64,000 bases of DNA, from positions 457,471-521,470 of the forward strand of contig JAJYMK010000003.1 of assembly GCA_021786945.1 (NCBI GenBank), written 5' to 3'. The notes below the pieces were generated by a model. That model saw nothing but the letters and a program-made list of their open reading frames with translations, did not search any database and was not told where the DNA came from. Shown here one piece after another: positions 1 through 64,000 of this stretch. How positions within the stretch are numbered: the stretch's first letter is position 1; every line of letters starts with the position of its first letter. The translations under genes and the position numbers were made by a program. The DNA comes from a bacterium (GTDB taxonomy: Bacteria; Patescibacteriota; Minisyncoccia; UBA6257; 02-FULL-45-10c).

Positions 1-148
1 CTTCGGGATACTGTAAATTTTATACATAACATGCGTCATTCAGGCTCGGAGTAGATTTATACACCTTCGCCCTCATTCCTTGTTCTGTATAAAATTTACT
101 TGTATCGCGTTTGGAAGCTATTAGCAGGATAAGTTTTAAGGAGGCGTT

Positions 149-502
149 ATGAAAAGGCATAACAAGGAAAGAAAAGAGCGCCTGGAAGATGTACCGGAAA
201 TATTCAAGGATTTGTGGGGCTTCAATTTCGTCGAGGAGATAACTTTCTCTAAGTCAAAAGACGAGATGTGGCCCAAAATCCGGGTGGTTGTCACCTGCGA
301 AGACGAAAATAAGATAAAAATGCTGAAGGCTCTGTTACAGAAATTCGAATTTCCTTTCAGCAATCTGAAGATAGTCTCAAACAGCGACAAAAAAGAAGTA
401 ACCACCGAAAAAAAGCCGGAGCAGACAAAGAAGCCCGGCCAGGTACCCAGCAAGCTCTTCAAAGTGAGCGGTTCGCAGAAGTTTAAGTTCAAATGCACAT
501 AG
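149..502 (+). CDS. hypothetical small lysine-rich protein (117 aa)
   Basis: ORF with AAGGAGG 6-7 nt upstream of ATG; GC-hairpin terminator follows; no family recognised. Confidence 0.5.
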   Translation: MKRHNKERKERLEDVPEIFKDLWGFNFVEEITFSKSKDEMWPKIRVVVTCEDENKIKMLKALLQKFEFPFSNLKIVSNSDKKEVTTEKKPEQTKKPGQVPSKLFKVSGSQKFKFKCT

Positions 503-514
503 CGGCTCACAAGC

Positions 515-552
515 CATAAAAAATCCCCTCTTTCTCAGAGGGGATTTTATTT
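515..552. terminator. bidirectional intrinsic terminator
   Basis: 8-bp GC hairpin ATCCCCTC/GAGGGGAT (523-545) flanked by A-run and T-run between convergent genes. Confidence 0.7.
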
Positions 553-553
553 T

Positions 554-1477
554 TTACTTACTATTTCCGTTTAGATAGTCTTTTATATTTAATACTGCTT
601 TTATACCGTCGCTGGCCGAAATATTATTTTGCCTATAATGCAAATCGGTTATGTCCCCGGCTGCCCAAATTCCGTCCCCGGAAGTTTTTTGGGTAGCATG
701 ATCCACGATTACCTCTCCATATTCATTTTTATTTACTAAGTCTCCCAAAAATTCAGAATTAGGCACCGATCCAATTTCCACAAAAACTCCATCTAATTTC
801 AAATCTTTTTGTTCGTTATTTTTTTTATCGAGATATTTAATCCCGGCAACAAAATCTTTTCCAAGAATCTCCGAAATTTCAGAATTAAATAAAATCTCAA
901 CCTTCTTATCTTTTTTAATATCTTCAAAAAGCACAGGATCACCCTTAATTGTCTCGCTTCTTACCAATAAATAAACCTTGTCTGCATATGCGCTCAAATC
1001 CTTAACCGCGCCCAAAGCGGCATTACCCCCACCAACAATCGCCACTGTTTTTTTAGAAAACATCGGGGCGTCACAAGTAGAGCAATATGCCACACCCTTT
1101 CCATCAAATTGCTTTTCTCCTGGTACGCCGAGTCTGCGCCTTCGTCCTCCCGTTACCGCTAAAAGCGTTCTGGTTTTAAACGACTTGCCATTTTTCAGAA
1201 TAACCCTAAAATTAATGTTTTCTTTTTCAACTTTTTCCACGGATGAACCCTCCTCAATTTCAATGCCCCCCTGAGCCATCAAATGATCCTCCATTTTTTT
1301 AGCCAATTCAAAACCGGAAATAGATTTTATTCCAATCCAATTTTGTATCTCAGAAGCAACAACTGACTGACCGCCAAAACTTTCGGTAATCAATAAAAAC
1401 TTTATTTTTTTTCTTGCGGCATATATGCCAGCCGAGACTCCGGCCGGACCTCCGCCGACAATTATAAGATCGTACAT
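554..1477 (-). CDS. trxB: thioredoxin-disulfide reductase
   Basis: N-terminal FAD-binding IIVGGGPAGVSAG, redox-active CSTCD, second dinucleotide fold VAIVGGGNAA, ~307 aa. Confidence 0.85.
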   Translation of the reverse strand: MYDLIIVGGGPAGVSAGIYAARKKIKFLLITESFGGQSVVASEIQNWIGIKSISGFELAKKMEDHLMAQGGIEIEEGSSVEKVEKENINFRVILKNGKSFKTRTLLAVTGGRRRRLGVPGEKQFDGKGVAYCSTCDAPMFSKKTVAIVGGGNAALGAVKDLSAYADKVYLLVRSETIKGDPVLFEDIKKDKKVEILFNSEISEILGKDFVAGIKYLDKKNNEQKDLKLDGVFVEIGSVPNSEFLGDLVNKNEYGEVIVDHATQKTSGDGIWAAGDITDLHYRQNNISASDGIKAVLNIKDYLNGNSK

Positions 1478-1482
1478 AAAAA

Positions 1483-1725
1483 TTATTTTTTAAGACCAAG
1501 GGCTTCTTCTAAAGCCACCCTGTCAAAACCAACAATAATTTCATGCCCAACCTCAATAACCGGAACTCCCAACTGATGTGACTTGTGAACCATCTCTTCT
1601 CTGGCTTTTAAATCGGTAGCCACATTTACCTCTTCATATTTAATTTTATTTTTAGTCAAAAATTCCTTTGCTTTTTGGCAATAAAAACAAGTTGGAGTTG
1701 AATATATTTTTACTTTTTTCTCCAT
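1483..1725 (-). CDS. glutaredoxin-like small redox protein (Grx/NrdH family)
   Basis: 80 aa, CFYC active-site motif in thioredoxin-fold context (KIYSTPTCFYCQKAK). Confidence 0.7.
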   Translation of the reverse strand: MEKKVKIYSTPTCFYCQKAKEFLTKNKIKYEEVNVATDLKAREEMVHKSHQLGVPVIEVGHEIIVGFDRVALEEALGLKK

Positions 1726-1748
1726 ATTTCTATATTTTTTAATTTTAA

Positions 1749-2591
1749 TTATTGAGCATTCAATATTGTGTCGATAAGTTTCTTGAATTCGCTGAATGGC
1801 TGGGCTCCGGCTTTACTTATCTTATTGATAAAGAAACCAGGGGTACCGTTTACTCCGGCTTTTGTACCTAAATCAGTATCAGCTGTGGTTTTACCTTTAT
1901 ACTTACCCGAGTTTAAACAGGTGTCTAATTTAGAAATATCAATTCCCACTCCGCTCGCCAAATTCTTAACTTTAGCTATATCGGCAACGTCCGATTGATT
2001 ATCCGCTATAGCCTTGTGGAGTTCCCAAAATTTACCCTGATCATAAGCACAATACAAAACATTCATAGCCTCCTCACCGGTGCCGTGTCCTGGATAATAT
2101 CTATAAATCAATCTGGCTTTTCCGGTATTAACGTAGTTTTCCATTATTCCAGGAATAGGAGCCGTCCATGAAGGAGAATTACTCTTAAGATAATTTATGA
2201 CTTCCTGGTTTCCACCATCAGCTGCAGCGCAAAATGGACAAGAAGGATCTGAATATAAGAAGATAGTTACCGGAGCATTGTCTTTTCCGAAAACCAAATC
2301 ATCTTTTTTTACGACAAAGGCATCGTCATTAGCGGTTGCACCGGAATTAACCGTTGAACCCACATTGGCTTTTTGTTCGGTTACACCTAAGCCTTTTCCA
2401 TAAATAAGCGCACCGCTGATTAAGACCGCGGCAATCAGAATACTGGCTGATAAAACATAATTGGCCTTGTTCTTGTTATTGTTAGTAACTGTTTCCATAA
2501 TATTTTTTATATTTTTTTCTTCTTTCTTTTCCATTTCAATGATTTTCTCCTCTTCTTTTAAGACTTCTTTGATTTTTTCGTCGTTATTCAT
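1749..2591 (-). CDS. DsbA-family thiol:disulfide oxidoreductase, membrane-anchored
   Basis: N-terminal TM segment; CPFC active-site motif; thioredoxin-like domain; 280 aa. Confidence 0.7.
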   Translation of the reverse strand: MNNDEKIKEVLKEEEKIIEMEKKEEKNIKNIMETVTNNNKNKANYVLSASILIAAVLISGALIYGKGLGVTEQKANVGSTVNSGATANDDAFVVKKDDLVFGKDNAPVTIFLYSDPSCPFCAAADGGNQEVINYLKSNSPSWTAPIPGIMENYVNTGKARLIYRYYPGHGTGEEAMNVLYCAYDQGKFWELHKAIADNQSDVADIAKVKNLASGVGIDISKLDTCLNSGKYKGKTTADTDLGTKAGVNGTPGFFINKISKAGAQPFSEFKKLIDTILNAQ

Positions 2592-2658
2592 AATTTTTAA
2601 TTTTTACTTATACTTAAATTTAATTATATAATAATATTACTTATAACTCACCAAATCA

Positions 2659-3996
2659 ATGGAACCACTTTCTAAATTTAAACAAATAATTATTTTTCTT
2701 GGGGATATTATAGTATTCTATCTTTCCCTTATACTCACCCTGTGGCTACGATACGGCAACGGCTTCTACGGCAACCTCTTTGATTATCATATTGGACCAT
2801 TTTCGGTTATTTTGGCTATATGGCTATTAGTTTTTTATATTGCCGGTATTTACGACTTAAAAAACTTAAAAAATGATCTGGAATTCGAAAAAAAGTTCTG
2901 GTACTCTCTGCTTTTCAACGCCGGCATCTCAACCATCTTTTTTTATCTGAGCACAAATATAAATATAGCCCCAAAAACTAACCTTTTTATTTTCATTATA
3001 ATTTTCGGCGGGCTTGGCTATTTTTACAGACAGATCATCAACTCCATTCTTGGAAAAAATGAAGCGGCCACTAGAATTCTTTTGATTGGAAACAACCGCA
3101 CAACTCAAGAAATAAGCGAATACCTAAAAAACAATACTCAGCTTGGTTATGAGATAAAATTTTGGATGAAAGATGGGCTAAAGGATAAAGAATTTGAACA
3201 TCTTTTCCAAATAATTATAGCCAATAATATAAACACTATAGTTATTCCGGCCCATATTAAAAAAGACTTTGTATCTGCAAGCCTAATATATAAAACTCTT
3301 TTGGCAGGTATAGACATAATGGATTTGGCCGCTCTTTATGAATTAGTTTTCAAAAAAGTTCCTTTGTCCGAATTAGAAGAAGTCTGGTTTCTGGAAAATA
3401 TTACAAAAAAACACAAAATTTACGAATACATTGTAAATCCACTGGAATATATAATGGCCTTTATAATGCTTATCGTTCTGTCTCCCGTTCTTTTGATAAT
3501 TGCTTTAGCTGTAAAACTTACTTCAGAGGGATCGGCTATTTTCAAACAAAAAAGAGTGGGTAAAAACGGCCAGGAATTCACTATTTATAAATTCCGCACA
3601 ATGAAAATAGATGCCGAAAAAAATGGGCCGCAGTGGGCAAATTATTTTAAAGATGAAAGGGCTACTAAAATCGGTAAATTTTTGCGCGCCTCGCATTTAG
3701 ATGAGTTGCCACAACTTATGAATATACTGAAGGGCGAGCTTTCTTTTATAGGACCACGGCCAGAAAGACCTGAATTTGTGGCTAGTCTCAAAAAAGAAAT
3801 TCCCTACTATGAACTTCGCCATCTCACCAAACCAGGAATAACCGGCTGGGCTCAAATAAACTTCAGATATAGCGCTACCGTAGAAGAGGCATATGAAAAA
3901 ACCCAATTTGATATATATTATATAAAAAACAATTCTCCTTTTCTGGATTTAAGTATTTTACTAAGAACAATAAAATTTATTTTTACCAACAACTAA
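2659..3996 (+). CDS. polyprenyl-phosphate sugar phosphotransferase (bacterial sugar transferase, WbaP/EPS priming family)
   Basis: N-terminal multi-TM region plus C-terminal sugar-transferase domain with KQKRVGKNGQEFTIYKFRTM and DELPQL motifs. Confidence 0.8.
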   Translation: MEPLSKFKQIIIFLGDIIVFYLSLILTLWLRYGNGFYGNLFDYHIGPFSVILAIWLLVFYIAGIYDLKNLKNDLEFEKKFWYSLLFNAGISTIFFYLSTNINIAPKTNLFIFIIIFGGLGYFYRQIINSILGKNEAATRILLIGNNRTTQEISEYLKNNTQLGYEIKFWMKDGLKDKEFEHLFQIIIANNINTIVIPAHIKKDFVSASLIYKTLLAGIDIMDLAALYELVFKKVPLSELEEVWFLENITKKHKIYEYIVNPLEYIMAFIMLIVLSPVLLIIALAVKLTSEGSAIFKQKRVGKNGQEFTIYKFRTMKIDAEKNGPQWANYFKDERATKIGKFLRASHLDELPQLMNILKGELSFIGPRPERPEFVASLKKEIPYYELRHLTKPGITGWAQINFRYSATVEEAYEKTQFDIYYIKNNSPFLDLSILLRTIKFIFTNN

Positions 3997-4028
3997 AAAA
4001 ATCCCGCGGATTCGCGGGATTTTTTTTA
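3995..4028. terminator. bidirectional intrinsic terminator
   Basis: hairpin ATCCCGCG-GATT-CGCGGGAT followed by T8, A-run upstream; between convergent genes. Confidence 0.75.
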
Positions 4029-4979
4029 TTATCTTGTTTCAAACCACTCTATTGTTCTTTTAAGGCCTTCCAAAAAATCAACCTTGGGTTTGTAGCCGAT
4101 AGTTTTTTTGGCCAAATTTATATCCGCCAAGGTGTGCATCACGTCGCCCACCCTCGAAGCTCTTTTCTCTAATTCAAGTTTCATGCCGGTATATTTTTCT
4201 ATCAATTTTTTAATCTCTATCAAATTAGTCCTTTCACCATTAGCTATATTCATACAAATTCCCTTCAATGGTTTTTTACTAAGCATACAAGCAATATTGG
4301 CATCTACCACATTGTCTACATAACAAAAATCTCTAGATTGTTTTCCATTTCCCTCAATAAATGCCTTTTTATCTTTGGGGAAATAGAGGGCCTCCAACCA
4401 AGCGGCGACAACCGTGGAATACGGCGAATCTCCATATTGACCCGGACCAAAAACATTAAAATATCTCATACAAACCGTATCTAGGCTATATAACTGGCTA
4501 AAAATCTTGCAAAACGGCTCGCAATCATATTTTTGAACGGCGTAAGGGACTTGCGGATCCGGAAAATTTTCCGATTCTTTAGTCGGAATATATTTTGCTC
4601 CCCCATATACCGAAGACGAAGAAGAAAACATAAATCTTTTTACTTTAAACTTACGGGAAAAATCCAATAAATTTACGGTTCCTAAAATATTAACTTCGGT
4701 AGTCAATACTGGATTTTCTACAGAAAAAGAAACTCTTGGCAAAGCCGCAAAATGAAAGACATATTCGGGCTTATGTTTAGAAAATATCTTTGCCAATAAT
4801 TTTTTATTTAAAATACTTCCTTTATAAAAAATTATCGATTTTTCTATCGCATCTTTTCTACCCGTAGAAAAATCGTCTATTCCCACAATTTCAATTGCAG
4901 GAAACCTATTTTTAAATATTTTTACAAAATTACTACCTATAAATCCGGCACAGCCGGTAACTAAAATTGATTTTTTCAT
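4029..4979 (-). CDS. NAD-dependent epimerase/dehydratase (UDP-sugar 4-epimerase-like)
   Basis: Rossmann motif VTGCAGFIGS near N-terminus. ORF track extends to 5087, but the likely start is the internal ATG (MKKSILVTG) at 4979, which removes overlap with the next gene. Confidence 0.75.
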   Translation of the reverse strand: MKKSILVTGCAGFIGSNFVKIFKNRFPAIEIVGIDDFSTGRKDAIEKSIIFYKGSILNKKLLAKIFSKHKPEYVFHFAALPRVSFSVENPVLTTEVNILGTVNLLDFSRKFKVKRFMFSSSSSVYGGAKYIPTKESENFPDPQVPYAVQKYDCEPFCKIFSQLYSLDTVCMRYFNVFGPGQYGDSPYSTVVAAWLEALYFPKDKKAFIEGNGKQSRDFCYVDNVVDANIACMLSKKPLKGICMNIANGERTNLIEIKKLIEKYTGMKLELEKRASRVGDVMHTLADINLAKKTIGYKPKVDFLEGLKRTIEWFETR

Positions 4980-5048
4980 TTTTTTGGGGTTACTTACATT
5001 ATAAAACAATTCAAATATAAAAAATGTTATATTTAAAATAATATAAGC

Positions 5049-6485
5049 ATGTATTACAGAATAAAAAAATTTCTTTTTGAAAACCAAAATCTAAAACAAA
5101 CCGTAGCTAAAAATACATTTTGGTTATTTTTCGGACAACTTTCCGGTCGCCTGCTTAGAACCGGATTGATTATTTATGCCGCCAGAGTTTTAGGACCTTC
5201 CAGTTGGGGTGCATTTTCTTATGTTATGACGTTGGTTGCCTTCATGACTATTTTTTCCGATATGGGAATGGGAGCGATTGTTACCAGAGAATCCGCCAAA
5301 TCTCCGGAATCTTCAAAAAAATATTTTTCAACAGCTTTTTGCTTAAAACTTATTCTTTTGACGGTAGGTATGCTGCTTCTGATATTCGCCGGAAAATATT
5401 TCACCAATATTCCGGAAGCTCAAAGCCTCATGCCACTAGTTGCGCTTATTTTGTTCTTCGATAGCTTAAGAAATTTTGGCTTTGTCATCAGTAGAGCCAA
5501 AGAAAAAATGCAACTGGAAGCTCTAAACGAAGTATTAACTAACTTCCTCATAACAATACTCGGGCTTATATTCTTATGCCTAATTCCAACAAGCCAAAGC
5601 CTAACGATAGGATACTTATACGGTGTAGCTATAGGCTTCATCGCCGTCTTACTCACCTTAAAAGACCATTTCTATTCATCACTAACAAATTTCGATAAAA
5701 ATCTAATAAAGCCGATACTAAACGATTCACTCCCCTTTGCATTAGCAAGTTTTTTGGGCGCAATAATGATAAATACCGACCTCTTTATGATAGGCTGGAT
5801 GCGGCCGGTAGATGAAGTCGGTTTTTATTCCGCCGCGCAAAAACCTATACAAGTTTTTTACACAATTGCCTCTCTATTTGCCGTAAGTATTTTTCCTGCC
5901 CTTACCAAAACACTTAAAGACAGCTTAGAGAAAGGCGGGAAGCTTTTGGAAAAAGCAGTAGCCATGTCTTTATTAATAGCCGTACCGCTTTCTCTGGGGG
6001 GTATAATTCTTGGAGACCAAATCATCACATTACTTTTCGGACCAGATTATGCCGCGGCCACCCTCTCATTTCAGATATTAATGCTCACACTAGTAATAAT
6101 TTTCCCGTCGGTAATAGTAAGTAACTCAATATTGGCCCATGAACAACAGAAAAATTTTGTAACCTTTTCTATGATTGGTGCAATAGGCAACATTGTTTTT
6201 AATTTTCTACTGATTCCTTTCTTTGGAATTGCGGGCGCCTCAGCTTCAACCGTAATAACACAATTAGTTTCCAATTATTTTATCTGGAAAAAAATGCAGG
6301 CAGTTAACCCCTTCTCTGTTCTGCCTAATATCAAAAAAATAATCATTGCTTCAATATTAATGGCTGGTTCGGCAGCGCTTCTTAAATACATTTCGATTCC
6401 GCTTCTTATAAATATTTTATTATCTATCGCTATTTACTTCTTAATATTAAAGCTTCAGAAAGAAAAATTACTCGAAATATTTTAA
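5049..6485 (+). CDS. polysaccharide biosynthesis protein, Wzx-type oligosaccharide flippase (MOP superfamily)
   Basis: 478 aa, ~12-14 predicted TM helices, N-terminal pattern typical of Wzx/PST flippases; adjacent to sugar transferase and epimerase. Confidence 0.7.
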   Translation: MYYRIKKFLFENQNLKQTVAKNTFWLFFGQLSGRLLRTGLIIYAARVLGPSSWGAFSYVMTLVAFMTIFSDMGMGAIVTRESAKSPESSKKYFSTAFCLKLILLTVGMLLLIFAGKYFTNIPEAQSLMPLVALILFFDSLRNFGFVISRAKEKMQLEALNEVLTNFLITILGLIFLCLIPTSQSLTIGYLYGVAIGFIAVLLTLKDHFYSSLTNFDKNLIKPILNDSLPFALASFLGAIMINTDLFMIGWMRPVDEVGFYSAAQKPIQVFYTIASLFAVSIFPALTKTLKDSLEKGGKLLEKAVAMSLLIAVPLSLGGIILGDQIITLLFGPDYAAATLSFQILMLTLVIIFPSVIVSNSILAHEQQKNFVTFSMIGAIGNIVFNFLLIPFFGIAGASASTVITQLVSNYFIWKKMQAVNPFSVLPNIKKIIIASILMAGSAALLKYISIPLLINILLSIAIYFLILKLQKEKLLEIF

Positions 6486-6520
6486 ACAAAAACCCCTCAT
6501 TAAATGAGGGGTTTTAAAAA
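6486..6520. terminator. bidirectional intrinsic terminator
   Basis: hairpin AACCCCTCAT-TAAA-TGAGGGGTT between convergent genes. Confidence 0.65.
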
Positions 6521-6528
6521 TTTTTAGA

Positions 6529-9500
6529 TTAAGGAGTATATTTCATAATCGCCTTTGTTCCTCCGCTTGTCTGCACTCTAAACTTAGAGGCTGAAGAATC
6601 CGATGGATCAACAAGTTTAATATTATAAATAGGTGCGCCGCTACTATATAGCGAAGTTATTTCCGATGGTGATAGTGCCCTGTTATAAATTCTGACTTCG
6701 TCTAATTTTCCATCCAAAGTCCTACCGGAAAGTGAATACGGATCGCTACCGATAGCTATTGGATTTCCCTGATAAACAGGCAAAAGACTTGTATTTATAT
6801 AGTTATCCAAAGCCCCGTTAATATACAACGCCATATAATTTGCCGAATAATCATAAGTTCCCACAACATGATACCACTGACCAACGCCTAATTTCGTCAC
6901 GCTATTCACACCAATCCAGGTATAACCAGGATAGTAATATTCCGATACGTTTAAGGTTCCGTCTGGCGATATAGGCATAGAAAAATCATCATAATATTGA
7001 TTAACGAGTCGGGGAGCAAACACGAATGATTGGGTAGCGCTATTTCTGTAGACCCAGGCGGCCAGTGTCCATTTACCGTTAAGAGTTAAACTGGAAGTTC
7101 TTGGAACCGAAACATAAGAATCTACACCATCAAAAGTCAAACCCCCATTTATCTTTCCCGCGATTGTCCAAGTCGGACCATTTATAAGTGTTCCATTATT
7201 GTTATTGCCCGAAGAATCAGCCGCCGACAATCCCGTGCCCTCATCAAATTTCCAATACCCAACTAATCCAGAGGTAGGAGCTGTGGATTTAGCAACCTGT
7301 AATGGAGATGCCTCACTTGTATCGCAAGCAAAAGCAATTACCGCAGTTCCATCGTAAGCCCTCATACCGCAATCAACAGCCAAAGCAGCAATAGTTATGG
7401 TTGGTTCGGTAACGGTATATTTCCTAATACGAATATTATCCCAATAGGAATCATGCGCTGTGCCGCCATCGGAAATTAAACCTATATTTCCACCATTATT
7501 TGAAAATGTAAATGTTGGTGTATAATCTGTACCGTTTATATTTATCTGCGCGGCTGTTCCGGTTAAAGTCAATTTCAATTTATACCAAGTATTAAGAGCT
7601 GGCGAAAAACCCGTATCAGATCCAACTGACCAGCCATTCCAACTGGATGTTGTATACCAATTTGAGTGATCCCCTGTCCCGGTATTGGTATCAAAGTTAA
7701 AAGCCTGTCCCGTACCATTATTGTTTACCAAGAAAAAGAAATCACCTATAGCCCTGCCGCTGCTAGCTAAACGCTGATTATATTCAACAATGTTGTTGGG
7801 TTTCAAACCAACATTCTTAAACATATAATTATTAACCGAAGAAAATGGCGTATCGTAAGACGGCGGGATATAACCAACTGTAATATTTTGATAAGCACCC
7901 GAGACTGTCCAGCCGCTCCTATTACTTCCATCATCCCAATAAATAAAAGTGCTTGGGCCATCAGATCCAGGCGTGGCATTGGAATTGCCGTAATACATAT
8001 AAATAGTTTTATTGGCGGAGCCCGCAATAACCGGCACCTTAACCCAAACTTTTTTATCGGACTCTATCCAATACGGATAGCTAAAATTCCAAGTCTCATC
8101 ATTTAAATTACTAGAATCCGAAAACCTTAAATCATCAAAATTCAATTCCGCTTTTGAAGCATTGTAAAAATTTGATATATCTGCCGCCGATAAAGCCGCG
8201 TTAAATACCTTAACCTCGTCAATATAGCCATTAAAATACCACTCTAAAATATCAGGTCTAGCTCCAATAGCATTGATTGTACTCCCAGTAATATTTGGAG
8301 ACATTGCCAAAGAACTTCCACTAGCCGATCCGTCAACATAAAGCTGAACAGACGAACCATTATAAACAGCTGAAACAAAGTGCCACGCACCATTGGTAAC
8401 TGTAACCGACGACGTCGGTCCTGCGACTCCGGCTAAATCAAAAGCTAATTGATTTGAGGTATTCACATAAAGCCAAAGCCCTTGACCAGTTGCTGCGCCA
8501 CCATAGTTTATAATTCCCTGACGCGCCCCAGTAGTTGAAGTTTTTATCCAGGCGCTGATAGTAAAACTTCCCGTGCCTGTATGAGGAGGTGTGGCAAAAG
8601 TAATATATTGACTACCGCCATTAAATTGAGAACAAGTTCCAAACTTACAGCTTGAAGTAGCAACCCACGTTGGGCTATTTACCAAGGTTCCATAATTATT
8701 ATTTCCGGACATATCTCCGGCATAAAGTCCTTGGCCTTCATCTAAATGCCAAGAAGCGACTACATTTGTATTGTTATAAATAGTATTGGTTATATCTACA
8801 GGAACTTGATAATCATATAAAGTACTTGAATTTGAAGTATTATTTATAGTCACAGCTCTTTTGGTTGTAAAAGAAACTTTATTTTGCTCAGCATATAAAG
8901 AAGTAGTAGGCTCCGTTGCTGTATATTTTCTGACTCTTACCCTATCAAATATTCCAGTTGAGGCATAACTATCAAAACCCATCTTAGAATTTCCGGTAAA
9001 CAAAGAATTGGTGTAACCACCGGAATAAACTCCATTTATTGTTAATCTATCTTGGGTTCCGGTATAAGCCAGACTGGCCGTGTGCCATACCCCCGTCGCC
9101 AAAGGCACGGTACCCACAACCGTTTCTCCGGACCAAGTACCGCCAGTACGTGATTGCCATACAAAATTGTTATCAGCATCGGTATGCCTATAAAAACGGA
9201 CTAAATTGCTAGCATCATTACCTCGCGCAACTAATTGTGGGTTTCTGCCGGTATCAGCTCTGTAAAAATCAAAATCGACAACTTTAACTGCTGGAAATAA
9301 TTGAGTTGAAAACACCGGATTATCATTTGTGCTAGCGGTGGTTAAATAACCATTAGCGATACTGGATCCGGCAACTAAAGCCCAATTAGTGGAAATATAA
9401 GGAACTACAAAATCGTCAAAAAATTGAAAAGTGTTATTTCCATCACTTTGAGCCGGAGCCGAACTATTTCCATAATACATATATATAGTCTTCTGAGTGC

Positions 9501-12500
9501 TTGCGGGAATATATGGAACTTTTACCCAAGCCTTTTTGTCCGATTCCAGCCAATATGAATAACTAGAAGCCCAGGATTGGTCGTTATATGAAGCATCATC
9601 AGAGAAACGGAGGTCGGAGTAATTTAATGAAATTTCGGAATTATTATAAAGATTGGCTATTTCTAATGGGGAAAGAGCCCGGCTATAAGTCCTAAGCTCA
9701 TCTATTGATCCCACATATGGCCTCGTTGTTCCAGAATCAAACGCGCCTAAAGAATTACCGTTGGCAATTGATTGGGTTGTTAAAGGCACTGACCCAATCG
9801 CATTTACAATACCATCGATATAAATAGAAACAACAGTCCCATTCCATGTAAAACCAACTTGATGCCAGGCGCCGTTATTAACGGTTCCTGTGCCAATAAC
9901 CGCATTGCTACCCCAATTACTCACCCTAATCGAAGTTCCCTCAAGATCAAATGAAAAAGTATTAGTTCCGGTTCTCTTTGAAAACATTATTGAATCATCC
10001 CCCGCTACTCCAGTTTGAGTGGTATTTATCCACATAAAAACGGAAAATGGGGTTCCCTGTCCGCTAATATCAAAATTACCCAACCCGACGCTGCTGGAAT
10101 TAAAATATAAAGCGTTACCATATTTTCCGGTTACCCACAAAGGACCAACTTGAACACCCCTATGATTCCTATTTTCCGATGAATCAAAAATAGTCGGTCC
10201 CGCACCTTCATCAAAATGATAATCGCTAAATAATCCTTGAGTGTTATAAAAAGCAGTCGTTAAATCTACCGGAACTTGGTAATCATAAAGCGCACTACCG
10301 GAAGTGTTATCCACTGTAATCGCCCTGCGTTTTGCGTATGTTAAATTATTCTGCTCGGAATAAACAGAAGTTGTTGGTTCGGTGGCGGTATACTTTCTAA
10401 CAAAGAAATAGGAAAAATTAGCCGCAGATGCTGTTTCGTCACGATCCACCTCTAAACCAACTCCACCGGATGTCAAAGAAGAATCCGTTGCGGATGTAGT
10501 TGTAATTGCACCGGTAATATTATTTGTTACGGTATTGGTTAAAGAAGTTCCAACAAATTTGGTAAGTATTTTATAATTCACATTAGCCGTCACTCCGCCA
10601 TTTGTAGCTAAGGTAGATAAATTTGTCCAAGTTCCGCCAACACGCTTACCTAATTCAGTACTATTGATGCTCCATGCTTCTAAATCAGCAACGTACATGT
10701 TATTGGAATCACTACTTCTGCAAATCAATGCCTTACCATAACTCCCGCCTACAGTTAAAGGAGTAATGGCAGATTCCATAATGGCATTATCAATTGAAAA
10801 TTTCTTGCTTCTTAAAACGCTAAATGTAACACCGGCTGTGCCGCTGGTAGGTATTTCCGCGCCGCTCCTATTTACAGTCCAAATATTTCCCTCTTTGTTC
10901 CACTTATCAGTAGAAATAATTCCGGTGTCGAAATCGTCGCCAAAAAGAAAAGTATTTGAAATATCACTCTGACTATCAGCGGAACTATTTCCGTAATACA
11001 TATATATTGTTTTCTGTGTTGCGGCCGGAATATACGGAACTTTTACCCAGGCTTTTTTATCCGATTCGAGCCAATAAGAAAAACTAGAATTCCAAGTTTG
11101 ATCATTGTAAGAAGAGGCATCATCGGAAAATCTTATATCATTGGAATCTATACGATTTTTTGAGGCATTGTATAAATCCGATATTTCTGCGGGAGAAAGG
11201 GCCCTATTGTAAATTCTTGGTTCATCAATTTGGCCAAGATAATATTCCGTTGTACCAAAATTACCAACCGTTAACTCATTCGGCGTCACAGCCCCATATG
11301 TATAGCCGGATATAGCCTGAACTAATACGCTATTGGCATATAACTTCGAAATTCCTAAAGAATCAACTGTTGCTACAATATATGTCCAACTCGTTGTTGA
11401 TGGAATATATGACGATTTGTTTTGCGCAGCACCATGAAGCTGGATTGATCCATCGGTTGCATGCTGATAAAGAAGCCAATTTAAACCAGCGGCTGCAGAT
11501 CTATTGCCAATAATATCCTGATATTGACCACCCAATCTTCCTGGTTTTATCCATAAAGCAACCGTCAATTCTTGTCCATTTGATTTTTGAAAAGCCGGAG
11601 TAGTTAAACGGCCATACTGACTTGAACCATTAAAACTCAGACAGGTTCCAGATTTGCATCCCGATTCCACAGTCCAGGTTGGAGAATTGTATAGGGCCAA
11701 ACTATTATTCAAACCCGAAGAATCAGCCGCTGAACTTCCCTGACCCTCATTAAAATGCCAATCGCCAATAAGACCTGTATTATTGTAGGTAGTTGTAGTT
11801 AAATCTACCGGGACTTGATAATCATAAAGTGCGCTGCCGGAAGTATTATCTATTGTAATCGCCCTGCGTTTTGAGTATGTTAAATTATCCTGCTCGCCAT
11901 AAACGGAAACTGCCGGCTCAATTGCCGCATATTTACGGACGCGAATATTATCAAAATATTGATCGGCAATATCGCCGGTAGGCTCGTTCCACCATCTTGG
12001 CAATATTAAATATCTATTTGTTCCAAAAGTTATACTCTGAGTACCGCCAACTTGAATGTCGTCCTTATAAAATCCGACATTGGAACCATTCAGGATAATT
12101 TTATAGTTATTAAAAGTATTCAAGGCATAACTTCCGACGCTTCCCTGCAATAAAGTCCAAGCGCCAGGAGCTCTTTTATACAAACTGAAAGTGCTTGTTG
12201 TAAAAAACGGCCAAAAACCATTGCCATCTGCCTGATTTGAATCCATAATTCCAAGGTTTACATTATGCCCGGAAGCAATGCTTACCGTTTTTGCTGAGTA
12301 ATCAACAATAAAATCCCCATTAACTGCTATGGCTGATTGCAGGGATTTTACCGGAACGGTTCCGTCTTGATAAGACCTTAGCTGTCCACTGGAGGCAGAA
12401 ATAACATCGCTTGCCGTACCCGCACTTACCAGCCATTTATTAGAATCTATAGTACCACTATTAAAATCATCACCAAAAATAAATGTATTGGAAATGCTGC

Positions 12501-13500
12501 TCAAACTAGTGGCATCAGACTTCCCATAATACATATATATAGTGTCTTGAGTATTTGCCGGAATAGACGGAACTTTTACCCAAGATTTTTTATCAGATTC
12601 CTGCCAAAAATTAAGCAATGTACTTCCGTCACTATCAGCAAACCTAACATCTCCATAATCAAGGCGAGCTTTCGTACCAAGATATTGACTATAAACTTCA
12701 GAAGCCGAAAGGGCACGATTATAAATTCTAACTTCATCAACCATACCTTTCCATCGTCTATCTACAGTTGTGGCAAATCCGGTACCGATAGCAAAATTTG
12801 AAATTGTGCTCGGCCAATAAGTATTCGTTCCGGAAAAAACCCTAGTACCATTTAAATATCCTTCATGCCAACTTCTTGAAGTATCCCAAATATAAACAAT
12901 ATGATACCAAGTATTGATCTGCATCCCAGAAGGAATGTAATTAAAACTCGTATAAGTTCCGGCATCGTTTCCGGTTAAACCGCCAAAAGTACCAGAAGCA
13001 TTTTCTTCAAATCTTATTCCTACATTTGAACCATCAAGCTTTGTGGCTAAAGGGTTGTGATAATTTTCCATTACGGAGGCATTTACCCAAAAAGATAATG
13101 TCCCCTGAGTAGGAAAGGATCCCAAGCTTCCGGCTGAGATATAGCTACTACCATCAAAATTTCTGGCATTTCCATATTTACCAGCAACAATTGTTGTTCC
13201 AACAACCGTACCATTATAGCCATTACCAGATGAGTCAGAAGCAATTGATCCAGAACTTTCATTTAAATGCCAGCTTCCCAGCAAACCAGTTTCATTGTAA
13301 ATAGCATTTGTTGTATCTACGCCAACCTGATAATCAGTTAAAGCACTTCCGGCTGTATTGTCTATTGTAATCGCGCGCCTATTTGACCAGCCCGTAAGCC
13401 AGGCGGCTTCTGCCTTTGAAAAAGGCAAAAACCCTGCAAGCAGGGTTATGGCAAAGAAAGATACTATTGTTAATTTATTTCTGTTCATCTCCGGCTCCAA
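6529..13500 (-). CDS. giant secreted repeat protein (2323 aa): signal peptide plus four modules of split DUF2341 with nested LamG-like jelly-roll, and a fifth C-terminal LamG-like domain
   Basis: Signal peptide MEPEMNRNKLTIVSFFAITLLAGFLPFSKAEA. Recurring (R/K)RAITIDNTSGSALYDYQVPVDL ... WHxxEGxG ... (I/V/L)DExR(I/T)YNRALSxxEI..LY ... D(I/L)RFSDD ... YW(L/I)ESDKK(A/S/V)WVKVPxIPAxTQKTIYMYYGNS. DNA-level repeats at ~8.0, 9.5, 11.0, 12.5 kb. Confidence 0.8.
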   Translation of the reverse strand: MEPEMNRNKLTIVSFFAITLLAGFLPFSKAEAAWLTGWSNRRAITIDNTAGSALTDYQVGVDTTNAIYNETGLLGSWHLNESSGSIASDSSGNGYNGTVVGTTIVAGKYGNARNFDGSSYISAGSLGSFPTQGTLSFWVNASVMENYHNPLATKLDGSNVGIRFEENASGTFGGLTGNDAGTYTSFNYIPSGMQINTWYHIVYIWDTSRSWHEGYLNGTRVFSGTNTYWPSTISNFAIGTGFATTVDRRWKGMVDEVRIYNRALSASEVYSQYLGTKARLDYGDVRFADSDGSTLLNFWQESDKKSWVKVPSIPANTQDTIYMYYGKSDATSLSSISNTFIFGDDFNSGTIDSNKWLVSAGTASDVISASSGQLRSYQDGTVPVKSLQSAIAVNGDFIVDYSAKTVSIASGHNVNLGIMDSNQADGNGFWPFFTTSTFSLYKRAPGAWTLLQGSVGSYALNTFNNYKIILNGSNVGFYKDDIQVGGTQSITFGTNRYLILPRWWNEPTGDIADQYFDNIRVRKYAAIEPAVSVYGEQDNLTYSKRRAITIDNTSGSALYDYQVPVDLTTTTYNNTGLIGDWHFNEGQGSSAADSSGLNNSLALYNSPTWTVESGCKSGTCLSFNGSSQYGRLTTPAFQKSNGQELTVALWIKPGRLGGQYQDIIGNRSAAAGLNWLLYQHATDGSIQLHGAAQNKSSYIPSTTSWTYIVATVDSLGISKLYANSVLVQAISGYTYGAVTPNELTVGNFGTTEYYLGQIDEPRIYNRALSPAEISDLYNASKNRIDSNDIRFSDDASSYNDQTWNSSFSYWLESDKKAWVKVPYIPAATQKTIYMYYGNSSADSQSDISNTFLFGDDFDTGIISTDKWNKEGNIWTVNRSGAEIPTSGTAGVTFSVLRSKKFSIDNAIMESAITPLTVGGSYGKALICRSSDSNNMYVADLEAWSINSTELGKRVGGTWTNLSTLATNGGVTANVNYKILTKFVGTSLTNTVTNNITGAITTTSATDSSLTSGGVGLEVDRDETASAANFSYFFVRKYTATEPTTSVYSEQNNLTYAKRRAITVDNTSGSALYDYQVPVDLTTAFYNTQGLFSDYHFDEGAGPTIFDSSENRNHRGVQVGPLWVTGKYGNALYFNSSSVGLGNFDISGQGTPFSVFMWINTTQTGVAGDDSIMFSKRTGTNTFSFDLEGTSIRVSNWGSNAVIGTGTVNNGAWHQVGFTWNGTVVSIYIDGIVNAIGSVPLTTQSIANGNSLGAFDSGTTRPYVGSIDELRTYSRALSPLEIANLYNNSEISLNYSDLRFSDDASYNDQSWASSYSYWLESDKKAWVKVPYIPASTQKTIYMYYGNSSAPAQSDGNNTFQFFDDFVVPYISTNWALVAGSSIANGYLTTASTNDNPVFSTQLFPAVKVVDFDFYRADTGRNPQLVARGNDASNLVRFYRHTDADNNFVWQSRTGGTWSGETVVGTVPLATGVWHTASLAYTGTQDRLTINGVYSGGYTNSLFTGNSKMGFDSYASTGIFDRVRVRKYTATEPTTSLYAEQNKVSFTTKRAVTINNTSNSSTLYDYQVPVDITNTIYNNTNVVASWHLDEGQGLYAGDMSGNNNYGTLVNSPTWVATSSCKFGTCSQFNGGSQYITFATPPHTGTGSFTISAWIKTSTTGARQGIINYGGAATGQGLWLYVNTSNQLAFDLAGVAGPTSSVTVTNGAWHFVSAVYNGSSVQLYVDGSASGSSLAMSPNITGSTINAIGARPDILEWYFNGYIDEVKVFNAALSAADISNFYNASKAELNFDDLRFSDSSNLNDETWNFSYPYWIESDKKVWVKVPVIAGSANKTIYMYYGNSNATPGSDGPSTFIYWDDGSNRSGWTVSGAYQNITVGYIPPSYDTPFSSVNNYMFKNVGLKPNNIVEYNQRLASSGRAIGDFFFLVNNNGTGQAFNFDTNTGTGDHSNWYTTSSWNGWSVGSDTGFSPALNTWYKLKLTLTGTAAQININGTDYTPTFTFSNNGGNIGLISDGGTAHDSYWDNIRIRKYTVTEPTITIAALAVDCGMRAYDGTAVIAFACDTSEASPLQVAKSTAPTSGLVGYWKFDEGTGLSAADSSGNNNNGTLINGPTWTIAGKINGGLTFDGVDSYVSVPRTSSLTLNGKWTLAAWVYRNSATQSFVFAPRLVNQYYDDFSMPISPDGTLNVSEYYYPGYTWIGVNSVTKLGVGQWYHVVGTYDYSANYMALYINGALDNYINTSLLPVYQGNPIAIGSDPYSLSGRTLDGKLDEVRIYNRALSPSEITSLYSSGAPIYNIKLVDPSDSSASKFRVQTSGGTKAIMKYTP
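7990..12610 (-). repeat. intragenic ~1.5-kb tandem repeat modules inside the giant gene
   Basis: near-identical segments, e.g. ccataatacatatatatagt...acttttacccaagcctttttgtccgattc, at ~7992, ~9473, ~10992, ~12525. Confidence 0.7.
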
Positions 13501-13546
13501 ATTTTTTAATTCGTATTATTCGTAATATTTAATAAATATTCGTATT

Positions 13547-14608
13547 TTACAGGTCTGTCCTTATCCAAATTTGTCCAACGACAGGAGAAGCCGGATCGGA
13601 AGTTCTGTTTTCAATAACTAATCCACCAAGAGCCTTGATCGTTCCTTTTCCGCTGTCTACCTGAATTGCCGCGCCACCGCCGGCATTAGCAGCATAAATA
13701 GCGGGGTTGCTCGCACTGGTAGTTTCAATTTTTGCGCCGCTGTTTGCCGAAGTTTGAGAGCCAATGGTAAGTTTATAATTTGTATCTGGGGAAGTTTGGT
13801 TTATACCCACAACGCCCCTGCTTGCCGCCAATATCGCTCCATTTTCTGTATATAAAGCCGTTCGAGTATTTGTTGTTGAATCGCTACTAGAGCCATAAGC
13901 ACTACCATTACCTATATAAAGAACAGCGTTTGAGCTTGGAAATGTTAAAGTCGTATTTAAAGAAACGTGCGTATTTTGATTTGGGTAGGCGGTTACATCA
14001 TCAACAACTCCTGTAACAATAGCATTTTGGGGTCCGCTTCCACCGCCATTTCTTTTGGTATTTATAGCTAAACTTCCACCCCAATTCGCTCCATTATAAG
14101 ATGTAATTGAGTTAATAATATTTCCACTAGAATAATTTGACCTGAAATTAATAGACTGGTTTGTAGAAAGCGCGCCTAAAATTGTAAGGCTTCCTTGTTC
14201 AATATGTAATTTATCATAAGGCGTAGCTGTTCCAATACCAATATTGCCAGATCCCCTAAAAAGATATCCTCCAGAATCCCCATCTTCACCAAAATATAAA
14301 TTCGCCGAACCAATTCCCCTATTAATTACTCCAGCAACTGTAGTACCACCTTTAAAATAAATCCTTCCATAAGTAACACCGTCACCAATATCAATATTTC
14401 CACCAACGACATTTAATTTAGAAGTTGGACTCGCCGTTCCAATACCCACATTACCACTGCTTACACTAATCGCGCCCGCACCGGAAGAAGGATTGGCCGA
14501 GGGATTTGTCCATGCATAAGAAATTTGAAAAACTAAAACCAAAATTAAACTAATTAATAAAATTGTAGTGGATATTTTCCAAAAATTTATTTTTTTGCTA
14601 GTTTCCAT
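13547..14608 (-). CDS. secreted glycine-rich protein with tail-fibre-like beta-helix motifs
   Basis: N-terminal signal-anchor (…QISYA/WTNP); repeated GN(V/I)GIGTA(S/T)P..KL motifs; 46-nt gap to giant gene on same strand (likely co-transcribed). Confidence 0.5.
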   Translation of the reverse strand: METSKKINFWKISTTILLISLILVLVFQISYAWTNPSANPSSGAGAISVSSGNVGIGTASPTSKLNVVGGNIDIGDGVTYGRIYFKGGTTVAGVINRGIGSANLYFGEDGDSGGYLFRGSGNIGIGTATPYDKLHIEQGSLTILGALSTNQSINFRSNYSSGNIINSITSYNGANWGGSLAINTKRNGGGSGPQNAIVTGVVDDVTAYPNQNTHVSLNTTLTFPSSNAVLYIGNGSAYGSSSDSTTNTRTALYTENGAILAASRGVVGINQTSPDTNYKLTIGSQTSANSGAKIETTSASNPAIYAANAGGGAAIQVDSGKGTIKALGGLVIENRTSDPASPVVGQIWIRTDL

Positions 14609-14630
14609 AAGATACTTATATTATACAATA

Positions 14631-14691
14631 ACTCGGTTAACGAATTAAAGGACTAACGAGTTAAAAAATTAAGGGACTAATACATTAAGAA
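14631..14691. repeat. left arm of imperfect inverted repeats (GTTAAC/TTAACG-rich) flanking the four-helix-bundle gene
   Basis: ctcggttaacgaattaaaggactaacgagttaaaaaattaa shares TAAYGAGTTAA and AAAAAKTTAA blocks with the reverse complement of 15116-15160. Confidence 0.4.
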
Positions 14692-15087
14692 TTAACGGAA
14701 CTTCTGAATAAATTCCCCGCCCCTTCTTTTACGCTCAAGATAATTAATAAAACCCCCAATCTGTGCTGATAATTTTTCTAAATCATCGCTTAAATTTTTA
14801 AAAATTTCTTCATTAATATACCCGACAGTAAAAGAAATCAATAATTGATTTCTAACTTCCCCAGAAGAGCCTTTTGCCATTTTTAAAAATCTAATAAATT
14901 CATTGTTATTATTCTTTTCAAAACCCTCAACTATATTTGAACTTATCGAAACAGAGGCTCTTCTTATTTGATCTCTCAAACCAAAATCTTTTGAAAAATT
15001 TCCATGGGAAACAATGGCATAGATTTCTTTGGTTATTTTCATACTTAGTTTCCAAATCTCCAAATCTTCAAACTTATTTATTTTCAT
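14692..15087 (-). CDS. four-helix-bundle protein (TIGR02436; 23S rRNA intervening-sequence protein family)
   Basis: FEDLEIWKLSMKITKEIY ... LRDQIRRASVSISSNIVEGF ... GSSGEVRNQL signature of the family; 131 aa. Confidence 0.75.
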   Translation of the reverse strand: MKINKFEDLEIWKLSMKITKEIYAIVSHGNFSKDFGLRDQIRRASVSISSNIVEGFEKNNNNEFIRFLKMAKGSSGEVRNQLLISFTVGYINEEIFKNLSDDLEKLSAQIGGFINYLERKRRGGEFIQKFR

Positions 15088-15115
15088 TAAAATATTAATT
15101 ATATCTTTTAGTTCT

Positions 15116-15160
15116 CTAAGTTCGTTAACTTTTTAACCCGTTAACTCATTAACGCCCTAC
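15116..15160. repeat. right arm of imperfect inverted repeats flanking the four-helix-bundle gene
   Basis: aagttcgttaactttttaacccgttaactcattaacgccc; reverse complement resembles the left arm. Confidence 0.4.
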
Positions 15161-15253
15161 TATTCTATCATTGACATTAAAACATCCTAAAGATAATCTG
15201 TTAATAAATATAATATTTTAACTCTTTAATGCATTAACGCGTTAATTCATACA

Positions 15254-15826
15254 ATGCAACACGATAAATTAGTCATAGATATAGAAACAAAAAATACCTT
15301 CGCAGACGTAGGGGGACAGGACCATCTTTTGGACCTGGAAATGTCTTTCGTCGGCGTATATTCCTACAACCAAGATAAATACTTCGGCTATTTTGAGCAT
15401 GAATTCAAAGAGCTTGAACCAATTCTGAAAACCACCGATCTTATAATCGGATTCAGCTCAAACAGATTTGATATTCCGATTTTAAATAAATATTACGACT
15501 GCAACGTAAAAGCAATAGAAAGCCTGGATATTTTGGACGACATAGAAGAAAAACTCGGGCACCGCGTAAAGCTGGACGACCTTGCCATGACAAATCTAAA
15601 AGTGGGAAAAACTGCGCACGGCCTGGAAGCCATAAAATTCTACAATGAAAAAAGATGGGATGATTTGAAAAATTATTGCATCAACGACGTAAAAATCACA
15701 AAAGAACTTTACGATCTCGGAAAAAAACAGGGATATCTTCTGGTGCCCACCGACCACGGCCGCTCAATTGCAAAAGTAGAATTCGACTGGAACAAAAAAA
15801 TCCATTTCGGAAACTTTTTGTTTTAA
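15254..15826 (+). CDS. RNase H-like predicted 3'-5' exonuclease (PolB-exonuclease-like, YprB/RNase_H_2 family)
   Basis: LVIDIETKNTF (DxE exo motif I), GFSSNRFDIPIL, YCINDVKITKELY resemble DEDD-type exonuclease motifs. Confidence 0.55.
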   Translation: MQHDKLVIDIETKNTFADVGGQDHLLDLEMSFVGVYSYNQDKYFGYFEHEFKELEPILKTTDLIIGFSSNRFDIPILNKYYDCNVKAIESLDILDDIEEKLGHRVKLDDLAMTNLKVGKTAHGLEAIKFYNEKRWDDLKNYCINDVKITKELYDLGKKQGYLLVPTDHGRSIAKVEFDWNKKIHFGNFLF

Positions 15827-15855
15827 ATACCGGCCATTCTAAGCCTCTTTATTGT

Positions 15856-15888
15856 CATCCCGCACTTGATGCGGGATCCAGGTTCTTA
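15856..15888. repeat. hairpin motif TTGTCATCCCGC-loop-GCGGGATCCAG (copy 1); bidirectional terminator between convergent genes
   Basis: 7-bp stem ATCCCGC/GCGGGAT; inverted counterpart at 16180-16210. Confidence 0.55.
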
Positions 15889-16170
15889 TAATTCTTCATA
15901 TAAATCCTTCCAATTAGGATTTTTATTTTCAATAAGTTTCAATTTCCAAGCACGATTCCATTTCTTTAGTTGCTTTTCTCTGGTTATAGCCGCATCAACA
16001 TTTGATGTTTCTTCAAAATAAACAAGGGAATGCACTTCATACCTACTTGTAAATCCCTCTACAATATCATTTTTGTGCTGCCATACCCTTTTCTTTAAAT
16101 TATTAGTAACACCAACATACAAAGTACCATTTCTCTTACTCGTCATTATATAAACATAATAAGAATTCAT
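15886..16170 (-). CDS. GIY-YIG nuclease family protein (small stand-alone, UPF0213/YhbQ-like)
   Basis: YYVYIMTSKRNGTLYVGVTNNLKKRVWQH (GIY...YVG motif), conserved R and E downstream; 94 aa. Confidence 0.8.
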   Translation of the reverse strand: MNSYYVYIMTSKRNGTLYVGVTNNLKKRVWQHKNDIVEGFTSRYEVHSLVYFEETSNVDAAITREKQLKKWNRAWKLKLIENKNPNWKDLYEEL

Positions 16171-16179
16171 AAATTATAT

Positions 16180-16210
16180 TTTACTGGATTCCCGCCTTCG
16201 CGGGAATGAC
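16180..16210. repeat. hairpin motif CTGGATTCCCGC-loop-GCGGGAATGACAAG (copy 2, inverted relative to copy 1)
   Basis: 8-bp stem ATTCCCGC/GCGGGAAT; reverse complement matches copy 1 in both arms (TTGTCATYCCCGC / GCGGGAWTCCAG). Confidence 0.55.
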
Positions 16211-16221
16211 AAGTAATAAAA

Positions 16222-16254
16222 ATCTCCCGCGCGTAAACGCGGGAGATTTGATTT
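16222..16254 (-). terminator. intrinsic terminator for the G+C-rich gene 16255-16717
   Basis: hairpin CTCCCGCG-CGTAAA-CGCGGGAG followed (on minus strand) by TTTTATT. Confidence 0.6.
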
Positions 16255-16717
16255 CTACCTGTTGAAGGTGGGGACTCTTTCCATCCTTTCGATGAGGTCT
16301 TTGTCGCTATGGTAAGAGCAGTAATTCTTGCCCATCACCACGTCGCCGAGTATCTCGCCGATCCGCAACTGCGGATTGTGCTTCAGCGCATGCTTCAGCA
16401 TTTTTGCGAACTTGGCGTTCTGGTCGACAGTCCTGATCTTGTTCTGCATGTCCTTCGGAAAACCGAAGGCCAGCATCAGATCGCCCACGCTCGGCTGCCC
16501 CTCCCCGTGAAACGCTCTCAAGTCCATAGCGAACTCGAGATCGGTTTTGTACGAGAAGCAGCCCTCCCCGCTCATGATCCAAAAGATCAGGTTTGCCCAA
16601 GAGGTCTTGGGATTGCGGCAAGCCGCATTCTCAAACGCCTCGGCAAACCGGGCCGAATCCTTGTTCGACCTGTTGCACTTCTGCTCGCCGTAGTAGTTCC
16701 TTCTCTGATTTTTCATA
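16255..16717 (-). CDS. hypothetical protein (154 aa) encoded by a visibly G+C-rich segment
   Basis: Start set at ATG (MKNQRRNYYGEQK) preceded by AGGAGG; the ORF track's longer 16255-16824 version lacks an SD. Several overlapping ORFs on other frames/strands reflect high GC. No family recognised. Confidence 0.5.
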
Positions 16718-16924
16718 TCGTTCCTCCTGGAATTTTCACTGAAACATGCCGAAAACCAATATGCCGACACCCATAACAATCCGGATGGCGGTATCCAATA
16801 ACTCATTAAGCTTATCCGAAGCAATATTCATAAATAAATCCCCTTTTATTAAATTTTCAATGTAATTTTACTATATTAACACAAAAATTGATTTTTGACA
16901 AGTACTAATAAAAATACCCAATTA

Positions 16925-18352
16925 TTATAAAATAAACGACTTCAGCTCAATAAATTTAGCGCTTAACAAACTTTGATTATTTGCCTCCAGATTCAATCTT
17001 AGTAAATTTTCGGAATTAGAAAATCTCAGGCTAAACCACCACTTCCCATCAACGGAATCAAATTCCATTAACAATCCGTCTGTTTCAATTATTTTTTGAG
17101 CCGATTTTTTATAAAAATTTTTTAATCTGACTAATTTTTTCTCAAAAATTTTTTTATCTTTTATTTCAAAATTAGTTTCTTCAATCTGATAATATCGCGG
17201 GAGTACGTCCAAGTATTCAGAAAAATTATTTTTTAACTTAACCACAAAGTTGATTATTTCCAAAGCAGCCAAAATACCACTGTCGCAATAAAAAAACTTT
17301 TTGAAGTAATAATGTCCCGATCGCTCCATTCCCAAATTCGCTTTTTTATTCCTCATCATTTCCTTCATAAACAAATGGCCGACTTTCGATACAAAAGTAC
17401 CTCTTATATTTTTTACGCGACTGCTACTAATAGTAGAAACAACAAATGGCGGTTTATTTTTATTCGTTAATATAAAACCAACAGCGTCCGGATCAACTTG
17501 TCTTCCTAGATTATCCATAAAAAACACCCTGTCTCCGTCTCCGTCAAAAATAATTCCCAAATCGGCTTTTTGTTTTACAACAACTTCCTTAAGCCTATCC
17601 AAAGATCCCGCAACAAGCGGATTGGGGCTATGAGCCGGAAAATTTCCGTTTGGTTTTTCGTTCAAAAAAACAGCGGTTATCTTTTTATTGCTCTTAAATA
17701 AATTTTTCAACACCATTCCCGTTGTCCCACTTGAACAATCAACGACGATTTTAAGCTTTCGTGAAACCTTAAGATGTTTTTTTAAAAAACTTGCATATAC
17801 TTTTAAAGAATAGGGCGCTGGCTTATTTAAAAACTTTGTAGCCAAATGAGCATGTCGACTAAACCTAACTTTTTGAAATGAGTGTGATGAAAAACCAGTA
17901 AGTGAATTGGCTGTAATAAGCGAAGCGGCCTGGGAAGATACAAAAACCTTATTCATAACTTCCCGTCCGCTTATCGGTATCGCCCCCCTCCCCATTATTT
18001 TTAGACCATTGTATTCCTTGGGATTATGCGACGCAGTAACAATTATCCCACCGTCTGCCTTAAATTTATTGACCAAAAAATAAATCTCCGGAGTAGTAGC
18101 CAATCCGGCTTCGATTATTTTTATTTTTTTAAAAGACTTTCCTGGTTGGATTTCTTTTAATGCGGCTAAAACTGATTTATATAATTCCGGAGAACTTAGG
18201 CGCGCATCGTGCCCTACAACGATGTTTTTTTTAAAAATCGCGCTAATTCCGGAAACAATCTTAAAAACAACTTGTTTGTTTATCTCCAAAGGATATATAC
18301 CTCTTATATCATTTGCCTTAAAAATATTTTTATCCAAAAAAATAGGCTCCAT
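16925..18352 (-). CDS. phosphoglucomutase/phosphomannomutase (alpha-D-phosphohexomutase)
   Basis: active-site serine loop GGIIVTASHNPKEYNGLK, metal-binding FDGDGDR, 475 aa four-domain layout. Confidence 0.85.
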   Translation of the reverse strand: MEPIFLDKNIFKANDIRGIYPLEINKQVVFKIVSGISAIFKKNIVVGHDARLSSPELYKSVLAALKEIQPGKSFKKIKIIEAGLATTPEIYFLVNKFKADGGIIVTASHNPKEYNGLKIMGRGAIPISGREVMNKVFVSSQAASLITANSLTGFSSHSFQKVRFSRHAHLATKFLNKPAPYSLKVYASFLKKHLKVSRKLKIVVDCSSGTTGMVLKNLFKSNKKITAVFLNEKPNGNFPAHSPNPLVAGSLDRLKEVVVKQKADLGIIFDGDGDRVFFMDNLGRQVDPDAVGFILTNKNKPPFVVSTISSSRVKNIRGTFVSKVGHLFMKEMMRNKKANLGMERSGHYYFKKFFYCDSGILAALEIINFVVKLKNNFSEYLDVLPRYYQIEETNFEIKDKKIFEKKLVRLKNFYKKSAQKIIETDGLLMEFDSVDGKWWFSLRFSNSENLLRLNLEANNQSLLSAKFIELKSFIL

Positions 18353-18410
18353 CTTGCAATTAATTATATCACTGCTAGGATGTTTTTAGGACCTTAAAGG
18401 AGGAAACTCT

Positions 18411-19013
18411 ATGAAATTCGAAAACCTTTCTGTAAAAGAAGTGGCCAGGGTAATGTCCCCGCTTTTAAAAAGAAACTTCCGGGAATGGAAGAATCTTAAA
18501 AAGCAGGTAATGCTCAAAAGCAAAATAAGTTTTTGCGACAAAGACGACGAAAAAATAGAAAAGCTTCTTTCGTCTGAACCCATGGCGCTGTTCTATGCTC
18601 ACTGGCTTAAATTCGAAAACCTGCAGGACGGCAAAGAAAAACTCGAAGAAAAAATAATCAGCTACATCAAGGGTTTATTCGGCAAAGAACTGAAAGATGA
18701 AAAAAGCGTTGAAAGACTTTATTCAAAATGCAGCTTGATAGCGGGTGTCAGCCGCATAAAAACAATCAAAATGATAGAAGCGGCTGTGGCTATGCAAGAT
18801 CTGATGAATAAGGACTTTCGGGAAATATTCGAAAATAAAAACGCCTACAAAGTAATCATTAAAAGCGCTTTAAAGGCCGAGGACTGGAAACTTTCTCAGT
18901 CTATTTTACTAGGGTGGATATCCCACTTCGAAATAGATCAGGAAAACGTCCTGGATTTCTACCGCATAAGCAACGTAATCATAGAAAAAAGAGAAAAAGA
19001 AATTTTCTCCTAA
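18411..19013 (+). CDS. hypothetical protein (200 aa)
   Basis: ORF with AAAGGAGG SD; terminator hairpin at 19023-19048; no family recognised. Confidence 0.5.
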   Translation: MKFENLSVKEVARVMSPLLKRNFREWKNLKKQVMLKSKISFCDKDDEKIEKLLSSEPMALFYAHWLKFENLQDGKEKLEEKIISYIKGLFGKELKDEKSVERLYSKCSLIAGVSRIKTIKMIEAAVAMQDLMNKDFREIFENKNAYKVIIKSALKAEDWKLSQSILLGWISHFEIDQENVLDFYRISNVIIEKREKEIFS

Positions 19014-19020
19014 AAAAACA

Positions 19021-19055
19021 ATCCCCTTGCTCAACCGAGCAGGGGGATTTTTATC
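19021..19055 (+). terminator. intrinsic terminator
   Basis: 10-bp stem CCCCTTGCTC/GAGCAGGGGG with AACC loop followed by ATTTTTAT. Confidence 0.7.
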
Positions 19056-19158
19056 TAACACATAAATTACGTGTGGGATTTATTCACCTCACCATATATT
19101 AAAATATGCAAATTTTTGTTAAAATAAGTTTAATTTAATATTTATTTAGAGAAGCTAT

Positions 19159-21315
19159 ATGGCAAAAAATAAGAAAAACAAAGAGCGACAAAGCAAGGAA
19201 AATTCCGGCGGAATTTTTAAAAAATTCAATTCCTGGAGATCCCAAGTAAATCCGGAAACTGAAAAAAGCATTTTAGCGGTATTTTTTATTTGTCTGGCAA
19301 TAATTTTAATATTGGCTAGCTTCAATAACGCCGGACCGGCGGGAGATTATGTTTTTGGCGAACTTACCTTCCTTTTCGGATTAGGTTACTACCTATTCCC
19401 CCTTATTCTTTTGATTATGGCTTCTGATTTTCTTACCGGAAAAGACGAAAAGTACAGAGATCTTTCATTAAGACTATTTGGTGCATTATTTTTTGTACTT
19501 GGCGGACTCGGACTTATCGATGTGCTTTATTCCGGTAAAGGCGGACTCATCGGAGAATGGGTCGGAGGGCTTCAAACTCCGTTTGGCTATACAGCTTCTA
19601 TAATTATTACATCCACGATAATCATTTCTTCCCTTCTTCTCACTTTGAATGTACCCCTTAAACTTAAATTGCAAAAAGAAGAAGAGCTTGAAGCAGAAGA
19701 AAAGGAAGAGGAAATTAAAATAACCACGCCAAAAGAAGCTCCCGAAAAAGGAACCGAAGAAAAACCGGCCAAAAAAGCCGATAAGAAAGAAGAAAAAGAA
19801 GAGGAACAAGAAGTGAAACTCGCTTCGGATAAAGCATTTTTCATGCCCAAAAAAGCGACAATAGGAAAAATCAAAAATTATGTTGCTCCTCCTATAAACT
19901 TACTGAAAGCCAGCATCGAAAAACCGACTTCCGGCGATTTACGGGCAAATGCCAATATAATAAAAAGGACTTTGGAAAGTTTCGGTATTCCAGTAGAAAT
20001 GGGAGAAATAAGTATTGGCCCGAAAGTTACACGATACACACTAAAACCAGCTGAGGGCATCAAGCTTGCCAGAATCACAGCCCTCAACCAGGATCTTTCT
20101 TTGGCTTTGGCCGCTCACCCAATAAGAATCGAAGCTCCAATTCCCGGAAAATCATTGGTCGGCATAGAAGTTCCGAACAAAGCCGCCGCAGTAGTAAGAC
20201 TTGGCAGCTTGATGAACTATCCGGAATTCGTAAGCTCCGGATCTTTAGGATTTATCTTGGGCCGCGACGTAACAGGAGATCCGATTATGGCCGACCTTTC
20301 CAAAATGCCACACATTCTTATTGCTGGATCAACTGGTTCGGGCAAATCAGTCGCTATTCACACGCTTTTAATTTCACTTTTGTATAAAAATTCTCCGGAA
20401 ACTTTAAAACTCATTCTTATCGATCCAAAAAGAGTTGAGCTCACGATTTACAACGACATCCCGCATCTTATTTCACCGGTTATTACCGAAGGTAAAAAAG
20501 CCCTAGGCGTTTTCCGCTGGGCCATCAGCGAAATGGAAAGACGATACGAAACATTCCAAGGCGCAGGCTCTAGAGATATTAAGAGCTACAACAAAAATCA
20601 TGCCAGCGAACCACTTCCTTATATTGTAATAGTTGTGGACGAATTAGCCGATCTTATGGCTGCATACGGTAAAGACATCGAAAGTTCTATAGTAAGGCTC
20701 GCCCAGATGGCGCGTGCCACAGGTATCCACCTCGTTCTTTCCACACAAAGACCTTCGGTTGAAGTAATCACCGGTCTAATTAAAGCCAACATTCCGGCCA
20801 GAGTCGCATTGAAAGTGGCCAGCCAAGTGGACTCTAGGACAATTTTGGATATGGCCGGAGCCGAAAAACTTCTCGGTGGCGGTGATATGTTGTTTATGTC
20901 TGCTGAAGTAACAAAGCCAAAAAGAATTCAGGGTGCTTATGTCAGCGAAGAAGAACTAAATGCCGTTGCCGGATTCATCAGGGAAAATAATGAAAGCGAC
21001 TCTATTCCCGATGCCGAAAATAAATTTGATCCCGACAGAGCCGACAGAAAAGATATAAGCGATATAAATTTTGACGACTATGGCGGTGGCGATTCCGAAG
21101 ACGATCTGTTTGAAGACGCCGTAAAAGTTGTACGTGAAGCCAAAAAGGCATCCGCCTCACTTCTCCAAAGAAGATTATCGGTAGGTTATGCCAGAGCAGC
21201 TAGATTGATAGATATAATGGAACAAAAAGGAATTGTAGGTCCTGGCGAAGGGGCAAAACCAAGAGAGGTTTATCTAGACGAAAATCCCGTGGACAACAAC
21301 CAGGATAATGTGTAG
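19159..21315 (+). CDS. ftsK: DNA translocase FtsK/SpoIIIE
   Basis: N-terminal TM helices, K/E-rich linker, motor domain with Walker A AGSTGSGKS, C-terminal gamma/winged-helix LLQRRLSVGYARAARLIDIMEQKGIVGP. Confidence 0.9.
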   Translation: MAKNKKNKERQSKENSGGIFKKFNSWRSQVNPETEKSILAVFFICLAIILILASFNNAGPAGDYVFGELTFLFGLGYYLFPLILLIMASDFLTGKDEKYRDLSLRLFGALFFVLGGLGLIDVLYSGKGGLIGEWVGGLQTPFGYTASIIITSTIIISSLLLTLNVPLKLKLQKEEELEAEEKEEEIKITTPKEAPEKGTEEKPAKKADKKEEKEEEQEVKLASDKAFFMPKKATIGKIKNYVAPPINLLKASIEKPTSGDLRANANIIKRTLESFGIPVEMGEISIGPKVTRYTLKPAEGIKLARITALNQDLSLALAAHPIRIEAPIPGKSLVGIEVPNKAAAVVRLGSLMNYPEFVSSGSLGFILGRDVTGDPIMADLSKMPHILIAGSTGSGKSVAIHTLLISLLYKNSPETLKLILIDPKRVELTIYNDIPHLISPVITEGKKALGVFRWAISEMERRYETFQGAGSRDIKSYNKNHASEPLPYIVIVVDELADLMAAYGKDIESSIVRLAQMARATGIHLVLSTQRPSVEVITGLIKANIPARVALKVASQVDSRTILDMAGAEKLLGGGDMLFMSAEVTKPKRIQGAYVSEEELNAVAGFIRENNESDSIPDAENKFDPDRADRKDISDINFDDYGGGDSEDDLFEDAVKVVREAKKASASLLQRRLSVGYARAARLIDIMEQKGIVGPGEGAKPREVYLDENPVDNNQDNV

Positions 21316-21348
21316 ATTAAAGAAGTAAGATAAAATACCTTTTTAGAA

Positions 21349-21999
21349 ATGGAACAGGAAAAAACACTACAAATTATATTTGAGGAGGCGCTAGAACAAA
21401 AAAATATCAGCATGGAAAAATTAGCGGCAATAACCGAAATTCCAAAACGCTATCTGACCGCAATCCAAAATACAGAACTGAATAAATTACCATCTGCACC
21501 CTACGTACGCGGATATTTAAAAAAAATCTGCGAGGTTTTAGGACTTAACTTTCAAGAAATCTGGGAAATATACAAAAAAGAACTAAGTCATAAGACGTCG
21601 GGCGCTTTCGATAAATTACCGATAAACCGATTTGCCATACACAGAATAAACAAAAAAAGTGTTGCCGCGGCCGTGGTTGGCGGAGTCCTGCTACTCTTCT
21701 TTCTTCTTAATTTCAATAATTTCTTGGGAAAGCCATATTTGAATATCGAGAACCCTAAAGAAAATCTTATTTCTACATTTGATCCGGTTATTAATTTTTC
21801 CGGACAAATAAATCCAAAAGACAAATTAACTATAAACGGAAAAGAAATAGTAACGGACACTGCCGGAAACTTTGAAACAATATACGAATTGCAACCTGGA
21901 TTGAATACTGTAGAATTCAAAGTCAAAAAAATACTAGGCAAAGAAAATTCTCAGATAAAACAAATAATGCTGGAAATGGCTACAACAACCCAATATTAA
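21349..21999 (+). CDS. RodZ-like HTH domain membrane protein
   Basis: N-terminal RodZ-type HTH (…ITEIPKRYLTAIQNTELNKLPSAPYVRGYLKKICEVLGL), single TM helix, C-terminal domain. Confidence 0.6.
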   Translation: MEQEKTLQIIFEEALEQKNISMEKLAAITEIPKRYLTAIQNTELNKLPSAPYVRGYLKKICEVLGLNFQEIWEIYKKELSHKTSGAFDKLPINRFAIHRINKKSVAAAVVGGVLLLFFLLNFNNFLGKPYLNIENPKENLISTFDPVINFSGQINPKDKLTINGKEIVTDTAGNFETIYELQPGLNTVEFKVKKILGKENSQIKQIMLEMATTTQY

Positions 22000-22002
22000 A
22001 AT

Positions 22003-22032
22003 AAAAACCTCCGCAAAACGGAGGTTTTTTGT
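22003..22032 (+). terminator. intrinsic terminator
   Basis: hairpin AACCTCCG-CAAAA-CGGAGGTT followed by T-run. Confidence 0.75.
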
Positions 22033-22062
22033 TATAATAAATATACTTAACCAATATTATTT

Positions 22063-23070
22063 ATGACAAAAAATAAAGAAGAAAAAAAAGTTGAGGGCGG
22101 AGAAAAAGATATAGAAAATCTTTTAGAAGCACTTCAAAGCAAGTTCGGAGAAGGCTCAATAATGAAACTGGGCGACGTCAAAAAAACAAATGTTGACGTA
22201 GTTCCGACCGGTTCTTTTTCTTTGGATTTGGCTCTCGGCGTAGGCGGGCTTCCCAAAGGAAGAATTGTCGAAATATTCGGACCGGAAAGTAGCGGTAAGA
22301 CAACCCTTGCATTAAACGTAATCGCTCAAGCTCAGAAAAAAAATGGAAAGGTTGCTTTTATAGATGCCGAGCACGCTATGGATCCGGAATACGCTTCCAA
22401 ATTAGGCGTAAAAGTAAAAGATCTTCTTATTTCCCAACCAGATAGCGGAGAAGAAGCTTTAAATATTTTGGAAAGCTTGGTCCGTTCCAATATTATAGAC
22501 GTAATAGTTGTAGACTCTGTTGCAGCCTTAACACCACAAAAAGAAATTGAGGGTGAAATGGGTGCACAATTTATGGGCCTTCAAGCCAGAATGATGTCTC
22601 AAGCTCTCAGAAAACTCACCGCTATTGCCGCCAAATCCAAGACAATGATAATTTTCATAAATCAGCTCAGAGAAAAAATCGGAATTATGTTCGGTAATCC
22701 GGAAACAACTCCCGGAGGCCGCGCACTAAAATTCTATTCTTCGGTAAGAATCGATATCAGAAAAATTGCACAAGTTAAAAAAGGAGAAAATATAGTAGGA
22801 AATCGCGTGAAAGCTAAAGTTGTCAAAAACAAAGTCGCACCTCCGTTTAGAGAAGCCGAATTCGATATTATGTTCGGAGAAGGCATTTCTTATGAATCCG
22901 ATGTTCTTAATGCCGCCATTAAACACGGTGCCGTAGTAAAATCCGGAGCTACCTATTCAATGGAAGGCCAAAAACTCGGAGTAGGTTTCGACAAGGTAGT
23001 TGAAATGATGAAAGAGGACAAAAAACTTCTCGGTGAAATAAAAAAGAAAACAGCGGATATAATCAAATAA
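22063..23070 (+). CDS. recA: recombinase RecA
   Basis: Walker [14 protein letters not shown]1/L2 loop regions, 335 aa, typical RecA end-to-end. Confidence 0.95.
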
Positions 23071-23072
23071 CA

Positions 23073-23101
23073 AAAAATCCCGCTTCTAGGCGGGATTTTT
23101 A
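23073..23101. terminator. bidirectional intrinsic terminator
   Basis: hairpin AATCCCGC-TTCTAG-GCGGGATT with flanking A/T runs between convergent recA and yvcK. Confidence 0.75.
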
Positions 23102-24076
23102 TTACACCAATAATTTTATAACCCTGGCTATTTTTTCGGGATCGTGACGGACCAATCCTGCTTTTAATTTTCCCGACCTGAACAGATCGGCTTTTATAAC
23201 AGAAACAGATTTATCCAATTTTTCTAAACCGGCATCCGGTTCAACAAAATAAGATTTTTCTTTTACATAAATAGATAAATTCTTCAGCGACGGCCGGTGA
23301 TTGTTGACCACGGCAAAATCCAAAACACCCTTTCCGAGATAGGAAATAACAGTCCCTACAAAATCCGAGGCGGAAAAATTATTTGTTTCTCCGAACTTCG
23401 TCATTACATTACTCAAATAAATCACTTTTGCTTTAGTTTTTCTAAGAGCATCCACCATGCCGCCAACCAAAAGATTAGGGATAATACTGGTATACAAATC
23501 CCCGGGACCAATAATCACGGCATCCGCTCCCAAAATTGCCTTGCGGGCATTGGGATTTATTTTAACTGCCGGATACAAAGAAGCTTTTTTAATCTTAAGG
23601 TTACCGTCATGCTTCGGAATATCGATGTTCGTCTCTCCTCTGATTATTTCCCCGTTTTCCAACTCGGCAATAAGCCTGGCATTACCCAAAGTAACCGGAA
23701 CAACATGGCCTTTAATGGATAAAATATTTCCGGCTTCATTAACCGCGGCTTCAAAATTTCCGGTAATTCTTTCCAGCGCCGCAATCAATAAATTTCCGAA
23801 ATTGTGTCCGGCCAAACCATAACCATTCTCAAATCTATAAGCAAAAAGCTGGGCTAGCATCTTATCGTCGGAAGCGGAAAGCGCAATAAGAGCCCTGCGA
23901 ATATCGCCAGGTGGAAGAATCCCAAACTCTTCGCGCAAAATTCCCGTTGAACCGCCGTCGTCCGCCATAGTCACAATCGCAGTCAAATCATTAAAATAAT
24001 GTTTTAAGCCCGTTAAAACAGTAAATACTCCCGTACCACCCCCAATCACTACTATTTTTTTATTGGATTTTTCCAT
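23102..24076 (-). CDS. yvcK: YvcK/CofD-family protein (gluconeogenesis factor, UPF0052)
   Basis: N-terminal KIVVIGGGTG, ...TMADDGGSTG... motifs typical of YvcK/CofD family. Confidence 0.8.
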   Translation of the reverse strand: MEKSNKKIVVIGGGTGVFTVLTGLKHYFNDLTAIVTMADDGGSTGILREEFGILPPGDIRRALIALSASDDKMLAQLFAYRFENGYGLAGHNFGNLLIAALERITGNFEAAVNEAGNILSIKGHVVPVTLGNARLIAELENGEIIRGETNIDIPKHDGNLKIKKASLYPAVKINPNARKAILGADAVIIGPGDLYTSIIPNLLVGGMVDALRKTKAKVIYLSNVMTKFGETNNFSASDFVGTVISYLGKGVLDFAVVNNHRPSLKNLSIYVKEKSYFVEPDAGLEKLDKSVSVIKADLFRSGKLKAGLVRHDPEKIARVIKLLV

Positions 24077-24115
24077 TTTTGATTTATTTATAAAACTAGC
24101 CAGAACAACAAAAAG

Positions 24116-25192
24116 TTATGGCCTAAAAATCCGACTAAAAATGAGCTCCTTTCCAGCTTTAAAATACTTTTTCATAAGTTCGGGATTATTCACTATCTCT
24201 CTGCCTCTTTCTAAATAAATTTTTGCCAAAGATTCGCCCATTGGCACACCCAATAACTCCATAAAACCAACACCTTTAATTTTTTTACCCCCAAACTCAG
24301 CTTCTAATTTTAATCCGCCCTCCCAATAATTAATATTTCCAAAAACAATTTCCTGATTAAAATTTTTTGGTTTTGTTTTTATTTTCAAATCAAGTTCTGG
24401 AATATTTATAATCCATTCTACTTCGTATTCGGCTTTTGTTTCGGGGCTTTTCCAAATATTGTTAAGGGGCTTAAAAGAAATATTTCTTGTGGCCATCTGT
24501 TTGCCGTCGGGCATGCAAATTGTAGCAGATCTTATTTTTTGTTTATCTCCGTATTCAAAACACAAAAGATCTAATCCATTCTCAAATTGCATAGAAAACC
24601 AAGTCCATTTATCTTCGGGGTGATATCCACCATTAGACCACTGTCTATCCATCCAGACCTTACCGGAAACAGATTCAAAACCATTTTCTGTCCTAATCTT
24701 TCCCCGCGCTTCCAAATCAGAAAATGAAAAATAATACGTATCCTTAACACCCAAATCTATCCAGCCCTTTCCATCCACCAATAACGGCTTCTTTTTTAAA
24801 ACAAGATTCAAATCCAAGTCCTGATTTTTAAAATGATATTCATTGTCCCTTATGTTTTCAAAAAGAAATTCCTCCCCCGCCTTAATAAATAGCCTTTTTC
24901 CGCAAAAACTTTTTTTATCCAATTCAGGATACAAAGATATTGAAGGTTTAAAAACTTTATCATCGACGTCGGTCAAAAGACTGTGGGCAAAATAAAAATC
25001 GGGAATAGGTAATTTGTCCAAAAATGGCAAATCAACTTTTTTAGGATCCGTCTTAAAAAGACAGTGCATAAAAATAAATTCCTTGTCAGATTCGGTTTTT
25101 AAATGCCCATTAAAATACCACCATTCTATTACGGCGTTATGACTGGATTCGTCTTTTGGAAGGACCAGCGGCTTAAAACCTATTTTAGCCAT
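24116..25192 (-). CDS. CrtC/AttH-like lipocalin-domain protein (hydroxyneurosporene-synthase family fold)
   Basis: HNAVIEWWYFNGHL motif near N-terminus characteristic of CrtC/AttH family; 358 aa. Confidence 0.5.
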   Translation of the reverse strand: MAKIGFKPLVLPKDESSHNAVIEWWYFNGHLKTESDKEFIFMHCLFKTDPKKVDLPFLDKLPIPDFYFAHSLLTDVDDKVFKPSISLYPELDKKSFCGKRLFIKAGEEFLFENIRDNEYHFKNQDLDLNLVLKKKPLLVDGKGWIDLGVKDTYYFSFSDLEARGKIRTENGFESVSGKVWMDRQWSNGGYHPEDKWTWFSMQFENGLDLLCFEYGDKQKIRSATICMPDGKQMATRNISFKPLNNIWKSPETKAEYEVEWIINIPELDLKIKTKPKNFNQEIVFGNINYWEGGLKLEAEFGGKKIKGVGFMELLGVPMGESLAKIYLERGREIVNNPELMKKYFKAGKELIFSRIFRP

Positions 25193-25197
25193 TTATT

Positions 25198-25437
25198 TTA
25201 TTTGGTAATAGCGTCGAAATCTTCCGGAACCTTATCGGCTTTAGGAACAAATATCCACATTAAAATATAAAAAAGCGGCATAAAATGAATTCCTCCTAAA
25301 ATTAAAATTGCCAAAACTAATCTTACTATCCACAAAGGCCAACCAAAAAAATAGGCTATTCCTGCAGCCACACCCCCTACTATTCCTTTATCTGGAAATC
25401 TTTTTAGGTTTTTAATATTTTCTAATTTTTCTCTCAT
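25198..25437 (-). CDS. PspC-domain membrane protein
   Basis: GGVAAGIAYFFGWPLWIVRLVLAILILGG matches PspC domain consensus; 79 aa. Confidence 0.7.
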   Translation of the reverse strand: MREKLENIKNLKRFPDKGIVGGVAAGIAYFFGWPLWIVRLVLAILILGGIHFMPLFYILMWIFVPKADKVPEDFDAITK

Positions 25438-25476
25438 ATTTTTATTTTTATTAATTTAATATAACGGGTAATTTAA

Positions 25477-25977
25477 TTATATTTTAAAAACGGCCACAAT
25501 CAAATAGACAATCATGGTAAGACTAAGAACTATTTTTAAAGCGCCGTTAACCACAAATCCAAGAAAAGCACCTCTTAAAACGTAACTAATTTCTTTAGAT
25601 TCTCTTCCTTTATATATTTCACCAAAAACTAAACCCAAAAATGGTCCAATAATCATTCCTATGGGGCCGCCAATTATCAAACCAATAAAAGAACCCAGAA
25701 CGAAGCCGATCATGCCTTCTTTTGACGCCTTATAATTACCGGCTCCAAGAAGCGGCATTAAAAAATCGAGAATGCAAGCCAATGTGGTAAAAAATAAAAA
25801 AATCAAAATAATTTTCCAGGAAATAAAAATAAAATTAGTTGCTATGCCAAAAATTAAAATACCCAGCCAAGAAATAAAAATACCTGGAGGAAAGGGCAAT
25901 ATCGGAAAAACAACCCCTAAAAAACCTATAACCGCCAATACAAAAGACAGTATTATTAAAATTATTTCTAAAATCAT
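25477..25977 (-). CDS. DUF456-like integral membrane protein
   Basis: LGVVFPILPFPPGIFISWLGILIFG pattern and 4 TM helices. Confidence 0.45.
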   Translation of the reverse strand: MILEIILIILSFVLAVIGFLGVVFPILPFPPGIFISWLGILIFGIATNFIFISWKIILIFLFFTTLACILDFLMPLLGAGNYKASKEGMIGFVLGSFIGLIIGGPIGMIIGPFLGLVFGEIYKGRESKEISYVLRGAFLGFVVNGALKIVLSLTMIVYLIVAVFKI

Positions 25978-26006
25978 ATCTTTAATATATAATAAAAGGA
26001 CTCTTT

Positions 26007-26408
26007 ATGAAATTTCAAATAAAAAAAATAAATACTTCCAGAAAAAATCTACTGAGAGTGTGCGGCTATAAAGAAATTCAAAATCCATACAAAGAAAATG
26101 AAATTAGTTATGCGAGATCCTTGGAAGCCAGCAGATTTTATCCTCGCTTTCATATATACATAGAAGAAATTGCCGATTCAGAAGGTATTCAGCTAAACCT
26201 TCACTTGGATATGAAAAAACCAATTTATAAAGGAACTACTGCTCACAGCGGAGAATACGAAGGAGAGCTGGTTGAACGCGAAGCACAAAGAATAAAAAAT
26301 ATAGCCGATAAATTTATTTCGGAAAGTACCCCCCAATACCAAAGCCTCGGATTCAAAAAAGAAAAATCCGGATTTTGGAAAAAAATACTGGATTTTCTAC
26401 AGCCATAA
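26007..26408 (+). CDS. hypothetical protein (133 aa)
   Basis: ORF only; no family recognised. Confidence 0.4.
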   Translation: MKFQIKKINTSRKNLLRVCGYKEIQNPYKENEISYARSLEASRFYPRFHIYIEEIADSEGIQLNLHLDMKKPIYKGTTAHSGEYEGELVEREAQRIKNIADKFISESTPQYQSLGFKKEKSGFWKKILDFLQP

Positions 26409-26414
26409 TTTCCC

Positions 26415-26443
26415 TTGACATTTTTTTAAAAAAACAGTATATT
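26415..26443 (+). promoter_or_regulatory. near-consensus sigma70-type promoter TTGACA-17-TATATT
   Basis: TTGACA at 26415-26420, 17-nt spacer, TATATT at 26438-26443; drives the structured RNA candidate. Confidence 0.6.
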
Positions 26444-26449
26444 ATTTAA

Positions 26450-26794
26450 CAGTACATTGCTAAGGGAATGTTTAATGTTGTAAACCTCCTCGGTTAGAGG
26501 TTCTCGGCCTGTACCGGCCTTCTATGCGAAGCGCCGCAGATCGCAGCAACCCTCCTTTCCTTCCCTAAAAGTTGGAAGAGGAGGCCACCTGTCATCAACC
26601 AAACTACCTATCCGGTTGGCCCGGAAAGGGTCTAAACAGCCAGGGCTCACTCTTAAAATAGTAATAAGATTGGGGTTGGCGGCCCCTCCGAAGCTCCCGC
26701 TAGAGAGTTTTGGACACGAGCCCGCAAAAAACAAAAAAACAAAGCGAAAGAATCAGGGCCCCGCACTTACACGTGCGGGGCCCATTATTTTTTT
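26450..26794 (+). ncRNA. structured ncRNA candidate; SRP RNA (ffs)-like, long form
   Basis: Between consensus promoter and strong terminator (GGCCCCGCAC-TTACAC-GTGCGGGGCC + T-run, 26757-26794). Locally G+C-rich. 26613-26645 GGUUGGCCCGGAAAGGGUCUAAACAGCCAGGGC resembles SRP RNA helix 8 (E. coli GGUCCGGAAGGAAGCAGCCAAGG). No tRNA-like 3' end or RNase P P4 motif. Confidence 0.4.
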
Positions 26795-26875
26795 AATAGG
26801 CGTTGACTAATTTACCAATAAATCCTAGGTTAAGATTAGGAACTTAAAAAATAACCTATTCTAAAAGGAGGAATT

Positions 26876-27613
26876 ATGGCGCCGGAATGTGCTGTGGTGT
26901 TTGATTTCGATGGCACCCTCACGCCTAAATTCCACGTATCTCTTTTTAACGTCGTGGAAAAGGGTGTGCTCTCGGAAAAATATCTGCAAGAAACCGCAAT
27001 CCTGCGGAATAAGTACCTGCCAAAAGCAATGAGCGGCACTATTACACACAAAGAAGAAGCTGCCTGGCTCAGTGAAAATATAAATATTTTTATTAAAGCC
27101 GGCACAACCATAGACCAAGTAAAATATGCGCTAAAAGATGTGAGGCTAAGAATCAATGTCGTTGATTGCATGGCCCTGCTGAAATATAAACGCATACCAA
27201 TGGCTGTTATTTCTTACGGAGTCTATCAATTTATAGAAATCGTACTAAAAAACAACCATGCCTTGCCGCTTATAAATTCTATCTATGCCACAAAGCTTGA
27301 GGTAGACAAAGAAACCGGTAAAATTATCGGCTTCAATCCCGCAACAGTTCTTTTGCCAACACAAAAAGGCACTGCTTCGTTGCACTTCGCGAAATCCGTA
27401 AGAGTTGCGGAAAATAAAATACTTGCCGTTGGAGATTCACTGGTAGATTCCCTACTCGGCAGTCTCAAGGAAAACCGCTTCGGAATAGCCGAAGACGAAA
27501 CTCAATTAAAAAGAATACAAAATGTTATGGGCGAATGCGCAATTACCCAGGACTTTTCTCCGGTAATTAACTGGCTCATAAGAAAAATAGAAAATAAACA
27601 AGCCCCGCTTTAA
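26876..27613 (+). CDS. HAD-superfamily hydrolase
   Basis: motif I VVFDFDGTLT (DxDxT), later GDSLVDS (motif IV-like); AAAGGAGG SD. Confidence 0.7.
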   Translation: MAPECAVVFDFDGTLTPKFHVSLFNVVEKGVLSEKYLQETAILRNKYLPKAMSGTITHKEEAAWLSENINIFIKAGTTIDQVKYALKDVRLRINVVDCMALLKYKRIPMAVISYGVYQFIEIVLKNNHALPLINSIYATKLEVDKETGKIIGFNPATVLLPTQKGTASLHFAKSVRVAENKILAVGDSLVDSLLGSLKENRFGIAEDETQLKRIQNVMGECAITQDFSPVINWLIRKIENKQAPL

Positions 27614-27630
27614 AGCGGGGCTTTTCTTAT
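27598..27630 (+). terminator. intrinsic terminator
   Basis: hairpin AAGCCCCGC-TTTAAA-GCGGGGCTT followed by TTCTTATTATTT. Confidence 0.7.
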
Positions 27631-27641
27631 TATTTATTTTT

Positions 27642-28547
27642 TTATCCCCTAGTCAAATAAACCTTGATAAAACTGCTCTTTAGATCTGCCGCTTCCTTTG
27701 AAAGTGAAGCGCTGTCGCCATTTTTTGCCGAAATTAAAATAACTTCCAAATTTTTCCTTATATTTTGAATATCAGAGTCATTAATTACACCCTCAACCAA
27801 TTTAAGGGCCGAGTCCGCTTCCGGGTAAACAGCGATTATTCCATCGGAATCTTTATTGTCGGCGGCTGTAATAATTTTTTCCATAATATCGTGAAAATCA
27901 ACAAGGTAAACAGAAAGCATGGAAAAATTATTTCTTTTTAAAATATCCTGAAAAATCGGCCGGATAGCTTCCAGACCAGTATGGGCAACTGTCAAATCCC
28001 CGGTATAAATCACGTCTTTAAGATCGGATGATATTTTGCCAACTCGTAAAACATCTGCATTAAATTGACCGTCACCCGAAATTACAAATGGATGATAATT
28101 TAAATACTTACCGGAAAAATTTCTGTATTCAACTATAAATTTATCATAATTTTCTATAGCCTCCGGTCTTTTGGCTTGTCCGGTCTGAAAAAGTGCTTGT
28201 TTATAATATTGATTCATTGCCGCATAATTTTCCAAAAATATTTTCTTGGTAAAAAAATCACTATAATAAATTCCGATAAAAGGAATAATTAAAATAAGCA
28301 CGATAAATATAATTTTAACTTTTCGGGAAATTACTTTTTCGGAATTCTTATTTGTCGAAAAATTTAAAATTTTATATAGACCACAGAATCCGGTTATGCC
28401 GGTAACCAAAGCCACCAAAGAAAGGACGTAAAAAATAATTTGTAAAACCCCTCCAAACCAAAATAAACCGGCAATTAAAAACAACTCAGCTAAAATAATT
28501 CTTATAAATCTATCAATATCATTCTCATTTTTAACTATTTTAAACAT
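27642..28547 (-). CDS. membrane protein with N-terminal DUF2892-like domain
   Basis: VTGITGFCGLYKILNFST matches DUF2892/YgaP-like TM motif (GxxGxCPLYxLLG); C-terminal domain unknown. Confidence 0.45.
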   Translation of the reverse strand: MFKIVKNENDIDRFIRIILAELFLIAGLFWFGGVLQIIFYVLSLVALVTGITGFCGLYKILNFSTNKNSEKVISRKVKIIFIVLILIIPFIGIYYSDFFTKKIFLENYAAMNQYYKQALFQTGQAKRPEAIENYDKFIVEYRNFSGKYLNYHPFVISGDGQFNADVLRVGKISSDLKDVIYTGDLTVAHTGLEAIRPIFQDILKRNNFSMLSVYLVDFHDIMEKIITAADNKDSDGIIAVYPEADSALKLVEGVINDSDIQNIRKNLEVILISAKNGDSASLSKEAADLKSSFIKVYLTRG

Positions 28548-28555
28548 ATTTTTTA

Positions 28556-28792
28556 TTAATTAATAAGATGTTCGAAAACATCCGGGCGAAACCCAATTAT
28601 AATATTATCATCTATATCTATTACCGGCACACCCATTTGCCCGCTCTTCGCAATCATTTCTTTAACAGCATTCTCGTTTCCGGCAACATTTATATCTTCA
28701 AATTCCAAACCTTTATCTTTAAAATAATTTTTTGCCATAATGCAATAAGGGCAGGTAGGTGTGGAATAAATCCTAATTTTATGATTTTCCAT
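28556..28792 (-). CDS. glutaredoxin-like small redox protein (second copy)
   Basis: IRIYSTPTCPYCIMAKNYF with CPYC motif, 78 aa; paralog of 1483-1725. Confidence 0.7.
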   Translation of the reverse strand: MENHKIRIYSTPTCPYCIMAKNYFKDKGLEFEDINVAGNENAVKEMIAKSGQMGVPVIDIDDNIIIGFRPDVFEHLIN

Positions 28793-28888
28793 ACTATTAT
28801 TATAAAATATTTTTTTAATTAATATAACAAAAACTTCAGCTATATAAAAACGATATTACTATAAAATATAATATGTTAAAATTAATAA

Positions 28889-29266
28889 ATGGAACAAAAA
28901 AATCACTCTCATGGTGAAAAATGTAATATATACGGAGTAGATATGTGCTCCAATCATATAACACCCAAACAAGTACGGGACGCCATAATTAATTGCTTTA
29001 TTAATGCCCACGGAGGGGTGATAAAGGAATTTAAAAGCTATGAAAATCTTTCAAAAGAAGAATTGGAAAAATCCGAAAGAAATGAAATTCAAACTTTGGT
29101 AAAAAATTTTTTTGGAGAAGTTGGTGGAGATTTTGAAAATCCAACAAAAGAAAATCTAATTAGAGTAATGGATAGATTGGCGGATTTTTCAAAAAAATTC
29201 AGGGAAGAAGAAGTTATAAATAAGCATTACCAGGAAATAAAATTATTGATAGACAAATTGCAATAA
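28889..29266 (+). CDS. hypothetical protein (125 aa)
   Basis: ORF only; no family recognised. Confidence 0.45.
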   Translation: MEQKNHSHGEKCNIYGVDMCSNHITPKQVRDAIINCFINAHGGVIKEFKSYENLSKEELEKSERNEIQTLVKNFFGEVGGDFENPTKENLIRVMDRLADFSKKFREEEVINKHYQEIKLLIDKLQ

Positions 29267-29267
29267 A

Positions 29268-29300
29268 AAATGGCGGCCATAGCGGCCGCCATTTTAATTT
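29268..29300. terminator. bidirectional intrinsic terminator (perfect GC-rich palindrome)
   Basis: AATGGCGGCC-ATAG-CGGCCGCCATT 10-bp stem with flanking A and T runs. Confidence 0.75.
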
Positions 29301-29303
29301 TGA

Positions 29304-29561
29304 TTACTTTATGTTTATATCCAGCTTATATCCGAGACCTGCCGATATCTTTATGAGGGTCTTGAGGGTGATATTTCCCCTTCTGAAGTCATTTTCGATC
29401 TGACAAACCCTGGCCTGAGCCATTCCGGCTTTTTCGGCCAGCTCCGCCTGACTCATACCCGACTTCTCCCTTAGAAGCTTAACGATCCTGCCCAGAGTTG
29501 TGGGGTTCCCCGCGCCATCTCTGCACCTTCCACCTTCAAAAACTATCGAGTGTTTTTTCAT
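29304..29561 (-). CDS. XRE-family helix-turn-helix transcriptional regulator
   Basis: LGRIVKLLREKSGMSQAELAEKAGMAQARVCQIEN is a Cro/C1-type HTH; coding segment visibly G+C-richer than flanks; GGAGGA SD. Confidence 0.7.
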   Translation of the reverse strand: MKKHSIVFEGGRCRDGAGNPTTLGRIVKLLREKSGMSQAELAEKAGMAQARVCQIENDFRRGNITLKTLIKISAGLGYKLDINIK

Positions 29562-29635
29562 TACTCCTCCTTCTATTTTTAGAATAAAAACAACTGAGAA
29601 AAATAATAATTCATAAAATAACTAAAGTCAAAAAA

Positions 29636-30055
29636 TTAAATAATAATAATCAATGCGCCGGCTACCATTAAAACCGCGCCGATAACTACCTTCCAGCTCA
29701 TAGCCTCACCTAAAAATAAAGCTGATAGGATAATAACTAAGACAAAACTCAATCTGTCTACAACCGCCACCCTGCTAGCCAAGCCGTACTTTAAAGCCAA
29801 AAAATAAAATAGATAAGAAACGGCTCCGGCTAATCCTGAAAGAATTATAAATATCCAGTCCTTCGTATAAAAACTAACTAAAGAAAGTCCTTCAAATTTT
29901 TTAAGGAAAAAACTGGTGGTAGCAAAAAATAAGAACATTATTAACGTCCTCATAGTTGTTGCCAGGGTGGTGTCCACTCCGCCAAGGCCTATCTTGGCAA
30001 ATATAGCCACCAAAGCCGCCGAAACTGCCGAGAATAAAGCATAAATTAACCACAT
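29636..30055 (-). CDS. EamA-like (DMT superfamily) small transporter, 4-TM half-size form
   Basis: 139 aa, four hydrophobic helices, EamA-like C-terminal pattern. Confidence 0.55.
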   Translation of the reverse strand: MWLIYALFSAVSAALVAIFAKIGLGGVDTTLATTMRTLIMFLFFATTSFFLKKFEGLSLVSFYTKDWIFIILSGLAGAVSYLFYFLALKYGLASRVAVVDRLSFVLVIILSALFLGEAMSWKVVIGAVLMVAGALIIII

Positions 30056-30076
30056 AAATTTAAATGAGATTTAATT

Positions 30077-30688
30077 TTATTTTGACTCTCCTTCAAAATT
30101 TTGAGCCACTTCGCCAAATTTCATGGTCACGGGATCGAGTTTAAGCCAAATACTCTTACCCAATGAAGGTTGTATTGAAAATGGCTCTCCCGGCATGCGA
30201 ACAGCATAATTAACAACAATAACATTTTGTCTATTGGTTCCCAAAGCTGTTTTTCCGCTATCTATTTCTGTGGTCTGGGGAGCTATTCTATCTCCAAGGA
30301 AAAAACCTTCAGAGCCGGCATATCCGTTAACGGTATTCAAGGCCGCAACTACATAATAAAACGTTCCCGTTCCTCCAGTTTGCTGCGTCAATAAAAATGC
30401 AATATCCTCTCTTCCGTCACCATTAAAATCAGCTCTTACTTCATTGCCAAAATACCTTGTAATTATTTTGGAGGCCGAGCCAGGAGCCGCCGGAATTTCC
30501 GATAAACCATTTTTTAAAGTAACTTTAGATCCATCGATCGTATAAGTTGCATTCAAATAACTAAATCCTGTTTCAGAATTCGAGTTAGTACTATTTTTTG
30601 CAAAATAGAATTTATAAACGGCGAAACCTAAGATAGCCAGCAAAATAATACCCAATACAATTCCCAAAACAGTAGGCATTTTCTTCAT
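30077..30688 (-). CDS. membrane-anchored hypothetical protein (203 aa)
   Basis: N-terminal TM helix then soluble domain; no family recognised. Confidence 0.5.
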   Translation of the reverse strand: MKKMPTVLGIVLGIILLAILGFAVYKFYFAKNSTNSNSETGFSYLNATYTIDGSKVTLKNGLSEIPAAPGSASKIITRYFGNEVRADFNGDGREDIAFLLTQQTGGTGTFYYVVAALNTVNGYAGSEGFFLGDRIAPQTTEIDSGKTALGTNRQNVIVVNYAVRMPGEPFSIQPSLGKSIWLKLDPVTMKFGEVAQNFEGESK

Positions 30689-30715
30689 AAGATTATTATA
30701 TCTTAAAAAGAAATT

Positions 30716-31042
30716 TTACAGAATAAATCTGACGATAAAAACCGATAATGTTATAAGAGCCAGGGATAAAATCGTATAAACAAATACCAAAATGCTTTCT
30801 TTTTTTAATCCCTCCAAATAAAAATAAACGGATCTTCCGAAAACCAGCGTTCCGGTAACCGCAGCGGAAATAACCAATAACATCAGCGTCATCACCGGCT
30901 GCCACAAACTAAAATTTTTACCTATCCATTTATCCGTATTAAACAAAACCCAAACAATTCCTGAGGTATAAACAAACACCCCGATCGACTGGACCAATGC
31001 ATACAATACTAATTTTGAATTTTTCATATATACAAAAACCAA
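30716..31042 (-). CDS. hypothetical small membrane protein
   Basis: 3 predicted TM helices; overlapping shorter ORF 30696-30905 rejected. Confidence 0.4.
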   Translation of the reverse strand: MVFVYMKNSKLVLYALVQSIGVFVYTSGIVWVLFNTDKWIGKNFSLWQPVMTLMLLVISAAVTGTLVFGRSVYFYLEGLKKESILVFVYTILSLALITLSVFIVRFIL

Positions 31043-31116
31043 AAAGAAAACCCCAAAGTTTCTTTTAATTAAAATTAGTAATCAATCCAAGCTAAAATTT
31101 ATTTTTATCAAAAAAT

Positions 31117-31578
31117 CTATTGCATCTTTTCCCATCCAATCACCGGGTGAATCTCCCACCAATTATGCGGCTCATCAAATCTAGAAATACCCCAAATTCT
31201 TATTTTTTCTCCAACGGCTGGCAAATTCAAAGATTTTATCTCTGGTATAAATTCGGTAACTAGCGCGGAACCAATATTGCTTTTAACAACAACATGGGCA
31301 TCGCCGTCCGGTTCGGCTGTAACTATTTCGACAATACCCTCAACCGCAACTTTTGTTTTTTTACTTCCATTTTCAATAAAATCAACAATATCTACATCGT
31401 GATAAAGCAGATCTTGCTCTATTCCAACCCCCTTATTCAGAAAAAAAACTGAAGGGTCGGACAAAAAACTTGGAAATGCGGCCCTTGGATTTAAAGTCTT
31501 ATTTCTTGCATATATACCGATGCCAATACCCGCTACAAATACAATAATAACTATAAAAATATAAACTATTTTTTTCAT
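31117..31578 (-). CDS. membrane-anchored hypothetical protein (153 aa)
   Basis: N-terminal TM helix; no family recognised. Confidence 0.5.
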   Translation of the reverse strand: MKKIVYIFIVIIVFVAGIGIGIYARNKTLNPRAAFPSFLSDPSVFFLNKGVGIEQDLLYHDVDIVDFIENGSKKTKVAVEGIVEIVTAEPDGDAHVVVKSNIGSALVTEFIPEIKSLNLPAVGEKIRIWGISRFDEPHNWWEIHPVIGWEKMQ

Positions 31579-31630
31579 AGTTTAATTATAAGATATTTAC
31601 AAAAAAATTTTATAATATATAAACGAATAA

Positions 31631-31704
31631 CGGGGTGCCTAACGGGAATCGAACCCGTGTAACCGCTTCCACAGAGCGGGGCTCTACCATTGAGCTATAG
31701 GCAC
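31631..31704 (-). tRNA. tRNA-His (anticodon GTG)
   Basis: Cloverleaf on minus strand: extra 5' G(-1) pairing with discriminator C, anticodon loop CUGUGGA, T-arm GGGTTCGATTCCC. Confidence 0.85.
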
Positions 31705-31767
31705 CATATCAAGCAACCTGCCAATTGCTGTTTTAAATAATACCAAAAAAAATCATTTTTACAAATA

Positions 31768-31795
31768 AAAAGCCCCCGTTGTTACAGGGGCTTTG
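31768..31795 (-). terminator. intrinsic terminator for 31809-32354
   Basis: hairpin AAAGCCCC-TGTAACAACG-GGGGCTTT followed by T-run on minus strand. Confidence 0.65.
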
Positions 31796-31808
31796 GCCAA
31801 CAAGCTAT

Positions 31809-32354
31809 TTAAAGCGGGTTGGCGGAGGAAAACAGCTCGAACGCCTTTTTAGTATCCAGGCGGCCGGAACCCAGAAAAAGATCCTTAAAGAAAGCGCCCA
31901 GCCTCTTCTGTTCGGCGTTGCTGAAATAAGCCAACGACGAAAACTTCAGAGGAAAGAGCTTGGATTTTTCTTCCAGGACTCTGTACTTACACTCGTCTTC
32001 GTTGCAGCAGGTAAAACGGTGGCCATAAGAACAGCCGCCATAGCTGTAACGGACGGAAAACATCTCCACTTTCTTGCGCTCTCCGTCATACGAGCAGTAA
32101 GGACACTCTTCGGAACTCTTAATGAACTCACCGGCCCTCATCACCCAAGCCAGGTGCAGATGCAACCTGTTGGGCAAAGAACCGGAAGCCATATTTTTAT
32201 CCGCTATATTCTTCAGATAGACCAGATATCCGTGATCCGCAAACATCAGCGCCTCTACGGACTGGCCGGCTTTTTTTCCGGACTTAAACATATACGGCCC
32301 GGACAACTCATAAGGAAAATTGCTTCCTTTTATCACTACGTTTACCAGAGCCAT
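31809..32354 (-). CDS. hypothetical Cys-rich protein (181 aa) on a G+C-rich segment
   Basis: GGAGG SD 5 nt upstream of ATG; Cys cluster ECPYCSYDGE...GGCSYGHRFTCCNEDEC suggests a zinc-binding module; opposite-strand ORF 31779-32402 rejected. Confidence 0.55.
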   Translation of the reverse strand: MALVNVVIKGSNFPYELSGPYMFKSGKKAGQSVEALMFADHGYLVYLKNIADKNMASGSLPNRLHLHLAWVMRAGEFIKSSEECPYCSYDGERKKVEMFSVRYSYGGCSYGHRFTCCNEDECKYRVLEEKSKLFPLKFSSLAYFSNAEQKRLGAFFKDLFLGSGRLDTKKAFELFSSANPL

Positions 32355-32493
32355 TTAAGGCCTCCTCGATTCCTAGATTTTCAAACAACAATGAAAATAT
32401 AATGATATAAAAATGCCTAAAAGTCAATGGTAATTTTTAAAAAATAAAAACGCCTTGCGGCGAATCTATAGTGTTTACCACGAGCTTTTCGAA

Positions 32494-32568
32494 TGGTGCC
32501 TGGGGGGTGAATTGAACACCCGACGCCAGCCTCTTCAGGGCTGCGCTCTACCACTGAGCTACCCAGGC
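32494..32568 (-). tRNA. tRNA-Phe (anticodon GAA)
   Basis: Cloverleaf: GCCTGGG/CCCAGGC acceptor, anticodon loop CUGAAGA, T-arm GGGTGTTCAATTCACCC, encoded CCA. Confidence 0.85.
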
Positions 32569-32668
32569 ATTATTTAGTTTTACTGCTTAATAATAACAAA
32601 ATAAAAATATTTTTCAATAATAAATAAAAAAGCGGCTGATTAACAGCCGCTTTATTTTTTAAAAACAT

Positions 32669-33049
32669 TTAGGATTTGTTAGGTTTTTTCAATCCGTGCG
32701 CTTTTACGTAAGCGTCGAATTTCTTGCGCCTTTCTATTTCGGCATCGCGATCTTCGATGTCTTGTTTTCGGCAGTACAGCCCGCCGCCAAGATGGGTCCA
32801 GCCATCCCGTTCATTCGGATCTTTTTTATCTTTCTGATATTCCCCTAAAAATTCCTTCCGGATGCTCCGAATAGCCAAACGGCCTAAGACCGAAAGAAAA
32901 AGCCCGACGCACAGAAGAGCGGAAGCTAAATAAGGATGAAGCAGTGACACTCCTGTAAATACAGAAATTACGATGCTTATAGCCCCGACAGCCATCATCA
33001 AAAGGCCATAAATGAAAGCCTTTCTAGCTCTTTCAAATGCAGTAAACAT
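32669..33049 (-). CDS. small 2-TM membrane protein with highly charged C-terminal tail (G+C-rich segment)
   Basis: Start set at ATG (MFTAFERARKAF) with GGAGG SD; the ORF track's longer version begins at an upstream TTG. Two hydrophobic helices then a K/D/E/R-rich tail. Confidence 0.5.
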   Translation of the reverse strand: MFTAFERARKAFIYGLLMMAVGAISIVISVFTGVSLLHPYLASALLCVGLFLSVLGRLAIRSIRKEFLGEYQKDKKDPNERDGWTHLGGGLYCRKQDIEDRDAEIERRKKFDAYVKAHGLKKPNKS

Positions 33050-33158
33050 TTTTATCCTCCTAATAATTTTCAATATAAGACTAACAACGTTCTAAACAAA
33101 ACCTACCACTAGTAGATAAAAAGTCAACCGAAAACAAATATCGGATAATATATAAATG

Positions 33159-33230
33159 TGTCCCCGCAAGGAATCGAACCTTGATATCCAGCTTAGAAGG
33201 CTAGTGTTCTATCCATTGAACTACGGGGAC
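33159..33230 (-). tRNA. tRNA-Arg (anticodon TCT)
   Basis: Cloverleaf: GTCCCCG/CGGGGAC acceptor, D-stem GTTC/GAAC, anticodon loop CUUCUAA, T-arm CAAGGTTCGATTCCTTG. Confidence 0.8.
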
Positions 33231-33353
33231 AGAGTATGTATAGAAGATAATAATCCAAAAATGAATCTATTTCAACAATAATTACACAGAATAAAAAAAT
33301 GAAACTGTTGAAAATACACTAAAAATAGAATAAACTATTTCTAGTTTAAAAAA

Positions 33354-33424
33354 CGGAGTGTCGTATAACGGCAGTATGCATGCTTTGGGAGCATGCGGCC
33401 TGGGTTCAATTCCCAGCACTCCGA
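33354..33424 (+). tRNA. tRNA-Pro (anticodon TGG)
   Basis: Acceptor CGGAGTG/CACTCCG, anticodon stem-loop CATGC-UUUGGGA-GCATG (identical loop to E. coli tRNA-Pro UGG), T-arm CTGGGTTCAATTCCCAG; short D-loop. Confidence 0.7.
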
Positions 33425-33466
33425 CAAAAATTTTTCTTATAAAAAATAAAACCGGTTTTCATGGGC

Positions 33467-33494
33467 TTGATTTTTTTTAGCGATATGCTATTAT
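33467..33494 (+). promoter_or_regulatory. promoter TTGATT-16-TATTAT for cassette 1
   Basis: Homologous to cassette 2 promoter (shared CTTGAYTTT...ATGCTAWTATA). Confidence 0.5.
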
Positions 33495-33566
33495 AGCAAC
33501 TCGCTGTTTAACAACTCCGACTGCGCCCTAAGCGCTGCCGGAAATATAAAAGGACGAGGAGAAAGC

Positions 33567-33920
33567 ATGAACAAAACCACGAAAACTGCGGTACTGGTGA
33601 TAGACACGGACACGACGATCAACGAGGACATCCTCAACGTGATCAGGACCAACCACGGCACGAACACGCGCATCAAGACGGTGCGCTCGGCCAAAGCGTT
33701 CGCGACCCCCTACGGGTTCACGAACCTGGTCCAGCAGTACACCACCGGGCGCAACACTACCGTGTACGCCCTCAAGACCGATCTGAAGGGTCCGGCCCTG
33801 AAGGCGGCGATGCAGACGGGCATCAAGTTCAACCTCCTGTTCAGGAACAGGAGCAGGAACTGGAACTCGGTCAGCGCCCGCCAGATCACGGCCTCCAGCC
33901 CGCGGCCGAAGTATAGCTAA
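33567..33920 (+). CDS. small protein, cassette paralog A (117 aa), unknown family
   Basis: AGGAG SD; shares HGTNTRI(K/R)xVRS, GFTxL(V/I)QQ, T(T/A)TVYA blocks with 34169-34495; G+C-rich; antisense ORFs rejected. Confidence 0.6.
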   Translation: MNKTTKTAVLVIDTDTTINEDILNVIRTNHGTNTRIKTVRSAKAFATPYGFTNLVQQYTTGRNTTVYALKTDLKGPALKAAMQTGIKFNLLFRNRSRNWNSVSARQITASSPRPKYS

Positions 33921-33928
33921 GCCGCGCA

Positions 33929-34072
33929 AGCAGCCGCAGAGCAGAGAGAGACAATGCGGAAAAGCCTATGAAGCCCGACAAAATAGTGGCTAAGTAGGTC
34001 GGCTACGGAGCCGAAGTGTAGTAAGCCCCGCATCATCCAACAAAACACGGATGGTGCGGGGCCTTTTTTTAT
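33929..34072 (+). repeat. conserved 144-nt 3' element (copy 1) ending in long-stem intrinsic terminator
   Basis: 142/144 identical to 34571-34714; internal hairpins GCCCGAC...GTCGGC and CGGCT-ACGG-AGCCG; terminator stem CCCCGCATCATCC/GGATGGTGCGGGG + T7. Confidence 0.75.
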
Positions 34073-34083
34073 TTTTAAATAAC

Positions 34084-34111
34084 TTGACTTTTATAAAAAC
34101 TATGCTAATAT
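34084..34111 (+). promoter_or_regulatory. promoter TTGACT-16-TAATAT for cassette 2
   Basis: Homologous to cassette 1 promoter. Confidence 0.5.
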
Positions 34112-34168
34112 ATTTTCTACCGTTTTAAAAAACGGTTCGGTACTTTAAAAAACAGGAGAAGTTATTTA

Positions 34169-34495
34169 ATGAACAACAAAAAGACTGTGGTTCTGGCGAC
34201 GAAGAGCGGCAACGTGGACAATGCGGTAATACGCATCATCAAGTCCAAACACGGGACTAACACGAGAATACGCTTCGTGCGGTCCAGCAGGGTTTTCAAC
34301 ACGGACTCGGGTTTCACTACCCTGATCCAGCAGAATCGCAATACCGCTACGGTGTACGCGATCCGCGAAGAACTGCCCCGCAACTCCTTCGAAACCGCGG
34401 TGAAAACCGGCCTGGCTTTCTGCATCCTGAACAAGGACGCAAACAAGGGCTGGAACATCTTCCACCGCCGCGAAAATAACGGCCTCGCCCAGTAA
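34169..34495 (+). CDS. small protein, cassette paralog B (108 aa), unknown family
   Basis: CAGGAGAAG SD; paralog of 33567-33920 (by-eye under half of positions identical); G+C-rich. Confidence 0.6.
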   Translation: MNNKKTVVLATKSGNVDNAVIRIIKSKHGTNTRIRFVRSSRVFNTDSGFTTLIQQNRNTATVYAIREELPRNSFETAVKTGLAFCILNKDANKGWNIFHRRENNGLAQ

Positions 34496-34570
34496 GTAAA
34501 CCAGGCCGATAGCGGCACGCAGCGTAGTTGCAGCGAAAGAAAAAGCAGCAAAAACGCAGTGAAAGAGAAA

Positions 34571-34714
34571 AGCAGCCGCAGAGCAGAGAGAGACAATGCG
34601 GAAAAGCCTATGAAGCCCGACAAAATAGTGGCTAAGTAGGTCGGCTACGGAGCCGCAGTGTAGTACGCCCCGCATCATCCAACAAAACACGGATGGTGCG
34701 GGGCCTTTTTTTAT
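34571..34714 (+). repeat. conserved 144-nt 3' element (copy 2) ending in long-stem intrinsic terminator
   Basis: Differs from copy 1 at two positions only (ccgAagtg/ccgCagtg; gtaAgcc/gtaCgcc). Confidence 0.75.
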
Positions 34715-34755
34715 CCCACGTATAAGTTTTATATGAGGGATTTATTTATTTCAGA

Positions 34756-34783
34756 TTGACAAAATCAAAAAAATAAGTATAAT
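34756..34783 (+). promoter_or_regulatory. consensus promoter TTGACA-16-TATAAT
   Basis: Exact -35 and -10 hexamers upstream of 34869-35123. Confidence 0.6.
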
Positions 34784-34868
34784 TATTACCATATTTGTTG
34801 CTCTGCACCAAAGTAATAGCCACTTAACAAATAAATAAAAGCTGTTTGTAATCAAGGAGAAAAGTATC

Positions 34869-35123
34869 ATGTCTAAATTAGCTGTTATCGTCGGTACGAG
34901 CGAAGTAACCCGCGATCCGCTCGAACTTCTTATCGAAAAAGAGGAAAGGGTTAAAAGAGACAAAAAGGACGAAGAAAGCGATAATAAAGGAGAAGTCAAA
35001 GTTTCTGCGCCCTGCCTCGTATTAATTCCCAACTCTTTCAAAGAGGCCTGCGAAGATCCGTGCGAGATTCTGATAGCTCTGTCGGATCCCGAGGAAGTTC
35101 TGCGCCAGGCGTTAATAAACTAA
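34869..35123 (+). CDS. small acidic hypothetical protein (84 aa)
   Basis: AAGGAGAAAAG SD, consensus promoter upstream, terminator at 35179-35204; no family recognised. Confidence 0.5.
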   Translation: MSKLAVIVGTSEVTRDPLELLIEKEERVKRDKKDEESDNKGEVKVSAPCLVLIPNSFKEACEDPCEILIALSDPEEVLRQALIN

Positions 35124-35178
35124 ACCAGCGCAATTCAGCCAATGACATCGTGGACTTAAAGGAGGTCCGCAAAAAACA

Positions 35179-35204
35179 AAAGCCCCGCTATAAAAGCGGG
35201 GCTT
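35179..35204. terminator. bidirectional intrinsic terminator
   Basis: hairpin AAAGCCCCGC-TATAAAA-GCGGGGCTTT between convergent genes. Confidence 0.75.
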
Positions 35205-35210
35205 TAACTT

Positions 35211-35849
35211 TTAATTTATCGCACTATCAAACTCTCTAAGTTTCTGATTAAACGAGTCATTTAAAGAATTTATATCATCGCCTTCCCTGTTCATATTGTT
35301 TATAAATATCTGAACGTTATCACCGTCATAATTTTTATCACCCTCGAATTTCATCTTTAGTACCTTCAACAAACCCTCAAAATAAGCATTGTAATTCAAT
35401 AGATGGTTTATTAAAGAAACTTCCTGAGAAACAGCATCAAAAGCCAAACTCTTAGCCGTTGCTGGTTTTATACCCTGCACCGCCTGGGCCATTTTCCCCA
35501 ATTTATCGGAAAGTTCCAAGGCTTTATTTTTTGCATTCTCTATATTTTTAGTTTCTTCTTCAACTAGATTCAATGCGCTGGAAAATCTTCCGGCTTTATC
35601 CTCTTCGGATATTTTATCCAAATTTTTAACTGAAGCATCTAAAATAACAACTAAATCTGAAGCCAAAACAGAGCTCTGACTTCTGGCGTCCTTGAAATTA
35701 TCGGGAACAAAAGATCTTGAAGCGGAAAAATAAAATACTATTCCGGCCAAAACCAGGGCCAAAATAATCCACATTATTACCAATCCGGAAACCGAGGATC
35801 TTGTTTTCATAATAGATTTTATTATAATAGAATAGTTGAAATAATACAA
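35211..35849 (-). CDS. membrane-anchored hypothetical protein
   Basis: N-terminal TM helix (…GLVIMWIILALVLAGIVFYF), coiled-coil-like soluble part; start uncertain (alternative ATG at 35810). Confidence 0.5.
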   Translation of the reverse strand: MYYFNYSIIIKSIMKTRSSVSGLVIMWIILALVLAGIVFYFSASRSFVPDNFKDARSQSSVLASDLVVILDASVKNLDKISEEDKAGRFSSALNLVEEETKNIENAKNKALELSDKLGKMAQAVQGIKPATAKSLAFDAVSQEVSLINHLLNYNAYFEGLLKVLKMKFEGDKNYDGDNVQIFINNMNREGDDINSLNDSFNQKLREFDSAIN

Positions 35850-35882
35850 AACCTATGCCTACCATTTAGAAATAGGTTTTAA

Positions 35883-35953
35883 GCGGGTATCGTATACCGG
35901 TATTACCTCAGCTTTCCAAGCTGATGAAAGGGGTTCGACTCCCCTTACCCGCT
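35883..35953 (+). tRNA. tRNA-Gly (anticodon TCC)
   Basis: Acceptor GCGGGTA/TACCCGC, anticodon stem-loop TCAGC-UUUCCAA-GCTGA, T-arm AGGGGTTCGACTCCCCT, discriminator U. Confidence 0.85.
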
Positions 35954-36048
35954 CAAACAACCGCCTCAATACAATAAATACCTTATAATATAAAGTAAGG
36001 ATAGAGACCTGTTTTTAAGAAACTAAAAGCCCGCTTATTCGTTTTATT

Positions 36049-36600
36049 ATGTTAGAGAACGAGAAAAAATACATAGAAGATGCTAAAGCCGGAAATCAAG
36101 AGGCTTTCGGAATTATTTACAATCACTATATTGCTCAAATATATAGATTTGTTTTGTTTAAGGTTTCCGGAAAGCAAATAGCCCAAGATCTTACCCATGA
36201 AACGTTCTTGAGTGCCTGGCAAAATATAAAAAATTATAAACATAAAGAATTTCCGATATCCAGCTGGCTTTACCAGATTGCCAGAAACAAAGTTATAGAT
36301 TATTACAGGACAAATAAGAAAAATATTTCCATAGATACAGAGGAATTTGATGAAAGCTCATTGGGATTTGAAGAACAGAAAAACCTAGATGGGCCGATGA
36401 ACTTAGAAAAAATAAAATCTCTGATAACCTACCTGAAGCCGGAATATCAAGATGTAATAATTATGAGATATGTAGAAGACTTGGATCATGGAGAAATAGC
36501 CCATGCTATGAAAAAAAGCGAAGGGGCGGTAAGGCTTCTACAACATAGAGCAATAAAAAATTTAAAGGAATTATATGAAAAATATAGAGGAAATAATTAG
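36049..36600 (+). CDS. RNA polymerase sigma-70 factor, ECF subfamily
   Basis: Region 2 (…IYRFVLFKVSGKQIAQDLTHETFLSAWQN…) and region 4 HTH (…DHGEIAHAMKKSEGAVRLLQHRAIKNLK); 183 aa. Confidence 0.85.
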   Translation: MLENEKKYIEDAKAGNQEAFGIIYNHYIAQIYRFVLFKVSGKQIAQDLTHETFLSAWQNIKNYKHKEFPISSWLYQIARNKVIDYYRTNKKNISIDTEEFDESSLGFEEQKNLDGPMNLEKIKSLITYLKPEYQDVIIMRYVEDLDHGEIAHAMKKSEGAVRLLQHRAIKNLKELYEKYRGNN

Positions 36601-37060
36601 ACAACTAAAGAAGACTGAACCGGAAAAGGAATATACTGTTAATTCCCTTAATTTGATTTTAGCTAATCCGCAAAATCCAAAAAACAAATTTACCTTCAGC
36701 TTAGCCGATATATTAAAATACAGTGTTGCGATGGGCTTAACCGGTATTTTGATTATTTTTTCCTTAAGCGATGCTTTTTTGGGACTGAATGCAAAAATTC
36801 TTTCGCCTATTCTTCTTTCCAGCTTAGATGAACAAAAACTCAAAAACGAAGCTAGCCAGGTTGATATAAAAATATCAATTTCCGAAGCCAAATATTATAA
36901 TGACTCAATAAATAAAGTTGCCGTAGCTTTAAATGAGACGGCCCAAAACGGTCCAGATCATTTAAATTCGGCTATTATACAAAAAGAAATCCAGGGCTTG
37001 GATATAAATAATCAAAACGACAAAAATATAGATGATTTATTAAATAAATTAACCTTATAA
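36575..37060 (+). CDS. putative membrane-anchored anti-sigma factor (inferred from context)
   Basis: 26-nt overlap with sigma gene end (translational coupling), single central TM helix; no conserved motif recognised. Confidence 0.4.
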   Translation: MKNIEEIIRQLKKTEPEKEYTVNSLNLILANPQNPKNKFTFSLADILKYSVAMGLTGILIIFSLSDAFLGLNAKILSPILLSSLDEQKLKNEASQVDIKISISEAKYYNDSINKVAVALNETAQNGPDHLNSAIIQKEIQGLDINNQNDKNIDDLLNKLTL

Positions 37061-37061
37061 T

Positions 37062-37979
37062 ATGAAAAAGAAATCAAAAATATTTTCAGCAATAATAATC
37101 GCGCTTGTTATAGTTGGTTTAACAATGCCTCTTTTGAATATCTTTGCTCAAGAAAATTTACAAGCTCCATTAAAAGAAGTATCCAATAAAGTTGAAGAGC
37201 TTATAGAGCTTAAAGATGACAATACCCTCTCCGATCAAGAAAAGGAACAAAAAGAAATCCAGGTAAGAAAAGAAGCATTGGAAAAAATCCTAGATCTGTC
37301 GTTGATAGAAACAAAAAATTTAACGGACAAATTAAATTCTCTTGAACTTTCATCCGATGATCAAATTGCGATAAAAGAAAAATTTATAGAAATTCTTAGT
37401 AACAACACACAATTTTCGACTGATTTAAAATCAAAAATAAATCAAGATTCTATTAATTTAGAAGGAATAAAGGCTATGGCTCAGGAATATAAAGACTGGA
37501 GAGAAGTGAATTACAATCCGTACATTAAAAAAATAACTGTTTTTATTCTCACGTTCCAAGAAAAACAAGTTTTGAAAACCGCCAACACCCGTCTCGACAA
37601 AATAATGTCTGATATAAAAAAACTTGAAGATTTGAAAATTATAAAAAAAGACGATACGTTAAAATTTATAACAAATTCTACCAAAAACCTCAGTGATGCC
37701 CAGATACTAAATAATGACGCCGAAACAAAAATAGTTTCTATAATCAAAAAAGAGATTATTGAAGCGGCCTCTACCACACCGGAAACGGTAATGGCGGTAT
37801 CCTCCCTTACTATTCAATCTACTCCATCTCCAGAAATAGCCACATCCACGATAAAAACAATATCAGATGAAGAAAGTGCCCAATCTCTTGTAGAAAATTC
37901 ATTGCAAGAAATAAAAAACGCCTACACCAACTTTATAAATATAAGTGTATTGGTAAGCCAAAAACTTAAAATAAAATAA
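37062..37979 (+). CDS. secreted coiled-coil-rich hypothetical protein
   Basis: N-terminal signal/TM (…IIIALVIVGLTMPLLNIFAQ), K/E-rich heptad-like sequence; same operon as the ECF sigma. Confidence 0.5.
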   Translation: MKKKSKIFSAIIIALVIVGLTMPLLNIFAQENLQAPLKEVSNKVEELIELKDDNTLSDQEKEQKEIQVRKEALEKILDLSLIETKNLTDKLNSLELSSDDQIAIKEKFIEILSNNTQFSTDLKSKINQDSINLEGIKAMAQEYKDWREVNYNPYIKKITVFILTFQEKQVLKTANTRLDKIMSDIKKLEDLKIIKKDDTLKFITNSTKNLSDAQILNNDAETKIVSIIKKEIIEAASTTPETVMAVSSLTIQSTPSPEIATSTIKTISDEESAQSLVENSLQEIKNAYTNFINISVLVSQKLKIK

Positions 37980-37991
37980 TCAGTAAAAATT

Positions 37992-38016
37992 AAAACCCCC
38001 TTTTAAAGGGGGTTTT
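37992..38016. terminator. bidirectional intrinsic terminator
   Basis: AAAACCCCC-TTTTAAA-GGGGGTTTT. Confidence 0.75.
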
Positions 38017-38040
38017 AATATTTTTAAAAATATCAAAAAC

Positions 38041-38316
38041 TTATTTAACAGCTTCTTTCAAAGCTTTAGCAGCTCTGAATTTTGGCTTTATAGAAGCCTT
38101 AATCTGGATCTTTTCTCCTGTCTTAGGATTAATACCAGTTCTGGCAGCACTTTTGGCAGTTTTAAAAATACCAAATCCAGCAACCGCGACTTCTTCTCCT
38201 CGGCTCAAAGCCTTTGTAATAGCTTCAAAAACCGATTCAACAGCAATAGAAGCCTGCTTTTTTGTAGAAGTCTCAGCAGCTTTCATTACTACCTCAACCA
38301 AATCTTCTTTTTTCAT
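38041..38316 (-). CDS. hup: DNA-binding protein HU
   Basis: 91 aa; GFGIFKTAKSAARTGINPKTGEKIQI arm motif of the HU/IHF family. Confidence 0.9.
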   Translation of the reverse strand: MKKEDLVEVVMKAAETSTKKQASIAVESVFEAITKALSRGEEVAVAGFGIFKTAKSAARTGINPKTGEKIQIKASIKPKFRAAKALKEAVK

Positions 38317-38388
38317 AAAATATTTTTAAGAAAATAATCGACCTTTTAACTAACTTTATAAATTATAACAAATCAAAAAAATAAAATC

Positions 38389-39909
38389 CTATCTGGCTAC
38401 TTCCACAGCTCTCATTTCCCTAATTACATTAACTTTAATTTCACCAGGATAATTCAAATCGGTCTCGATTTTCGAAGCTATATTCTTTGCAAGCTGCAAA
38501 GCTCCAAAATCATCAATTTTTTCTGGAACAACAAAAACTCTGATTTCTCTGCCGGCTGAAACAGCATAGGCATTTTTAACGCCCTCGAAAGTAGTAGCGA
38601 TTCTTTCGAGATCCTGAAGTCTTTTAATATAGTTTTCAACCGTTCCTCTTCTAGCTCCCGGCCTAGCAGCGGAAAGAATGTCGGCAGCGGCAATTATATA
38701 AGACTCGGGCGAAGAGAATGGGTATTCTTCATGATGCGATTGCATAGCAGCAATAACCTTCTCATCAACGCCGTACTTCCTAAGAAGTTTTATACCAATT
38801 TCAACATGACTCCCTTCAACTTCATGATCAATAACCTTACCCAGGTCATGAAGTAATGCGGCTTTTTTGGCCACCTCGACATTTACGCCTAATTCAGCGG
38901 CCATCATGCCGGAAATATGGGCCATTTCAATAGAATGGATCAAGACATTCTGTCCAAAACTTGATCTGAAATAAAGCCTGCCCAACAAAGTAATAATTTC
39001 CTTAGGAATACCTATTACACCAACTTCCAAAACAGCATTTTCACCTATTTCTTCAACTCTTTTATTTAATTCCTGCCTGGCTTCCTCAACCTTCTCTTCA
39101 ATTTTTGCCGGTTGAATACGCCCGTCTTTGACTAATTTCTCCAAAGCTAATCTGGCAACCTCTCTCCTAAGCGGATCAAAAGAAGAAATGACTACCGCAT
39201 CCGGAGTTTCATCAATAATAAACTCAACTCCAGTAAGTCTTTCCAGGGTCCTAATATTTCTTCCTTCCCGGCCGATAATTTTTCCTTTAAGCTCCTCGTC
39301 CGGCAATTGGAATACGCTAGTTGTAACATCAGCGACGTGAGAACGGGAATACCTCTGAATAGCGGCAGTTATAATATCCAAACTTTTCTTTTCTATCTCT
39401 TCCCTTCTGTCTTTTTCCAATTTTTGTACAGCCTTAGCCAATTCAACGCCGTGCTGCTCTTTAATTCTCTGTAAAATCTGTTTCTTGGCGTCTTCCACCG
39501 AGAGTCTGGCAACTCGTTCCAATTCCGTAAGAATTTGTTTTCTTAATTCCTCAACTTCAGCTTTTTTTGAACCAACATCGGTCATAGCTTTTTCCAAAAT
39601 TCCTTTTTGGGTAGCTATATCGGAAAACTGCTTTTCCAGTGTTTCTTCTTTTTTAATAAGCCTTTCCTCAAATTTTGTAAGCTGAGCCTTACCTTCCTTT
39701 TCTTCTTTTTTAACCTCTTCAAGCAAAAGAGCGGCCTTATCTTTAGCCTCCAAAACAATGCCCTTTGCCTGAGTTTGAGCTTCTTCGAGTTTAAGTTTTA
39801 TTTTTTCTTCCGCAGAACTTACCTGTCTAGATACTATTAAGTGTCGGACTAAGTAGCCCAAAACCCCCGCTATGGCCAAAGAAAGCCAAAAAAATGGATT
39901 CAAAAACAT
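38389..39909 (-). CDS. rny: ribonuclease Y
   Basis: N-terminal TM anchor, coiled-coil, KH domain (…GKIIGREGRNIRTLERLTGV…), HD domain (…HSIEMAHISGMMAAELG…LLHDLGK…). Confidence 0.9.
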   Translation of the reverse strand: MFLNPFFWLSLAIAGVLGYLVRHLIVSRQVSSAEEKIKLKLEEAQTQAKGIVLEAKDKAALLLEEVKKEEKEGKAQLTKFEERLIKKEETLEKQFSDIATQKGILEKAMTDVGSKKAEVEELRKQILTELERVARLSVEDAKKQILQRIKEQHGVELAKAVQKLEKDRREEIEKKSLDIITAAIQRYSRSHVADVTTSVFQLPDEELKGKIIGREGRNIRTLERLTGVEFIIDETPDAVVISSFDPLRREVARLALEKLVKDGRIQPAKIEEKVEEARQELNKRVEEIGENAVLEVGVIGIPKEIITLLGRLYFRSSFGQNVLIHSIEMAHISGMMAAELGVNVEVAKKAALLHDLGKVIDHEVEGSHVEIGIKLLRKYGVDEKVIAAMQSHHEEYPFSSPESYIIAAADILSAARPGARRGTVENYIKRLQDLERIATTFEGVKNAYAVSAGREIRVFVVPEKIDDFGALQLAKNIASKIETDLNYPGEIKVNVIREMRAVEVAR

Positions 39910-40045
39910 ATATTTTGTTATTCGCCCAATATTTCATTAAAAGCGAAAAATTAATTTATTATTTAGAAACTCCGTCCGTTTTCCGGTAGAGTCAATTTAC
40001 GATATTTGTATTATAATTAACAAATATAAGTGAGTCAATCAAAAA

Positions 40046-41596
40046 ATGAGACGACAAATCGTATTAGCCATTCTTGACGGCTGGGGTATAGGAAAAAAAG
40101 ACGGATCAAATCCTATTCATATACAAGGAACTCCAAATATAGATTATATTAAAAGCCATTTTCCAAGCGGTGCGCTTCAAGCTTCGGGAATCGGAATAGG
40201 ATTACCATGGAATGAAGAAGGTAATAGTGAAGTTGGCCACCTTACCATAGGCGCCGGAAAAGTTATTTTCCAACACTACCCAAGAATAAGTATGTCTATA
40301 AGAGATGGTTCTTTTTATAAAAATAAAACCCTGCTCGATCTCGCTAATCATGTAAAAAATAACAGCGGCGCCCTAAATATTGCAGGACTTTTAACCGACG
40401 CCAACATCCATGCTTCCCTGGAACATCTTTTGGCGGTGGTAGATTTTGCCAAAAAAAATAATATTCCAAAGATAAATCTTCACTTGTATACTGACGGAAA
40501 AGACAGCCCATTAAAGTCGGCAGGCGGACTGCTTTCAAAAGTGGAAGCCGTTCTGTCCCCGACCGTCAAAATAGCCAGCTTAAGCGGACGATACTATGCC
40601 CTGGACAGAGACAAACACTGGGACCGCACTCAAAAAGCCTACAATGCTCTGACTGGAACAGCTCCGATAACCGATGACTATAAAGAACTCATAGAAAAAA
40701 ATTACGCTAAAAATCTTAGCGATGAATTTATCGAACCCCATCTTATCGGGCCCGAAAATAATGGCATCAAAGACGGAGACGGTTTGATTTTTATTGATTT
40801 TAGAGAAGATAGTATAAGACAGTTGGTGGAATCTTTTATAAATCCTGATTTTTCGAATTTCCCGGTTAAAAAATTCACTAATCTATTTATCGTCACTATG
40901 ACCGAGTATTCCCCAAGATTCAATTTGCCGGTTGTTTCCCCTCAAGAAAAAGTAGAAAATCCGCTGGGAAAAATAATTTCCGACAATGGTAAATCCCAAC
41001 TGAGAATAGCTGAGACTGACAAGTATGCCCATGTAACATACTTCTTCAACGGACTAAATGAAAAACCTTACGATAATGAATTTAGGATATTAGTCCCTTC
41101 AAAAAACGTCGTAAGGCATGACGAAGCCCCAGAAATGATGGCCGCCGAAATAACCAACCGGGTTATACAAGCATTAGACGAAAATTCTTTCGATTTTATT
41201 TTAATAAACTATGCCAATGCAGATATTATCGGCCACACGGGCAATTTTGACGCAGGAATGATAGCCGTAAAAACAATTGATGAGGAAATCGGCAAGCTTT
41301 CCCGTAAAATATTGGAAGACGACGACATCCTTATAATTACCGCCGATCACGGAAATGTAGAAAAAATGATGGATCCGCTTACGGCAAAACCAACAACTGG
41401 TCACGATGCCTCTCCTGTTCCTGTTTATATAGTAGCTAAAGAATTTTTCAGAAATAAATCTAAAGAAGAAGTAGAGGGCTCGGAAGCCGAAACAATTGGA
41501 ATACTTTGCGACATAGCTCCGACAATTTTAAGCCTCATGAATATTGCTAAGCCGAAAGACATGACTGGGCAAAATCTTCTACCTATTTTAAGATAA
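40046..41596 (+). CDS. gpmI: 2,3-bisphosphoglycerate-independent phosphoglycerate mutase
   Basis: N-terminal LAILDGWG, catalytic Ser region GNSEVGHLTIGAG, C-terminal TADHGN metal-binding motif; 516 aa. Confidence 0.9.
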   Translation: MRRQIVLAILDGWGIGKKDGSNPIHIQGTPNIDYIKSHFPSGALQASGIGIGLPWNEEGNSEVGHLTIGAGKVIFQHYPRISMSIRDGSFYKNKTLLDLANHVKNNSGALNIAGLLTDANIHASLEHLLAVVDFAKKNNIPKINLHLYTDGKDSPLKSAGGLLSKVEAVLSPTVKIASLSGRYYALDRDKHWDRTQKAYNALTGTAPITDDYKELIEKNYAKNLSDEFIEPHLIGPENNGIKDGDGLIFIDFREDSIRQLVESFINPDFSNFPVKKFTNLFIVTMTEYSPRFNLPVVSPQEKVENPLGKIISDNGKSQLRIAETDKYAHVTYFFNGLNEKPYDNEFRILVPSKNVVRHDEAPEMMAAEITNRVIQALDENSFDFILINYANADIIGHTGNFDAGMIAVKTIDEEIGKLSRKILEDDDILIITADHGNVEKMMDPLTAKPTTGHDASPVPVYIVAKEFFRNKSKEEVEGSEAETIGILCDIAPTILSLMNIAKPKDMTGQNLLPILR

Positions 41597-41686
41597 TTTT
41601 TTAAAAAAAATATTTATTTCCCCGTATTTTCGGGTTAATTTTTCTTCCTATTGCCAACCTCCTTAAAAAATGATTAAAATAGAAAT

Positions 41687-42130
41687 ATGAACGAACACTT
41701 TAAATTCAATCCAGACGATATAATAAAAAAGGCTAATGAAAATAAAGATAAATTAACCGGTAAAAAAGAGGTTGGGGGGGATATAGAAAAACACCCAATG
41801 GATCAGCTGGATATTTTAGTCGCAGAAATAAATCAGGATAATAAACTCGAAACTATCAAAAAAATAAAGAGCATTATAAATAGACACTCTGAGCTAATCG
41901 AGGATTTGATGGAAAATATAGATACCCAGAAAGGAATCGCTAATTCCCATCTTAAAAAATGCGAAGAAATACAAGATAAAAATAAAGAGGCGCGTAAAAA
42001 AGATGCTTCTTATAATATAGATAATGACGAAAATTTAAAGGAACTGATTAAATGGGAAGATAAATCTAAAGCTCTGGTTTCTTTGATTAAGGCAATTAAT
42101 GGTCAAGAGGAATCGGGAGACGAAGAATAA
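41687..42130 (+). CDS. hypothetical coiled-coil protein (147 aa)
   Basis: ORF only; K/E/D-rich. Confidence 0.45.
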   Translation: MNEHFKFNPDDIIKKANENKDKLTGKKEVGGDIEKHPMDQLDILVAEINQDNKLETIKKIKSIINRHSELIEDLMENIDTQKGIANSHLKKCEEIQDKNKEARKKDASYNIDNDENLKELIKWEDKSKALVSLIKAINGQEESGDEE

Positions 42131-42137
42131 TAAATAA

Positions 42138-42503
42138 ATGAAATTTTTATCAAGAATTGTATTTTATTTCTTGGTCAATCTCGTGGCGCTTATCACAGCC
42201 GCCCAATTTGTAACCGGTTTTTCGATAAATAATAATATCGAAAATATCTTGATACTTACCGGAATTTTTACGGCCATAAATCTTCTTATAAAACCACTGT
42301 TAAAAATAATTTTCACTCCTTTTATAATGCTGTCCCTGGGCTTGTTTAGTCTGGTAATTAATGCTATAATGTTAAAACTTCTTGATATCTGGTCGGTAAA
42401 CGTGACCATATCCGGAATTCAGGCTTTGGTATACTCCACACTTTTAATAACCGGAGTAAACCTAATCCTTACATTTGTAGCTAAATCATCATTTAAAGAA
42501 TAA
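42138..42503 (+). CDS. DUF360 / phage-holin-4_2 family membrane protein
   Basis: 4 TM helices; LVNLVALITAAQFVTGFSI...LLIKPLLKIIFTPFIMLSLGLFSLVINAIML pattern matches DUF360. Confidence 0.5.
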   Translation: MKFLSRIVFYFLVNLVALITAAQFVTGFSINNNIENILILTGIFTAINLLIKPLLKIIFTPFIMLSLGLFSLVINAIMLKLLDIWSVNVTISGIQALVYSTLLITGVNLILTFVAKSSFKE

Positions 42504-42728
42504 ATGTCTACTCTATCCATAATTCAAATAGTTATTTCGGCACTACTCATTATAGCTATAGTTCTTCAAGATAGGTCCTCTGGCTTGTCAGGAGTTTTTG
42601 GAGGAAATAGCGAGTTTTATCATACCCGAAGAGGATTGGAAAGGATAATTTTTTGGAGTTCCGTTGTTTTATCAATCGCTTTTGCAGCTATTTCGCTCTA
42701 TTCTGGCATTTTAATGCCTAAGGCTTAA
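42504..42728 (+). CDS. secG: preprotein translocase subunit SecG
   Basis: 74 aa, two TM helices with Gly-rich loop (LQDRSSGLSGVFGGNSEFYHTRRGLER) typical of SecG. Confidence 0.6.
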   Translation: MSTLSIIQIVISALLIIAIVLQDRSSGLSGVFGGNSEFYHTRRGLERIIFWSSVVLSIAFAAISLYSGILMPKA

Positions 42729-42774
42729 AATTTTTAAAAGCTTTTAAAAATTAAAGCGAAAAATTTCTTTTTAA

Positions 42775-44433
42775 TTGTTTTTTATGTTTTTTTATCAAAT
42801 TCTTAAGTCTTTTACCGAAAAAGAAAAAAAGTTGGCTATAATAAGCCTTTCTATTTTTTTGCTTTCGTCTATTTTATGGATAGCAAATTTTATAAATACC
42901 AACACCGTAGCTGTTCCCGCGGAAAGCAGTAATTATACTGAGGGCGTAATAGGTCAGCCCAAATTTATAAACCCAGTTATTGCAAATTCCGATATAGACC
43001 GAGATCTTTCCAGAATACTATACAGCAGTTTAGCCGATCTAATGGATCATTACACAATCGCTGATGACGGAAAAACCTGGGATGTATTCCTTAAATCCGA
43101 TTTATTATGGAGCGACAATAGCCCGCTAACCAGCGATGATGTGGTATTTACGGTTGAGACAATCCAAGACTCCGAAGCCAGATCTCCTTTGTTCACCACT
43201 TGGCAGGGAATTATAGTAAATAGAATAAGTGAGTTAGAAATAGAATTTAATCTAAGAAACCCGTATGCTTTTTTTCCGGACAATTTAAACGAGCTCAAAA
43301 TAATACCTAAACATATATTCGGAAATATACCGGCCGCAAATCTTAAGCTCTCCGGCTATAATCTAGAACCAGTCGGAAGCGGACCTTATAAATATTCAAA
43401 CTACAGCCTCAGAAAAGACGGCTTCATCACCCAATATACCTTTACAATAAATCCGGAATATTCCGGTAAAAAACCGTTTATTAAAAATATTTCAATAAAT
43501 TTTTATCAAGGCCAAGATGAATTAATAAATGCATTCAATTCTAGGAAAATTGATGGTTTCGGCAATTTAAATCCGATAAATGCCGACAAAATAAAAATTT
43601 CTCATAAAATTACCGAGCTTAAAATGCCTAGGTATTATGCAATTTTCATCAATCAAAATACAAATGAAGCCCTCAAGGACATCAATGTCAGAAATGCACT
43701 GAACATCTCTATAGACAAAAATAAATTAATAAACGATATCTTTAATGGAAAAGCTGAAATTGTTAATCAGCCGATTACCTCAACAATAGATGGCTTCGAT
43801 AGTCAGGTAGGAGTCGTAAATTTTTCCACGGAAAATGCTTCGGAACTATTGGAAAAAAACGGATGGAAACTAAATCCGGATACCGCGATCAGAGAAAAAA
43901 AAGTGGGTAAAAATATAATTAAATTAGAGCTTCAGCTTATTGTGCCGCAAATTCAATTTTTAACTGATACGGCCGAAAAAATAAAAACAGATTGGGAAAA
44001 AATCGGGGTAAAATTAGAAATAATAAAATTGAATCCTAGTGATATAACAGAAGATGTAATAAAGAGCAGGAACTACCAAATGCTTCTTTTTGGAAATATA
44101 CTCAGAAATAATCCCGATATTTTCTCTTTTTGGCATTCTTCGGAAAAATTCTATCCAGGACTCAATCTCTCCTTATATCAAAACAAAGAAGTGGACGATT
44201 TGATAGAATCAATAAGAAAGGAGGTTGACCCAGAAAAACGAAAGATTAGCGTACAAAAACTTCAGACAACAATAACATCAGACACGCCTGCACTATTTCT
44301 CTTTTCTCCTTATTATCTCTATGTTTCGAATAAAAATTTCGGCGGATTAGATGGCAAGGTTCTGATAACTCCATCCGACAGATTTAATAACATTAACGAA
44401 TGGTACTTACAAACAAGTAGGGCGCTTAAGTAA
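42775..44433 (+). CDS. ABC transporter substrate-binding protein, family 5 (peptide/nickel, OppA/DppA-like)
   Basis: N-terminal signal-anchor, 552 aa, C-terminal region (…TSDTPALFLFSPYYLYVSNKNFGG…) typical of SBP_bac_5. Confidence 0.65.
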   Translation: MFFMFFYQILKSFTEKEKKLAIISLSIFLLSSILWIANFINTNTVAVPAESSNYTEGVIGQPKFINPVIANSDIDRDLSRILYSSLADLMDHYTIADDGKTWDVFLKSDLLWSDNSPLTSDDVVFTVETIQDSEARSPLFTTWQGIIVNRISELEIEFNLRNPYAFFPDNLNELKIIPKHIFGNIPAANLKLSGYNLEPVGSGPYKYSNYSLRKDGFITQYTFTINPEYSGKKPFIKNISINFYQGQDELINAFNSRKIDGFGNLNPINADKIKISHKITELKMPRYYAIFINQNTNEALKDINVRNALNISIDKNKLINDIFNGKAEIVNQPITSTIDGFDSQVGVVNFSTENASELLEKNGWKLNPDTAIREKKVGKNIIKLELQLIVPQIQFLTDTAEKIKTDWEKIGVKLEIIKLNPSDITEDVIKSRNYQMLLFGNILRNNPDIFSFWHSSEKFYPGLNLSLYQNKEVDDLIESIRKEVDPEKRKISVQKLQTTITSDTPALFLFSPYYLYVSNKNFGGLDGKVLITPSDRFNNINEWYLQTSRALK

Positions 44434-45384
44434 ATGGAAAACTTCGAAAAAACAATTAAAGATTTTAGTAAACAATTGTCCTCAAAAAACATCTTCTTTT
44501 TAAACTCTGAAAATATAAAAAATACAGAAAAAATTGATGCAATAGTATTAATAGGTATGGGCGGTTCGGGACAAGTTGGAGACATAATTCTGAATTTGAA
44601 ATCAGAATTAGGAATTAAAATCCCCGTTCTGGTATGGAAAGATTGGGGTCTCCCAACAATAAAATACAAAAATCCATTATATATATTCATTTCTTTTTCC
44701 GGAAATACAGAAGAGACAATAAGCGGAATAAGTAATGCAAAAAATAAGGCGCTGGTAGCTTCTGGCGGAAAGATTATGCAAATCGCCAAAAAACAAAAAC
44801 TTCCTATCGCCTATTTTTCTAATAACGAAATAAAACCTAGACAAGCCGGAGGTATATTATTTTTTGCCGTTACCAGTTTACTAAAAAAATATTTTCCGGA
44901 AATAAAAATAAACAATCTAGAAATAAAAAATTGGGAAAAACGTGGTAAGTCCATAGCCCAAAAAATAAAAAATAAAATTGCACTCCTCTATAGTTCTTCA
45001 GAAAATTATTATTTAGCTTACAATTGGAAAACCAGACTAAACGAAACGTCTAAGACTCCGGCTTTCAGCGGAATAATTCCGGAAATTTGCCATAATGAAA
45101 TAGAAATATTTGAAAATAACGGATTTAAAAAACAATCAATTGTAATTTTATTTGAAGATAAAAATGACAGACAAGAAATAAAAAAGCGGATGGAAAAAGT
45201 TAAAAAAATATTTACCGCAAAAAAAATAAATTTCTTGATAATAAAAACTGAGAGTAGGGATAAGTCTGAAAATGCTTTTAATTCTCTTGTTTTAGCAGAT
45301 TGGGTAAGCTATTATCTGGCAAAAGGACAGAAAATAAATCCAGCTCAAACAAAGCTGATAGATGCCCTTAAGAAATTGAGATAA
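44434..45384 (+). CDS. SIS-domain protein, bifunctional phosphoglucose/phosphomannose isomerase-like
   Basis: IDAIVLIGMGGSGQVGD (SIS phosphosugar-binding loop), ~316 aa like archaeal-type PGI/PMI. Confidence 0.5.
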   Translation: MENFEKTIKDFSKQLSSKNIFFLNSENIKNTEKIDAIVLIGMGGSGQVGDIILNLKSELGIKIPVLVWKDWGLPTIKYKNPLYIFISFSGNTEETISGISNAKNKALVASGGKIMQIAKKQKLPIAYFSNNEIKPRQAGGILFFAVTSLLKKYFPEIKINNLEIKNWEKRGKSIAQKIKNKIALLYSSSENYYLAYNWKTRLNETSKTPAFSGIIPEICHNEIEIFENNGFKKQSIVILFEDKNDRQEIKKRMEKVKKIFTAKKINFLIIKTESRDKSENAFNSLVLADWVSYYLAKGQKINPAQTKLIDALKKLR

Positions 45385-45389
45385 ATTTC

Positions 45390-45473
45390 GTCGAGGTGGC
45401 GGAACTGGCAGACGCACTGGTTTCAGGTACCAGCGGTCGCAAGACCATAGGAGTTCAAATCTCCTCCTCGACA
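45390..45473 (+). tRNA. tRNA-Leu (anticodon CAG)
   Basis: Acceptor GTCGAGG/CCTCGAC, anticodon stem-loop CTGGT-UUCAGGU-ACCAG, long variable arm, T-arm AGGAGTTCAAATCTCCT. Confidence 0.85.
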
Positions 45474-45540
45474 CAACAATAAAGTCGAAACTTTTTTGTA
45501 AATTAAAATTAAATATTAAATTTTATAATTAAAAAACATT

Positions 45541-47259
45541 ATGTTTAAAAAAACGAGTGTTAAAAGGGTTAATCACAAAAAACCCTCTACTCAAGAACCC
45601 GTCGTAAGGTTTTGTCCTTTAGGCGGATTCGAAGAAATAGGAAGAAACTGTTCTTTCTATGAATATAAAAACGAAATAATAGTCGTCGATCTTGGAATTC
45701 AGTTTCCGGAAGAAGAAACTCCCGGAATAGACTATATTATTCCGAACGTTTCCTATTTGGAACCGAAAAAGAAGAATATAAAAGGAATAATACTGACTCA
45801 TGGACACTATGATCATATCTACGCTCTTCCCTATCTCATAGAGAAACTTGGAAATCCGATTATATACACCGCTCCGCTCACTAAAGCCATTGTAGAGAAA
45901 AGAATGGAAGAATTCCCGAATATGCCCAAGCCGAGGTTCCAGGTTGTTAAGGAAGGCGATAAACTAACTCTTTCCGAAAACTTCCAGGCAGAATTCTTCG
46001 ATATCGGGCACACTATTCCTGATGGAATCGGCTTTGTCTTAACTACCCCGGTAGGAAAAATGGTCAGCTTTGGCGATTTCAGAGTTGAACGCGATAAACA
46101 CGGTAATCCTATTCACACAAAATCATTCGAAAAACTAAACCGCACAGAAATTCATACGGCTTTTATCGATAGTACCAGCGCTGATATCGAGGGCGCATCA
46201 ATTTCGGAAGATACGGTAAAAGACAACATAGAAGACTTACTCAAAAAAGCCGAGGGACGCGTGATTATAGCAACCTTTGCCTCCCTCTTAACCCGTATTG
46301 CCGCTATTTTTGAAATTGCTGACAGGCTTGGAAAAAAAGTAGCACTTAACGGAAGATCTATGAAAAATAATGTGCAGATCGCCAAAACTCTTGGTTATAT
46401 CAAAAATCCAAAAGGATTGGAAATTTCCATGGATGAAGTTTCCAAATTTAAAGACGACAAAGTAATTATCCTTACAACCGGCGGACAGGGCGAACCAAAC
46501 GCTGGCCTTACAAGAATAGCCAACGGAGAACACAAAAGTGTTAGATTAAAACCAACCGATTCGGTTATATTCTCGTCTTCCGTGGTTCCTGGCAACGAAA
46601 GAAGCGTCCAAATTCTTCAGGATAATATTTCTAGGCAAGTTGATGAAATTTACAATTATGAATTCTTAGACATTCACGCCGGGGGACACTCCCACAAAGA
46701 AGACATAAAACTTGTCATAAAAATGCTGGCAAAAACTAAATTCATACTTCCTATTCACGGTTATTATTACAAGAGAAAGTCTTTGGCTAAAACAGCCATA
46801 AGCCTGGGGGTACCAAAAAATAACACCTTTCTTATCGACAACGGACAGGTCTGTGAACTAACAAAAAATGGTTTTAGGGTAACCTCAGAAAAAGTTCCGG
46901 CAAATTACGTCATGGTTGACGGACTTGGCGTCGGAGATGTCGAAGAAGTTGTTTTGAGAGACAGAATAATGCTTTCCGAGGAAGGCATGGTTGTGGTTAT
47001 CGCCACCATAGACAGAAAAACCGGAAAAATAATAAAAAATCCGGATATAATCTCTAGAGGTTTTATTTATCTTAAAGAAAACAAAACTCTTTTAGACGAC
47101 ATTCGTACCAAATTAAGAAATATTTTAACCAGAATACCGTTTAACCAAAAACCCGATCCTGATTACATAAAAGGACTGTTAAGAGATCAGATTGGCCAAT
47201 TAATCTACATAAAAACAAAGAGGAGGCCAATGATCCTGCCAGTTTTGATAGAGATATAA
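45541..47259 (+). CDS. rnj: ribonuclease J
   Basis: Metallo-beta-lactamase motif ILTHGHYDHI, beta-CASP and C-terminal domain, 572 aa. Confidence 0.9.
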   Translation: MFKKTSVKRVNHKKPSTQEPVVRFCPLGGFEEIGRNCSFYEYKNEIIVVDLGIQFPEEETPGIDYIIPNVSYLEPKKKNIKGIILTHGHYDHIYALPYLIEKLGNPIIYTAPLTKAIVEKRMEEFPNMPKPRFQVVKEGDKLTLSENFQAEFFDIGHTIPDGIGFVLTTPVGKMVSFGDFRVERDKHGNPIHTKSFEKLNRTEIHTAFIDSTSADIEGASISEDTVKDNIEDLLKKAEGRVIIATFASLLTRIAAIFEIADRLGKKVALNGRSMKNNVQIAKTLGYIKNPKGLEISMDEVSKFKDDKVIILTTGGQGEPNAGLTRIANGEHKSVRLKPTDSVIFSSSVVPGNERSVQILQDNISRQVDEIYNYEFLDIHAGGHSHKEDIKLVIKMLAKTKFILPIHGYYYKRKSLAKTAISLGVPKNNTFLIDNGQVCELTKNGFRVTSEKVPANYVMVDGLGVGDVEEVVLRDRIMLSEEGMVVVIATIDRKTGKIIKNPDIISRGFIYLKENKTLLDDIRTKLRNILTRIPFNQKPDPDYIKGLLRDQIGQLIYIKTKRRPMILPVLIEI

Positions 47260-47262
47260 GAA

Positions 47263-47287
47263 AAAGCCCCGGCATTGCCGGGGCTTT
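47263..47287. terminator. bidirectional intrinsic terminator
   Basis: AAAGCCCCGGC-ATT-GCCGGGGCTTT. Confidence 0.75.
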
Positions 47288-47291
47288 AATT

Positions 47292-47537
47292 TTATCTGAC
47301 TTTTTTCAGTCCTGTTTTTATCTTTTTCAGAGTGGAAATAACCGCTTCGTCCATGTCTTTGGTTCCCGTGCCTTCGGCAAGCATCCCGTCGCAGATAGGC
47401 TCATGGACGAAAACTCTTATTATGTTTCCGCCCTCTATCTTTTTTACAAGGGCGTATTGTATTTTTCCGTCGGCGGAACAAATGATTGCTCCGTCTTTTT
47501 TGGTTTTTATACTAAACCACCTTTTTCTGTTTTTCAT
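47292..47537 (-). CDS. hypothetical small protein (81 aa)
   Basis: ORF only. Confidence 0.4.
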   Translation of the reverse strand: MKNRKRWFSIKTKKDGAIICSADGKIQYALVKKIEGGNIIRVFVHEPICDGMLAEGTGTKDMDEAVISTLKKIKTGLKKVR

Positions 47538-47619
47538 TTATCCCCTCTCTTTTATATTAAAAAACGAGCTACCTAGAAGATACACTAGACGGCTCATTTT
47601 AGTCAATCCAAAAATGTTT

Positions 47620-48939
47620 TTAATTTTTTCTTAAAATATTTTTCAATTCTTCCAAATTATTTTCAATAAACAACGCTTTCTTTTGTTTGTTAATTATTTC
47701 CTTTAATTTTCCGGGAATTTCAATTTTTTTGCCAATTATCGGTTCAATGGCGTCTTTGAATTTTACGGGATGCGCAGTACTTAAAGAAATAATCACGTCG
47801 TCGATACCACTTTCTTGAGCAGCCTTAACAGCTACAGCGCTATGTGTATCCAATAAATATCCGACTTTTTCATAAACATTCCCGATTGTACGGGAAGTTT
47901 CTTCCTCAGTCACACTTATCCCTATAATGTCTTTTACCATTAATTTAGCGTTATTTTCGTATAAATCCAGCATCCTGGCAAAGTTAGAGGGATTACCCAC
48001 ATCCATTGAATTAGACATGGTTTTTTGCGAAGGACGAGGCTTATATACACCAGTATGGAGGTATTCCGGGACTACATCATTTATATTGGTAGCGGCAATA
48101 AACATACCTATTGGCAAGCCAATTCTTTTAGCTATAAGCCCGGCTGTTAAATTGCCGAAGTTGCCACTGGGAACACAAAAATTTACATCTTTAATTCCCT
48201 TTTTAACCAATTGGGCGAAACCAAAAATATAATAAAACATCTGTGGCAAAAGACGTCCAAAATTTATGGAGTTAGCCGAAGAAAATTCACCTTTTCCATT
48301 CAGTTCTTTATCACCCAAAATCTGCTTGGCTAATTTTTGGCAATCATCGAAAGCGCCATTTACCTCTACTGCGGTGATATTTCCGCCAAACGTCGTAAGC
48401 TGCTTTTCCTGAAGATCACTCACCTTTCCTGACGGATATAAAATATAAACTTTTATATTCGGCACATTATAAAAACCTGCGGCCACAGCGCTTCCTGTAT
48501 CTCCAGATGTGGCAACGATTATTTTCAATTCTTTTTTAGTTTGTCTTAAAAAATAACCCATCGCCCGAGACATAAATCTAGCGCCGAAATCCTTAAAAGC
48601 CATTGTCGGACCATGCCAAAGTTCTTCAACGTAAATATTATCACTGATTTTAACCAAGGGAGCCGGAAATCCTTCGCCGCAATCAATAAAAGCATCTGGA
48701 CTAAAAGCATCGTCAATTATTTCTTTCAAATCTTTTTCAGGAATATCATCAATAAATAATTTTCCGACTTCCAGGGCTATCTCGCCAAAGCTTTTGTTTG
48801 CCAAATCAGCCAAAAATTTATTATTCAAAGACGGAAAATTTTCGGGCATATACAATCCACCGTCCGGAGCCAAACCCTCGAAAAGGACGTCTTTAAACTT
48901 TTTGCCCTTTATTTGTTTATTAGTACTGTAATAATACAT
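47620..48939 (-). CDS. thrC: threonine synthase
   Basis: PLP-lysine motif region …HGPTMAFKDFGARF…, fold-type II PLP enzyme length/pattern of ThrC. Confidence 0.8.
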   Translation of the reverse strand: MYYYSTNKQIKGKKFKDVLFEGLAPDGGLYMPENFPSLNNKFLADLANKSFGEIALEVGKLFIDDIPEKDLKEIIDDAFSPDAFIDCGEGFPAPLVKISDNIYVEELWHGPTMAFKDFGARFMSRAMGYFLRQTKKELKIIVATSGDTGSAVAAGFYNVPNIKVYILYPSGKVSDLQEKQLTTFGGNITAVEVNGAFDDCQKLAKQILGDKELNGKGEFSSANSINFGRLLPQMFYYIFGFAQLVKKGIKDVNFCVPSGNFGNLTAGLIAKRIGLPIGMFIAATNINDVVPEYLHTGVYKPRPSQKTMSNSMDVGNPSNFARMLDLYENNAKLMVKDIIGISVTEEETSRTIGNVYEKVGYLLDTHSAVAVKAAQESGIDDVIISLSTAHPVKFKDAIEPIIGKKIEIPGKLKEIINKQKKALFIENNLEELKNILRKN

Positions 48940-48971
48940 ATACTTAATGATACTTTAACTGAAATAAAAAA

Positions 48972-49000
48972 AAAGCTCGCATGTTTATACGCGAGCTTTT
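48972..49000 (-). terminator. intrinsic terminator for 49012-49266
   Basis: AAAGCTCGC-ATGTTTATAC-GCGAGCTTT. Confidence 0.6.
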
Positions 49001-49011
49001 ATATTGTTTTT

Positions 49012-49266
49012 TTAAGGATTCACTTGAATCCCCCCTCCTGTTCTTATGCCAATATTACCATTTGTATCCACCCCCATAGATCCAGACTTCATTATGGTAA
49101 TGCCGACCGAAATATGGTCTTTTTTAGAACCACCCCTCTTCGAACAAGAACCGTTCTTTTTGTATTCAGCTAAGTTATAGCTGGTAAATATCATACCCAG
49201 AATAACCCCGCAGAACAAAACGACGAAGACAGCACCAATCTTCCAATCAGCTTTCCAATTCATCAT
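49012..49266 (-). CDS. hypothetical small membrane-anchored protein (84 aa)
   Basis: N-terminal TM helix, Gly-rich C-terminus. Confidence 0.4.
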   Translation of the reverse strand: MMNWKADWKIGAVFVVLFCGVILGMIFTSYNLAEYKKNGSCSKRGGSKKDHISVGITIMKSGSMGVDTNGNIGIRTGGGIQVNP

Positions 49267-49339
49267 ATCTTTTTCCCCTTTTTAGATTTTCAAAAATTCT
49301 AACATTTATAATACCACAAAAAATACTATTTGTCTAGGC

Positions 49340-49852
49340 CTAATAAATCAGTTTGATTATCTGTTCCACTAATTCCTCCTCGATTAAATTATCGGCTTTT
49401 ATAATATAATCCGCAAATTTTCTGTAAGCCGCGTCCCTTTCTTCAAAAAGCTTTTTCAATCCTTTTTCTTTCAGCCCAACTATACCACCCTTAATCGGCC
49501 TAAGCCCAAGTCTTATCTCGATTTCTTTTAGCGGAAGTTCTATATAAATAATTTTGGTCTCCCTTGCCACTTTTTCCATGGCTTCCACGGAATAAATAAG
49601 GCTTCCTCCCGGAGAAAAAATAATATCCGAATCCTCAAAATCTATTTCCAAGGTATATTGATTTTCCAAATTCAACAATTCTTTTTCTCCTTGTTTTTCC
49701 AGAATTTCATCATAACTTTTTCCAGTTTTTTCTTTTATCAAATCATCCAGATCAATAAAATCCCAGCCCAATTTATCAGCCACTAATTTTCCGATAGTAG
49801 ACTTCCCCGAAGTCGGCATCCCTATTAAAGTTATAGATTTTTTTTCTTTCAT
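49340..49852 (-). CDS. aroK: shikimate kinase
   Basis: Walker A ITLIGMPTSGKSTIGK, ~170 aa, AroK-like. Confidence 0.8.
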   Translation of the reverse strand: MKEKKSITLIGMPTSGKSTIGKLVADKLGWDFIDLDDLIKEKTGKSYDEILEKQGEKELLNLENQYTLEIDFEDSDIIFSPGGSLIYSVEAMEKVARETKIIYIELPLKEIEIRLGLRPIKGGIVGLKEKGLKKLFEERDAAYRKFADYIIKADNLIEEELVEQIIKLIY

Positions 49853-49940
49853 TAAGTTTATTATTTTCTAAATTTTATCATTTCCTCAAGCCGTTTCGCT
49901 CATCCCAGCGGATTCACTCACTAGTTCCTCGCCTCGCTCG

Positions 49941-50075
49941 TTCTATATACTAAATTGTCGTGGAGAAGATTCGGAGCTCCGACATGCTTGGTTCCGATGT
50001 CGGAGTGAGACTCAGGAGTTGTTCCGCGCCGGACGGAACAAACTCCGATTCTCGTAGACAATTTAGTATATAGAA
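49941..50075. repeat. MITE-like hairpin-rich repeat element, copy A (~135 bp, perfect 19-bp terminal inverted repeats)
   Basis: TIR TTCTATATACTAAATTGTC / GACAATTTAGTATATAGAA; internal hairpins CTCCGACATGCTTGGTTCCGATGTCGGAG and GGAGTTGTTCCG...CGGAACAAACTCC; core ~95% identical to reverse complement of 63490-63604. Confidence 0.7.
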
Positions 50076-50128
50076 CACCTTGCCCGCTCGGCTGAGCAGC
50101 TTTCGGAAAAAGATAAGATTTAGAAAAA

Positions 50129-51211
50129 TTATAAGATATATCCCTTTTTATATAATAACTCAGCTGTCAAAATAGCGCCTCCGGCTGCACCTCTTATGGT
50201 ATTGTGCGACAAAGCCACAAATTTCCAATCAAATGCAAAATCCTCACGGAATCTGCCACAAGTAATACCCATTCCTCTTCCGTAATCCCTATCCAATTTA
50301 GTTTGTGGCCTGTTCTCTTCGGCAAAATAATAAATAAACTTTTCAGGCGAAGACGGCAAACCTAATCCCGCCAAAGGATTTTTAAAATTATTTATTGAGT
50401 CAAGAATTTGCCTTAACGACGGCTTCTTTTTGAATTTAACCGCCACGCTAGCCATATGTCCATCGGAACAAGCAACTCTTATACAAGTAGCTGAAATATT
50501 TATATTTTTTGCAGGTACAATCTTTTTGCCCTTTATAGATCCCAAAATTTTCAATGGTTCTTTTTCAGTTTTTTCTTCTTCTCCGCCTATAAACGGGATG
50601 CAATTGTCCACCATTTCCGGCCAGGATTCAAAAGTTTTTCCGGCTCCGGAAATAGCCTGCAAAGTAGTCACCGAAACAGTTTTTGGGCCAAACTTTTTCA
50701 AGGCATGAATTATGGGTAAATACGACTGGAGGGAGCAATTCGGCTTTACAACTAACAAACCATTTTTCCAGCCCCGATTTTTTCTCTGAATATCTATAAT
50801 ATCCAAGTGGTCGCAATTCAACTCCGGCATAATCATAGGCACGTCATCCGTCCATCTGTGAGCGGAATTATTGGAAACCACCGCCACGCCAGCGGCAGCA
50901 TATCGCTCCTCAACTTCTTTGATTTTTTGCTTATCTAAATCTATTGCTGAAAAAACCAAATCAACGCTTTTTACGATCTCATCAAAATCTTCTTCAACAG
51001 CCTTAATAATTATATTTTTTACGTTTTCGGGAATAGCAGTTTTCATATTCCACCTTCCATTCATTACCTCTCCATATTTTTTCCCGGCTGACTGCGGCGA
51101 TGCGGCAACAACCACAACATTAAACCATGGGTGATTTTCCAAAAGAGAAATAAATCTCTGTCCGACCATTCCCGTAGCTCCTAAAATACCCACATTTATT
51201 TTTTTATTCAT
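50129..51211 (-). CDS. asd: aspartate-semialdehyde dehydrogenase
   Basis: N-terminal VGILGATGMVGQRF NAD(P)-binding, active-site Cys region NCSLQ, 360 aa. Confidence 0.85.
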   Translation of the reverse strand: MNKKINVGILGATGMVGQRFISLLENHPWFNVVVVAASPQSAGKKYGEVMNGRWNMKTAIPENVKNIIIKAVEEDFDEIVKSVDLVFSAIDLDKQKIKEVEERYAAAGVAVVSNNSAHRWTDDVPMIMPELNCDHLDIIDIQRKNRGWKNGLLVVKPNCSLQSYLPIIHALKKFGPKTVSVTTLQAISGAGKTFESWPEMVDNCIPFIGGEEEKTEKEPLKILGSIKGKKIVPAKNINISATCIRVACSDGHMASVAVKFKKKPSLRQILDSINNFKNPLAGLGLPSSPEKFIYYFAEENRPQTKLDRDYGRGMGITCGRFREDFAFDWKFVALSHNTIRGAAGGAILTAELLYKKGYIL

Positions 51212-51223
51212 ATTTTTATTAAT

Positions 51224-53665
51224 TTATATTTTCAAAATATCAGCCAATACTCCGCCCGCCGTAACATCCGCTCCGGCACCCGGCCCTTGCACAACCAACG
51301 GTCTTTCTTTATATCTCTTACTGTAAAAAGCGAAAATATTGTCCGCGCCGCGGGTAGAAGCCAACGGATTATCTTTGGACACCATCTCCAATTTTGCCGA
51401 CGCCTCGCTCTTCTGAATCTTAGCCACATACCTCAAAACACAGCCAATTTTTTCGGCTTTTTCGGAAAGTTTTCTGAATTGAGAATCAAACTTCTTTAAC
51501 TCGGACATAAACACTTCCACGTCTTTTATTTTTCGTAATTTTTCCGGAACCAGGCTTTCTATTTTTATATCCTTAAAATCCAATTCCAAGCCGATTTCCC
51601 TGGCCAATATAAGCAGTTTTCTGCCTACATCCTGGCCGCTCAAATCTTCACGCGGATCCGGCTCGGTATAACCCAATTTTCTCGCCTTAGCCACAATTTC
51701 ACTGAAAGACACGCCGCTGCCAAAATTATTAAAAATATAGCTGAGTGTTCCCGAAAATATACCCTCGATTCTTTCTATTTTATCTCCGCTAGCAATCAAA
51801 TCCCTTAAAGTCGAGATAACCGGCAAAGCGGCGCCCACATTAGTTTCATAAAAAAACTTCTTTCTATTGCCGGCCAAAACATCCCTAAGTTTTTTATAAT
51901 CTTTCATTGGCGAAACATTGAATTTTTTATTGGGAGAAACAATACTGAAACCAGCTTCGGCAATTTTAATATATTTTTTGGAAATAAATTCGCTGGCCGT
52001 GCAATCGACAAAAACCTTATTGGCAAAATTAAATTTTTGCGCGTCATCAATCCATTTATCAAAATTTGCCGCTTCTCCTCCTTTTTCCATAATCTTTTTC
52101 CAATTTTTCAAATCAATTCCCCGTTCATTGAGTAGCATTTTTTTATCGTTGATGATTCCACAAACACGGAGAGCTCCGCCGAGTTCATAAATTTGTCCGA
52201 GTAATGTTCCGCCAATATTTCCGGTTCCAACTAAAAATATATTTTTTAAACCACCAAAAACAAACTGATCATGGATAAGATTTAATGCTTTTATTTTATC
52301 TTTACCTTCCACCGTCAAAGAAATATTTCTTTCCGATCCGCCTTGGGCAATAGCGGTAACACTTATTTTGCTGTCTCCCAATGCTTTGAATAATTTTCCC
52401 GAGATACCCGGTGTTCCGCGCATATTATCGCCGACAATGGCGATAATTGCCTGATTAGAAATAAAGCTCAAATTAACCGATTTATTTCCTATTTCTTTTT
52501 TAAATTCCTGTTTTAAAGAATCCAGAGCTGCTTCCAATTCGGACGTTTTAATAGCCAGACAAATAGTGTGCTCAGAAGACGCCTGGGAAATCAAAATAAC
52601 ATTGGCTTTGGCGCGCCTAGTGGCGTCAAAAACTCTGGCTGCGCTTCCGGGAATACCTATCAAACTGACTCCGCCGACAATCACCAGTGAAATATCGTCT
52701 ATAGAAGTAATTCCTTTCACCAAAGAAACTCCGTGATCGGGATTTTTAAGCACAAACGTACCTACAGCTGCTGGATTAAACGTATTTTTTATGACAATAG
52801 GAATTCCCTTTTTAACAGCCGGCAACATAGTGGCGGGATGGATAACTTTAGCTCCGAAATAAGCCAATTCTACAGCCTCCTCATAGCTCACCTCTTTCAA
52901 AACAACGGCATTTTTTACCAATTTAGGATCGGCGCTTAAAATTCCGTCTACATCCGTCCAAATCTCAACAATTTTGACGCTCAAAGCCGCACCGAAAATA
53001 GCAGCCGAATAATCGGAACCGCCTCTTCCCAAAGTCGTAGTTTCGTTATTTTTCGTTGAACCCAAAAAACCGGTAATCACGGGGATTCCCTGTTTATCTT
53101 TAAAATATTTTTTTATGATTTTATTTGTTTCCGAAAAATCCACCGTCGCATTCACAAAATTATCATCCGTTTTCACCAATTCTCTGGCATCGACAAAATA
53201 ACTTTTTTTGGAAAGCCCGTCCTTAATATATCCCGACACTATAAAAGCCGAGAATCTTTCTCCGAAGCTGGCCACCAAATCTAGTTGTTTGGAAGAAGCT
53301 TCTTTTTTGGAAAATATTTTCTCTAAAACTTCGCTTAATTCTCCAATTAGCTTTTCAACGTATTCAAAGGCAATTGCCTGATTATTTTTGGATTTTATCA
53401 ATTTTTTAATTGATTCTATATGGCGCTTTTTTATTAACCCAACCTCATCTTTATATTTTATGTCTCCAGCCGCAGCAAATTTAGCCGACTTCAAAAGCTG
53501 ATCGGTAATTCCCTGAAAAGCCGAAACCACCATAGCGACTCCATCCCCTCGATTATGCTCGGGGCAAGCTTTTTTTGCTGCATCAACTACTATTTTAGAC
53601 GCCTTCTTAATCATTTCCGGAGTACCTACCGACGAACCTCCAAATTTTAATATTTTCGTAATCAT
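51224..53665 (-). CDS. thrA: bifunctional aspartokinase / homoserine dehydrogenase
   Basis: N-terminal aspartokinase (KFGGSSVG…), central ACT region, C-terminal homoserine dehydrogenase (LVGTGNIGGTLL… NAD-binding); 813 aa. Confidence 0.85.
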   Translation of the reverse strand: MITKILKFGGSSVGTPEMIKKASKIVVDAAKKACPEHNRGDGVAMVVSAFQGITDQLLKSAKFAAAGDIKYKDEVGLIKKRHIESIKKLIKSKNNQAIAFEYVEKLIGELSEVLEKIFSKKEASSKQLDLVASFGERFSAFIVSGYIKDGLSKKSYFVDARELVKTDDNFVNATVDFSETNKIIKKYFKDKQGIPVITGFLGSTKNNETTTLGRGGSDYSAAIFGAALSVKIVEIWTDVDGILSADPKLVKNAVVLKEVSYEEAVELAYFGAKVIHPATMLPAVKKGIPIVIKNTFNPAAVGTFVLKNPDHGVSLVKGITSIDDISLVIVGGVSLIGIPGSAARVFDATRRAKANVILISQASSEHTICLAIKTSELEAALDSLKQEFKKEIGNKSVNLSFISNQAIIAIVGDNMRGTPGISGKLFKALGDSKISVTAIAQGGSERNISLTVEGKDKIKALNLIHDQFVFGGLKNIFLVGTGNIGGTLLGQIYELGGALRVCGIINDKKMLLNERGIDLKNWKKIMEKGGEAANFDKWIDDAQKFNFANKVFVDCTASEFISKKYIKIAEAGFSIVSPNKKFNVSPMKDYKKLRDVLAGNRKKFFYETNVGAALPVISTLRDLIASGDKIERIEGIFSGTLSYIFNNFGSGVSFSEIVAKARKLGYTEPDPREDLSGQDVGRKLLILAREIGLELDFKDIKIESLVPEKLRKIKDVEVFMSELKKFDSQFRKLSEKAEKIGCVLRYVAKIQKSEASAKLEMVSKDNPLASTRGADNIFAFYSKRYKERPLVVQGPGAGADVTAGGVLADILKI

Positions 53666-53861
53666 TTTTATTTATTAATAATTATTTTTCCAAAAAAATT
53701 CCCAGCTCTTAAGCCGGGGTTAGTTTATTTTTATACAATTCAACTAAGACCTCGGCTAAGGGCTTGTGGTAGTAGTTGTAGTTGTAAAAACGACTTTATT
53801 CATTACTTCTTTATCATAACAACCGTCAATTTTTAGTCAAAGCCGGAAAAGGTGAATAAAA

Positions 53862-53905
53862 ATCCCCCTGTTCATAACAGAACAAGGGGATGTTTTTTTT
53901 TACTT
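53862..53905. terminator. bidirectional intrinsic terminator
   Basis: ATCCCCCTGTTC-ATAACAG-AACAAGGGGAT with flanking A5 and T9. Confidence 0.7.
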
Positions 53906-54532
53906 CCTGAAAGGAAGCACGCCATCGATAAGGCCGTAAGCTTTCGCTTCTTCGGCGGACATATAGAGGTTCCTCTCCATGTCCTTCTGGACCTTTTCGA
54001 AGGTCTGGCCGCAATGCTTAGCGATGATCTCGGTAAGCACCTTCTTGTTGAGCTGCATTTCCTTGGCCTCGATTTCGATGTCCGTTGCCTGACCGGAAAT
54101 GCCGCCGCCCATTATCAGGGGCTGGTGGATCATGATACGGGAGTTTGGCAGCGCGAAACGCTTACCTTTTGTTCCCGACGCCAGGATCACCGCACCGAAG
54201 CTCATCGCCATCCCCATACACACGGTAGAGACAGGGCTCTTGATGAACTGCATAGCATCGTAAACAGCCAAGCCGGCCGTTACCATGCCGCCGGGCGAAT
54301 TTATGTAAAGGCAGATATCTTTGGAATCATCTTGTGAATCCAAGTACAGCATCTGCGCGATCAGTGAATTCGCTGACTCGGTAGTGAACTCGCCTTCGTA
54401 ACCACCCACAAAGATAATGCGGTCGGTTAAAAGACGGGAGTAGATATCGTAAGCCCTTTCCACGCCAGCCACCTTCCCGATGACAGTCGGGATAACGCTG
54501 ACGGCTTTTATCACGCCACGTTCCTTTTTCAT
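53900..54532 (-). CDS. clpP: ATP-dependent Clp protease proteolytic subunit (G+C-rich paralog)
   Basis: [11 protein letters not shown]…[15 protein letters not shown], catalytic Ser in GMAMSFG, His in MIHQP; strong AAGGAGGAAGG SD; coding sequence visibly G+C-richer than the adjacent clpP. Confidence 0.85.
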
Positions 54533-54619
54533 AATCCTTCCTCCTTACCAAGAATTTCTGAATCGAACTTAATTTTCAAGCTCCTAATTTAAACCTAAAT
54601 TAAAAATAAAACTCCGTCA

Positions 54620-54652
54620 ATAATAAAAGACCTCTGTTATATAGAGGTCTTT
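54620..54652 (-). terminator. intrinsic terminator between the two clpP genes
   Basis: GAAAGACCTCT-ATATAACA-GAGGTCTTT + TATT on minus strand. Confidence 0.6.
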
Positions 54653-54660
54653 CAAAAAAA

Positions 54661-55263
54661 TTATTTTTTAACTTTTATTATCTCGTCCACTAAACCATAT
54701 TCTTTTGCTTCCTGCGGACTAAGCCAATAATCTCTGTCTGTATCTTTTTGTATTTTACTCAAAGATTGACCCGTGTGTTTAGCTAGAATCTGATTAAGCT
54801 GTTCTCTCATCCTCAAAATATGCTTTGCACTGATTTCGATCTCGGTAGCTTGGCCGCCGATTCCCTCGCTCATCACCTGATGGATCAAAACTTCGGAATT
54901 CGGAAGTATAAATCTTTTTCCTTTAGCTCCCGCGGCCAGAAGTACGGCGCCCATAGAAGCCGATATTCCTACACCAATGGTAGAAACATCACACTTCACA
55001 TGCTGCATAGTATCATAAATAGCCAATCCCGCACTCACGGAACCGCCCGGAGAATTTATATAAAGCTTAATGTCTTTTTTGGGATCCTCGTGTTCCAAAA
55101 AAAGCAGCTGGGCAATAATTGTATTCGCCATACCATCACTTACAGGACCGCCCAAGAATATTATCCTCTCCTTTAAAAGGCGAGAATAAATATCGTAAGC
55201 CCTCTCACCCATAGAACTTTTTTCAATAACTGTCGGGATTAAATATTCATTTTTTTCATTCAT
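54661..55263 (-). CDS. clpP: ATP-dependent Clp protease proteolytic subunit (genome-typical A+T-rich paralog)
   Basis: [28 protein letters not shown], Ser in GISASMG, His in LIHQV; 200 aa. Confidence 0.9.
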
Positions 55264-55458
55264 ACCAGGTCAGTAGAAATTCAATAATAATTATTTATAT
55301 TGCGACTTAAATTAAATTTATATATTTATTACCAAACAATGATTTAATTCAATACCATGGTCGCTTCGCGACCCAATTGAATTTTCACTGCCTGGCATAT
55401 ACATAATTATAACTAATTTTCACAAAATATTAATACCCGACACGGCCATAGTCAATAG

Positions 55459-55487
55459 TTGACATTTTGACCTAAAAATTTTAGTTT
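55459..55487 (+). promoter_or_regulatory. candidate promoter TTGACA-17-TAGTTT overlapping palindrome GTCAATAGTTGAC
   Basis: -35 consensus hexamer; -10 weak; perfect 13-bp palindrome 55451-55463 overlaps -35. Confidence 0.35.
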
Positions 55488-55542
55488 GTAGATAGTTTAA
55501 AGCTCTTTAAAAAAGCTACCCAAGCTAACAGGAGGATATGGT

Positions 55543-56127
55543 ATGGAAAGCAAAATAAAAGTTGTTCTGGAAGGCATCGGCCGCGGCCTCCTCATGCATA
55601 AATTTTGCATCGAGGCTTACGAAAACCAGGTAAAGAAGAACAAAGCCAAGCCTTCGCCTGAAGAAGAGGCGGAAAGAGTGGCTTATCGCCTGGCGCCCGA
55701 AAAAGAATCCGAAAAAGGACAGCTCTGCCTTCCGGCCGAGCACTTCATAGGATCTCTTATCTCGGCGGGAGCTGGCTTCAAGCAAGTCGGCGGCGGCAAG
55801 AAAACCTACAAAAGCGTACTCACCGGCAATCTGGATATCTGCCCAGAAAACGTGGGCCTCACGGACGCGAAAGGCACTCCGCTGAAGGACTACAAAATAG
55901 ACAGTCGCCCGGTATGTATCAGGGCAACTAAAGGCCGGATTATCCGCCACCGCCCGCTTATAGAAGTAGGCTGGCGCGCGGAATTCACATTAGTACTCTC
56001 GGACGATTCGGTTCCGCTAGAGGTAATCAAGGCGGTTCTCGAAGAAGCCGGTAAAAGCAAATGCGTCGGCGATTTTCGCCCGCGCTTCGGCCAGTTCCGA
56101 GTTATTTCCGTGGACAAAATTCAGTAA
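55543..56127 (+). CDS. hypothetical protein (194 aa) on a G+C-rich segment
   Basis: AGGAGG SD 7 nt upstream of ATG; no family recognised; followed by (NNGGT)n array and terminator. Confidence 0.55.
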   Translation: MESKIKVVLEGIGRGLLMHKFCIEAYENQVKKNKAKPSPEEEAERVAYRLAPEKESEKGQLCLPAEHFIGSLISAGAGFKQVGGGKKTYKSVLTGNLDICPENVGLTDAKGTPLKDYKIDSRPVCIRATKGRIIRHRPLIEVGWRAEFTLVLSDDSVPLEVIKAVLEEAGKSKCVGDFRPRFGQFRVISVDKIQ

Positions 56128-56156
56128 ATCAAGATTGCCTTCGCTCCACTTTACAT

Positions 56157-56282
56157 GAGGTATGGTAAGGTGAGGTGCGGTTAGGTGAGGTGTGGAATAC
56201 TCAAACCTAAATTGCTTTGACGTACCAAGGTCTGGTGCGGCGAGGTGAGGTGAGGTTTGGTAAGGTTGGGTAGGGTGTGGTA
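56157..56282 (+). repeat. period-5 (NNGGT)n pentanucleotide repeat array in two blocks (7 + 11 units)
   Basis: Block 1: at-GGT aa-GGT ga-GGT gc-GGT ta-GGT ga-GGT gt-GG (56157-56195). Block 2: aa-GGT ct-GGT gc-GGC ga-GGT ga-GGT ga-GGT tt-GGT aa-GGT tg-GGT ag-GGT gt-GGT (56227-56282). Contains >=7 AGGTG (Shine-Dalgarno-like) cores. Confidence 0.8.
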
Positions 56283-56286
56283 AAAC

Positions 56287-56325
56287 AAAAGCCCTCCGGT
56301 GAAAATCGGAGGGCTTTCTTTTTTA
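56287..56325. terminator. bidirectional intrinsic terminator
   Basis: AAAGCCCTCCG-GTGAAAAT-CGGAGGGCTTT + T-run; between convergent 55543-56127(+) and tig(-). Confidence 0.75.
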
Positions 56326-56329
56326 TTAA

Positions 56330-57469
56330 CTATTTAGAGCTTTCCAAAAAATCAAATACTTTTTTGTTTTTCACTATATCATAACTGTAACTATAGATTC
56401 TTTGTGGATCTATTTTTTGTGCATGCTCTGGGCGCAAAGTCGCCAAAAACTTATTGCTTTCCATTTCCACTTCTTCTGAAGTCGGCTCTATTTTTTCATC
56501 TTTGGCTATTTTATACAAAACCAAATTGGAAACAACGCTTTTTTCGGCTTCGGGTCGCAATTTCTTCCTGACTTCCTCCTCTTTAAAATCTTTTTTGAAA
56601 TACATCTTATATTCTTCCAGCATTCCGGACAGAGTTTTTTCTATCATCACTTCAGGAATCTCAATTTTTGAATCTTTTCCAATTTCTTCAAGTGCTTTTA
56701 TTCTCAACCTCTCGGATTCCTTCAATTCCTTTTCTTTTTTAATACCGTCTTTTATGCTGTTTTTCAATTCTTCCAAGGTTTTAAAATTTCCGAGCTCTTT
56801 TACCAACTCGTCATTCAACTCTGGTAATTGTCTCTCAAAAACGGAAGCTAATTTTACTCCGTCAAATTCCTCTCCTTCTTTATGACCAACTATTTTTTCA
56901 TCCAATCCTTTTTCTAAGTGTGAATGACCCAAAATAAACTGATCCGGCTTTCCTTTGTATTCTATATTCACCACATCTCCCATTTTTGCGGGATTTGCAG
57001 ATCTTACTATTTTTGCCCTGGAATTTAAAATCCAATTTATAGCCTCCTGAACCTCGTCATCGCCTGCGGTTATCTCTCTTTTTTCCTCAAAAATCTTTTT
57101 GGCGATTTTTTTATAATCTCCAAGTTTTACTTCCGGAAAAACAACCAAATCTATCTTGAAAATAATTCCTTCTGGTTTTTCTTCTAGGTCAATTTTAGGC
57201 TGATCAACAATTTCCCATTCATTTTCCTGGGTTATTTCTTTCAATATCTCCCTTATAGCTTTTGTAGCGGCTTCTCCGAAAACTTTATCCTTGTCTATAA
57301 CGGCATCGGCCATTTGTTTGGGTGCTGCGCCTTTCCTGAACCCTTTAATTTCCACATCTTTTAAAGCTTCTTGATAAACAACTTCCCAATATTTAGAAAA
57401 TTCTACTTGGGTCAGAGTAACCTCCAATTGCTTAACAGAACCCGGAAGATCTTTGTGAGTATATTTCAT
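56330..57469 (-). CDS. tig: trigger factor
   Basis: N-terminal ribosome-binding signature GFRKGAAP, central PPIase-like and C-terminal domains; 379 aa. Confidence 0.9.
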   Translation of the reverse strand: MKYTHKDLPGSVKQLEVTLTQVEFSKYWEVVYQEALKDVEIKGFRKGAAPKQMADAVIDKDKVFGEAATKAIREILKEITQENEWEIVDQPKIDLEEKPEGIIFKIDLVVFPEVKLGDYKKIAKKIFEEKREITAGDDEVQEAINWILNSRAKIVRSANPAKMGDVVNIEYKGKPDQFILGHSHLEKGLDEKIVGHKEGEEFDGVKLASVFERQLPELNDELVKELGNFKTLEELKNSIKDGIKKEKELKESERLRIKALEEIGKDSKIEIPEVMIEKTLSGMLEEYKMYFKKDFKEEEVRKKLRPEAEKSVVSNLVLYKIAKDEKIEPTSEEVEMESNKFLATLRPEHAQKIDPQRIYSYSYDIVKNKKVFDFLESSK

Positions 57470-57591
57470 AAATAATTTAAATTACTTGTGATAGATATAT
57501 TATCATAAGTAATTTAAAAATAAAAATCCTTTTTTAGTCTCAGATTAAACTGAATCCCCCTCTTTTTCAGAGGGGGATAAATTTATAAGCT

Positions 57592-58737
57592 TTATTGAAT
57601 TCCTAACTTTGTAAGCATCGCTTTCATGCCGTTATAAGAAGTGGATAATACAAATAAATTATTTGCAGTCCATCCATAATTCAAAGAGGCTCCCGTTTTC
57701 GAGAAACTAATATATCTGGTTGGGAGATTATTAGCCTTACCATCTTTAAAACTGCTGCCAATTTTTGTTCCAGGATTTTGAATATAAAGATTAGTCAAAC
57801 TCGCAGAACTTTCAATTTTTGCCATTAAAGTTTTAGCGACAGCAACATCGGCGCCATTTTTTAATTTAGCTATTAAACCAAACCATGACCCATTGGCATC
57901 ATAAAAAATAACACTAGTAAAATCATCTTCAAAAAACGGAGTTAATTCAGCTGAAGTTATCTCCGGCAAAAACAAAGGGAGCGAATCAGCAAAAACTAAC
58001 TGCCCACCCTCATTCGAAAGAACAACTTCTTTTAAGTAAGTCTGTGAAGCGGGCTTATTATTTGATTCTGCTATTAATAAATCTCTTACTGAAGCTAAAG
58101 TTGTAGATCCCACGACATTCAAATTAATTGAGCTGTCGGCAGGATTGGGAACCAATAAAGAAATATGTGGTTTTAAAACTGGTTGCAAAGGAACTTCCGG
58201 GGTTGTAGTTGCAACATCTTCGGTTGTTGTAGCCATTTCTTCAGTTGAAGTGGCGACTGGCGGAATATTTTCCGGAGTAGTTACTGTTGTGGAAGGAGTT
58301 TCGGGGATATTTGTTTGCGGGGCCGGAGTATTAACGGAAATTACCGGTTTGGCGAACATCGGATAAATATAAACGTATCCGGCATAAGCGGCGCCGGCCA
58401 ATACCAAAATTAAAATTGTTATCAAAACAAAAATTTTTCCTTTCTTTTTTGGAGCTTCAGCCGGCGGTAAAACACCCTCAGCGGCACCCGGTCTGATCAT
58501 TCCCTCTTCTTTGGATAAATCATCCAACTCCGAAGAAGCCTGTTTTTTAATTTCAGGCGGAGTAAAAGCTTCTGGTACTGGATTTTCTCCTCCGGATTGT
58601 TTAACAGACTGAAGATCGGACTGCATGGTCCTTAAAGTTATTTCCGGCGGAGGAGGTGGAGGTGGCATCGAAGGCCCACCCTGTCCCTGGCCCGGATTAC
58701 TCGTTTCTCCCCAATTTTGTTGTTTAAAATCTTCCAT
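57592..58737 (-). CDS. Pro/Thr-rich membrane protein, hypothetical
   Basis: Poly-Pro N-terminus (PPPPPPP), single TM helix, T/P-rich linker, C-terminal globular domain. Confidence 0.5.
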   Translation of the reverse strand: MEDFKQQNWGETSNPGQGQGGPSMPPPPPPPEITLRTMQSDLQSVKQSGGENPVPEAFTPPEIKKQASSELDDLSKEEGMIRPGAAEGVLPPAEAPKKKGKIFVLITILILVLAGAAYAGYVYIYPMFAKPVISVNTPAPQTNIPETPSTTVTTPENIPPVATSTEEMATTTEDVATTTPEVPLQPVLKPHISLLVPNPADSSINLNVVGSTTLASVRDLLIAESNNKPASQTYLKEVVLSNEGGQLVFADSLPLFLPEITSAELTPFFEDDFTSVIFYDANGSWFGLIAKLKNGADVAVAKTLMAKIESSASLTNLYIQNPGTKIGSSFKDGKANNLPTRYISFSKTGASLNYGWTANNLFVLSTSYNGMKAMLTKLGIQ

Positions 58738-58832
58738 AATTATTTTAATTAATACTTAACTTAATTATATAACAGCATAAAAAATAAAAAACGCCGTCCT
58801 TTGTGGATAGCGTTTTTATTGTTGAAACTTAC

Positions 58833-60965
58833 TTATTTGTCCGTCTCGGGTTTATTCAAAGCCTTTAAGGACAAACTAACTTTTCCCCCTTCGGCTCTGA
58901 TTACTTTTGCCCTGACAAAATCACCAAGCTTAACAACGTCTTCAACTTTTTTAACAAATCCTTCTTTCAATTCGGAAACGTGGATCATGCCGTCTTTATT
59001 TGGACCAAATTCCACTATAGCTCCAAAATCCAAAATCTTTACAACGTTTCCTTCAACAATCTGTCCGACTTCTATATCTGTAACAATGGATTTAACAATT
59101 TTAAATGCGGCTTCGGCGGTTTCCTTGTTCGGACCCGCAACATAAACTTTTCCGCTCTGATCGATATCGATAGTTGTAGCTCCCGTAGCGGCAATAATAC
59201 CGTTAATAGTTTTTCCTCCGGGGCCTATAACTTCACCGATTTTTTCTGGATTAATAGTTAAAGACAAAACAACCGGGGCGTATTCGGAAAGCTCTTTTCT
59301 GGGTTCTTTCAAAGCTCCTGTAATTGTTTTCAAAATATGAAGTCTGGCCAATTTAGCTTGTGCCAAAACCTTTTCAACCATTTCCATATTTATACCGTTA
59401 ATCTTAACGTCCAATTGTATCGCGGTAACACCCTCTTCGGTTCCGGCAACTTTAAAATCCATATCACCATAATGATCTTCTGGGCCTTGAATATCGGTAA
59501 GTACTTTATACTTCTCACCCTTTTCATCGGTTATCAGACCCATAGCAATACCGGCAGCCGGTCTTCTGATTGGAACTCCGGCATCCATCAAAGATAATCC
59601 TCCTGCACAAACAGTGGCCATAGAAGAAGAACCATTCGAAGAAAGAATTTCCGAAACTACACGGATAACATAAGGAAAAGCTTCATAAGAAGGCAACAAC
59701 GGACGTAAAGCTTTTTCGGCTAAAGATCCGTGGCCTATGTCTCTTCTGCCCGGACCCCTGAATCCTCCGGTTTCACCAACGGAATAAGGCGGAAAATTAT
59801 AATGAAGCATAAATCTCCTCTTTATTGAATTTCTCATGCTTTCCACGAGCTGTTCGGAGCCCGGAGGAGCAATTGTGGTAACAGATAAAGATTGTGTATT
59901 TCCTCTTACGAATAAAGCCGATCCATGAACGCGGTTCAAAATGCCAACTTCGGCATAAAGATCCCTGACTTCATCCAATTTTCTGCCGTCTGGCCTCTTT
60001 TCTTCATCAAGAATTTTTTTATGCAAAATTTCATCGAGCCTGGACTCCATATAAACCTCGGCGGCAATATATTCTTTTTCTTCACCACCCATATCTTCCA
60101 GCATGAGCCTCATATCGTCTTTTATGCGATAAAGCATTTCTTCTCTTTTAATCTTGTCCGGATTATAAAGGGCTTCTTCCAATTTATTGCCAAAAAAGTC
60201 ATTAAGTTTTTGCTCTAAATCTTTTTCAGGAACAGCCAAATAAACTTCTACTTTAGGTTTAGCCAATTCTTTTGCTACAGTCTCCTGGAATTTTGTAAGC
60301 TCGGTAATTTGCTGCTGAGCCATAGCAAATCCGCCGACAACATATTTTTCGTTAACCTCATTTCCGCCAAGCTCAATCATATTTATCTTATCTTTGGTTC
60401 CGGCTACAAAAGCATCGAAATCCAAATCGGACTCCTTGTCTTTTATATCCATCAAAGATGGATTTACCAAAACCTCTTCTTTGTTTTTGAATTTAGAAAT
60501 TTTAACTCCGGCAACAGGTCCGCCCCAAGGAATCCTGGATACGGTCAATGCCATAGAAGCGGTCAATAATCCGATAAAATCCGGATCATTAACACTATCA
60601 ATCTGCAAAACAGTCACTACCACCTGCACTTCCCTGCGCATGGCAGAGTTGAACAAAGGCCTGATTGTCCTGTCTATTAATCTTCCCGAAAGAATGGCTT
60701 CGTCTGAAGACTTACCCTCTCTTCGTGAAAATCTGCTGCCCAAAATTTTACCGGCGGCATAAAACTTTTCTTCGTAATTTACCGTCAACGGAAAATAATC
60801 CATTCCCGCTTTATCCGACTTACCCATCACCACCGTGGCCAAAACCACAGTATCGCCATATCTGCCAATAATGGCAGAATCAGCCTGTTCGCCAACCCTT
60901 GAAACCTCAAAAGAAAGCGGCCTGCCCGCAAACTCGGTTTTAAAAACTCTTCTTTTTATATCCAT
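58833..60965 (-). CDS. pnp: polyribonucleotide nucleotidyltransferase (PNPase)
   Basis: Two RNase PH-like domains, KH and S1 domains at C-terminus (…GKVIGPGGKTIN…; …VGQIVEGNVVKILDFGAIVEF…); 710 aa. Confidence 0.95.
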   Translation of the reverse strand: MDIKRRVFKTEFAGRPLSFEVSRVGEQADSAIIGRYGDTVVLATVVMGKSDKAGMDYFPLTVNYEEKFYAAGKILGSRFSRREGKSSDEAILSGRLIDRTIRPLFNSAMRREVQVVVTVLQIDSVNDPDFIGLLTASMALTVSRIPWGGPVAGVKISKFKNKEEVLVNPSLMDIKDKESDLDFDAFVAGTKDKINMIELGGNEVNEKYVVGGFAMAQQQITELTKFQETVAKELAKPKVEVYLAVPEKDLEQKLNDFFGNKLEEALYNPDKIKREEMLYRIKDDMRLMLEDMGGEEKEYIAAEVYMESRLDEILHKKILDEEKRPDGRKLDEVRDLYAEVGILNRVHGSALFVRGNTQSLSVTTIAPPGSEQLVESMRNSIKRRFMLHYNFPPYSVGETGGFRGPGRRDIGHGSLAEKALRPLLPSYEAFPYVIRVVSEILSSNGSSSMATVCAGGLSLMDAGVPIRRPAAGIAMGLITDEKGEKYKVLTDIQGPEDHYGDMDFKVAGTEEGVTAIQLDVKINGINMEMVEKVLAQAKLARLHILKTITGALKEPRKELSEYAPVVLSLTINPEKIGEVIGPGGKTINGIIAATGATTIDIDQSGKVYVAGPNKETAEAAFKIVKSIVTDIEVGQIVEGNVVKILDFGAIVEFGPNKDGMIHVSELKEGFVKKVEDVVKLGDFVRAKVIRAEGGKVSLSLKALNKPETDK

Positions 60966-61173
60966 AGGCTTAACGGAATTACGAAACTATACAAAAGCGC
61001 AAAACCAATTGTTCCGGGCTTTTGTATAACCTCGTAGCTCCGTATATTAATTTTAATAATTTTTATTTCTTCCGACAGGAAGTTTTTTGCGAAGTCTATT
61101 CTCGACTTCCGGCGTCTAAAATTAAACATTCAAAACTCCGGAAATCTAGAATAAATCTAAGACTAACATATAT

Positions 61174-61581
61174 TTATAGTTGATCAATATGCTCCTTATT
61201 ATTAATATCCTGATTTTCTGCTTTAAAAAATCCAATCCTAGAAAGAGATATCAATATTATTATTGTAGTACATACCGGTCCTAAAAAATTAAAAAAGAAA
61301 ATACTATAGTTATGGGCTTCTGGCGTAGGGGTTTCGTTAAGACTATATCCGAGAAGCGTTAAGGATGCCAGTACTAATGAAATAAAAGAGAGTAAATAAA
61401 AGATATTAAAAATAACTCTGTGGCGCGACGTAGAAAAATCAAGCTTAAAATAAATAAAAAGCGACAAAGCGACTAAAAAAATGGGGAAAAAATAAAACGG
61501 TGAATGATTAGCAAGTAAAAATCCAAAATATAAAGATATTAGTAATACCACCGAATTTAAAATAGCAAATATAACATTCAT
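61174..61581 (-). CDS. hypothetical integral membrane protein (135 aa)
   Basis: 4 hydrophobic helices; no family recognised. Confidence 0.45.
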   Translation of the reverse strand: MNVIFAILNSVVLLISLYFGFLLANHSPFYFFPIFLVALSLFIYFKLDFSTSRHRVIFNIFYLLSFISLVLASLTLLGYSLNETPTPEAHNYSIFFFNFLGPVCTTIIILISLSRIGFFKAENQDINNKEHIDQL

Positions 61582-61585
61582 TGAT

Positions 61586-62086
61586 TTATATTTTAAATAA
61601 AGCTTTGGGTATTTTTTCGATATTTATGAATTGATCGGCTATTTCCTGAATTTTTCCGGAAGTTGTCCTTCCGAAAGCCGCCACTTCAACACTCCTTCCT
61701 TTTCCGAACTGCAGATATTGAATTAATGGCACAAAATCGCCATCACCGGTTACTAAAATCACGACATCCAAAAAATCGGACATCCTCAAAGCATCAACAG
61801 CCATGCCAATATCCCAATCGGCTTTTTTGGAGCCGTCCGGATTTATCTGTAAATCTTTTACTCTCAATTCAAGGCCACAGCGTGTCAATGAATCAAAAAA
61901 GCCTTTCTCACCTAAAGCGGTATCGCTTTTTACAACGTAGGCTATAGAACGTATTAATTTTCTGCCCGCCACCAATTCCTTAATCAATTCCTTATAATTC
62001 ACCCTGGATTTATAAAGATTTTTTGAAGAATGGTATAAATTTTGAATATCTATAAAAATACCGACTCTCTGTTCTTTGTGTCTCAT
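61586..62086 (-). CDS. NYN-domain (LabA-like, PIN-fold) protein
   Basis: VGIFIDIQNLYHS…, DVVILVTGDGDFVPL motifs typical of NYN/LabA family. Confidence 0.75.
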   Translation of the reverse strand: MRHKEQRVGIFIDIQNLYHSSKNLYKSRVNYKELIKELVAGRKLIRSIAYVVKSDTALGEKGFFDSLTRCGLELRVKDLQINPDGSKKADWDIGMAVDALRMSDFLDVVILVTGDGDFVPLIQYLQFGKGRSVEVAAFGRTTSGKIQEIADQFINIEKIPKALFKI

Positions 62087-62117
62087 ATTATTATGTTATG
62101 TTAATTCCAAAAATAAT

Positions 62118-62145
62118 TCTAGCCGCTATGACAGCGGCTAGATAA
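62118..62145 (-). terminator. intrinsic terminator for rpsO
   Basis: TAGCCGCTGTCATAGCGGCTA hairpin + AATTATTTTT on minus strand. Confidence 0.65.
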
Positions 62146-62149
62146 TATA

Positions 62150-62416
62150 TTAAGCTTTTAATCCTAATTTTTTAACCAAAGAAGTGTAGTTTTTTGGCTT
62201 ATTCTTTTCAAGATAATCCAAAAGTCTCTTTCTCTTTCCAACCATTTTCAACAAACCTCTCCTGGAATGATTGTCTTTCCTGTGTTTTTTAAGATGATCG
62301 GTTAATTCCTCGATCTGTTTAGTCAAAAGACCAACCTGAACCTCGGCTGAACCTGTATCGGAATCGGTCTGTTTGAATTCTTTAATAATATTCGATTTTT
62401 TTCTTGTTGTTAGCAT
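62150..62416 (-). CDS. rpsO: 30S ribosomal protein S15
   Basis: GSAEVQVGLLTKQIEELTDHLKKHRKDNHSRRGLLKMVGKRKRLLDYL is near-consensus S15; 88 aa. Confidence 0.95.
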   Translation of the reverse strand: MLTTRKKSNIIKEFKQTDSDTGSAEVQVGLLTKQIEELTDHLKKHRKDNHSRRGLLKMVGKRKRLLDYLEKNKPKNYTSLVKKLGLKA

Positions 62417-62526
62417 AACTTATGTTTATTTTTAAACTTTTTAAATTATATACGAAAAATCAGAAAAAATCAAGCCCTCCAGAATAGAGTTAATTTACTG
62501 GTTCTGTCGCAAAATATTTTGGTATA

Positions 62527-63450
62527 ATGGTGTATATGGCAGATATTAATACATTTTTAACGCAATATCTGGATTATCTGGAGCTAGAAAAAAACAGATC
62601 TATTAAAACCAGAGAAAATTACGGGCGATACCTGAAAGCTTTTTTCGAATACAACAAAATCGCAAAACCAAACGATATAACCCTTGATTCGGTAATGCAA
62701 TTCCGCCTGCATCTGGCCAGAGAAAGTAAAGACGGAAAAAACCTCAAAAGAATAACTCAATCCTACTATATAATCGCCTTAAGAAATTTTTTAAAATTTC
62801 TGATAAAACGGGATATTGAAACCCTGTCCCCCGATAAAATAGAGCTTCCCAAAATAGCCAGAAGACAAATAGAAATAATCGAATATTCGGAACTTGAAAG
62901 ACTGCTGAATGCCCCCGACACCGGCACCTTTCGCGGACTGCGGGATAAGGCAATATTGGAAACACTTTTTTCCACCGGCCTCCGTGTTTCCGAGCTCTGC
63001 AATTTGGACAGATACATAAATCTGGAAAGGGGTGAAATCGCCGTGAGAGGAAAGGGTGAAAAATTAAGGGTAGTTTTTCTTTCGGATGGCGCCAAAGAAG
63101 CCATCAAAAACTATCTTGATAAAAGAAGCGATGCCTTGGATAAATTATTCGTAAGCCTGTCTAAAGAATCGGGAAATAAAAAACCAAAAGTAATCGGAAA
63201 AATAACTTCGCGGGCAGTTCAAAGACTGATTGATTTTTATAAACGCAAAGCCGGAATTACAAAGAAAATAACACCTCACCAAATAAGGCACCAGTTTGCC
63301 ACAGATCTCCTGATGAATGGCGCGGACCTGCGTTCCGTCCAGGAACTTTTGGGCCATAGCAATATTTCCACCACCCAAGTTTATACGCACATCACCAACA
63401 AACAACTTAAAGAAATTCACGAAAGCTTCCACGGAAAAAGAAGAAAATAA
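62527..63450 (+). CDS. tyrosine site-specific recombinase (XerC/XerD-like)
   Basis: N-terminal SAM-like domain (…ENYGRYLKAFFEY…), catalytic R…HxxR…Y (…HQIRHQFATDLLMNGADLRSVQELLGHSNISTTQVYTHI…); start may be ATG at 62536. Confidence 0.85.
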   Translation: MVYMADINTFLTQYLDYLELEKNRSIKTRENYGRYLKAFFEYNKIAKPNDITLDSVMQFRLHLARESKDGKNLKRITQSYYIIALRNFLKFLIKRDIETLSPDKIELPKIARRQIEIIEYSELERLLNAPDTGTFRGLRDKAILETLFSTGLRVSELCNLDRYINLERGEIAVRGKGEKLRVVFLSDGAKEAIKNYLDKRSDALDKLFVSLSKESGNKKPKVIGKITSRAVQRLIDFYKRKAGITKKITPHQIRHQFATDLLMNGADLRSVQELLGHSNISTTQVYTHITNKQLKEIHESFHGKRRK

Positions 63451-63483
63451 GACCATAATTATTATTTAACCTTAACTACTCTA

Positions 63484-63608
63484 CACACCGAATTGTCTAC
63501 GAGAATCGGAGTTTGTTCCGTCCAGCGCGGAACAACTCCTGAGTCTCGCTCCGACATCGGAACCGAGCATGTCGGAGCTCCGAATCTTCTCCACGACAAT
63601 TTGGTGTG
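63484..63608. repeat. MITE-like hairpin-rich repeat element, copy B (inverted relative to copy A)
   Basis: TIR CACACCGAATTGTC / GACAATTTGGTGTG (1 mismatch); core ~95% identical to reverse complement of copy A. Confidence 0.7.
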
Positions 63609-63785
63609 CAAAATCATTTATTATAAATAATTATTTTTGAGGAACATCTCGGAGGCGGCTTTGCGCCGAAAGCGAAGCAAATTTTTACGGAAGTAAAAAT
63701 TATGCTGTTTCCGAAAAGATAATTATTTATAAAATTTGGAAATGAGTCTGGCTTACTACATATATTTATATTAAAATACAAAAAT

Positions 63786-63867
63786 GCTCCCGTGGCGGAA
63801 CTGGCATACGCGCGTGGCTTAGGACCACGTCCCGAAAGGGTTAGAGGTTCAAATCCTCTCGGGAGCA
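63786..63867 (+). tRNA. tRNA-Leu (anticodon TAG)
   Basis: Acceptor GCTCCCG/CGGGAGC, anticodon stem-loop CGTGG-CUUAGGA-CCACG, long variable arm, T-arm AGAGGTTCAAATCCTCT. Confidence 0.85.
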
Positions 63868-63875
63868 CAAAAAAA

Positions 63876-63900
63876 AATCCCCCTAAGGGGGGATTTTTAA
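63876..63900. terminator. bidirectional intrinsic terminator
   Basis: AATCCCCCC-TAAG-GGGGGATT + T-run. Confidence 0.7.
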
Positions 63901-63909
63901 ATTTTCATC

Positions 63910-64000
63910 TTAGCTCAAAATGCTGGCCACTATATATCTCATTGTACCGGCGAGCAAAGCAACGGCGATAGCAATGATGGAATATAAGAGCTGATTTTTG
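63910..64000 (-). CDS. 3' end of a membrane-protein gene continuing beyond the window (partial)
   Basis: Minus-strand frame …KNQLLYSIIAIAVALLAGTMRYIVASILS* ending at TAA (63910-63912); hydrophobic. Confidence 0.3.
   Translation of the reverse strand, partial: KNQLLYSIIAIAVALLAGTMRYIVASILS

Follow-up and report, generated by a model that had tools for sequence, protein, structure and literature searches.

A giant DUF2341/Laminin_G_3 protein with a tail-fibre-like partner gene in a Patescibacteria genome: a candidate multi-headed binding protein

Organization of the Locus

The stretch of DNA analysed here (hereafter the window, 64 kb) comes from a Patescibacteria/Minisyncoccota (CPR) bacterium with a tiny genome and carries a giant gene together with a smaller, co-oriented partner (Table 1). 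The open reading frame (ORF) list, followed by the original prediction, starts the giant gene at a TTG, giving a 2323-aa ORF (6529..13500, minus strand). Sequence inspection placed a GGAG 4 nt before an ATG, which makes that ATG the likely start and shortens the product by correction to a likely 2319 aa. The same 2319-aa product is encoded by the NCBI-called gene (P0001) and by an independent Logan assembly (contig SRR22746137_28475).

The protein contains a single hydrophobic segment over its whole length (Kyte–Doolittle), located at the N-terminus and followed by AEA/AW, in keeping with the cleavable signal peptide proposed earlier; cleavage at this site is predicted. Relatives L002, L005, P0003 and P0004 keep this N-terminus. 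Since it is of the Sec type and no further hydrophobic segment follows, secretion of the giant via Sec is plausible. A Pfam scan and the hydrophobicity profile of the giant revealed no C-terminal transmembrane segment, sortase motif or S-layer homology motif, and a protein lacking an anchoring element could simply be released.

The partner begins with an N-terminal hydrophobic helix followed by SYA/WTNP, is rich in Gly, Ser and Thr, and bears the two GN(V/I)GIGTAxP motifs (at aa 52 and 121) that had been pointed out previously. It ends 58 nt before the ATG of the giant gene (46 nt before the TTG, the distance originally given). The sequence between the two genes contains no terminator-like site, and they are probably co-transcribed.

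The partner itself had no family match in the Pfam, PHROG and NCBIfam scans. The syntenic L005 counterpart (814 aa) matches the tail-fibre family phrog_9942 (E = 4e-34), and the L007 locus encodes an 828-aa protein with partner-type repeats and a C-terminal Peptidase_S74 domain (3.7e-14); these two findings support the earlier suggestion that the partner is tail-fibre-like. The conserved C-terminal module of the partner is covered by no Pfam family; 305 cluster representatives contain it (E ≤ 0.001), in almost all cases at the very end of the protein, and the 150 listed of the 305 range from 44 to 1670 aa in length.

Table 1. Coordinates of the features of the locus within the window.
Feature	Position	Strand	Description and basis
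Hairpin	6489..6515	.	12-bp stem, A- and T-runs either side; between the stops of the giant and the convergent flippase
Giant gene	6529..13488	-	2319 aa from ATG at 13488; stop codon 6529-6531; ORF list and RBS
C-terminal cap domain split by fifth LamG_3	6532..7395	-	MAFFT alignment with L002g, L005g, P0003
Cap parts	First half 7276-7395; LamG_3 6631-7275; second half 6532-6630	-	aa 2032-2071; aa 2072-2286; aa 2287-2319
Module 4	7396..8874	-	aa 1539-2031; local HMMs and canonical-domain profile
Module 4 parts	N-strands 8773-8874; LamG_3 8143-8772; DUF2341 C-part 7954-8142; JR3 7396-7953	-	
Module 3	8902..10341	-	aa 1050-1529; local HMMs and canonical-domain profile
Module 3 parts	N-strands 10243-10341; LamG_3 9625-10242; DUF2341 C-part 9436-9624; JR3 8902-9435	-	
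Module 2	10369..11880	-	aa 537-1040; local HMMs and canonical-domain profile
Module 2 parts	N-strands 11782-11880; LamG_3 11149-11781; DUF2341 C-part 10957-11148; JR3 10369-10956	-	
Module 1	11908..13392	-	aa 33-527; local HMMs
Module 1 parts	N-strands 13294-13392; LamG_3 12661-13293; DUF2341 C-part 12490-12660; JR3 11908-12489	-	
Sec signal peptide, predicted	13405..13488	-	aa 1-28: MNRNK, hydrophobic core, AEA/AW
Partner-giant spacer	13489..13546	-	58 nt; AT-rich; holds RBS GGAG at 13495-13498
Partner gene	13547..14608	-	353 aa; translation; co-oriented with the giant
Partner C-terminal conserved module (...GGLVIENRTSDPASPVVGQIWIRTDL-COOH)	13550..13657	-	~35 aa; 68-84% identity among syntenic partners
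Stand-alone PF05635 gene	14692-15087		Pfam scan

A flippase, an epimerase and a priming transferase do adjoin the giant gene, as originally described, but past its 3′ end rather than upstream. Their strands alternate (Bac_transf plus, epimerase minus, Wzx-like flippase plus, giant minus), the flippase being convergent with the giant, and the hairpin between the two stop codons is likely a bidirectional terminator. With alternating strands and a terminator between them, the sugar genes and the giant would not form one operon, and the proposed link to a polysaccharide apparatus is not supported. Neither co-transcription nor co-orientation with a Wzx/Wzy-type cluster was found; what is conserved is the neighbourhood, with all three genes kept in the window and in L008, the flippase and transferase kept and the epimerase absent in L005, and the L002 locus ending inside its flippase gene. 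The flanks consist of housekeeping genes (FtsK, RecA, PGM, TrxR) that are syntenic across genomes. On its upstream side, the pair is closely preceded by small genes of selfish appearance (GIY-YIG, 23S rRNA IVP).

Modular Architecture of the Giant Protein

A Pfam scan of the whole protein matched Laminin_G_3 (PF13385) over five stretches with 361.5 bits (gathering cut-off 27.6 bits; best stretch 2124–2281 in TTG numbering) and DUF2341 (PF10102) over four stretches with 219.7 bits (cut-off 23.4 bits; best stretch aa 281–357, model positions 1–82 of 84), bearing out the four ~500-aa modules anticipated from the sequence. Module boundaries were set with local HMMs cut out of alignment A1. The modules start at aa 33, 537, 1050 and 1539, each running in the order N-strands, LamG and DUF2341 C-part, and the LamG_3 domains span aa 66–276, 570–780, 1083–1288, 1573–1782 and 2072–2286. 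In a scan of the N-terminal 279 aa, counted from the TTG, Pfam placed LamG_3 of module 1 at aa 112–265, with DUF2341 beginning at DVRF.

In every module, the DUF2341 C-part is followed by an extra, divergent ConA-like jelly roll of ~190 aa (JR3), a second jelly roll that the earlier description did not include. JR3 of module 3 gave a sub-threshold Laminin_G_3 match (Pfam, E = 5.8e-4). Identity between modules is 67% for the N strands, 62% for the C-part, 32% for LamG and 29% for JR3. Counting LamG and JR3 in each of the four modules plus the fifth LamG in the C-terminal cap, these alignments show what reads as a conserved DUF2341 backbone with nine jelly rolls as variable “heads”.

The modules had also been described as ~1.5-kb DNA repeats prone to recombination. 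The actual DNA repeats are patches of 178–198 nt with 60–77% identity over the DUF2341-coding parts, and no exact repeat of at least 24 nt was found within the giant gene; because the patches are short and diverged and no such exact match exists, the repeats are, judged from their sequence, not recombination-prone. For the same reason, an artefact of collapsed or expanded repeats is scarcely credible. The assembly is indeed of the metagenome type and the long ORF of the giant is repetitive inside, but its modules are only 40–48% identical at the protein level and the diverged patches leave an assembler nothing to confuse. In addition, the frame stays open across 6.9 kb, the Logan assembly arrived independently at the same product, and the module order matches that of relatives.

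Insertion of LamG into the DUF2341 Scaffold

The PF10102 model falls wholly after LamG in the modules, so that “split” applies to the structural domain and not to the Pfam model. A profile built from contiguous DUF2341 domains only gave two complementary half-matches per module with LamG between them, that is, eight half-hits in four modules (N halves with iE 5e-7 to 9e-6, C halves with 1e-17 to 1e-19). In module 1, for example, aa 33–62 correspond to profile positions 3–32 and aa 268–331 to positions 34–102. Across homologues, the distance from the N strands to DxRF is bimodal, measuring 32–64 aa in 25 modules (a set including P0002 at aa 553, later dropped as a false N-motif hit) and 230–257 aa in 28, with none in between.

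A contiguous DUF2341 domain was modelled as a single unit of six strands, the two N strands among them (pLDDT 90.4, pTM 0.80). The AlphaFold2 model of module 2 (pLDDT 77.3, pTM 0.70) is built nearly entirely of beta strands with two short helices; its N strands were assigned as beta at pLDDT 85–92 and its DUF2341 C-part reached 88–95. The secondary-structure order is that of the contiguous domain with LamG in between, an agreement in the order of elements, pairing of the N strands with those after LamG being putative. Profiles, spacing and model together show a Laminin_G_3 jelly roll apparently inserted in the loop between strands 2 and 3 of the DUF2341 scaffold.

The original prediction of a DUF2341 domain split around LamG was therefore right in substance. 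Its remark that the arrangement is not commonly described holds for the literature: the publications consulted that mention DUF2341 describe neither the topology of the split scaffold nor the additional jelly roll nor the partner gene. It does not hold for databases, where 40 split DUF2341 domains occur in 19 proteins among the 120 best homologues. DUF2341 can be regarded as a scaffold tolerating the insertion of whole domains.

The fifth LamG is present at the C-terminus as predicted, but instead of simply trailing the modules it is nested inside a cap domain of ~75 aa (without its LamG). In the MAFFT alignment, the cap is contiguous in L002g, L005g and P0003 (...VSKGG/STYGVKLVD...), and the fifth LamG of the giant represents a single ~216-aa insertion.

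Divergence of the Gene Pair among Relatives

The partner–giant pair is syntenic in four related Minisyncoccota/Patescibacteria loci (L002, L005, L007 and L008). In L002, L005 and L008 the giant is directly preceded by a partner homologue, while in L007 the homologue (209 aa) lies two genes upstream, with a 23S rRNA IVP gene between. P0003 (Minisyncoccota, GCA_054641955.1) is also syntenic, being 47% identical over the best BLASTP alignment, which covers 35% of the query. From the adjacency of the two genes and the synteny conserved among fairly close relatives, we infer that partner and giant may interact.

The pair shares 35–43% amino acid identity with its relatives, as compared to 86–98% for RecA in the flanks. 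Against L002, for instance, RecA is 97.6%, exonuclease 97.4% and FtsK 86.5% identical, versus 38% for the giant and 41% for the partner, and the values against L005 and L008 are similar. Module number, whose comparison between genomes had been suggested at the outset, varies: four in the window, five in L002 and four in L005. The best module matches between proteins are off-position (e.g., module 1 of the window with module 2 of P0003, 69%), and the cargo differs among relatives (Gly_rich_2, fibrinogen-like, Fib_succ). At the sequence level, these comparisons show that the pair evolves by rapid divergence together with shuffling of modules and cargo. We detected no TR/VR-like repeat of a diversity-generating retroelement involving the locus in the whole window and no reverse transcriptase among the window ORFs scanned. 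Such fast divergence relative to the flanks would fit a role in host or ligand recognition; non-essential secreted proteins of any kind typically diverge in this way as well.

Proposed Function of the Pair

Pfam and NCBIfam scans of the whole giant and of its parts identified no catalytic domain or family, and the domain assignments support a putatively all-beta content of lectin/CBM-like domains. The LamG parts (~210 aa) match solved LamG structures with E-values from 3e-26 to 1e-10, including the S-layer protein 4qvs (3e-26), the GH43 arabinanase 5ho0/5hon and TeNT/BoNT Hc, and Foldseek likeness to solved lectin-like domains reached 7e-12. A jelly-roll fold is no proof of lectin activity and does not reveal the ligand; carbohydrate binding is putative.

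On balance, we regard the giant of the CPR bacterium as probably an adhesin or lectin array, a binding protein with several heads that is exported via Sec and has no enzymatic function. Large proteins of phages, archaeal viruses and giant viruses, some of them with LamG, also contain the DUF2341 fold, a parallel in favour of this reading. Its four DUF2341 scaffolds would display LamG heads, with a JR3 after each and a cap carrying the fifth inserted LamG; the partner may form a stalk or docking element, and the giant is predicted to attach the bacterium to a host cell or to some other kind of surface. Of the surface apparatus for host attachment envisaged originally, the domain content, the tail-fibre-like partner and the fast divergence fitting recognition are retained, and the polysaccharide genes drop out.

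The jelly rolls could instead be CBMs that bind nutrient polysaccharides or the surface glycan of the cell itself, the giant being a glycan-capturing or envelope (S-layer-associated) structural protein not involved in cell attachment. The top solved LamG match is indeed an S-layer domain protein, followed by the C-terminal LamG of an arabinanase, JR3 weakly resembles CBM66 of levanase, and the flippase/epimerase/transferase neighbourhood is conserved in the window and L008 and partly in L005. However, the CBM66 match is non-significant (E = 0.04), the sugar genes lie on other strands behind the terminator, and Pfam found no SLH, other wall-binding or catalytic domain. Extreme divergence between close relatives is also unexpected for a housekeeping envelope component, and we consider this reading improbable.

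A type IV pilus (T4P)-associated, PilY1-like tip adhesin, secreted via Sec and borne on the tips of pili whose genes lie in another part of the genome, seems a somewhat better candidate, although still rather unlikely. PilY1 has an ordinary signal peptide, which counts in its favour. P0009 carries the same nested module (aa 1105–1600) inside a T4P operon, directly after a prepilin (KRG/FTLIE; N_methyl E = 4.6e-7) and followed by PilM, PilO, two T2SSE ATPases and PilC, and P0091 lies 4 nt after a 60%-identical prepilin-like gene. Published work also counts for it: archaeal T4P loci contain DUF2341 proteins for which a tip-adhesin role has been proposed (PMC4858521), a screen of M. maripaludis for transformation defects yielded transposon insertions in the DUF2341 gene of its epd pilus locus (PMC10133366), and in giant proteins of Patescibacteria DUF2341 carries the annotation of a T4P-like component (PMC11809585). 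The window argues otherwise: unlike the P0009 locus, it contains no pilus family among the 23 ORFs scanned, nor do the L002, L005, L007 and L008 loci; its partner lacks the G/FTLIE prepilin motif and shares only one GNVGI motif with pilin-type partners (E = 0.004, a single pairwise comparison).

The tail-fibre likeness of the partner raises a further alternative, namely a domesticated phage-derived receptor-binding module or a prophage/tailocin part, in which the partner would be a real tail fibre and the giant a distal binding protein. The repeats of the partner family are common to tail fibres, some relatives have an S74 or G2 chaperone domain at the C-terminus, large viral proteins share the DUF2341 fold, and the selfish-looking GIY-YIG and 23S rRNA IVP genes are close by. 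Yet the flanks are housekeeping and syntenic, the scanned window ORFs include no capsid, terminase, baseplate or integrase gene, the window partner is without a PHROG match, and both proteins have Sec-type N-termini, which virion proteins normally lack. An origin of this kind is very improbable.

Extending the binding-protein interpretation, we tentatively propose, as a speculative possibility, that the pair is a two-gene host-recognition cassette shared generally by CPR and by some bacteria outside them. A fibre- or pilin-like stalk would present the giant, the LamG domains would be loop-inserted exchangeable heads on its conserved DUF2341 and cap scaffolds, and swapping of modules and cargo at this hypervariable locus would set the host range, as phage receptor-binding proteins do. 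Compatible with the proposal, a fibre-like or pilin-like gene precedes the giant in seven of nine examined loci (four syntenic with the window), directly in six and two genes off in L007.

How ultrasmall CPR/Patescibacteria episymbionts recognize and hold their hosts is a largely unexplained question, and giant LamG/DUF2341 proteins are among the most conspicuous unexplained genes of CPR. The locus provides a domain map with precise boundaries, usable for expression constructs, as well as a conserved partner gene and the signature of a hypervariable island, which points towards a determinant of specificity.

Comparison with Known Systems

Solved LamG/ConA-like proteins (4qvs, 5ho0/5hon, tetanus/botulinum toxin Hc-N, neurexin LNS, pentraxins) share similarity with the LamG part of the giant at the level of sequence profile and fold; their LamG is terminal or tandem, whereas that of the giant is a loop insertion in another domain. 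Phage tail fibres with GNVGIGT-type repeats (phrog_9942, phrog_18345; S74 PF13884, G2 PF11962) have this repeat in common with the partner family. The window partner differs from them in having only two repeats, no chaperone domain, a Sec-type N-terminus and another conserved C-terminal module of ~35 aa.

Haloarchaeal Tat-fimbria TafC (NF052521) is matched partially over the LamG parts (five stretches). Membership was rejected: the match reaches 121.8 bits against a cut-off of 410 bits, the N-terminus is of the Sec and not the Tat type, and the host is bacterial. The SPEARE proteins of Nanohaloarchaeota (DPANN), which themselves contain LamG, likewise combine great size, secretion and several domains in an ultrasmall symbiont and have a proposed role in host contact. 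They differ in domain of life and domain set, and are likened to the giant by description and not by sequence. A study mentioning SPEARE proteins separately lists signal-peptide LamG-domain proteins in Nanohaloarchaeota (PMC9563170).

With the DUF2341 proteins of archaeal T4P loci (arCOG03508; MMJJ_08210 of M. maripaludis) and the PilY1-type tip adhesins of P. aeruginosa, the giant has in common the DUF2341 domain, large size, predicted secretion and a proposed role in attachment (PMC4858521, PMC10133366); pilus genes are absent from the window locus and its four syntenic relatives, and the window partner is no prepilin. The closest likeness is to the Patescibacteria/CPR giants annotated as “DUF2341 domain-containing protein” (P0003, P0009, P0015, P0075 and others; see also PMC11809585), which are alike in DUF2341 with multiple Laminin_G_3, size class, Sec-type N-terminus and phylum. 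Nothing essential sets the window protein apart from them: it is one of these giants, a member of a common but uncharacterised class and not a new system.

Domain Organization of the Giant Protein

An ATG at 13488, four codons inside the TTG-initiated frame of the giant gene and preceded by GGAG, gives a product of 2319 aa, which is identical to database entry P0001 (NCBI and Logan, 696,638-bp contig) and to the protein encoded on a separately assembled 16-kb Logan contig. The Pfam scan returned Laminin_G_3 (361.5 bits, five stretches) and DUF2341 (219.7 bits, four stretches), both far above threshold, while TafC membership was rejected on its NCBIfam score. The sole hydrophobic segment is N-terminal and is followed by AEA|AW, which fits a Sec signal that would be cleaved; no membrane, sortase or wall anchor was seen in the protein.

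Module borders were set by motif positions together with HMMs derived from 19 aligned modules, which confirmed the four modules of the original prediction. That observation was largely right, but the architecture is more elaborate than it described: the jelly-roll-like part JR3, nearly 40% of each module, and a cap domain behind module 4 had both been missed. JR3 has no significant Pfam family, and its best solved match, the CBM66 of a levanase (E=0.04), is non-significant. A divergent ConA-like jelly roll is indicated by an hhalign probability of 91% against the LamG profile, by weak Laminin_G_3 matches in three of eight JR3 sequences, and by an all-beta AlphaFold2 model. Foldseek of a whole module against the PDB found only LamG-type matches (TeNT/BoNT Hc), none of them informative for DUF2341.

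Features of the locus, of the giant protein and of the related loci (nucleotide positions in the window unless stated otherwise)
Feature	Position	Strand	Details
Hairpin	6489-6515		12-bp stem, between the convergent stops of giant and flippase
Giant ORF	6529..13500	(-)	single ORF, 2323 codons from TTG
Partner	13547..14608	(-)	353-aa ORF, same orientation, 58 nt upstream of giant ATG
Partner C-terminal module	13550-13657	(-)	~35 aa, GGLVIENRTSDPASPVVGQIWIRTDL-COOH; unnamed
Stand-alone 23S rRNA intervening-sequence protein (IVP) gene (PF05635)	14692-15087	(-)	upstream of pair
Small GIY-YIG gene	15886-16170	(-)	upstream of pair
PGM	16925-18352		L002 7205-8608
~200-aa protein	18411-19013		L002 6532-7137
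Direct repeat, 145 nt	33928-34072 + 34570-34714		99% identical, copies 642 nt apart
Inverted repeat, 126 nt	49949-50074 + 63480-63605		94% complementary, arms 13.4 kb apart
Giant modules 1-4	aa 33-527, 537-1040, 1050-1529, 1539-2031		same internal order in each
Module part 1			N strands, about 33 aa (RRAITIDN...DYQVPVD)
Module part 2			Laminin_G_3, 206-211 aa
Module part 3			DUF2341 C-part, 57-64 aa (DxRF...YWLESDKKAWVKVP...YMYYGN)
Module part 4			JR3, 178-196 aa
Giant LamG 5	aa 2072-2286		within cap
Giant of L002	L002 10961-20149		
Prepilin-type proteins	L012 4787-5989; L015 5837-6997		

LamG Domains Nested in Two Host Domains

By Pfam borders DUF2341 is unsplit in the giant, with positions 1-82 of the 84 of PF10102 lying wholly after LamG. 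The structural domain extends beyond what the Pfam model covers, and five results support LamG as a probable whole-domain insertion, placed in the loop that joins scaffold strands 2 and 3. Among relatives, the distance from the W-x-Y-R-K-x-I-T-I...DYQV strands to the downstream DxRF falls into two classes, 32-64 aa and 230-257 aa (25 modules short, 28 long and none intermediate; one of the 25, at aa 553 of the homologue P0002, was later dropped as a false N-motif match). The contiguous domain of P0003, a syntenic Minisyncoccota relative, modelled with 18 other contiguous domains, is predicted to fold into a single unit of six strands, the two N strands among them (pLDDT 90.4, pTM 0.80). A profile made of contiguous domains only matches the giant as eight complementary pieces: each N-strand segment takes profile positions 3 to 32..42 (iE 5e-7 to 9e-6), and each post-LamG segment positions 28-34 to 102-105 (iE 1e-17 to 1e-19). 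The model of module 2 has the same secondary-structure order as the contiguous domain, with LamG in between. Finally, a Cys pair (SDC...ESGC) usually flanks the insertion loop in the contiguous form, and the inserted form is without both cysteines.

Among the best 120 homologues, 67 proteins carry 90 contiguous domains, 19 carry 40 split ones (inter-half gap 188-230 aa), and six carry both kinds. The idea of a split DUF2341 with a nested LamG, consistent with the complementary half-matches, the bimodal spacing and the models, is judged structurally right. The arrangement had been called not commonly described; no description was found in the papers examined that mention DUF2341, but it turns up repeatedly in databases, Planctomycetes included. 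The isolated DUF2341 model gave an alpha-mannosidase beta-sandwich domain as its best solved match (E=0.014, unconvincing), and the DUF2341 fold recurs among large proteins of phages, archaeal viruses and giant viruses.

The cap measures ~75 aa (...A-L-A-x-x-C-G...VSKGG-STYGVKLVD...RIQTSxGTKAIxKY) and is contiguous in P0003 and in L002g and L005g, the giants of the syntenic loci L002 and L005. The fifth LamG is present at the C-terminus, as predicted, but alignment with these relatives places it as a single insertion inside the cap and not merely after the modules. With the other four in DUF2341, all five Laminin_G_3 domains would be inserted in loops of other domains, of two unrelated kinds.

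The Partner Protein

The partner, correctly predicted to be co-oriented with the giant and to carry GN(V/I)GIGTAxP motifs, has two of these; it begins with a hydrophobic helix, after which comes SYA|WTNP. No terminator-like site separates the two genes. Its predicted tail-fibre likeness is supported indirectly, through relatives: the window protein itself has no Pfam, PHROG or NCBIfam match, but the syntenic L005 partner (814 aa) matches tail-fibre phrog_9942 (E=4e-34), the L007 locus encodes an 828-aa protein with the same repeats as the partner family and Peptidase_S74 at its end, and S74 or G2 chaperone domains end many distant partner matches.

Syntenic partners of 303, 814, 209 and 147 aa have a common, near-invariant C-terminal module (...ETRTSDPxSPVxGQIWLRTDL-COOH), which is covered by no Pfam family. 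This ~35-aa module was found, nearly always exactly C-terminal, in 305 cluster representatives (E<=0.001), and the matches listed (150 of 305) are 44-1670 aa long. It occurs also away from DUF2341 giants, in loci L010 and L011, so that it does not by itself define the pair. The partner search of genome contigs recovered one distant Wolfebacteria locus only, with no giant gene beside the match.

A Variable Pair in a Conserved Locus

Four related loci (L002, L005, L008 and L007, the last from a Minisyncoccota MAG) keep one gene order: FtsK, a ~200-aa protein and PGM; further on, a 3'-5' exonuclease-like gene; then optional small IVP and GIY-YIG genes, partner, giant and a convergent flippase; and past it an epimerase or Bac_transf, then DsbA, Grx and TrxR. 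Together with the 696-kb contig, the origin of L007 assigns the window to the CPR/Patescibacteria. The sugar genes had been placed immediately upstream of the giant and grouped with it into one "apparatus". They are located past its 3' end; since they alternate in strand and a hairpin separates the convergent stops of giant and flippase, neither operon linkage nor such an apparatus is supported. Promoter-like and terminator-like counts were no higher than shuffled expectation, and only this hairpin was used.

Between the window and L002, amino acid identity is 97.6% for RecA, 97.4% for the exonuclease and 86.5% for FtsK, as against 38% for the giant and 41% for the partner, and L005 and L008 display the same contrast. 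The comparison of module number with relatives revealed differences in both count and cargo: the window giant has four modules and a cap with LamG, L005g four and a plain cap, and L002g five, with JR3 replaced in two by other, Gly-rich cargo and a C-terminal Fib_succ-type domain after the cap. The slot after the DUF2341 C-part holds variable cargo, JR3 in the window and a Gly-rich GGxGG domain in P0002, P0003 and P0004 (PF21722 Gly_rich_2 on record). Because the pair has diverged relative to its flanks, and module number and cargo differ, giant and partner form a hypervariable island in a conserved backbone.

In P0069, the same slot holds what we read as fibrinogen-like sequence (no Pfam match on record). 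PGM (60%) and the ~200-aa protein (51%) are also divergent between the window and L002, with RecA, FtsK and the exonuclease at 86-98%; the 97% identical exonuclease gene sits between divergent neighbours, which makes conservation a mosaic.

In L007 the IVP gene immediately precedes the giant; L002 and L005 do not have it. Its family, PF05635, which includes the DGR protein Avd, prompted a search for a DGR, which was rejected: no RT was found among the scanned ORFs, and no TR/VR repeat at the locus. Rfam matches in the window were tRNAs only. The 145-nt direct repeat adjoins a tRNA cluster at 31.6-35.9 kb, and the 126-nt inverted repeat brackets a block whose genes include aspartate-semialdehyde dehydrogenase, aspartokinase/homoserine dehydrogenase, trigger factor and PNPase.

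Module Evolution

DNA repeats of the giant gene, originally regarded as recombination-prone, amount to patches of 178-198 nt with 60-77% identity, ~1.5 kb apart, which coincide with the stretches encoding the DUF2341 halves, themselves conserved; within the gene, exact repeats of 24 nt or more are absent. It is therefore unlikely that modules recombine by homology at present, or that they collapsed in assembly. On an evolutionary time scale, modules do move. Intragenic module identity is 40-48%, and the best inter-protein matches are off-position (win_M1/P0003_M2, 69%; win_M3/P0004_M3, 62%; L002g_M4/P0004_M2, 74%; M denotes the module, win the window giant). Between the modules of the giant, the scaffold halves are 67% and 62% identical, LamG 32% and JR3 29%.

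Putative Function and Pilus Contexts in the Wider Family

We infer that the giant is presented on the outside of the cell, where its nine jelly-roll heads bind a ligand; the partner would be a stalk or docking element, and the locus would determine attachment specificity. The main rival is display of the giant on type IV pili, for which the family-level context speaks. P0009 (Patescibacteria), with the same N-strand/LamG/DUF2341/JR3 module, belongs to a type IV pilus operon, where it is immediately preceded by a prepilin (KRG|FTLIE; N_methyl E=4.6e-7) with a phage phiTE_241_C domain and followed by PilM, PilO, two T2SSE ATPases and PilC. A prepilin-like gene, 60% identical, ends 4 nt before P0091, and a further phiTE_241_C protein precedes P0044. 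In seven of nine loci examined, a gene of fibre-like or pilin-like type stands upstream of the giant, adjacent to it in six and at a distance of two genes in L007; the seven include the four syntenic relatives. The window locus, however, gives pilus display no support: the ORFs scanned include no pilus genes, and the partner is not a prepilin, with a single GNVGI motif common to it and those pilin-type proteins. Less likely, and progressively so, are a role in glycan capture or in the envelope, then a phage module that became domesticated, and last an artefact of assembly.

In loci L012 and L015, genes for prepilin-type proteins (G|FTLIE / G|FTLVE) lie 4-12 nt upstream of a DUF2341/LamG protein. 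In their C-terminal part the products bear motifs of tail-fibre type (YYNTxSNxLRxFNGTxWS, GGNVGI) together with a Phage_phiTE_241_C domain, so that each amounts to a pilin fused to a phage-fibre-like tip.

The published context of DUF2341 agrees with these family-level pilus links: its occurrence in giant proteins of Patescibacteria has been recorded, with the domain annotated as a T4P-like component (PMC11809585), it was proposed as an archaeal pilus-tip adhesin (PMC4858521), and a screen for transformation defects recovered hits in a DUF2341 gene of the M. maripaludis pilus locus (PMC10133366). The giant thus belongs to a class of giant CPR surface proteins that is widespread and has already been annotated.

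Follow-up and report, generated by a model that had tools for sequence, protein, structure and literature searches.

Shine-Dalgarno-led genes with G+C-rich third codon positions form an apparent class in an A+T-rich CPR chromosome

For genes that depart in base composition from their chromosome, the frame of comparison is given by the amelioration model of Lawrence and Ochman, in which GC3 reportedly decays first, and by the codon-position rules of Muto and Osawa. Phage morons are defined by their layout of promoter, Shine-Dalgarno sequence (SD), gene and terminator, and paired ClpP1/ClpP2 paralogs are found in, for example, Mycobacterium, Listeria and Chlamydia. SD-poor lineages such as Bacteroidetes, in which a minority of genes does carry an SD, are described in PMC7797042, and experiments give precedent for translation-level selection on genic G+C (PMC5774297, PMC4478552). 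The window, the whole 64-kb stretch analysed here, has 37.8% G+C and comes from a CPR-type genome (Patescibacteria), a possibility that an earlier note on this DNA had raised. The best explanation of its G+C-rich islands, to which we give an even chance, is that they belong to one distinct class of SD-led genes that has long been resident and in which G and C are retained at synonymous sites, probably by RNA-level selection.

That the islands are richer in G+C than their flanks, as the earlier note had it, is borne out. Seven listed island ORFs have 48–60% G+C as compared to 36% in 52 native genes (GC 0.359, sd 0.037; GC3 0.325, sd 0.054, maximum 0.468), and the 500-nt flanks have 0.28–0.39, except where two islands adjoin; the excess is limited by the ORF boundaries. 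Island values were computed in the correct reading frames, and z(GC3), taken relative to the native genes, is +4.3 to +10.7 (+2.0 in the marginal I4), while z(GC1) is only −0.3 to +1.7 (+3.2 in I7). GC1, GC2 and amino-acid usage (FYMINK/GARP fractions) are host-like, C and G are both raised at third positions, where nearly all of the excess is found, and in I1, I3, I5a and I5b the excess is found at position 3 alone (GC1 0.42–0.47). The spurious overlapping ORFs that had been noticed on other frames are present, and are to be expected from the high GC3.

I1 (16255–16716, minus strand; GC 0.54, GC3 0.79, z +8.5, GC1 0.46) encodes a 153-aa orphan and starts at 16716, not 16717. It has an AGGAGG SD, a terminator hairpin at about 16220–16250 and a promoter-like site at about 16870–16901, and a direct reading gives, with low confidence, a possible 31-codon upstream ORF in its leader (16736–16831, minus strand). 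I2 (29304–29561, minus strand; GC 0.48, GC3 0.56, z +4.3) encodes an 85-aa XRE/HTH_3 regulator with a AGGAGGAG SD and a shared, bidirectional terminator at 29267–29295; together with EamA (29636–30055) it is missing from the orthologous slot of the relative L005. The list of islands was incomplete. Outside the range covered earlier, a 117-aa orphan is found at 149–502 (plus strand; GC3 0.61, GC1 0.42; AAGGAGG SD, terminator at about 520–550). At 26445–26795 (plus strand) there is a non-coding G+C-rich unit with a promoter-like site, a strong terminator and about 340 nt without an ORF on the plus strand. The latter matched no family in an Rfam search and is kept in L005, with blocks of about 70 nt that are 100% identical.

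The islands I3, I4 and I5a–c are interleaved with a tRNA cluster (31632–35954), the order of which is conserved in L005, and the content of its slots varies between genomes. The tRNAs are tRNA-His (31632–31704), tRNA-Phe (32494–32568), tRNA-Arg (33158–33230), tRNA-Pro (33354–33425) and tRNA-Gly (35883–35954). I3, between the first two (31809–32354, minus strand; GC 0.49, GC3 0.60, z +5.2), encodes a 181-aa Cys-cluster protein from a family of 172 representatives, with a GAGGAGG SD and a terminator at 31769–31794. I4, between tRNA-Phe and tRNA-Arg (32669–33049, minus strand; GC 0.45, GC3 0.43, z +2.0), encodes a 126-aa 2-TM protein with an AGGAGG SD and a terminator at 32629–32653, and is, like I5c, a marginal island by G+C. 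The stretch 33567–34495, earlier taken as one segment, is two genes, with a third, weak one after them. I5a (33567–33920, plus strand; GC 0.60, GC3 0.91, z +10.7, GC1 0.42) encodes a 117-aa small alpha/beta protein and has a promoter-like site at 33467–33494 and a GAGGAG SD; its 108-aa paralog I5b (34169–34495, plus strand, 36% aa identity; GC 0.54, GC3 0.77, z +8.2) has a promoter-like site at 34084–34111 and an AGGAG SD. I5c (34869–35123, plus strand; GC3 0.47) encodes an 84-aa acidic orphan, with a perfect TTGACA-16-TATAAT at 34756–34783 and a terminator at 35179–35205.

Each island is an autonomous monocistronic unit: a promoter-like site and a strong SD precede the gene, and a hairpin terminator follows it. 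The earlier claim of an own SD and terminator per single-gene unit held in 9/9 units: a strong SD is found upstream of 9/9 islands as compared to 2/52 native genes (p=3e-9), these two having the highest native GC3 values, and a hairpin followed by T residues is found downstream of all nine. The SD is kept in 12/15 island orthologs and never found at ClpP1 or tig. Among 193 ORFs from 11 CPR loci, the median dGC3 is +0.154 for genes with an SD and −0.004 for those without (p=1.7e-8).

It is conceivable that such islands are assembly chimeras with a co-binned organism rich in G+C, or that non-coding RNAs were mistaken for ORFs. The spurious ORFs, the disagreement of gene callers on the strand at the I5 locus and the unit at 26445–26795, which does appear non-coding, would fit this. 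However, window positions 47931–60532 and 26304–32561 match, at 100% identity, contigs from independent assemblies of six other runs or samples, and in related genomes from further samples these slots hold the same G+C-rich genes, which excludes chimerism at the island boundaries. Substitutions are concentrated at codon position 3, protein motifs are conserved, AlphaFold gives confident models (pLDDT 91 and 81), and no Rfam family reaches its gathering score in any island. An artefact has next to no chance of being the explanation, and for the nine coding units it stands refuted.

The earlier note suggested repeated single-gene acquisition from a high-G+C donor, for instance an actinobacterial host, and on this account the islands would not yet have ameliorated. 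Their atypical composition and self-contained expression signals are in favour, as is the variable presence of I7 and I2 among relatives, and in one case a foreign origin is well supported. I6, or ClpP2 (53900–54532, minus strand, 210 aa; GC 0.52, GC3 0.67, z +6.4; AGGAGG SD, own terminator at 53862–53891), is 75% identical to ClpPs of Elusimicrobiota, with which it clusters, as compared to 55% to the adjacent native ClpP1 (54661–55263, minus strand; GC3 0.37, own terminator, no SD). Its GC1/GC2/GC3 of 0.517/0.374/0.673 matches the 0.515/0.376/0.609 of a clpP from an Elusimicrobiota genome with 50% G+C, and the donor-like Elusimicrobiota genes use SDs. ClpP2 is an old import from an Elusimicrobiota-like lineage of roughly 50% G+C, and not from Actinobacteria. 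ClpP2 is the only island with a traceable foreign origin; the search for donor taxa led from I7, I5 and I1 to CPR contexts or unnamed metagenomes only, and none of the named matches is actinobacterial.

As a general explanation such import is largely refuted, and we consider it very unlikely. A GC3 of 0.77–0.91 implies a donor with 65–73% G+C and a GC1 near 0.67–0.72, but GC1, GC2 and amino acids are host-like, which is the reverse of amelioration. The I5 family has 10 members among 5.8 billion proteins, the named or placed ones only in this CPR clade. Most islands have orthologs in the same slots of L005 and L010 (core 73–79% nt identity), L011–L013 and L020, and their fourfold sites have diverged about as much as those of core genes since the splits; I3 is 91% identical in amino acids to its L005 ortholog, with nucleotide differences of 0.07/0.03/0.30 at codon positions 1/2/3. 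Among relatives of I1 and I5 at 36–62% protein identity, GC3 is still 0.69–0.91: 0.69–0.70 within AT-rich flanks in the I1 relatives L016–L018 (55–62% aa identity), and 0.77–0.91, with GC1 0.42–0.45, in all four I5 genes (36–56%). Along the L010 branch, which drifts towards AT, S>W changes per ancestral S site were lower in ClpP2 and I7 (26/169=0.154) than in five neighbours (159/459=0.346; Fisher p=1.7e-6), where import predicts them equal or higher. On the window branch, W>S is 0.207 in ClpP2 and I7 as compared to 0.127 in the neighbours (p=0.018), and the implied equilibrium GC3 is 0.46–0.62 as compared to 0.20–0.47, all by parsimony at near-saturated sites and for these two island genes only. 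High GC3 thus appears to be maintained and not decaying, and a state that is both old and apparently maintained is not what a fresh import would leave.

Another possibility is that the islands are moron-like cassettes moving among CPR bacteria and phages, their alleles replaced again and again at the same locus from a G+C-richer pool and never equilibrating. The unit layout agrees with this, and so does I7. This gene (55543–56127, plus strand; GC 0.52, GC3 0.59, z +4.9; AGGAGG SD, terminator at 56288–56317) encodes a 194-aa solitary Cas7/Csm3-like RAMP, matches phrog_4652 (1e-12), and has distant homologs in many phages; close relatives have it whole, have it in fragments or lack it, and it perhaps arrived by phage. 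Its GC3 is above that of its neighbours in 10/10 genomes sampled, whose hosts range from 35% to 50% G+C. I1 adjoins GIY-YIG and IVP/Avd-like genes, and the variable tRNA-cluster slots also fit. Named relatives of I7 are from CPR, apart from one MAG labelled Gammaproteobacteria, which may be misbinned since the neighbours there are A+T-rich and SD-less like CPR loci; this counts against cellular import. Against cassettes, synteny and ortholog divergence roughly follow the species, a search of 2.9 million viral contigs gave no close relative of I7, I1 or I5a, I3 had no phage match, and neither a prophage context nor an adjacent integrase nor flanking repeats were found at the islands. Re-import also leaves native-like amino acids at a GC3 of 0.9 unexplained, and a source pool of such composition is not known. 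We regard cassettes as a doubtful explanation.

GC-biased gene conversion at recombination hot spots could likewise push third positions to G/C, and would account for C and G both rising at synonymous sites and for W>S being elevated and S>W reduced. It would also suit the 145-nt structured 3′ element that follows I5a and ends in its terminator (33928–34072, plus strand; fold z −6.0). This is 99% identical to the copy with terminator that follows I5b (34570–34714, plus strand); both are near-invariant in L005, and lineage-specific changes are common to both copies, a clear case of concerted evolution. The I5 ORFs themselves are nevertheless not homogenised, the G+C excess ends at the ORFs, and conversion predicts neither excess folding relative to codon shuffles nor a tight link to SDs. 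To our knowledge, reported bacterial effects are far smaller than a shift in GC3 from 0.33 to 0.9, and we find this explanation quite improbable.

Predicted folding bears on the remaining explanation, that of an SD-led class. Against synonymous-codon shuffles the islands have a mean mRNA fold z of −2.7, as compared to −0.87 in 49 native segments (p=0.004), and the excess persists under local-block shuffles; in I1 it is −5.5 with global and −4.1 with block shuffles. In five lineages ClpP2 gave −3.2, −4.9, −2.4, −1.8 and −6.0; for ClpP1 the values are −0.8 to +0.3, and for the Elusimicrobiota clpP +1.2. Some native genes are over-folded too (z down to −5.7), several island orthologs are weakly negative, I2 is not over-folded (+0.5), no specific conserved fold was found for the ClpP2 mRNA (RNAalifold covariation term +2.2), SD accessibility is inconsistent, and ortholog replicates are not independent of one another, all of which counts against this explanation. 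On the favoured explanation, about ten small self-contained genes, each with its own strong SD, sigma-70-like promoter and terminator hairpin, are long-resident accessory genes of this CPR clade, among ordinary genes that are rich in A+T and hardly ever carry an SD. ClpP2 came from a mid-G+C Elusimicrobiota-like bacterium and I7 perhaps by phage, and the others may be native. Regardless of the route, their synonymous sites would be actively held G/C-rich, most likely by RNA-level selection for compact, stable mRNAs, for which the SD would supply the initiation that folded mRNAs need; this may amount to a separate expression mode.

The islands resemble ameliorating acquired genes in being far from host G+C with their own expression signals, and ClpP2 fits that model, but I1, I3 and I5 deviate at position 3 alone, with native GC1 and GC2, and are syntenic over deep divergence, and synonymous rates point to maintenance and not to decay. 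As in phage morons, each unit has a single gene, a promoter-like site, SD and terminator of its own and a composition unlike its neighbours, and I7 has phage homologs; unlike morons, the islands are found among chromosomal housekeeping genes and tRNAs, and most keep their place from species to species. I7 is solitary, with 10–18% sequence identity to the Cas7/Csm3 RAMP subunits of type III/IV/VII CRISPR effectors, and no CRISPR array or cas genes were found in the window or the homolog contexts examined. The two adjacent clpP genes, each by inspection with a plausible Ser-His-Asp triad, recall paired ClpP1/ClpP2 systems, but the second copy here is a compositionally distinct xenolog related to the ClpP of Elusimicrobiota, and is apparently transcribed on its own. 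As in the Bacteroidetes of PMC7797042, most genes have no SD and a small set has a strong one, which suggests a separate initiation mode; compared with the minority described there, the set here is also GC3-rich, over-folded by prediction and monocistronic. Synonymous G+C favoured beyond mutational input is shared with translation-level selection (PMC5774297, PMC4478552), a genome-wide tendency demonstrated by experiment in E. coli and G+C-rich species, but the effect here is specific to a gene class and extreme, GC3 reaching 0.91 where the genome has 38% G+C.

Genes visibly G+C-richer than their A+T-rich surroundings, as claimed in the earlier note, were found when the segments were read in their correct frames. 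The G+C content of the whole window is 37.8%, and the 52 native genes have a mean GC of 0.359 (sd 0.037) and a mean GC3, the G+C at third codon positions, of 0.325 (sd 0.054, maximum 0.468). Measured against these genes, the islands reach a z(GC) of +2.3 to +6.4 and a z(GC3) of +2.0 to +10.7. The most extreme is I5a (33567-33920, + strand; GC 0.60, GC3 0.91, z(GC3) +10.7), followed by I1 (16255-16716, - strand; 0.54, 0.79, +8.5), I5b (34169-34495, + strand; 0.54, 0.77, +8.2), I6, which encodes the second ClpP, ClpP2 (53900-54532, - strand; 0.52, 0.67, +6.4), the Cys-cluster protein I3 (31809-32354, - strand; 0.49, 0.60, +5.2), I7 (55543-56127, + strand; 0.52, 0.59, +4.9) and the XRE gene I2 (29304-29561, - strand; 0.48, 0.56, +4.3). 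The 2-TM protein gene I4 (32669-33049, - strand; 0.45, 0.43, +2.0) is a marginal island, and I5c (34869-35123), located 3' of I5b, is a weak ninth unit. A tenth member of the class lies outside the range of the earlier note, at 149-502 on the + strand, and is a 117-aa orphan with a GC3 of 0.61, a GC1 of 0.42, the Shine-Dalgarno (SD) sequence AAGGAGG and a hairpin terminator at ~520-550. The 500-nt flanks of the islands have a G+C content of 0.28-0.39, except where another island adjoins.

In I1, I3, I5a, I5b and ClpP2 the G+C surplus is almost entirely found at codon position 3. The z values for GC1 in these genes are -0.3 to +1.7, and their FYMINK and GARP amino-acid fractions are inside the native range. 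From the Muto-Osawa and Lawrence-Ochman regressions, a donor with a GC3 of 0.77-0.91 would have a G+C content of 65-73% and a GC1 of about 0.67-0.72, and in an ameliorating import GC3 is expected to decay first. The GC1 observed in I1, I5a and I5b is 0.42-0.46, as compared to the ~0.67-0.72 predicted from their GC3 of 0.77-0.91. The codon-position pattern of these three genes is the reverse of that of an ameliorating import, and for most islands the G+C excess is confined to synonymous sites. ClpP2 is the only island where GC1, GC2 and GC3 are jointly consistent with a donor.

The islands are real protein-coding genes. Between I3 orthologs the frequencies of difference are 0.07, 0.03 and 0.30 at codon positions 1, 2 and 3, the I5 paralogs have 36-56% amino-acid identity with conserved motifs in common, and the AlphaFold models are of good confidence, with a pLDDT of 91 for I7 and 81 for I5a. 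The spurious ORFs reported to overlap the islands are present, and they are to be expected because the islands avoid NNA codons. Overlapping antisense coding was rejected, as the length of the antisense ORF varies between genomes (207 as compared to 116 aa for I3). Rfam at gathering score returned tRNAs alone in the whole window and no family in any island, and E-value scans of 33400-35300 and 26380-26900 gave sub-threshold terminator-like noise and nothing else. The islands are not assembly chimeras: the ClpP2/I7 region (47931-60532) matches, at 100% identity, one contig from ENA and three from Logan that stem from different runs, and the region with I2 and I3 (26304-32561) is 100% identical in three further assemblies. 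The window sits in a contig of 696,638 bp, and its placement in Patescibacteria (CPR) comes from cluster look-ups and named homologs.

The surroundings of the islands are housekeeping genes (tig, clpP, PNPase, AK-HSD, PGM and tRNAs). The five units I3, I4 and I5a-c are interspersed among five tRNA genes, ClpP2 is directly downstream of ClpP1, whose composition is native, and I7 lies in the opposite orientation, with tig on one side and clpP1 on the other. I1 has a PGM/PMM gene on one side and small GIY-YIG, 23S-rRNA-IVP-like and RNase-H-like genes on the other. In this stretch beside I1 (14692-16170) it was possible to observe an Avd-like four-helix 23S-rRNA-IVP gene, a gene like RNase-H-like 3'-5' exonucleases and a stand-alone GIY-YIG nuclease gene of 94 aa; no reverse transcriptase was identified near I1 among the window ORFs scanned. 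Self-comparison of the window reported no repeats flanking the islands, and no integrase adjoins them, the sole integrase-family gene identified being XerC/D-like (62527-63450). Two 126-nt repeats lie in inverted orientation (49949-50074 and 63480-63605, 94% identical); whichever strand is read, each copy folds as a long palindromic hairpin (z -6 to -7), and the element looks like a MITE or REP-type element. On the - strand at 6529-13500, an ORF of 2323 aa has an unusually high GC2 and several internal repeats that have diverged to 70-84% identity, each ~150-200 nt long; it is probably a giant repetitive surface protein.

Comparison with related genomes shows that most of the islands are old. 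The relative JGI Ga0209016_1000063, represented by loci L005 and L010, has 35-36% G+C and a core nucleotide identity of 73-79% to the window, and it carries the same array of tRNA-Gly, I5c, two I5 paralogs, tRNA-Pro, tRNA-Arg, I4, tRNA-Phe, I3 and tRNA-His, with G+C peaks that coincide in place. The block tig-(I7)-clpP1-clpP2-AK/HSD is kept in loci L010-L013 and L020 of related genomes, and in all five genomes compared ClpP2 has a GC3 0.15-0.30 above that of the neighbouring genes. At fourfold sites ClpP2 is as diverged as the core genes (identity 0.45 as compared to 0.32-0.50). All four I5 genes have a GC3 of 0.77-0.91. Relatives of I1 (55-62% identity) have a GC3 of 0.69-0.70 within A+T-rich flanks, and one of them adjoins the same RNase-H-like and IVP-like neighbours. 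Synteny in relatives is seen for I1, I3, I4, I5 and ClpP2. L010, L011 and L020 have I7; in L012 it is broken into two ORFs of 63 and 74 aa (8724-9155), and it is absent from L013, where tig abuts clpP1 (5479-5489), which implies that I7 is a dispensable insertion. I2 and the adjacent EamA gene (29304-30055) are missing from the orthologous slot in L005 (14290-14412). Some units therefore come and go. A possible alternative source of the islands is a mobile gene pool, richer in G+C and so far unseen, from which they would be imported repeatedly. The tRNA cluster of the L005 genome also carries two genes that the window lacks, one for a Na/Ca exchanger and one that is Rce1-like (GC3 0.47, with SD).

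Horizontal acquisition from a high-G+C donor, which the earlier note had proposed for the islands with an actinobacterial host as a speculative source, holds in part for one gene. ClpP2 has 75% identity to Elusimicrobiota ClpPs and 55% to ClpP1, and in a neighbour-joining tree it clusters with the Elusimicrobiota group. Its GC1/2/3 of 0.517/0.374/0.673 is close to the 0.515/0.376/0.609 of a clpP from an Elusimicrobiota groundwater genome of 50% G+C, a gene that carries an SD and sits after tig. Identity, clustering and matching composition together imply that ClpP2, a canonical ClpP by its domain scores (PF00574, 253.9 bits, cut-off 20.2; NF001368, 285.5 bits, cut-off 249), is an old xenolog from a donor of intermediate G+C content. 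A recent high-G+C donor is opposed by the host-like GC1, the age and the synonymous maintenance of the islands, and no homolog search gave any actinobacterial signal.

The named relatives of I7 are CPR (Paceibacterota, Moraniibacteriota and Zambryskiibacteriota). One more is found in a MAG labelled Gammaproteobacteria, which may be misbinned since the neighbour genes are A+T-rich and SD-less like those of CPR loci. The GC3 of I7 is higher than that of its neighbours in ten of ten genomes, with host G+C contents from 35% to 50%. I7 has a match to phrog_4652, and distant homologs of it occur in phages, Felixounavirus among them; scans of viral contigs with I7, I1 and I5a gave no close relatives. 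In a set of 5.8 billion proteins, 10 belong to the I5 family, with the sole named member and the mapped contigs in this clade; named relatives of I5 and I1 are CPR. For I3, a deep search and cluster look-up gave 172 environmental relatives without taxonomy. PADLOC, NCBIfam, Pfam and PHROGs revealed no common functional theme among the islands, the matches being XRE, ClpP and phrog_4652 (I7).

Synonymous changes at third positions that separate the window from L010 were polarised with L011-L013 as outgroups (L011, L014 and L015 for I7), with ClpP2 and I7 as islands and five neighbours as natives, all handled identically. On the A+T-drifting L010 branch, changes from G/C to A/T per ancestral G/C site were 26/169 (0.154) in the islands as compared to 159/459 (0.346) in the natives (Fisher p 1.7e-6). 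On the window branch, changes from A/T to G/C per ancestral A/T site were 25/121 (0.207) in the islands and 171/1343 (0.127) in the natives (Fisher p 0.018). From these rates, GC3 would settle at an equilibrium of 0.46-0.62 in the islands and 0.20-0.47 in the natives. The counts, too, come from parsimony at near-saturated sites and from the two island genes that could be polarised. The contrasts in rate and equilibrium imply that the islands are under a different, G+C-favouring synonymous regime, and the test is conservative in one respect, because a composition-dependent bias in the ancestral states opposes the result.

GC-biased gene conversion is another possible explanation of such a regime, and conversion does occur at the I5 locus. 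A direct repeat of 145 nt, 99% identical (33928-34072 and 34570-34714, + strand), constitutes the 3' UTR and terminator of I5a and I5b. Its fold z is -6, and the related genome has a core of ~105 nt almost unchanged. The two ORFs upstream of the copies are only 36% identical. Five differences between the genomes are common to both copies within each genome, which implies concerted evolution.

Predicted folding energies were compared with synonymous-codon shuffles where protein, codon usage and GC3 were held constant. The fold z was -5.5 for I1, -3.2 for I5a and ClpP2, -2.5 for I3 and I7, -2.4 for I5b and +0.5 for the XRE gene, and 49 native segments had a mean of -0.87 (islands vs natives, Mann-Whitney p=0.004). 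The best-matched contrast is between ClpP2 and ClpP1 in the same five genomes, -3.2, -4.9, -2.4, -1.8 and -6.0 as compared to -0.8, +0.3, -0.1, -0.6 and +0.1; an Elusimicrobiota clpP equivalent to ClpP2 in composition had +1.2. G+C patchiness was rejected as the cause, as the effect persists under 25-codon block shuffles. RNAalifold of the five ClpP2 genes showed no net covariation for a specific fold, and pairing probabilities at the SD and AUG showed no consistent sequestration. For these reasons the predicted over-folding looks like a general compaction, and not like a defined structure.

At the level of motifs, each island is a single-gene expression unit with its own SD and terminator, as had been noted earlier. 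Consensus scans and inspection, which give motif matches and predicted units, placed a strong SD (AGGAGG, GAGGAGG, GAGGAG or AGGAG) at normal spacing in every island and a G+C hairpin followed by a T-run downstream; upstream there is usually a sigma-70-like site, in one case a perfect TTGACA-16-TATAAT. A 5-mer SD is found in 9 of 9 islands and 2 of 52 native genes (Fisher p=3e-9), or 6 of 52 when any alternative start within the first 40 codons is allowed. The native genes without any SD (48/52), among them ClpP1, trigger factor, HU and S15, have A/T-rich leaders, and ordinary genes in the other loci of the relatives likewise almost lack SDs. The two SD-bearing natives, a 200-aa orphan (18411-19013, + strand) and a HAD hydrolase (26876-27613, + strand), also have the two highest native GC3 values, 0.47 and 0.41, and may be intermediate members of the class. 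In other genomes a strong SD is kept in 12 of 15 island orthologs and never in ClpP1 or tig. In a set of 11 non-redundant CPR loci, where 193 ORFs were called mechanically, the median GC3 excess was +0.154 for SD-bearing genes as compared to -0.004 for the others (p=1.7e-8), where many of the replicates are orthologs of the same family and not fully independent.

It was also possible to observe a non-coding G+C-rich unit of ~340 nt (26445-26795, + strand) with a promoter-like TTGACA...TATATT site, a strong terminator and no ORF. Blocks of ~70 nt are 100% identical in the related genome, above coding-level conservation, so that the unit, of which two distinct sequences were to hand, has the features of a structured-RNA G+C island: no ORF, its own promoter and terminator, and conservation exceeding that of coding sequence. 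Rfam gave no family for it; by eye, some of its motifs resemble SRP RNA.

The explanation that best fits is that the islands are accessory genes of long residence with autonomous expression, that their synonymous sites are kept rich in G/C, and that they are SD-led in an otherwise SD-less genome. The most likely force, as proposed here, would be selection at the RNA level for stability or compaction, and an SD would then make up for folding around the start of translation. Translational selection of the ordinary kind is improbable, since HU, S15, tig, PNPase and the sigma factor have A+T-rich third positions and no SD. It is conceivable, if doubtful, that genomes of this CPR clade run two translation and mRNA regimes, an A+T-rich, SD-less bulk and a small regulon of monocistronic, SD-led, strongly folded, GC3-rich mRNAs (the second ClpP, a solitary Cas7-like RAMP, the XRE regulator and fast-evolving small proteins). 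Their synonymous composition would then be held by selection because the transcripts must be unusually stable or use a distinct ribosome state, for example in a dormant or host-attached phase.

Compositional islands are routinely taken as recent horizontal transfer, and for most genes here that reading fails. The signal is synonymous only, old and apparently actively maintained, and it goes together with SD-led in place of SD-less initiation and with over-folded mRNAs. Should the pattern extend to the whole genome, it would offer a clear natural example of selection on synonymous G+C that is specific to one class of genes, under A+T-biased drift. It would also point to a division of gene expression, so far unrecognised, in the uncultured and poorly understood CPR bacteria. 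The pattern also calls for caution when transfers are called from GC content, or donors inferred, in CPR genomes. The xenologous ClpP2, the solitary Cas7-like RAMP with its phage relatives and the tandem small proteins with their near-invariant 3' RNA element are worth experiments.

There is experimental precedent for translation-level selection on the G+C of genes (PMC5774297, PMC4478552), and a minority of SD-bearing genes in SD-poor genomes is already known from Bacteroidetes (PMC7797042). Literature searches yielded no account of such a combination in CPR and no work that deals with SD usage in the CPR group studied here. I7 is predicted to have the RRM-like fold of the Cas7/Csm3 RAMP proteins, but differs from them in not being part of a cas operon beside a CRISPR array; the window contains no CRISPR arrays, and the neighbours of I7 in the window and in L010-L015 no cas Pfam domains. 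Its invariant IDSRPV motif (D120) looks by eye like the catalytic loop of Csm3, but is found elsewhere in the sequence. The islands are not inside a phage or prophage genome but in housekeeping surroundings, and still they are similar to phage morons, as each appears from its motif matches to be an autonomous single-gene transcription unit with its own promoter and terminator.

Follow-up and report, generated by a model that had tools for sequence, protein, structure and literature searches.

A tRNA array in a Patescibacteria genome and its interleaved small genes: probable long-standing residents rather than recent captures

Do G+C-rich small genes that lie between tRNA genes mark a site at which foreign DNA has been captured? 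The question is raised by an array in a 64,000-nucleotide stretch of a Patescibacteria contig (hereafter the window), in which genes for four tRNAs are interleaved with a gene for a 181-aa protein with a Cys cluster (CPYC...CSYGHRFTCCNEDEC; the Cys gene) and a gene for a 126-aa protein with two predicted membrane spans (the 2-TM gene). Both were described in the first-pass annotation as G+C-rich orphans, and the array as a hotspot that had repeatedly captured foreign cargo. The reading that we consider likely is that the array is native, that the Cys gene is a vertically inherited resident, that the 2-TM gene was born within the clade, that the raised GC3 is maintained, and that no recent capture took place. 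Under this reading, the array would belong to a Paceibacteria-class Patescibacteria genome, with tRNA-Pro on one strand and tRNA-Arg, tRNA-Phe, and tRNA-His on the other, and the Cys gene would be a conserved member of it, inherited within the clade under strong purifying selection. The 2-TM gene would have arisen once in the clade ancestor, evolved quickly, and disappeared from at least one lineage. The raised GC3 of the Cys gene would be kept by selection on synonymous sites instead of reflecting a recent import, and the array would sit in a turnover zone with a breakpoint at the 3' end of tRNA-His that has been used in relatives.

Table 1. Positions of tRNA genes, protein genes, and predicted signals in and next to the array (window coordinates).
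Feature	Position	Strand	Basis or description
tRNA-His(GTG)	31632-31704	-	ARAGORN + Rfam
Promoter-like site, tRNA-His	31737-31764	-	TTGTAA-16-TATTAT with TG; conserved in L010, L011, L013
Intrinsic-terminator-like hairpin 3' of Cys gene	31769-31794	-	11 bp stem, 6 GC pairs, T-run
181-aa Cys gene (four-Cys predicted zinc-ribbon protein)	31809-32354	-	ORF
Promoter-like site, Cys gene	32399-32427	-	TTGACT-17-CATTAT
tRNA-Phe(GAA), without intron in the window	32494-32568	-	ARAGORN + Rfam
Promoter-like site, tRNA-Phe	32590-32617	-	TTGAAA-16-TATTAT with TG
Bidirectional terminator-like hairpin 3' of 2-TM gene	32629-32653	.	
126-aa 2-TM gene	32669-33049	-	ORF; ATG preceded by AGGAGG
tRNA-Arg(TCT)	33158-33230	-	ARAGORN + Rfam
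Promoter-like site, tRNA-Arg	33247-33275	-	TTGAAA-17-TATTAT
Promoter-like site, tRNA-Pro	33308-33336	+	divergent from tRNA-Arg promoter-like site
tRNA-Pro(TGG)	33354-33425	+	ARAGORN + Rfam
tRNA-Gly(TCC), next tRNA past tRNA-Pro	35883-35954		

ARAGORN and Rfam both recovered the four tRNA genes that had been reported within 1.8 kb (Table 1), with canonical cloverleafs and with RF00005 scores of 58.7-71.3 bits, all above the gathering score of 29. The 181-aa ORF and its Cys cluster were likewise present between tRNA-His and tRNA-Phe. Each of the two protein genes has a Shine-Dalgarno sequence, a promoter-like site, and a terminator of its own, and every tRNA and small gene of the array would form a separate transcription unit. 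Mixed-specificity tRNAs packed into a few kilobases, in an order that is kept among related genomes, are also a feature of other bacterial tRNA arrays. In contrast to these, the tRNAs of the window have individual promoter-like sites, a single polycistronic operon is not indicated, terminated protein genes lie between the tRNAs, and gene content turns over rapidly around the anchor tRNAs. The core CATTGACTTTT of the Cys-gene promoter-like site was also found upstream of the Cys gene in L004 and L001 (L-numbers denote loci from related metagenomic genomes that were compared with the window). An inverted repeat between the 5' arm of tRNA-His and the Cys promoter region (I5) was rejected as chance because only this -35 core is conserved in these two loci. 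A diversity-generating-retroelement-like (DGR-like) reading of a 145-nt repeat was also rejected, as the copies are identical except at two positions and a reverse transcriptase was not seen.

The Cys gene occupied the same site in all syntenic relatives, and in at least six related metagenomic genomes it lay between tRNA-Phe and tRNA-His. Protein identity to the window copy was 97% in L010/L011, 91-92% in L013, 82% in L012, 77% in L004, 61% in L001, and 53% in L017. The order Pro/Arg/(2-TM)/Phe/Cys/His was found in L004, L005, L009, L010-L013, L001-L003, and L017. As far as these comparative loci show, the array and the Cys gene are ancestral to the clade. Divergence of the Cys protein tracked that of the flanking genes; between the window and L013, identity was 91% for the Cys protein, 87% for the sigma factor, and 74% for the anti-sigma-like protein. 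The dN/dS of the Cys gene was 0.05-0.08, compared to 0.03-0.04 for the neighboring sigma factor, which points to strong purifying selection. Together with the dN/dS of 0.24-0.53 for the 2-TM gene, these values show that both genes are truly coding. Since it is the minus-strand frame that is under selection, an antisense ORF on the plus strand (31779-32402) was dismissed. Within one and the same genome pair, the dS of the Cys gene (0.74) was lower than that of the sigma factor (1.86); recombination between lineages could explain this equally well as codon selection. The first-pass annotation, which treated the Cys gene as captured cargo, had itself named the same genes at the same position with similar composition in related genomes as a sign of ancestral content, and both the position and a similar GC3 elevation were found in the relatives.

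Base composition had been the other ground for suspecting foreign origin. Compared to the 64 ORFs of the window (GC 0.382, sd 0.064; GC3 0.374, sd 0.124), the Cys gene had a GC of 0.485 (z 1.6) and a GC3 of 0.60 (z 1.9, rank 5), and the 2-TM gene had a GC of 0.446 (z 1.0) and a GC3 of 0.43 (z 0.5). The label "G+C-rich" therefore holds moderately for the former but does not hold for the latter, which is no compositional outlier in view of its low z-scores. The raised G+C of the Cys gene sits mainly at synonymous sites. The GC3 elevation was common to the clade orthologs and was absent from distant members of the family, and the same codon pattern was observed in the ClpP gene, which is native in its tig-clpP-clpP context. 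Because it is shared by the orthologs and by native ClpP, the GC3 excess would be a maintained feature and not a mark of recent foreign origin; selection on synonymous sites is its most likely cause. The main value of the analysis is a correction, in that a G+C-rich small gene beside a tRNA in this low-GC Patescibacteria genome is no evidence of horizontal capture.

Kyte-Doolittle hydropathy agreed with the earlier description of a 126-aa protein with two membrane spans and a charged tail, encoded between tRNA-Phe and tRNA-Arg. The hydrophobic spans cover residues ~11-34 and ~40-62, and 47% of the 64 tail residues are K, R, D, or E; the predicted topology is N-in/C-in. The motif GWxHLGGGLYCRKQDIEDRDAEI is conserved. 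The term orphan was nearly right for this gene, with five known homologs that are all restricted to the same clade, and the dN/dS given above marks it as fast-evolving. It was located in the Arg-Phe slot of L010, L013, L004, and L009, behind a conserved upstream region that was 76-79% identical at the nucleotide level in L013, L004, and L009 despite the diverged coding sequence. It was missing from L012 and L017, and L001 carried an HNH gene in that slot. The claim that the 2-TM gene is captured cargo thus retains the two absences in its favor, but is largely contradicted by the shared position in the relatives. The window protein shared 52% identity with its counterpart in L009 but 32% with that in L013, although L009 is the more distant of the two; this is attributed to unequal retention of an internal repeat, which L004 has in full, and allelic exchange may be an alternative.

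The holin-like topology suggested for the 2-TM protein is real but generic, and its membership in the holins was unsupported. Two hydrophobic spans followed by a highly charged C-terminal tail are shared with class II holins, although this trait is not holin-specific. The Pfam family Phage_holin_3_6 reached 15.5 bits against the protein, below its cut-off of 28.4. No match was obtained in PHROGs or by tblastn in 50,697 phage records. The ORFs scanned within and near the array included no endolysin or phage genes, and the immediate neighbors of the 2-TM gene are tRNA-Arg and tRNA-Phe. Unlike class II holins, the 2-TM gene is chromosomal with an upstream region conserved in four relatives, and its product bears a C-terminal Cys/acidic motif that is weakly DUF7659-like in four of the five homologs.

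Both flanks of the window were colinear with L013 and L029, and differences in content were confined to ~26.4-36 kb; the array is inside this roughly 10-kb zone of high gene turnover. Several genes between the tRNAs come and go by insertion or deletion in relatives, including a CPBP-like gene that lies between the Cys gene and tRNA-His in L013 and after the Cys gene in L004. L029, whose sigma factor is 61% identical, lacks the 4.3-kb block entirely, with tRNA-His adjoining the sigma gene; at some stage the lineage must therefore have gained or relocated the block. An inverted repeat (I17, 31621-31635/36030-36044) was rejected as a boundary because it fails to bracket the segment missing in L029. 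One explanation of this difference is a single ancient acquisition. A GC-richer donor would have supplied the clade ancestor with a block comprising the Cys gene, the cassette genes, perhaps the 2-TM gene, and relocated tRNAs; placed between tRNA-His and sigma, the block would then have been inherited vertically, its amelioration slowed by selection. Such an event would fit the L029 arrangement, where nothing lies between tRNA-His and sigma and synteny holds on both sides, the restriction of the GC3 elevation to the clade's copies of the Cys family, and the high GC3 of the neighboring small genes c117, c108, and p84. However, the block holds four tRNA genes (Phe, Arg, Pro, and Gly) that on general grounds, given the small size of the genome, are likely native and indispensable isoacceptors, which suggests rearrangement and not import, and the Cys family occurs widely in chromosomes of Patescibacteria. 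Furthermore, the synonymous sites of the flanking genes are saturated (dS ~1.9), so that an unselected donor signature should have decayed, and native ClpP has the same codon pattern. We regard an ancient acquisition as unlikely, although it fares best among the alternatives to a native array with long-standing residents.

The Cys protein belongs to a sizeable family, contrary to the term orphan. A profile search returned 220 representatives of 50%-identity clusters at E<=1e-3 and 134 at E<=1e-10, so that the family comprises at least 220 such clusters. The few named members are all from Patescibacteria (Moraniibacteriota among them), and the family is uncurated, with no Pfam or NCBIfam model. 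A word-indexed search with alignment A2 added just three further members, a scan of GTDB species representatives with the Cys alignment gave no matches, and literature searches for prior descriptions found nothing relevant. Among 120 sequences, C84 and C117 were invariant and C87 and C122 were conserved in at least 90%, so that both Cys knuckles of a zinc ribbon are retained family-wide. One member had a sub-threshold match to Zn_ribbon_16, and the weak PDB sequence matches were zinc ribbons without exception. The AF2 model built on the 120-sequence alignment reached a pLDDT of 95.4 (an earlier model on a shallow 9-sequence alignment, pLDDT 55, was discarded), and Foldseek found no fold match for it in PDB or BFVD. 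On this basis the protein is predicted to be a four-Cys zinc-ribbon protein. The conserved positions are mainly Cys ligands and an aromatic/hydrophobic core, with E34 as the sole conserved acidic residue, and the protein is therefore probably a non-enzymatic binding protein, with nucleic acid as the likely ligand. Lineage-specific protein families of unknown function occur in Patescibacteria (CPR). The Cys protein resembles them in being small, stand-alone, chromosomal, and known by name from Patescibacteria only, and differs from them in its confident predicted structure and in its anchoring in a tRNA array in one clade. With this high-confidence predicted structure and no solved or viral structural relative, the family is a candidate for curation and biochemistry.

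Functional coupling offers another explanation for the position of the Cys gene, namely that tRNA-His or the translation apparatus is the substrate or partner of its product and that selection for co-regulation keeps the two genes adjacent. In three neighborhoods that otherwise differ (Phe-Cys-His; Pro/Arg-HNH-Phe(intron)-Cys-His; and L19...tRNA-Leu-CobAT-Cys-His), tRNA-His is immediately preceded by the Cys gene on its own strand, and in L015 two tandem Cys paralogs precede tRNA-His. Distant members are solitary in varied chromosomal neighborhoods, beside DNA ligase, a DnaA fragment, dCTP deaminase, and others, and one follows rpmA (L27). On the other hand, no tRNA occurs within 5-6 kb of the distant members L022-L027, the Cys gene and tRNA-His are set apart by a strong terminator and by a promoter-like site of the tRNA's own, and L013 tolerates the CPBP-like gene between them. 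The canonical tRNA-His, with G-1 encoded at 31705, and the restriction of conserved acidic residues to E34 also argue against coupling, and for the same two reasons a Thg1-like or tRNA-His-specific enzyme was rejected. We consider coupling improbable. It is similarly doubtful that the protein represents an undescribed Patescibacteria-specific zinc-ribbon fold that partners the translation machinery, with tRNA-His or the ribosome as a conceivable binding target. If true, such a role would explain why the Cys gene stayed at tRNA-His through three rearranged neighborhoods, the distant member after rpmA, and a synonymous constraint like that of highly expressed genes.

Recent capture was examined in the window itself. 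Pfam searches of ten ORFs in the array and its surroundings (30077-36600) detected no recombinase domain, the two supposed cargo genes and their neighbors had no PHROGs match, PADLOC gave no significant match, and the Cys and 2-TM genes had no phage, plasmid, or viral (IMG/VR) relatives. The att-like duplicates of tRNA 3' ends that capture was expected to leave around the cargo were not found: a k-mer scan with tRNA segments of >=11 nt over 25-42 kb yielded only 11-12 nt chance or shared T-loop matches, and a repeat search found no direct repeat flanking either gene. The sporadic presence and absence that marks an island was not seen for the Cys gene and was mixed for the 2-TM gene. That the two genes are independent, fairly recent captures by tRNA-targeted site-specific integration is the least probable explanation: their location immediately 3' of tRNA-Phe and tRNA-Arg, as in tRNA-linked islands and prophages, the upper-tail GC3 of the Cys gene, the patchy 2-TM gene, and an integrase in a sibling strain speak for it, but the lack of an integrase among the scanned ORFs, of flanking repeats, and of phage or plasmid homologs, the fixed position of the Cys gene in every relative of 53% identity or more, with flank-like divergence and low dN/dS, and the typical composition and conserved upstream region of the 2-TM gene all stand against it. 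Repeated foreign capture is thus mostly unsupported, and what stands of the hotspot is the weaker idea that the surroundings of the array are structurally plastic. The locus is for the most part ordinary, its small genes being long-standing residents common to related genomes.

Mobile-element activity around the array was seen in relatives only. A large serine integrase of phage type (phrog_95, E 5.7e-82) lies immediately against the 3' end of tRNA-His in the sibling strain L010, and in four relatives homology to the window stops exactly at this end, as in tRNA-linked islands, which tyrosine or serine recombinases insert at the 3' ends of tRNA genes. The 3' end of tRNA-His is a real recombination and integration breakpoint in these relatives, and its activity did not deliver the Cys gene or the 2-TM gene. 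The Cys family, the integrase, and an intron described below are potentially useful by-products of the comparison, none of which alone changes current understanding; L010 documents a serine integrase of phage type at the 3' end of tRNA-His in an ultra-small bacterium. In L001, L003, and L017, the anticodon loop of tRNA-Phe holds a group I intron.

The locus is largely an ordinary native tRNA array that carries lineage-specific resident genes. Of the seven tRNAs that ARAGORN called in the window, four are packed into 1.8 kb; these four and the two genes interleaved with them, the Cys gene and the 2-TM gene, are real. The Rfam tRNA model gave 57-71 bits for each of the His, Phe, Arg, Pro, and Gly tRNAs, and the Rfam scan of 29-38 kb contained no match at gathering score beyond these five. 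Both genes are preceded by a sigma-70-like site and a strong Shine-Dalgarno sequence (GAGGAGG for the Cys gene and AGGAGG for the 2-TM gene) and followed by a G+C-rich hairpin and T-run, and a promoter-like site is separately present for each tRNA of the array. The first-pass annotation thus described the array correctly, but its interpretation, an integration hotspot that repeatedly captured foreign G+C-rich orphan genes, was supported only in part.

Features of the tRNA array and the adjoining cassette genes (window positions)
Feature	Position	Strand	Basis or remark
tRNA-His(GTG)	31632-31704	-	ARAGORN, Rfam
Cys gene, 181 aa	31809-32354	-	ORF
tRNA-Phe(GAA)	32494-32568	-	ARAGORN, Rfam; intron-less
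2-TM gene, 126 aa	32669-33049	-	ORF
tRNA-Arg(TCT)	33158-33230	-	ARAGORN, Rfam
tRNA-Pro(TGG)	33354-33425	+	ARAGORN, Rfam
Cassette gene c117	33567-33920		GC3 0.91
145-nt repeat, copy 1	33928-34072		after c117; copies 99% identical
Cassette gene c108	34169-34495		GC3 0.77
145-nt repeat, copy 2	34570-34714		after c108
tRNA-Gly(TCC)	35883-35954		ARAGORN, Rfam; next after tRNA-Pro

Related loci (L numbers, from genomes and metagenomes) were gathered by contig look-ups and a metagenome scan. Close relatives in the scan with the neighboring sigma factor were Patescibacteria MAGs only (Paceibacterota/Paceibacteria, Liptonbacteria, Wolfebacteria, and others labelled Saccharibacteria or Parcubacteria), the best species representative being 78% identical; the window itself was 100% identical to Logan contig L051 and 99.96% to ENA contig L050. 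The position of the Cys gene is held across the whole clade, which is the observation that the first-pass annotation had named as refuting its reading as a foreign capture.

Gene order in related loci
Locus	Cys identity	Order
L010/L011	97%	2-TM, Phe, Cys, His
L013 (160-kb contig)	92%	sigma, Gly, p198, p67, two c117-family genes, 311-aa membrane protein, Pro, Arg, 2-TM, Phe, Cys, 208-aa CPBP-like protein, His
L012	82%	Arg, Phe (114 bp apart, without 2-TM), Cys, His
L004/L005	77%	Pro, Arg, 145-aa 2-TM homolog, extra 85-aa gene, Phe, Cys, CPBP-like protein
L001-L003	61%	Pro, Arg, HNH (L001/L002; stretch without called gene in L003), Phe, Cys, His
L017	53%	Pro, Arg, Phe, Cys, His
L006-L008	52%	other upstream setting (L19 ... 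tRNA-Leu, Cob_adeno_trans), yet Cys then His

Smaller differences were observed within the array. ARAGORN missed tRNA-Phe(GAA) in three loci because a group I intron lies in its anticodon loop (L001:1215-1461, L003:1975-2221, and L017:661-894), as indicated by split BLAST alignment and by Rfam RF00028 (72-78 bits). A free-standing HNH ORF occupies the Arg-Phe slot just upstream of tRNA-Phe in L001 (734-1108, minus) and L002. The CPBP-like membrane protein gene (~208 aa) separates the Cys gene from tRNA-His at L013:10695-11321; at L004:8178-8741 it follows the Cys gene and is cut off by the contig end. This gene, which the window, L010, and L012 lack, is an insertion/deletion polymorphism within the array.

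Sequence divergence was calculated by the Nei-Gojobori method between the window and its relatives. The dN/dS of the Cys gene was 0.046-0.083 (against L010, L013, L012, and L004), that of the sigma factor was 0.03-0.04 (L013 and L004), and that of the 2-TM gene was 0.24-0.53 (L010, L009, L004, and L013). Amino acid identities to L013 and L004 broadly matched between the Cys protein (91 and 78%) and the sigma factor (87 and 87%), and fast-evolving neighbors such as p212 (~60%) diverge more than the Cys protein.

The window has a G+C content of 37.8%. Relative to 64 non-overlapping ORFs (GC 0.382, SD 0.064; GC3 0.374, SD 0.124), the Cys gene was a moderate outlier (GC 0.485, z 1.6; GC3 0.60, z 1.9, rank 5), the 2-TM gene was within the normal range (GC 0.446; GC3 0.43, z 0.5), and the GC3 extremes were c117 and c108. 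Another GC3-rich gene, ClpP (53900-54532, GC3 0.67), is native because it stands in a canonical tig-clpP-clpP arrangement beside aspartokinase/homoserine dehydrogenase, and its A/C/G/T composition at four-fold sites (0.08/0.36/0.28/0.28) nearly equals that of the Cys gene (0.09/0.36/0.32/0.23). Therefore, high GC3 is no sign of foreign origin here. The tig-clpP-clpP housekeeping cluster spans 53900-55263 and 56330-57469, and an unannotated 194-aa gene on the opposite strand between clpP and tig (55543-56127) has a GC3 of 0.59 and no Pfam match. The highest GC3 after the cassette genes (0.74) belongs to a 183-aa ORF beside the phosphoglucomutase gene (16255-16806, minus), also with no Pfam match.

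Tests for mobile elements at the two genes were negative: no tRNA-end duplicate of at least 13 nt was found within 25-42 kb, no direct repeats flanked either gene, and the ORFs scanned inside or beside the array had no recombinase domains. Searches of PHROGs, 50,697 phage records, and IMG/VR contigs gave no relative of either protein, and a search of 72,556 plasmids gave none of the Cys protein. The window, L010, L013, and L012 are homologous up to exactly the last base of tRNA-His, and what lies beyond it differs in each. L010, 93% identical in nucleotides to the window over 1.46 kb (31632-33087), carries beyond tRNA-His a 559-aa large serine recombinase matching phage integrases (phrog_95, E 5.7e-82), the 3' end of which overlaps the last 12 nt of tRNA-His, followed by an ORF with a weak small-terminase match. 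This segment (L010:1364-3912) probably belongs to a prophage that a sibling strain carries at tRNA-His, and the window has the empty site. In tblastx, both flanks of the window were colinear with L013 and L029, and content differed only at ~26.4-36 kb. L029 comes from a Paceibacterota MAG whose sigma factor is 61% identical; there (L029:9654-10001), tRNA-His stands ~270 bp from the sigma factor gene, and the whole 4.3-kb block of tRNAs and small genes that the window has within 31632-36049 is absent with synteny kept on both sides. The breakpoints, the integrase, and the L029 layout therefore place the array within a plastic zone and make tRNA-His a genuine integration site in the lineage. The hotspot idea holds to this extent, but the Cys and 2-TM genes are old residents despite this plasticity. 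The mobile elements in relatives are a by-product of modest interest.

The Cys gene is not an orphan, as first labelled. Although only eight full-length relatives (52-97% identity) came out of a word-indexed search of 5.8 billion proteins, 220 matches at E<=1e-3, 134 of them at E<=1e-10, were obtained when 1.84 billion 50%-cluster representatives were searched exhaustively with a HMMER profile; almost all of these are 155-195 aa long. In a 120-sequence alignment, C84 and C117 were invariant and C87, C122, E34, W70, F172, and F175 were at least 90% conserved, a pattern that is a four-Cys zinc-ribbon signature; aromatic and hydrophobic residues fill most of the other conserved positions, and just one of the conserved residues is acidic. 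From this pattern and the predicted structure, the protein is a predicted zinc-ribbon binding protein with a lineage-specific role, and its ligand is probably nucleic acid. The few source-named members belong to Moraniibacteriota or "Patescibacteria group". Genes of distant members stand singly at varied places in the chromosome, without a recurrent partner (after rpmA, or near ligA/gatCA, a DnaA fragment, or dCTP deaminase), and no tRNA was nearby at the distant loci scanned (L022-L027). An activated-sludge contig (L015:46-1249) has tandem Cys paralogs (183 and 171 aa) directly upstream of tRNA-His. This uncurated family is likewise a by-product of modest interest.

In the 2-TM protein, two hydrophobic spans precede a 64-residue tail, 47% of which is K/R/D/E, so the topology called holin-like was confirmed, but both homology and context fail to support holin membership. 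It is a predicted small inner-membrane protein with both termini cytoplasmic (positive-inside rule), and its predicted cytoplasmic part bears a conserved Cys/acidic motif with weak, sub-threshold likeness to DUF7659 in four of five homologs. The window protein is 52% identical to that of L009 versus 32% to that of L013; this incongruence could stem from differential loss of an internal repeat, because the C-terminal "GWxYLG..C" motif occurs in both its variants in the L004 protein. Conservation of the 90 bp that precede the gene, seen in L013, L004, and L009, points to a single orthologous locus rather than independent captures.

The cassette genes c117 and c108 are small paralogs (38% amino acid identity) with no family match in Pfam, PHROG, PADLOC, or NCBIfam. 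Their GC3 bias is maintained and not a mark of un-ameliorated foreign DNA, because orthologs in L013, L004, L009, and L003 keep a GC3 of 0.61-0.87. L050 lacks exactly one cassette unit (c108; window 34073-34569) with the junction inside the 145-nt repeat, which reflects either real copy-number variation via repeat recombination or assembly collapse at k=141. The repeat had no match in an Rfam scan. Its core of ~75 nt, which hardly varies among seven copies from four genomes, holds a 14-bp terminator hairpin (GCCCCGCATCATCC...GGATGGTGCGGGGC plus a T-run), in which no covariation was seen because the pairs are invariant; the ORFs adjoining the copies are only 38-56% identical.
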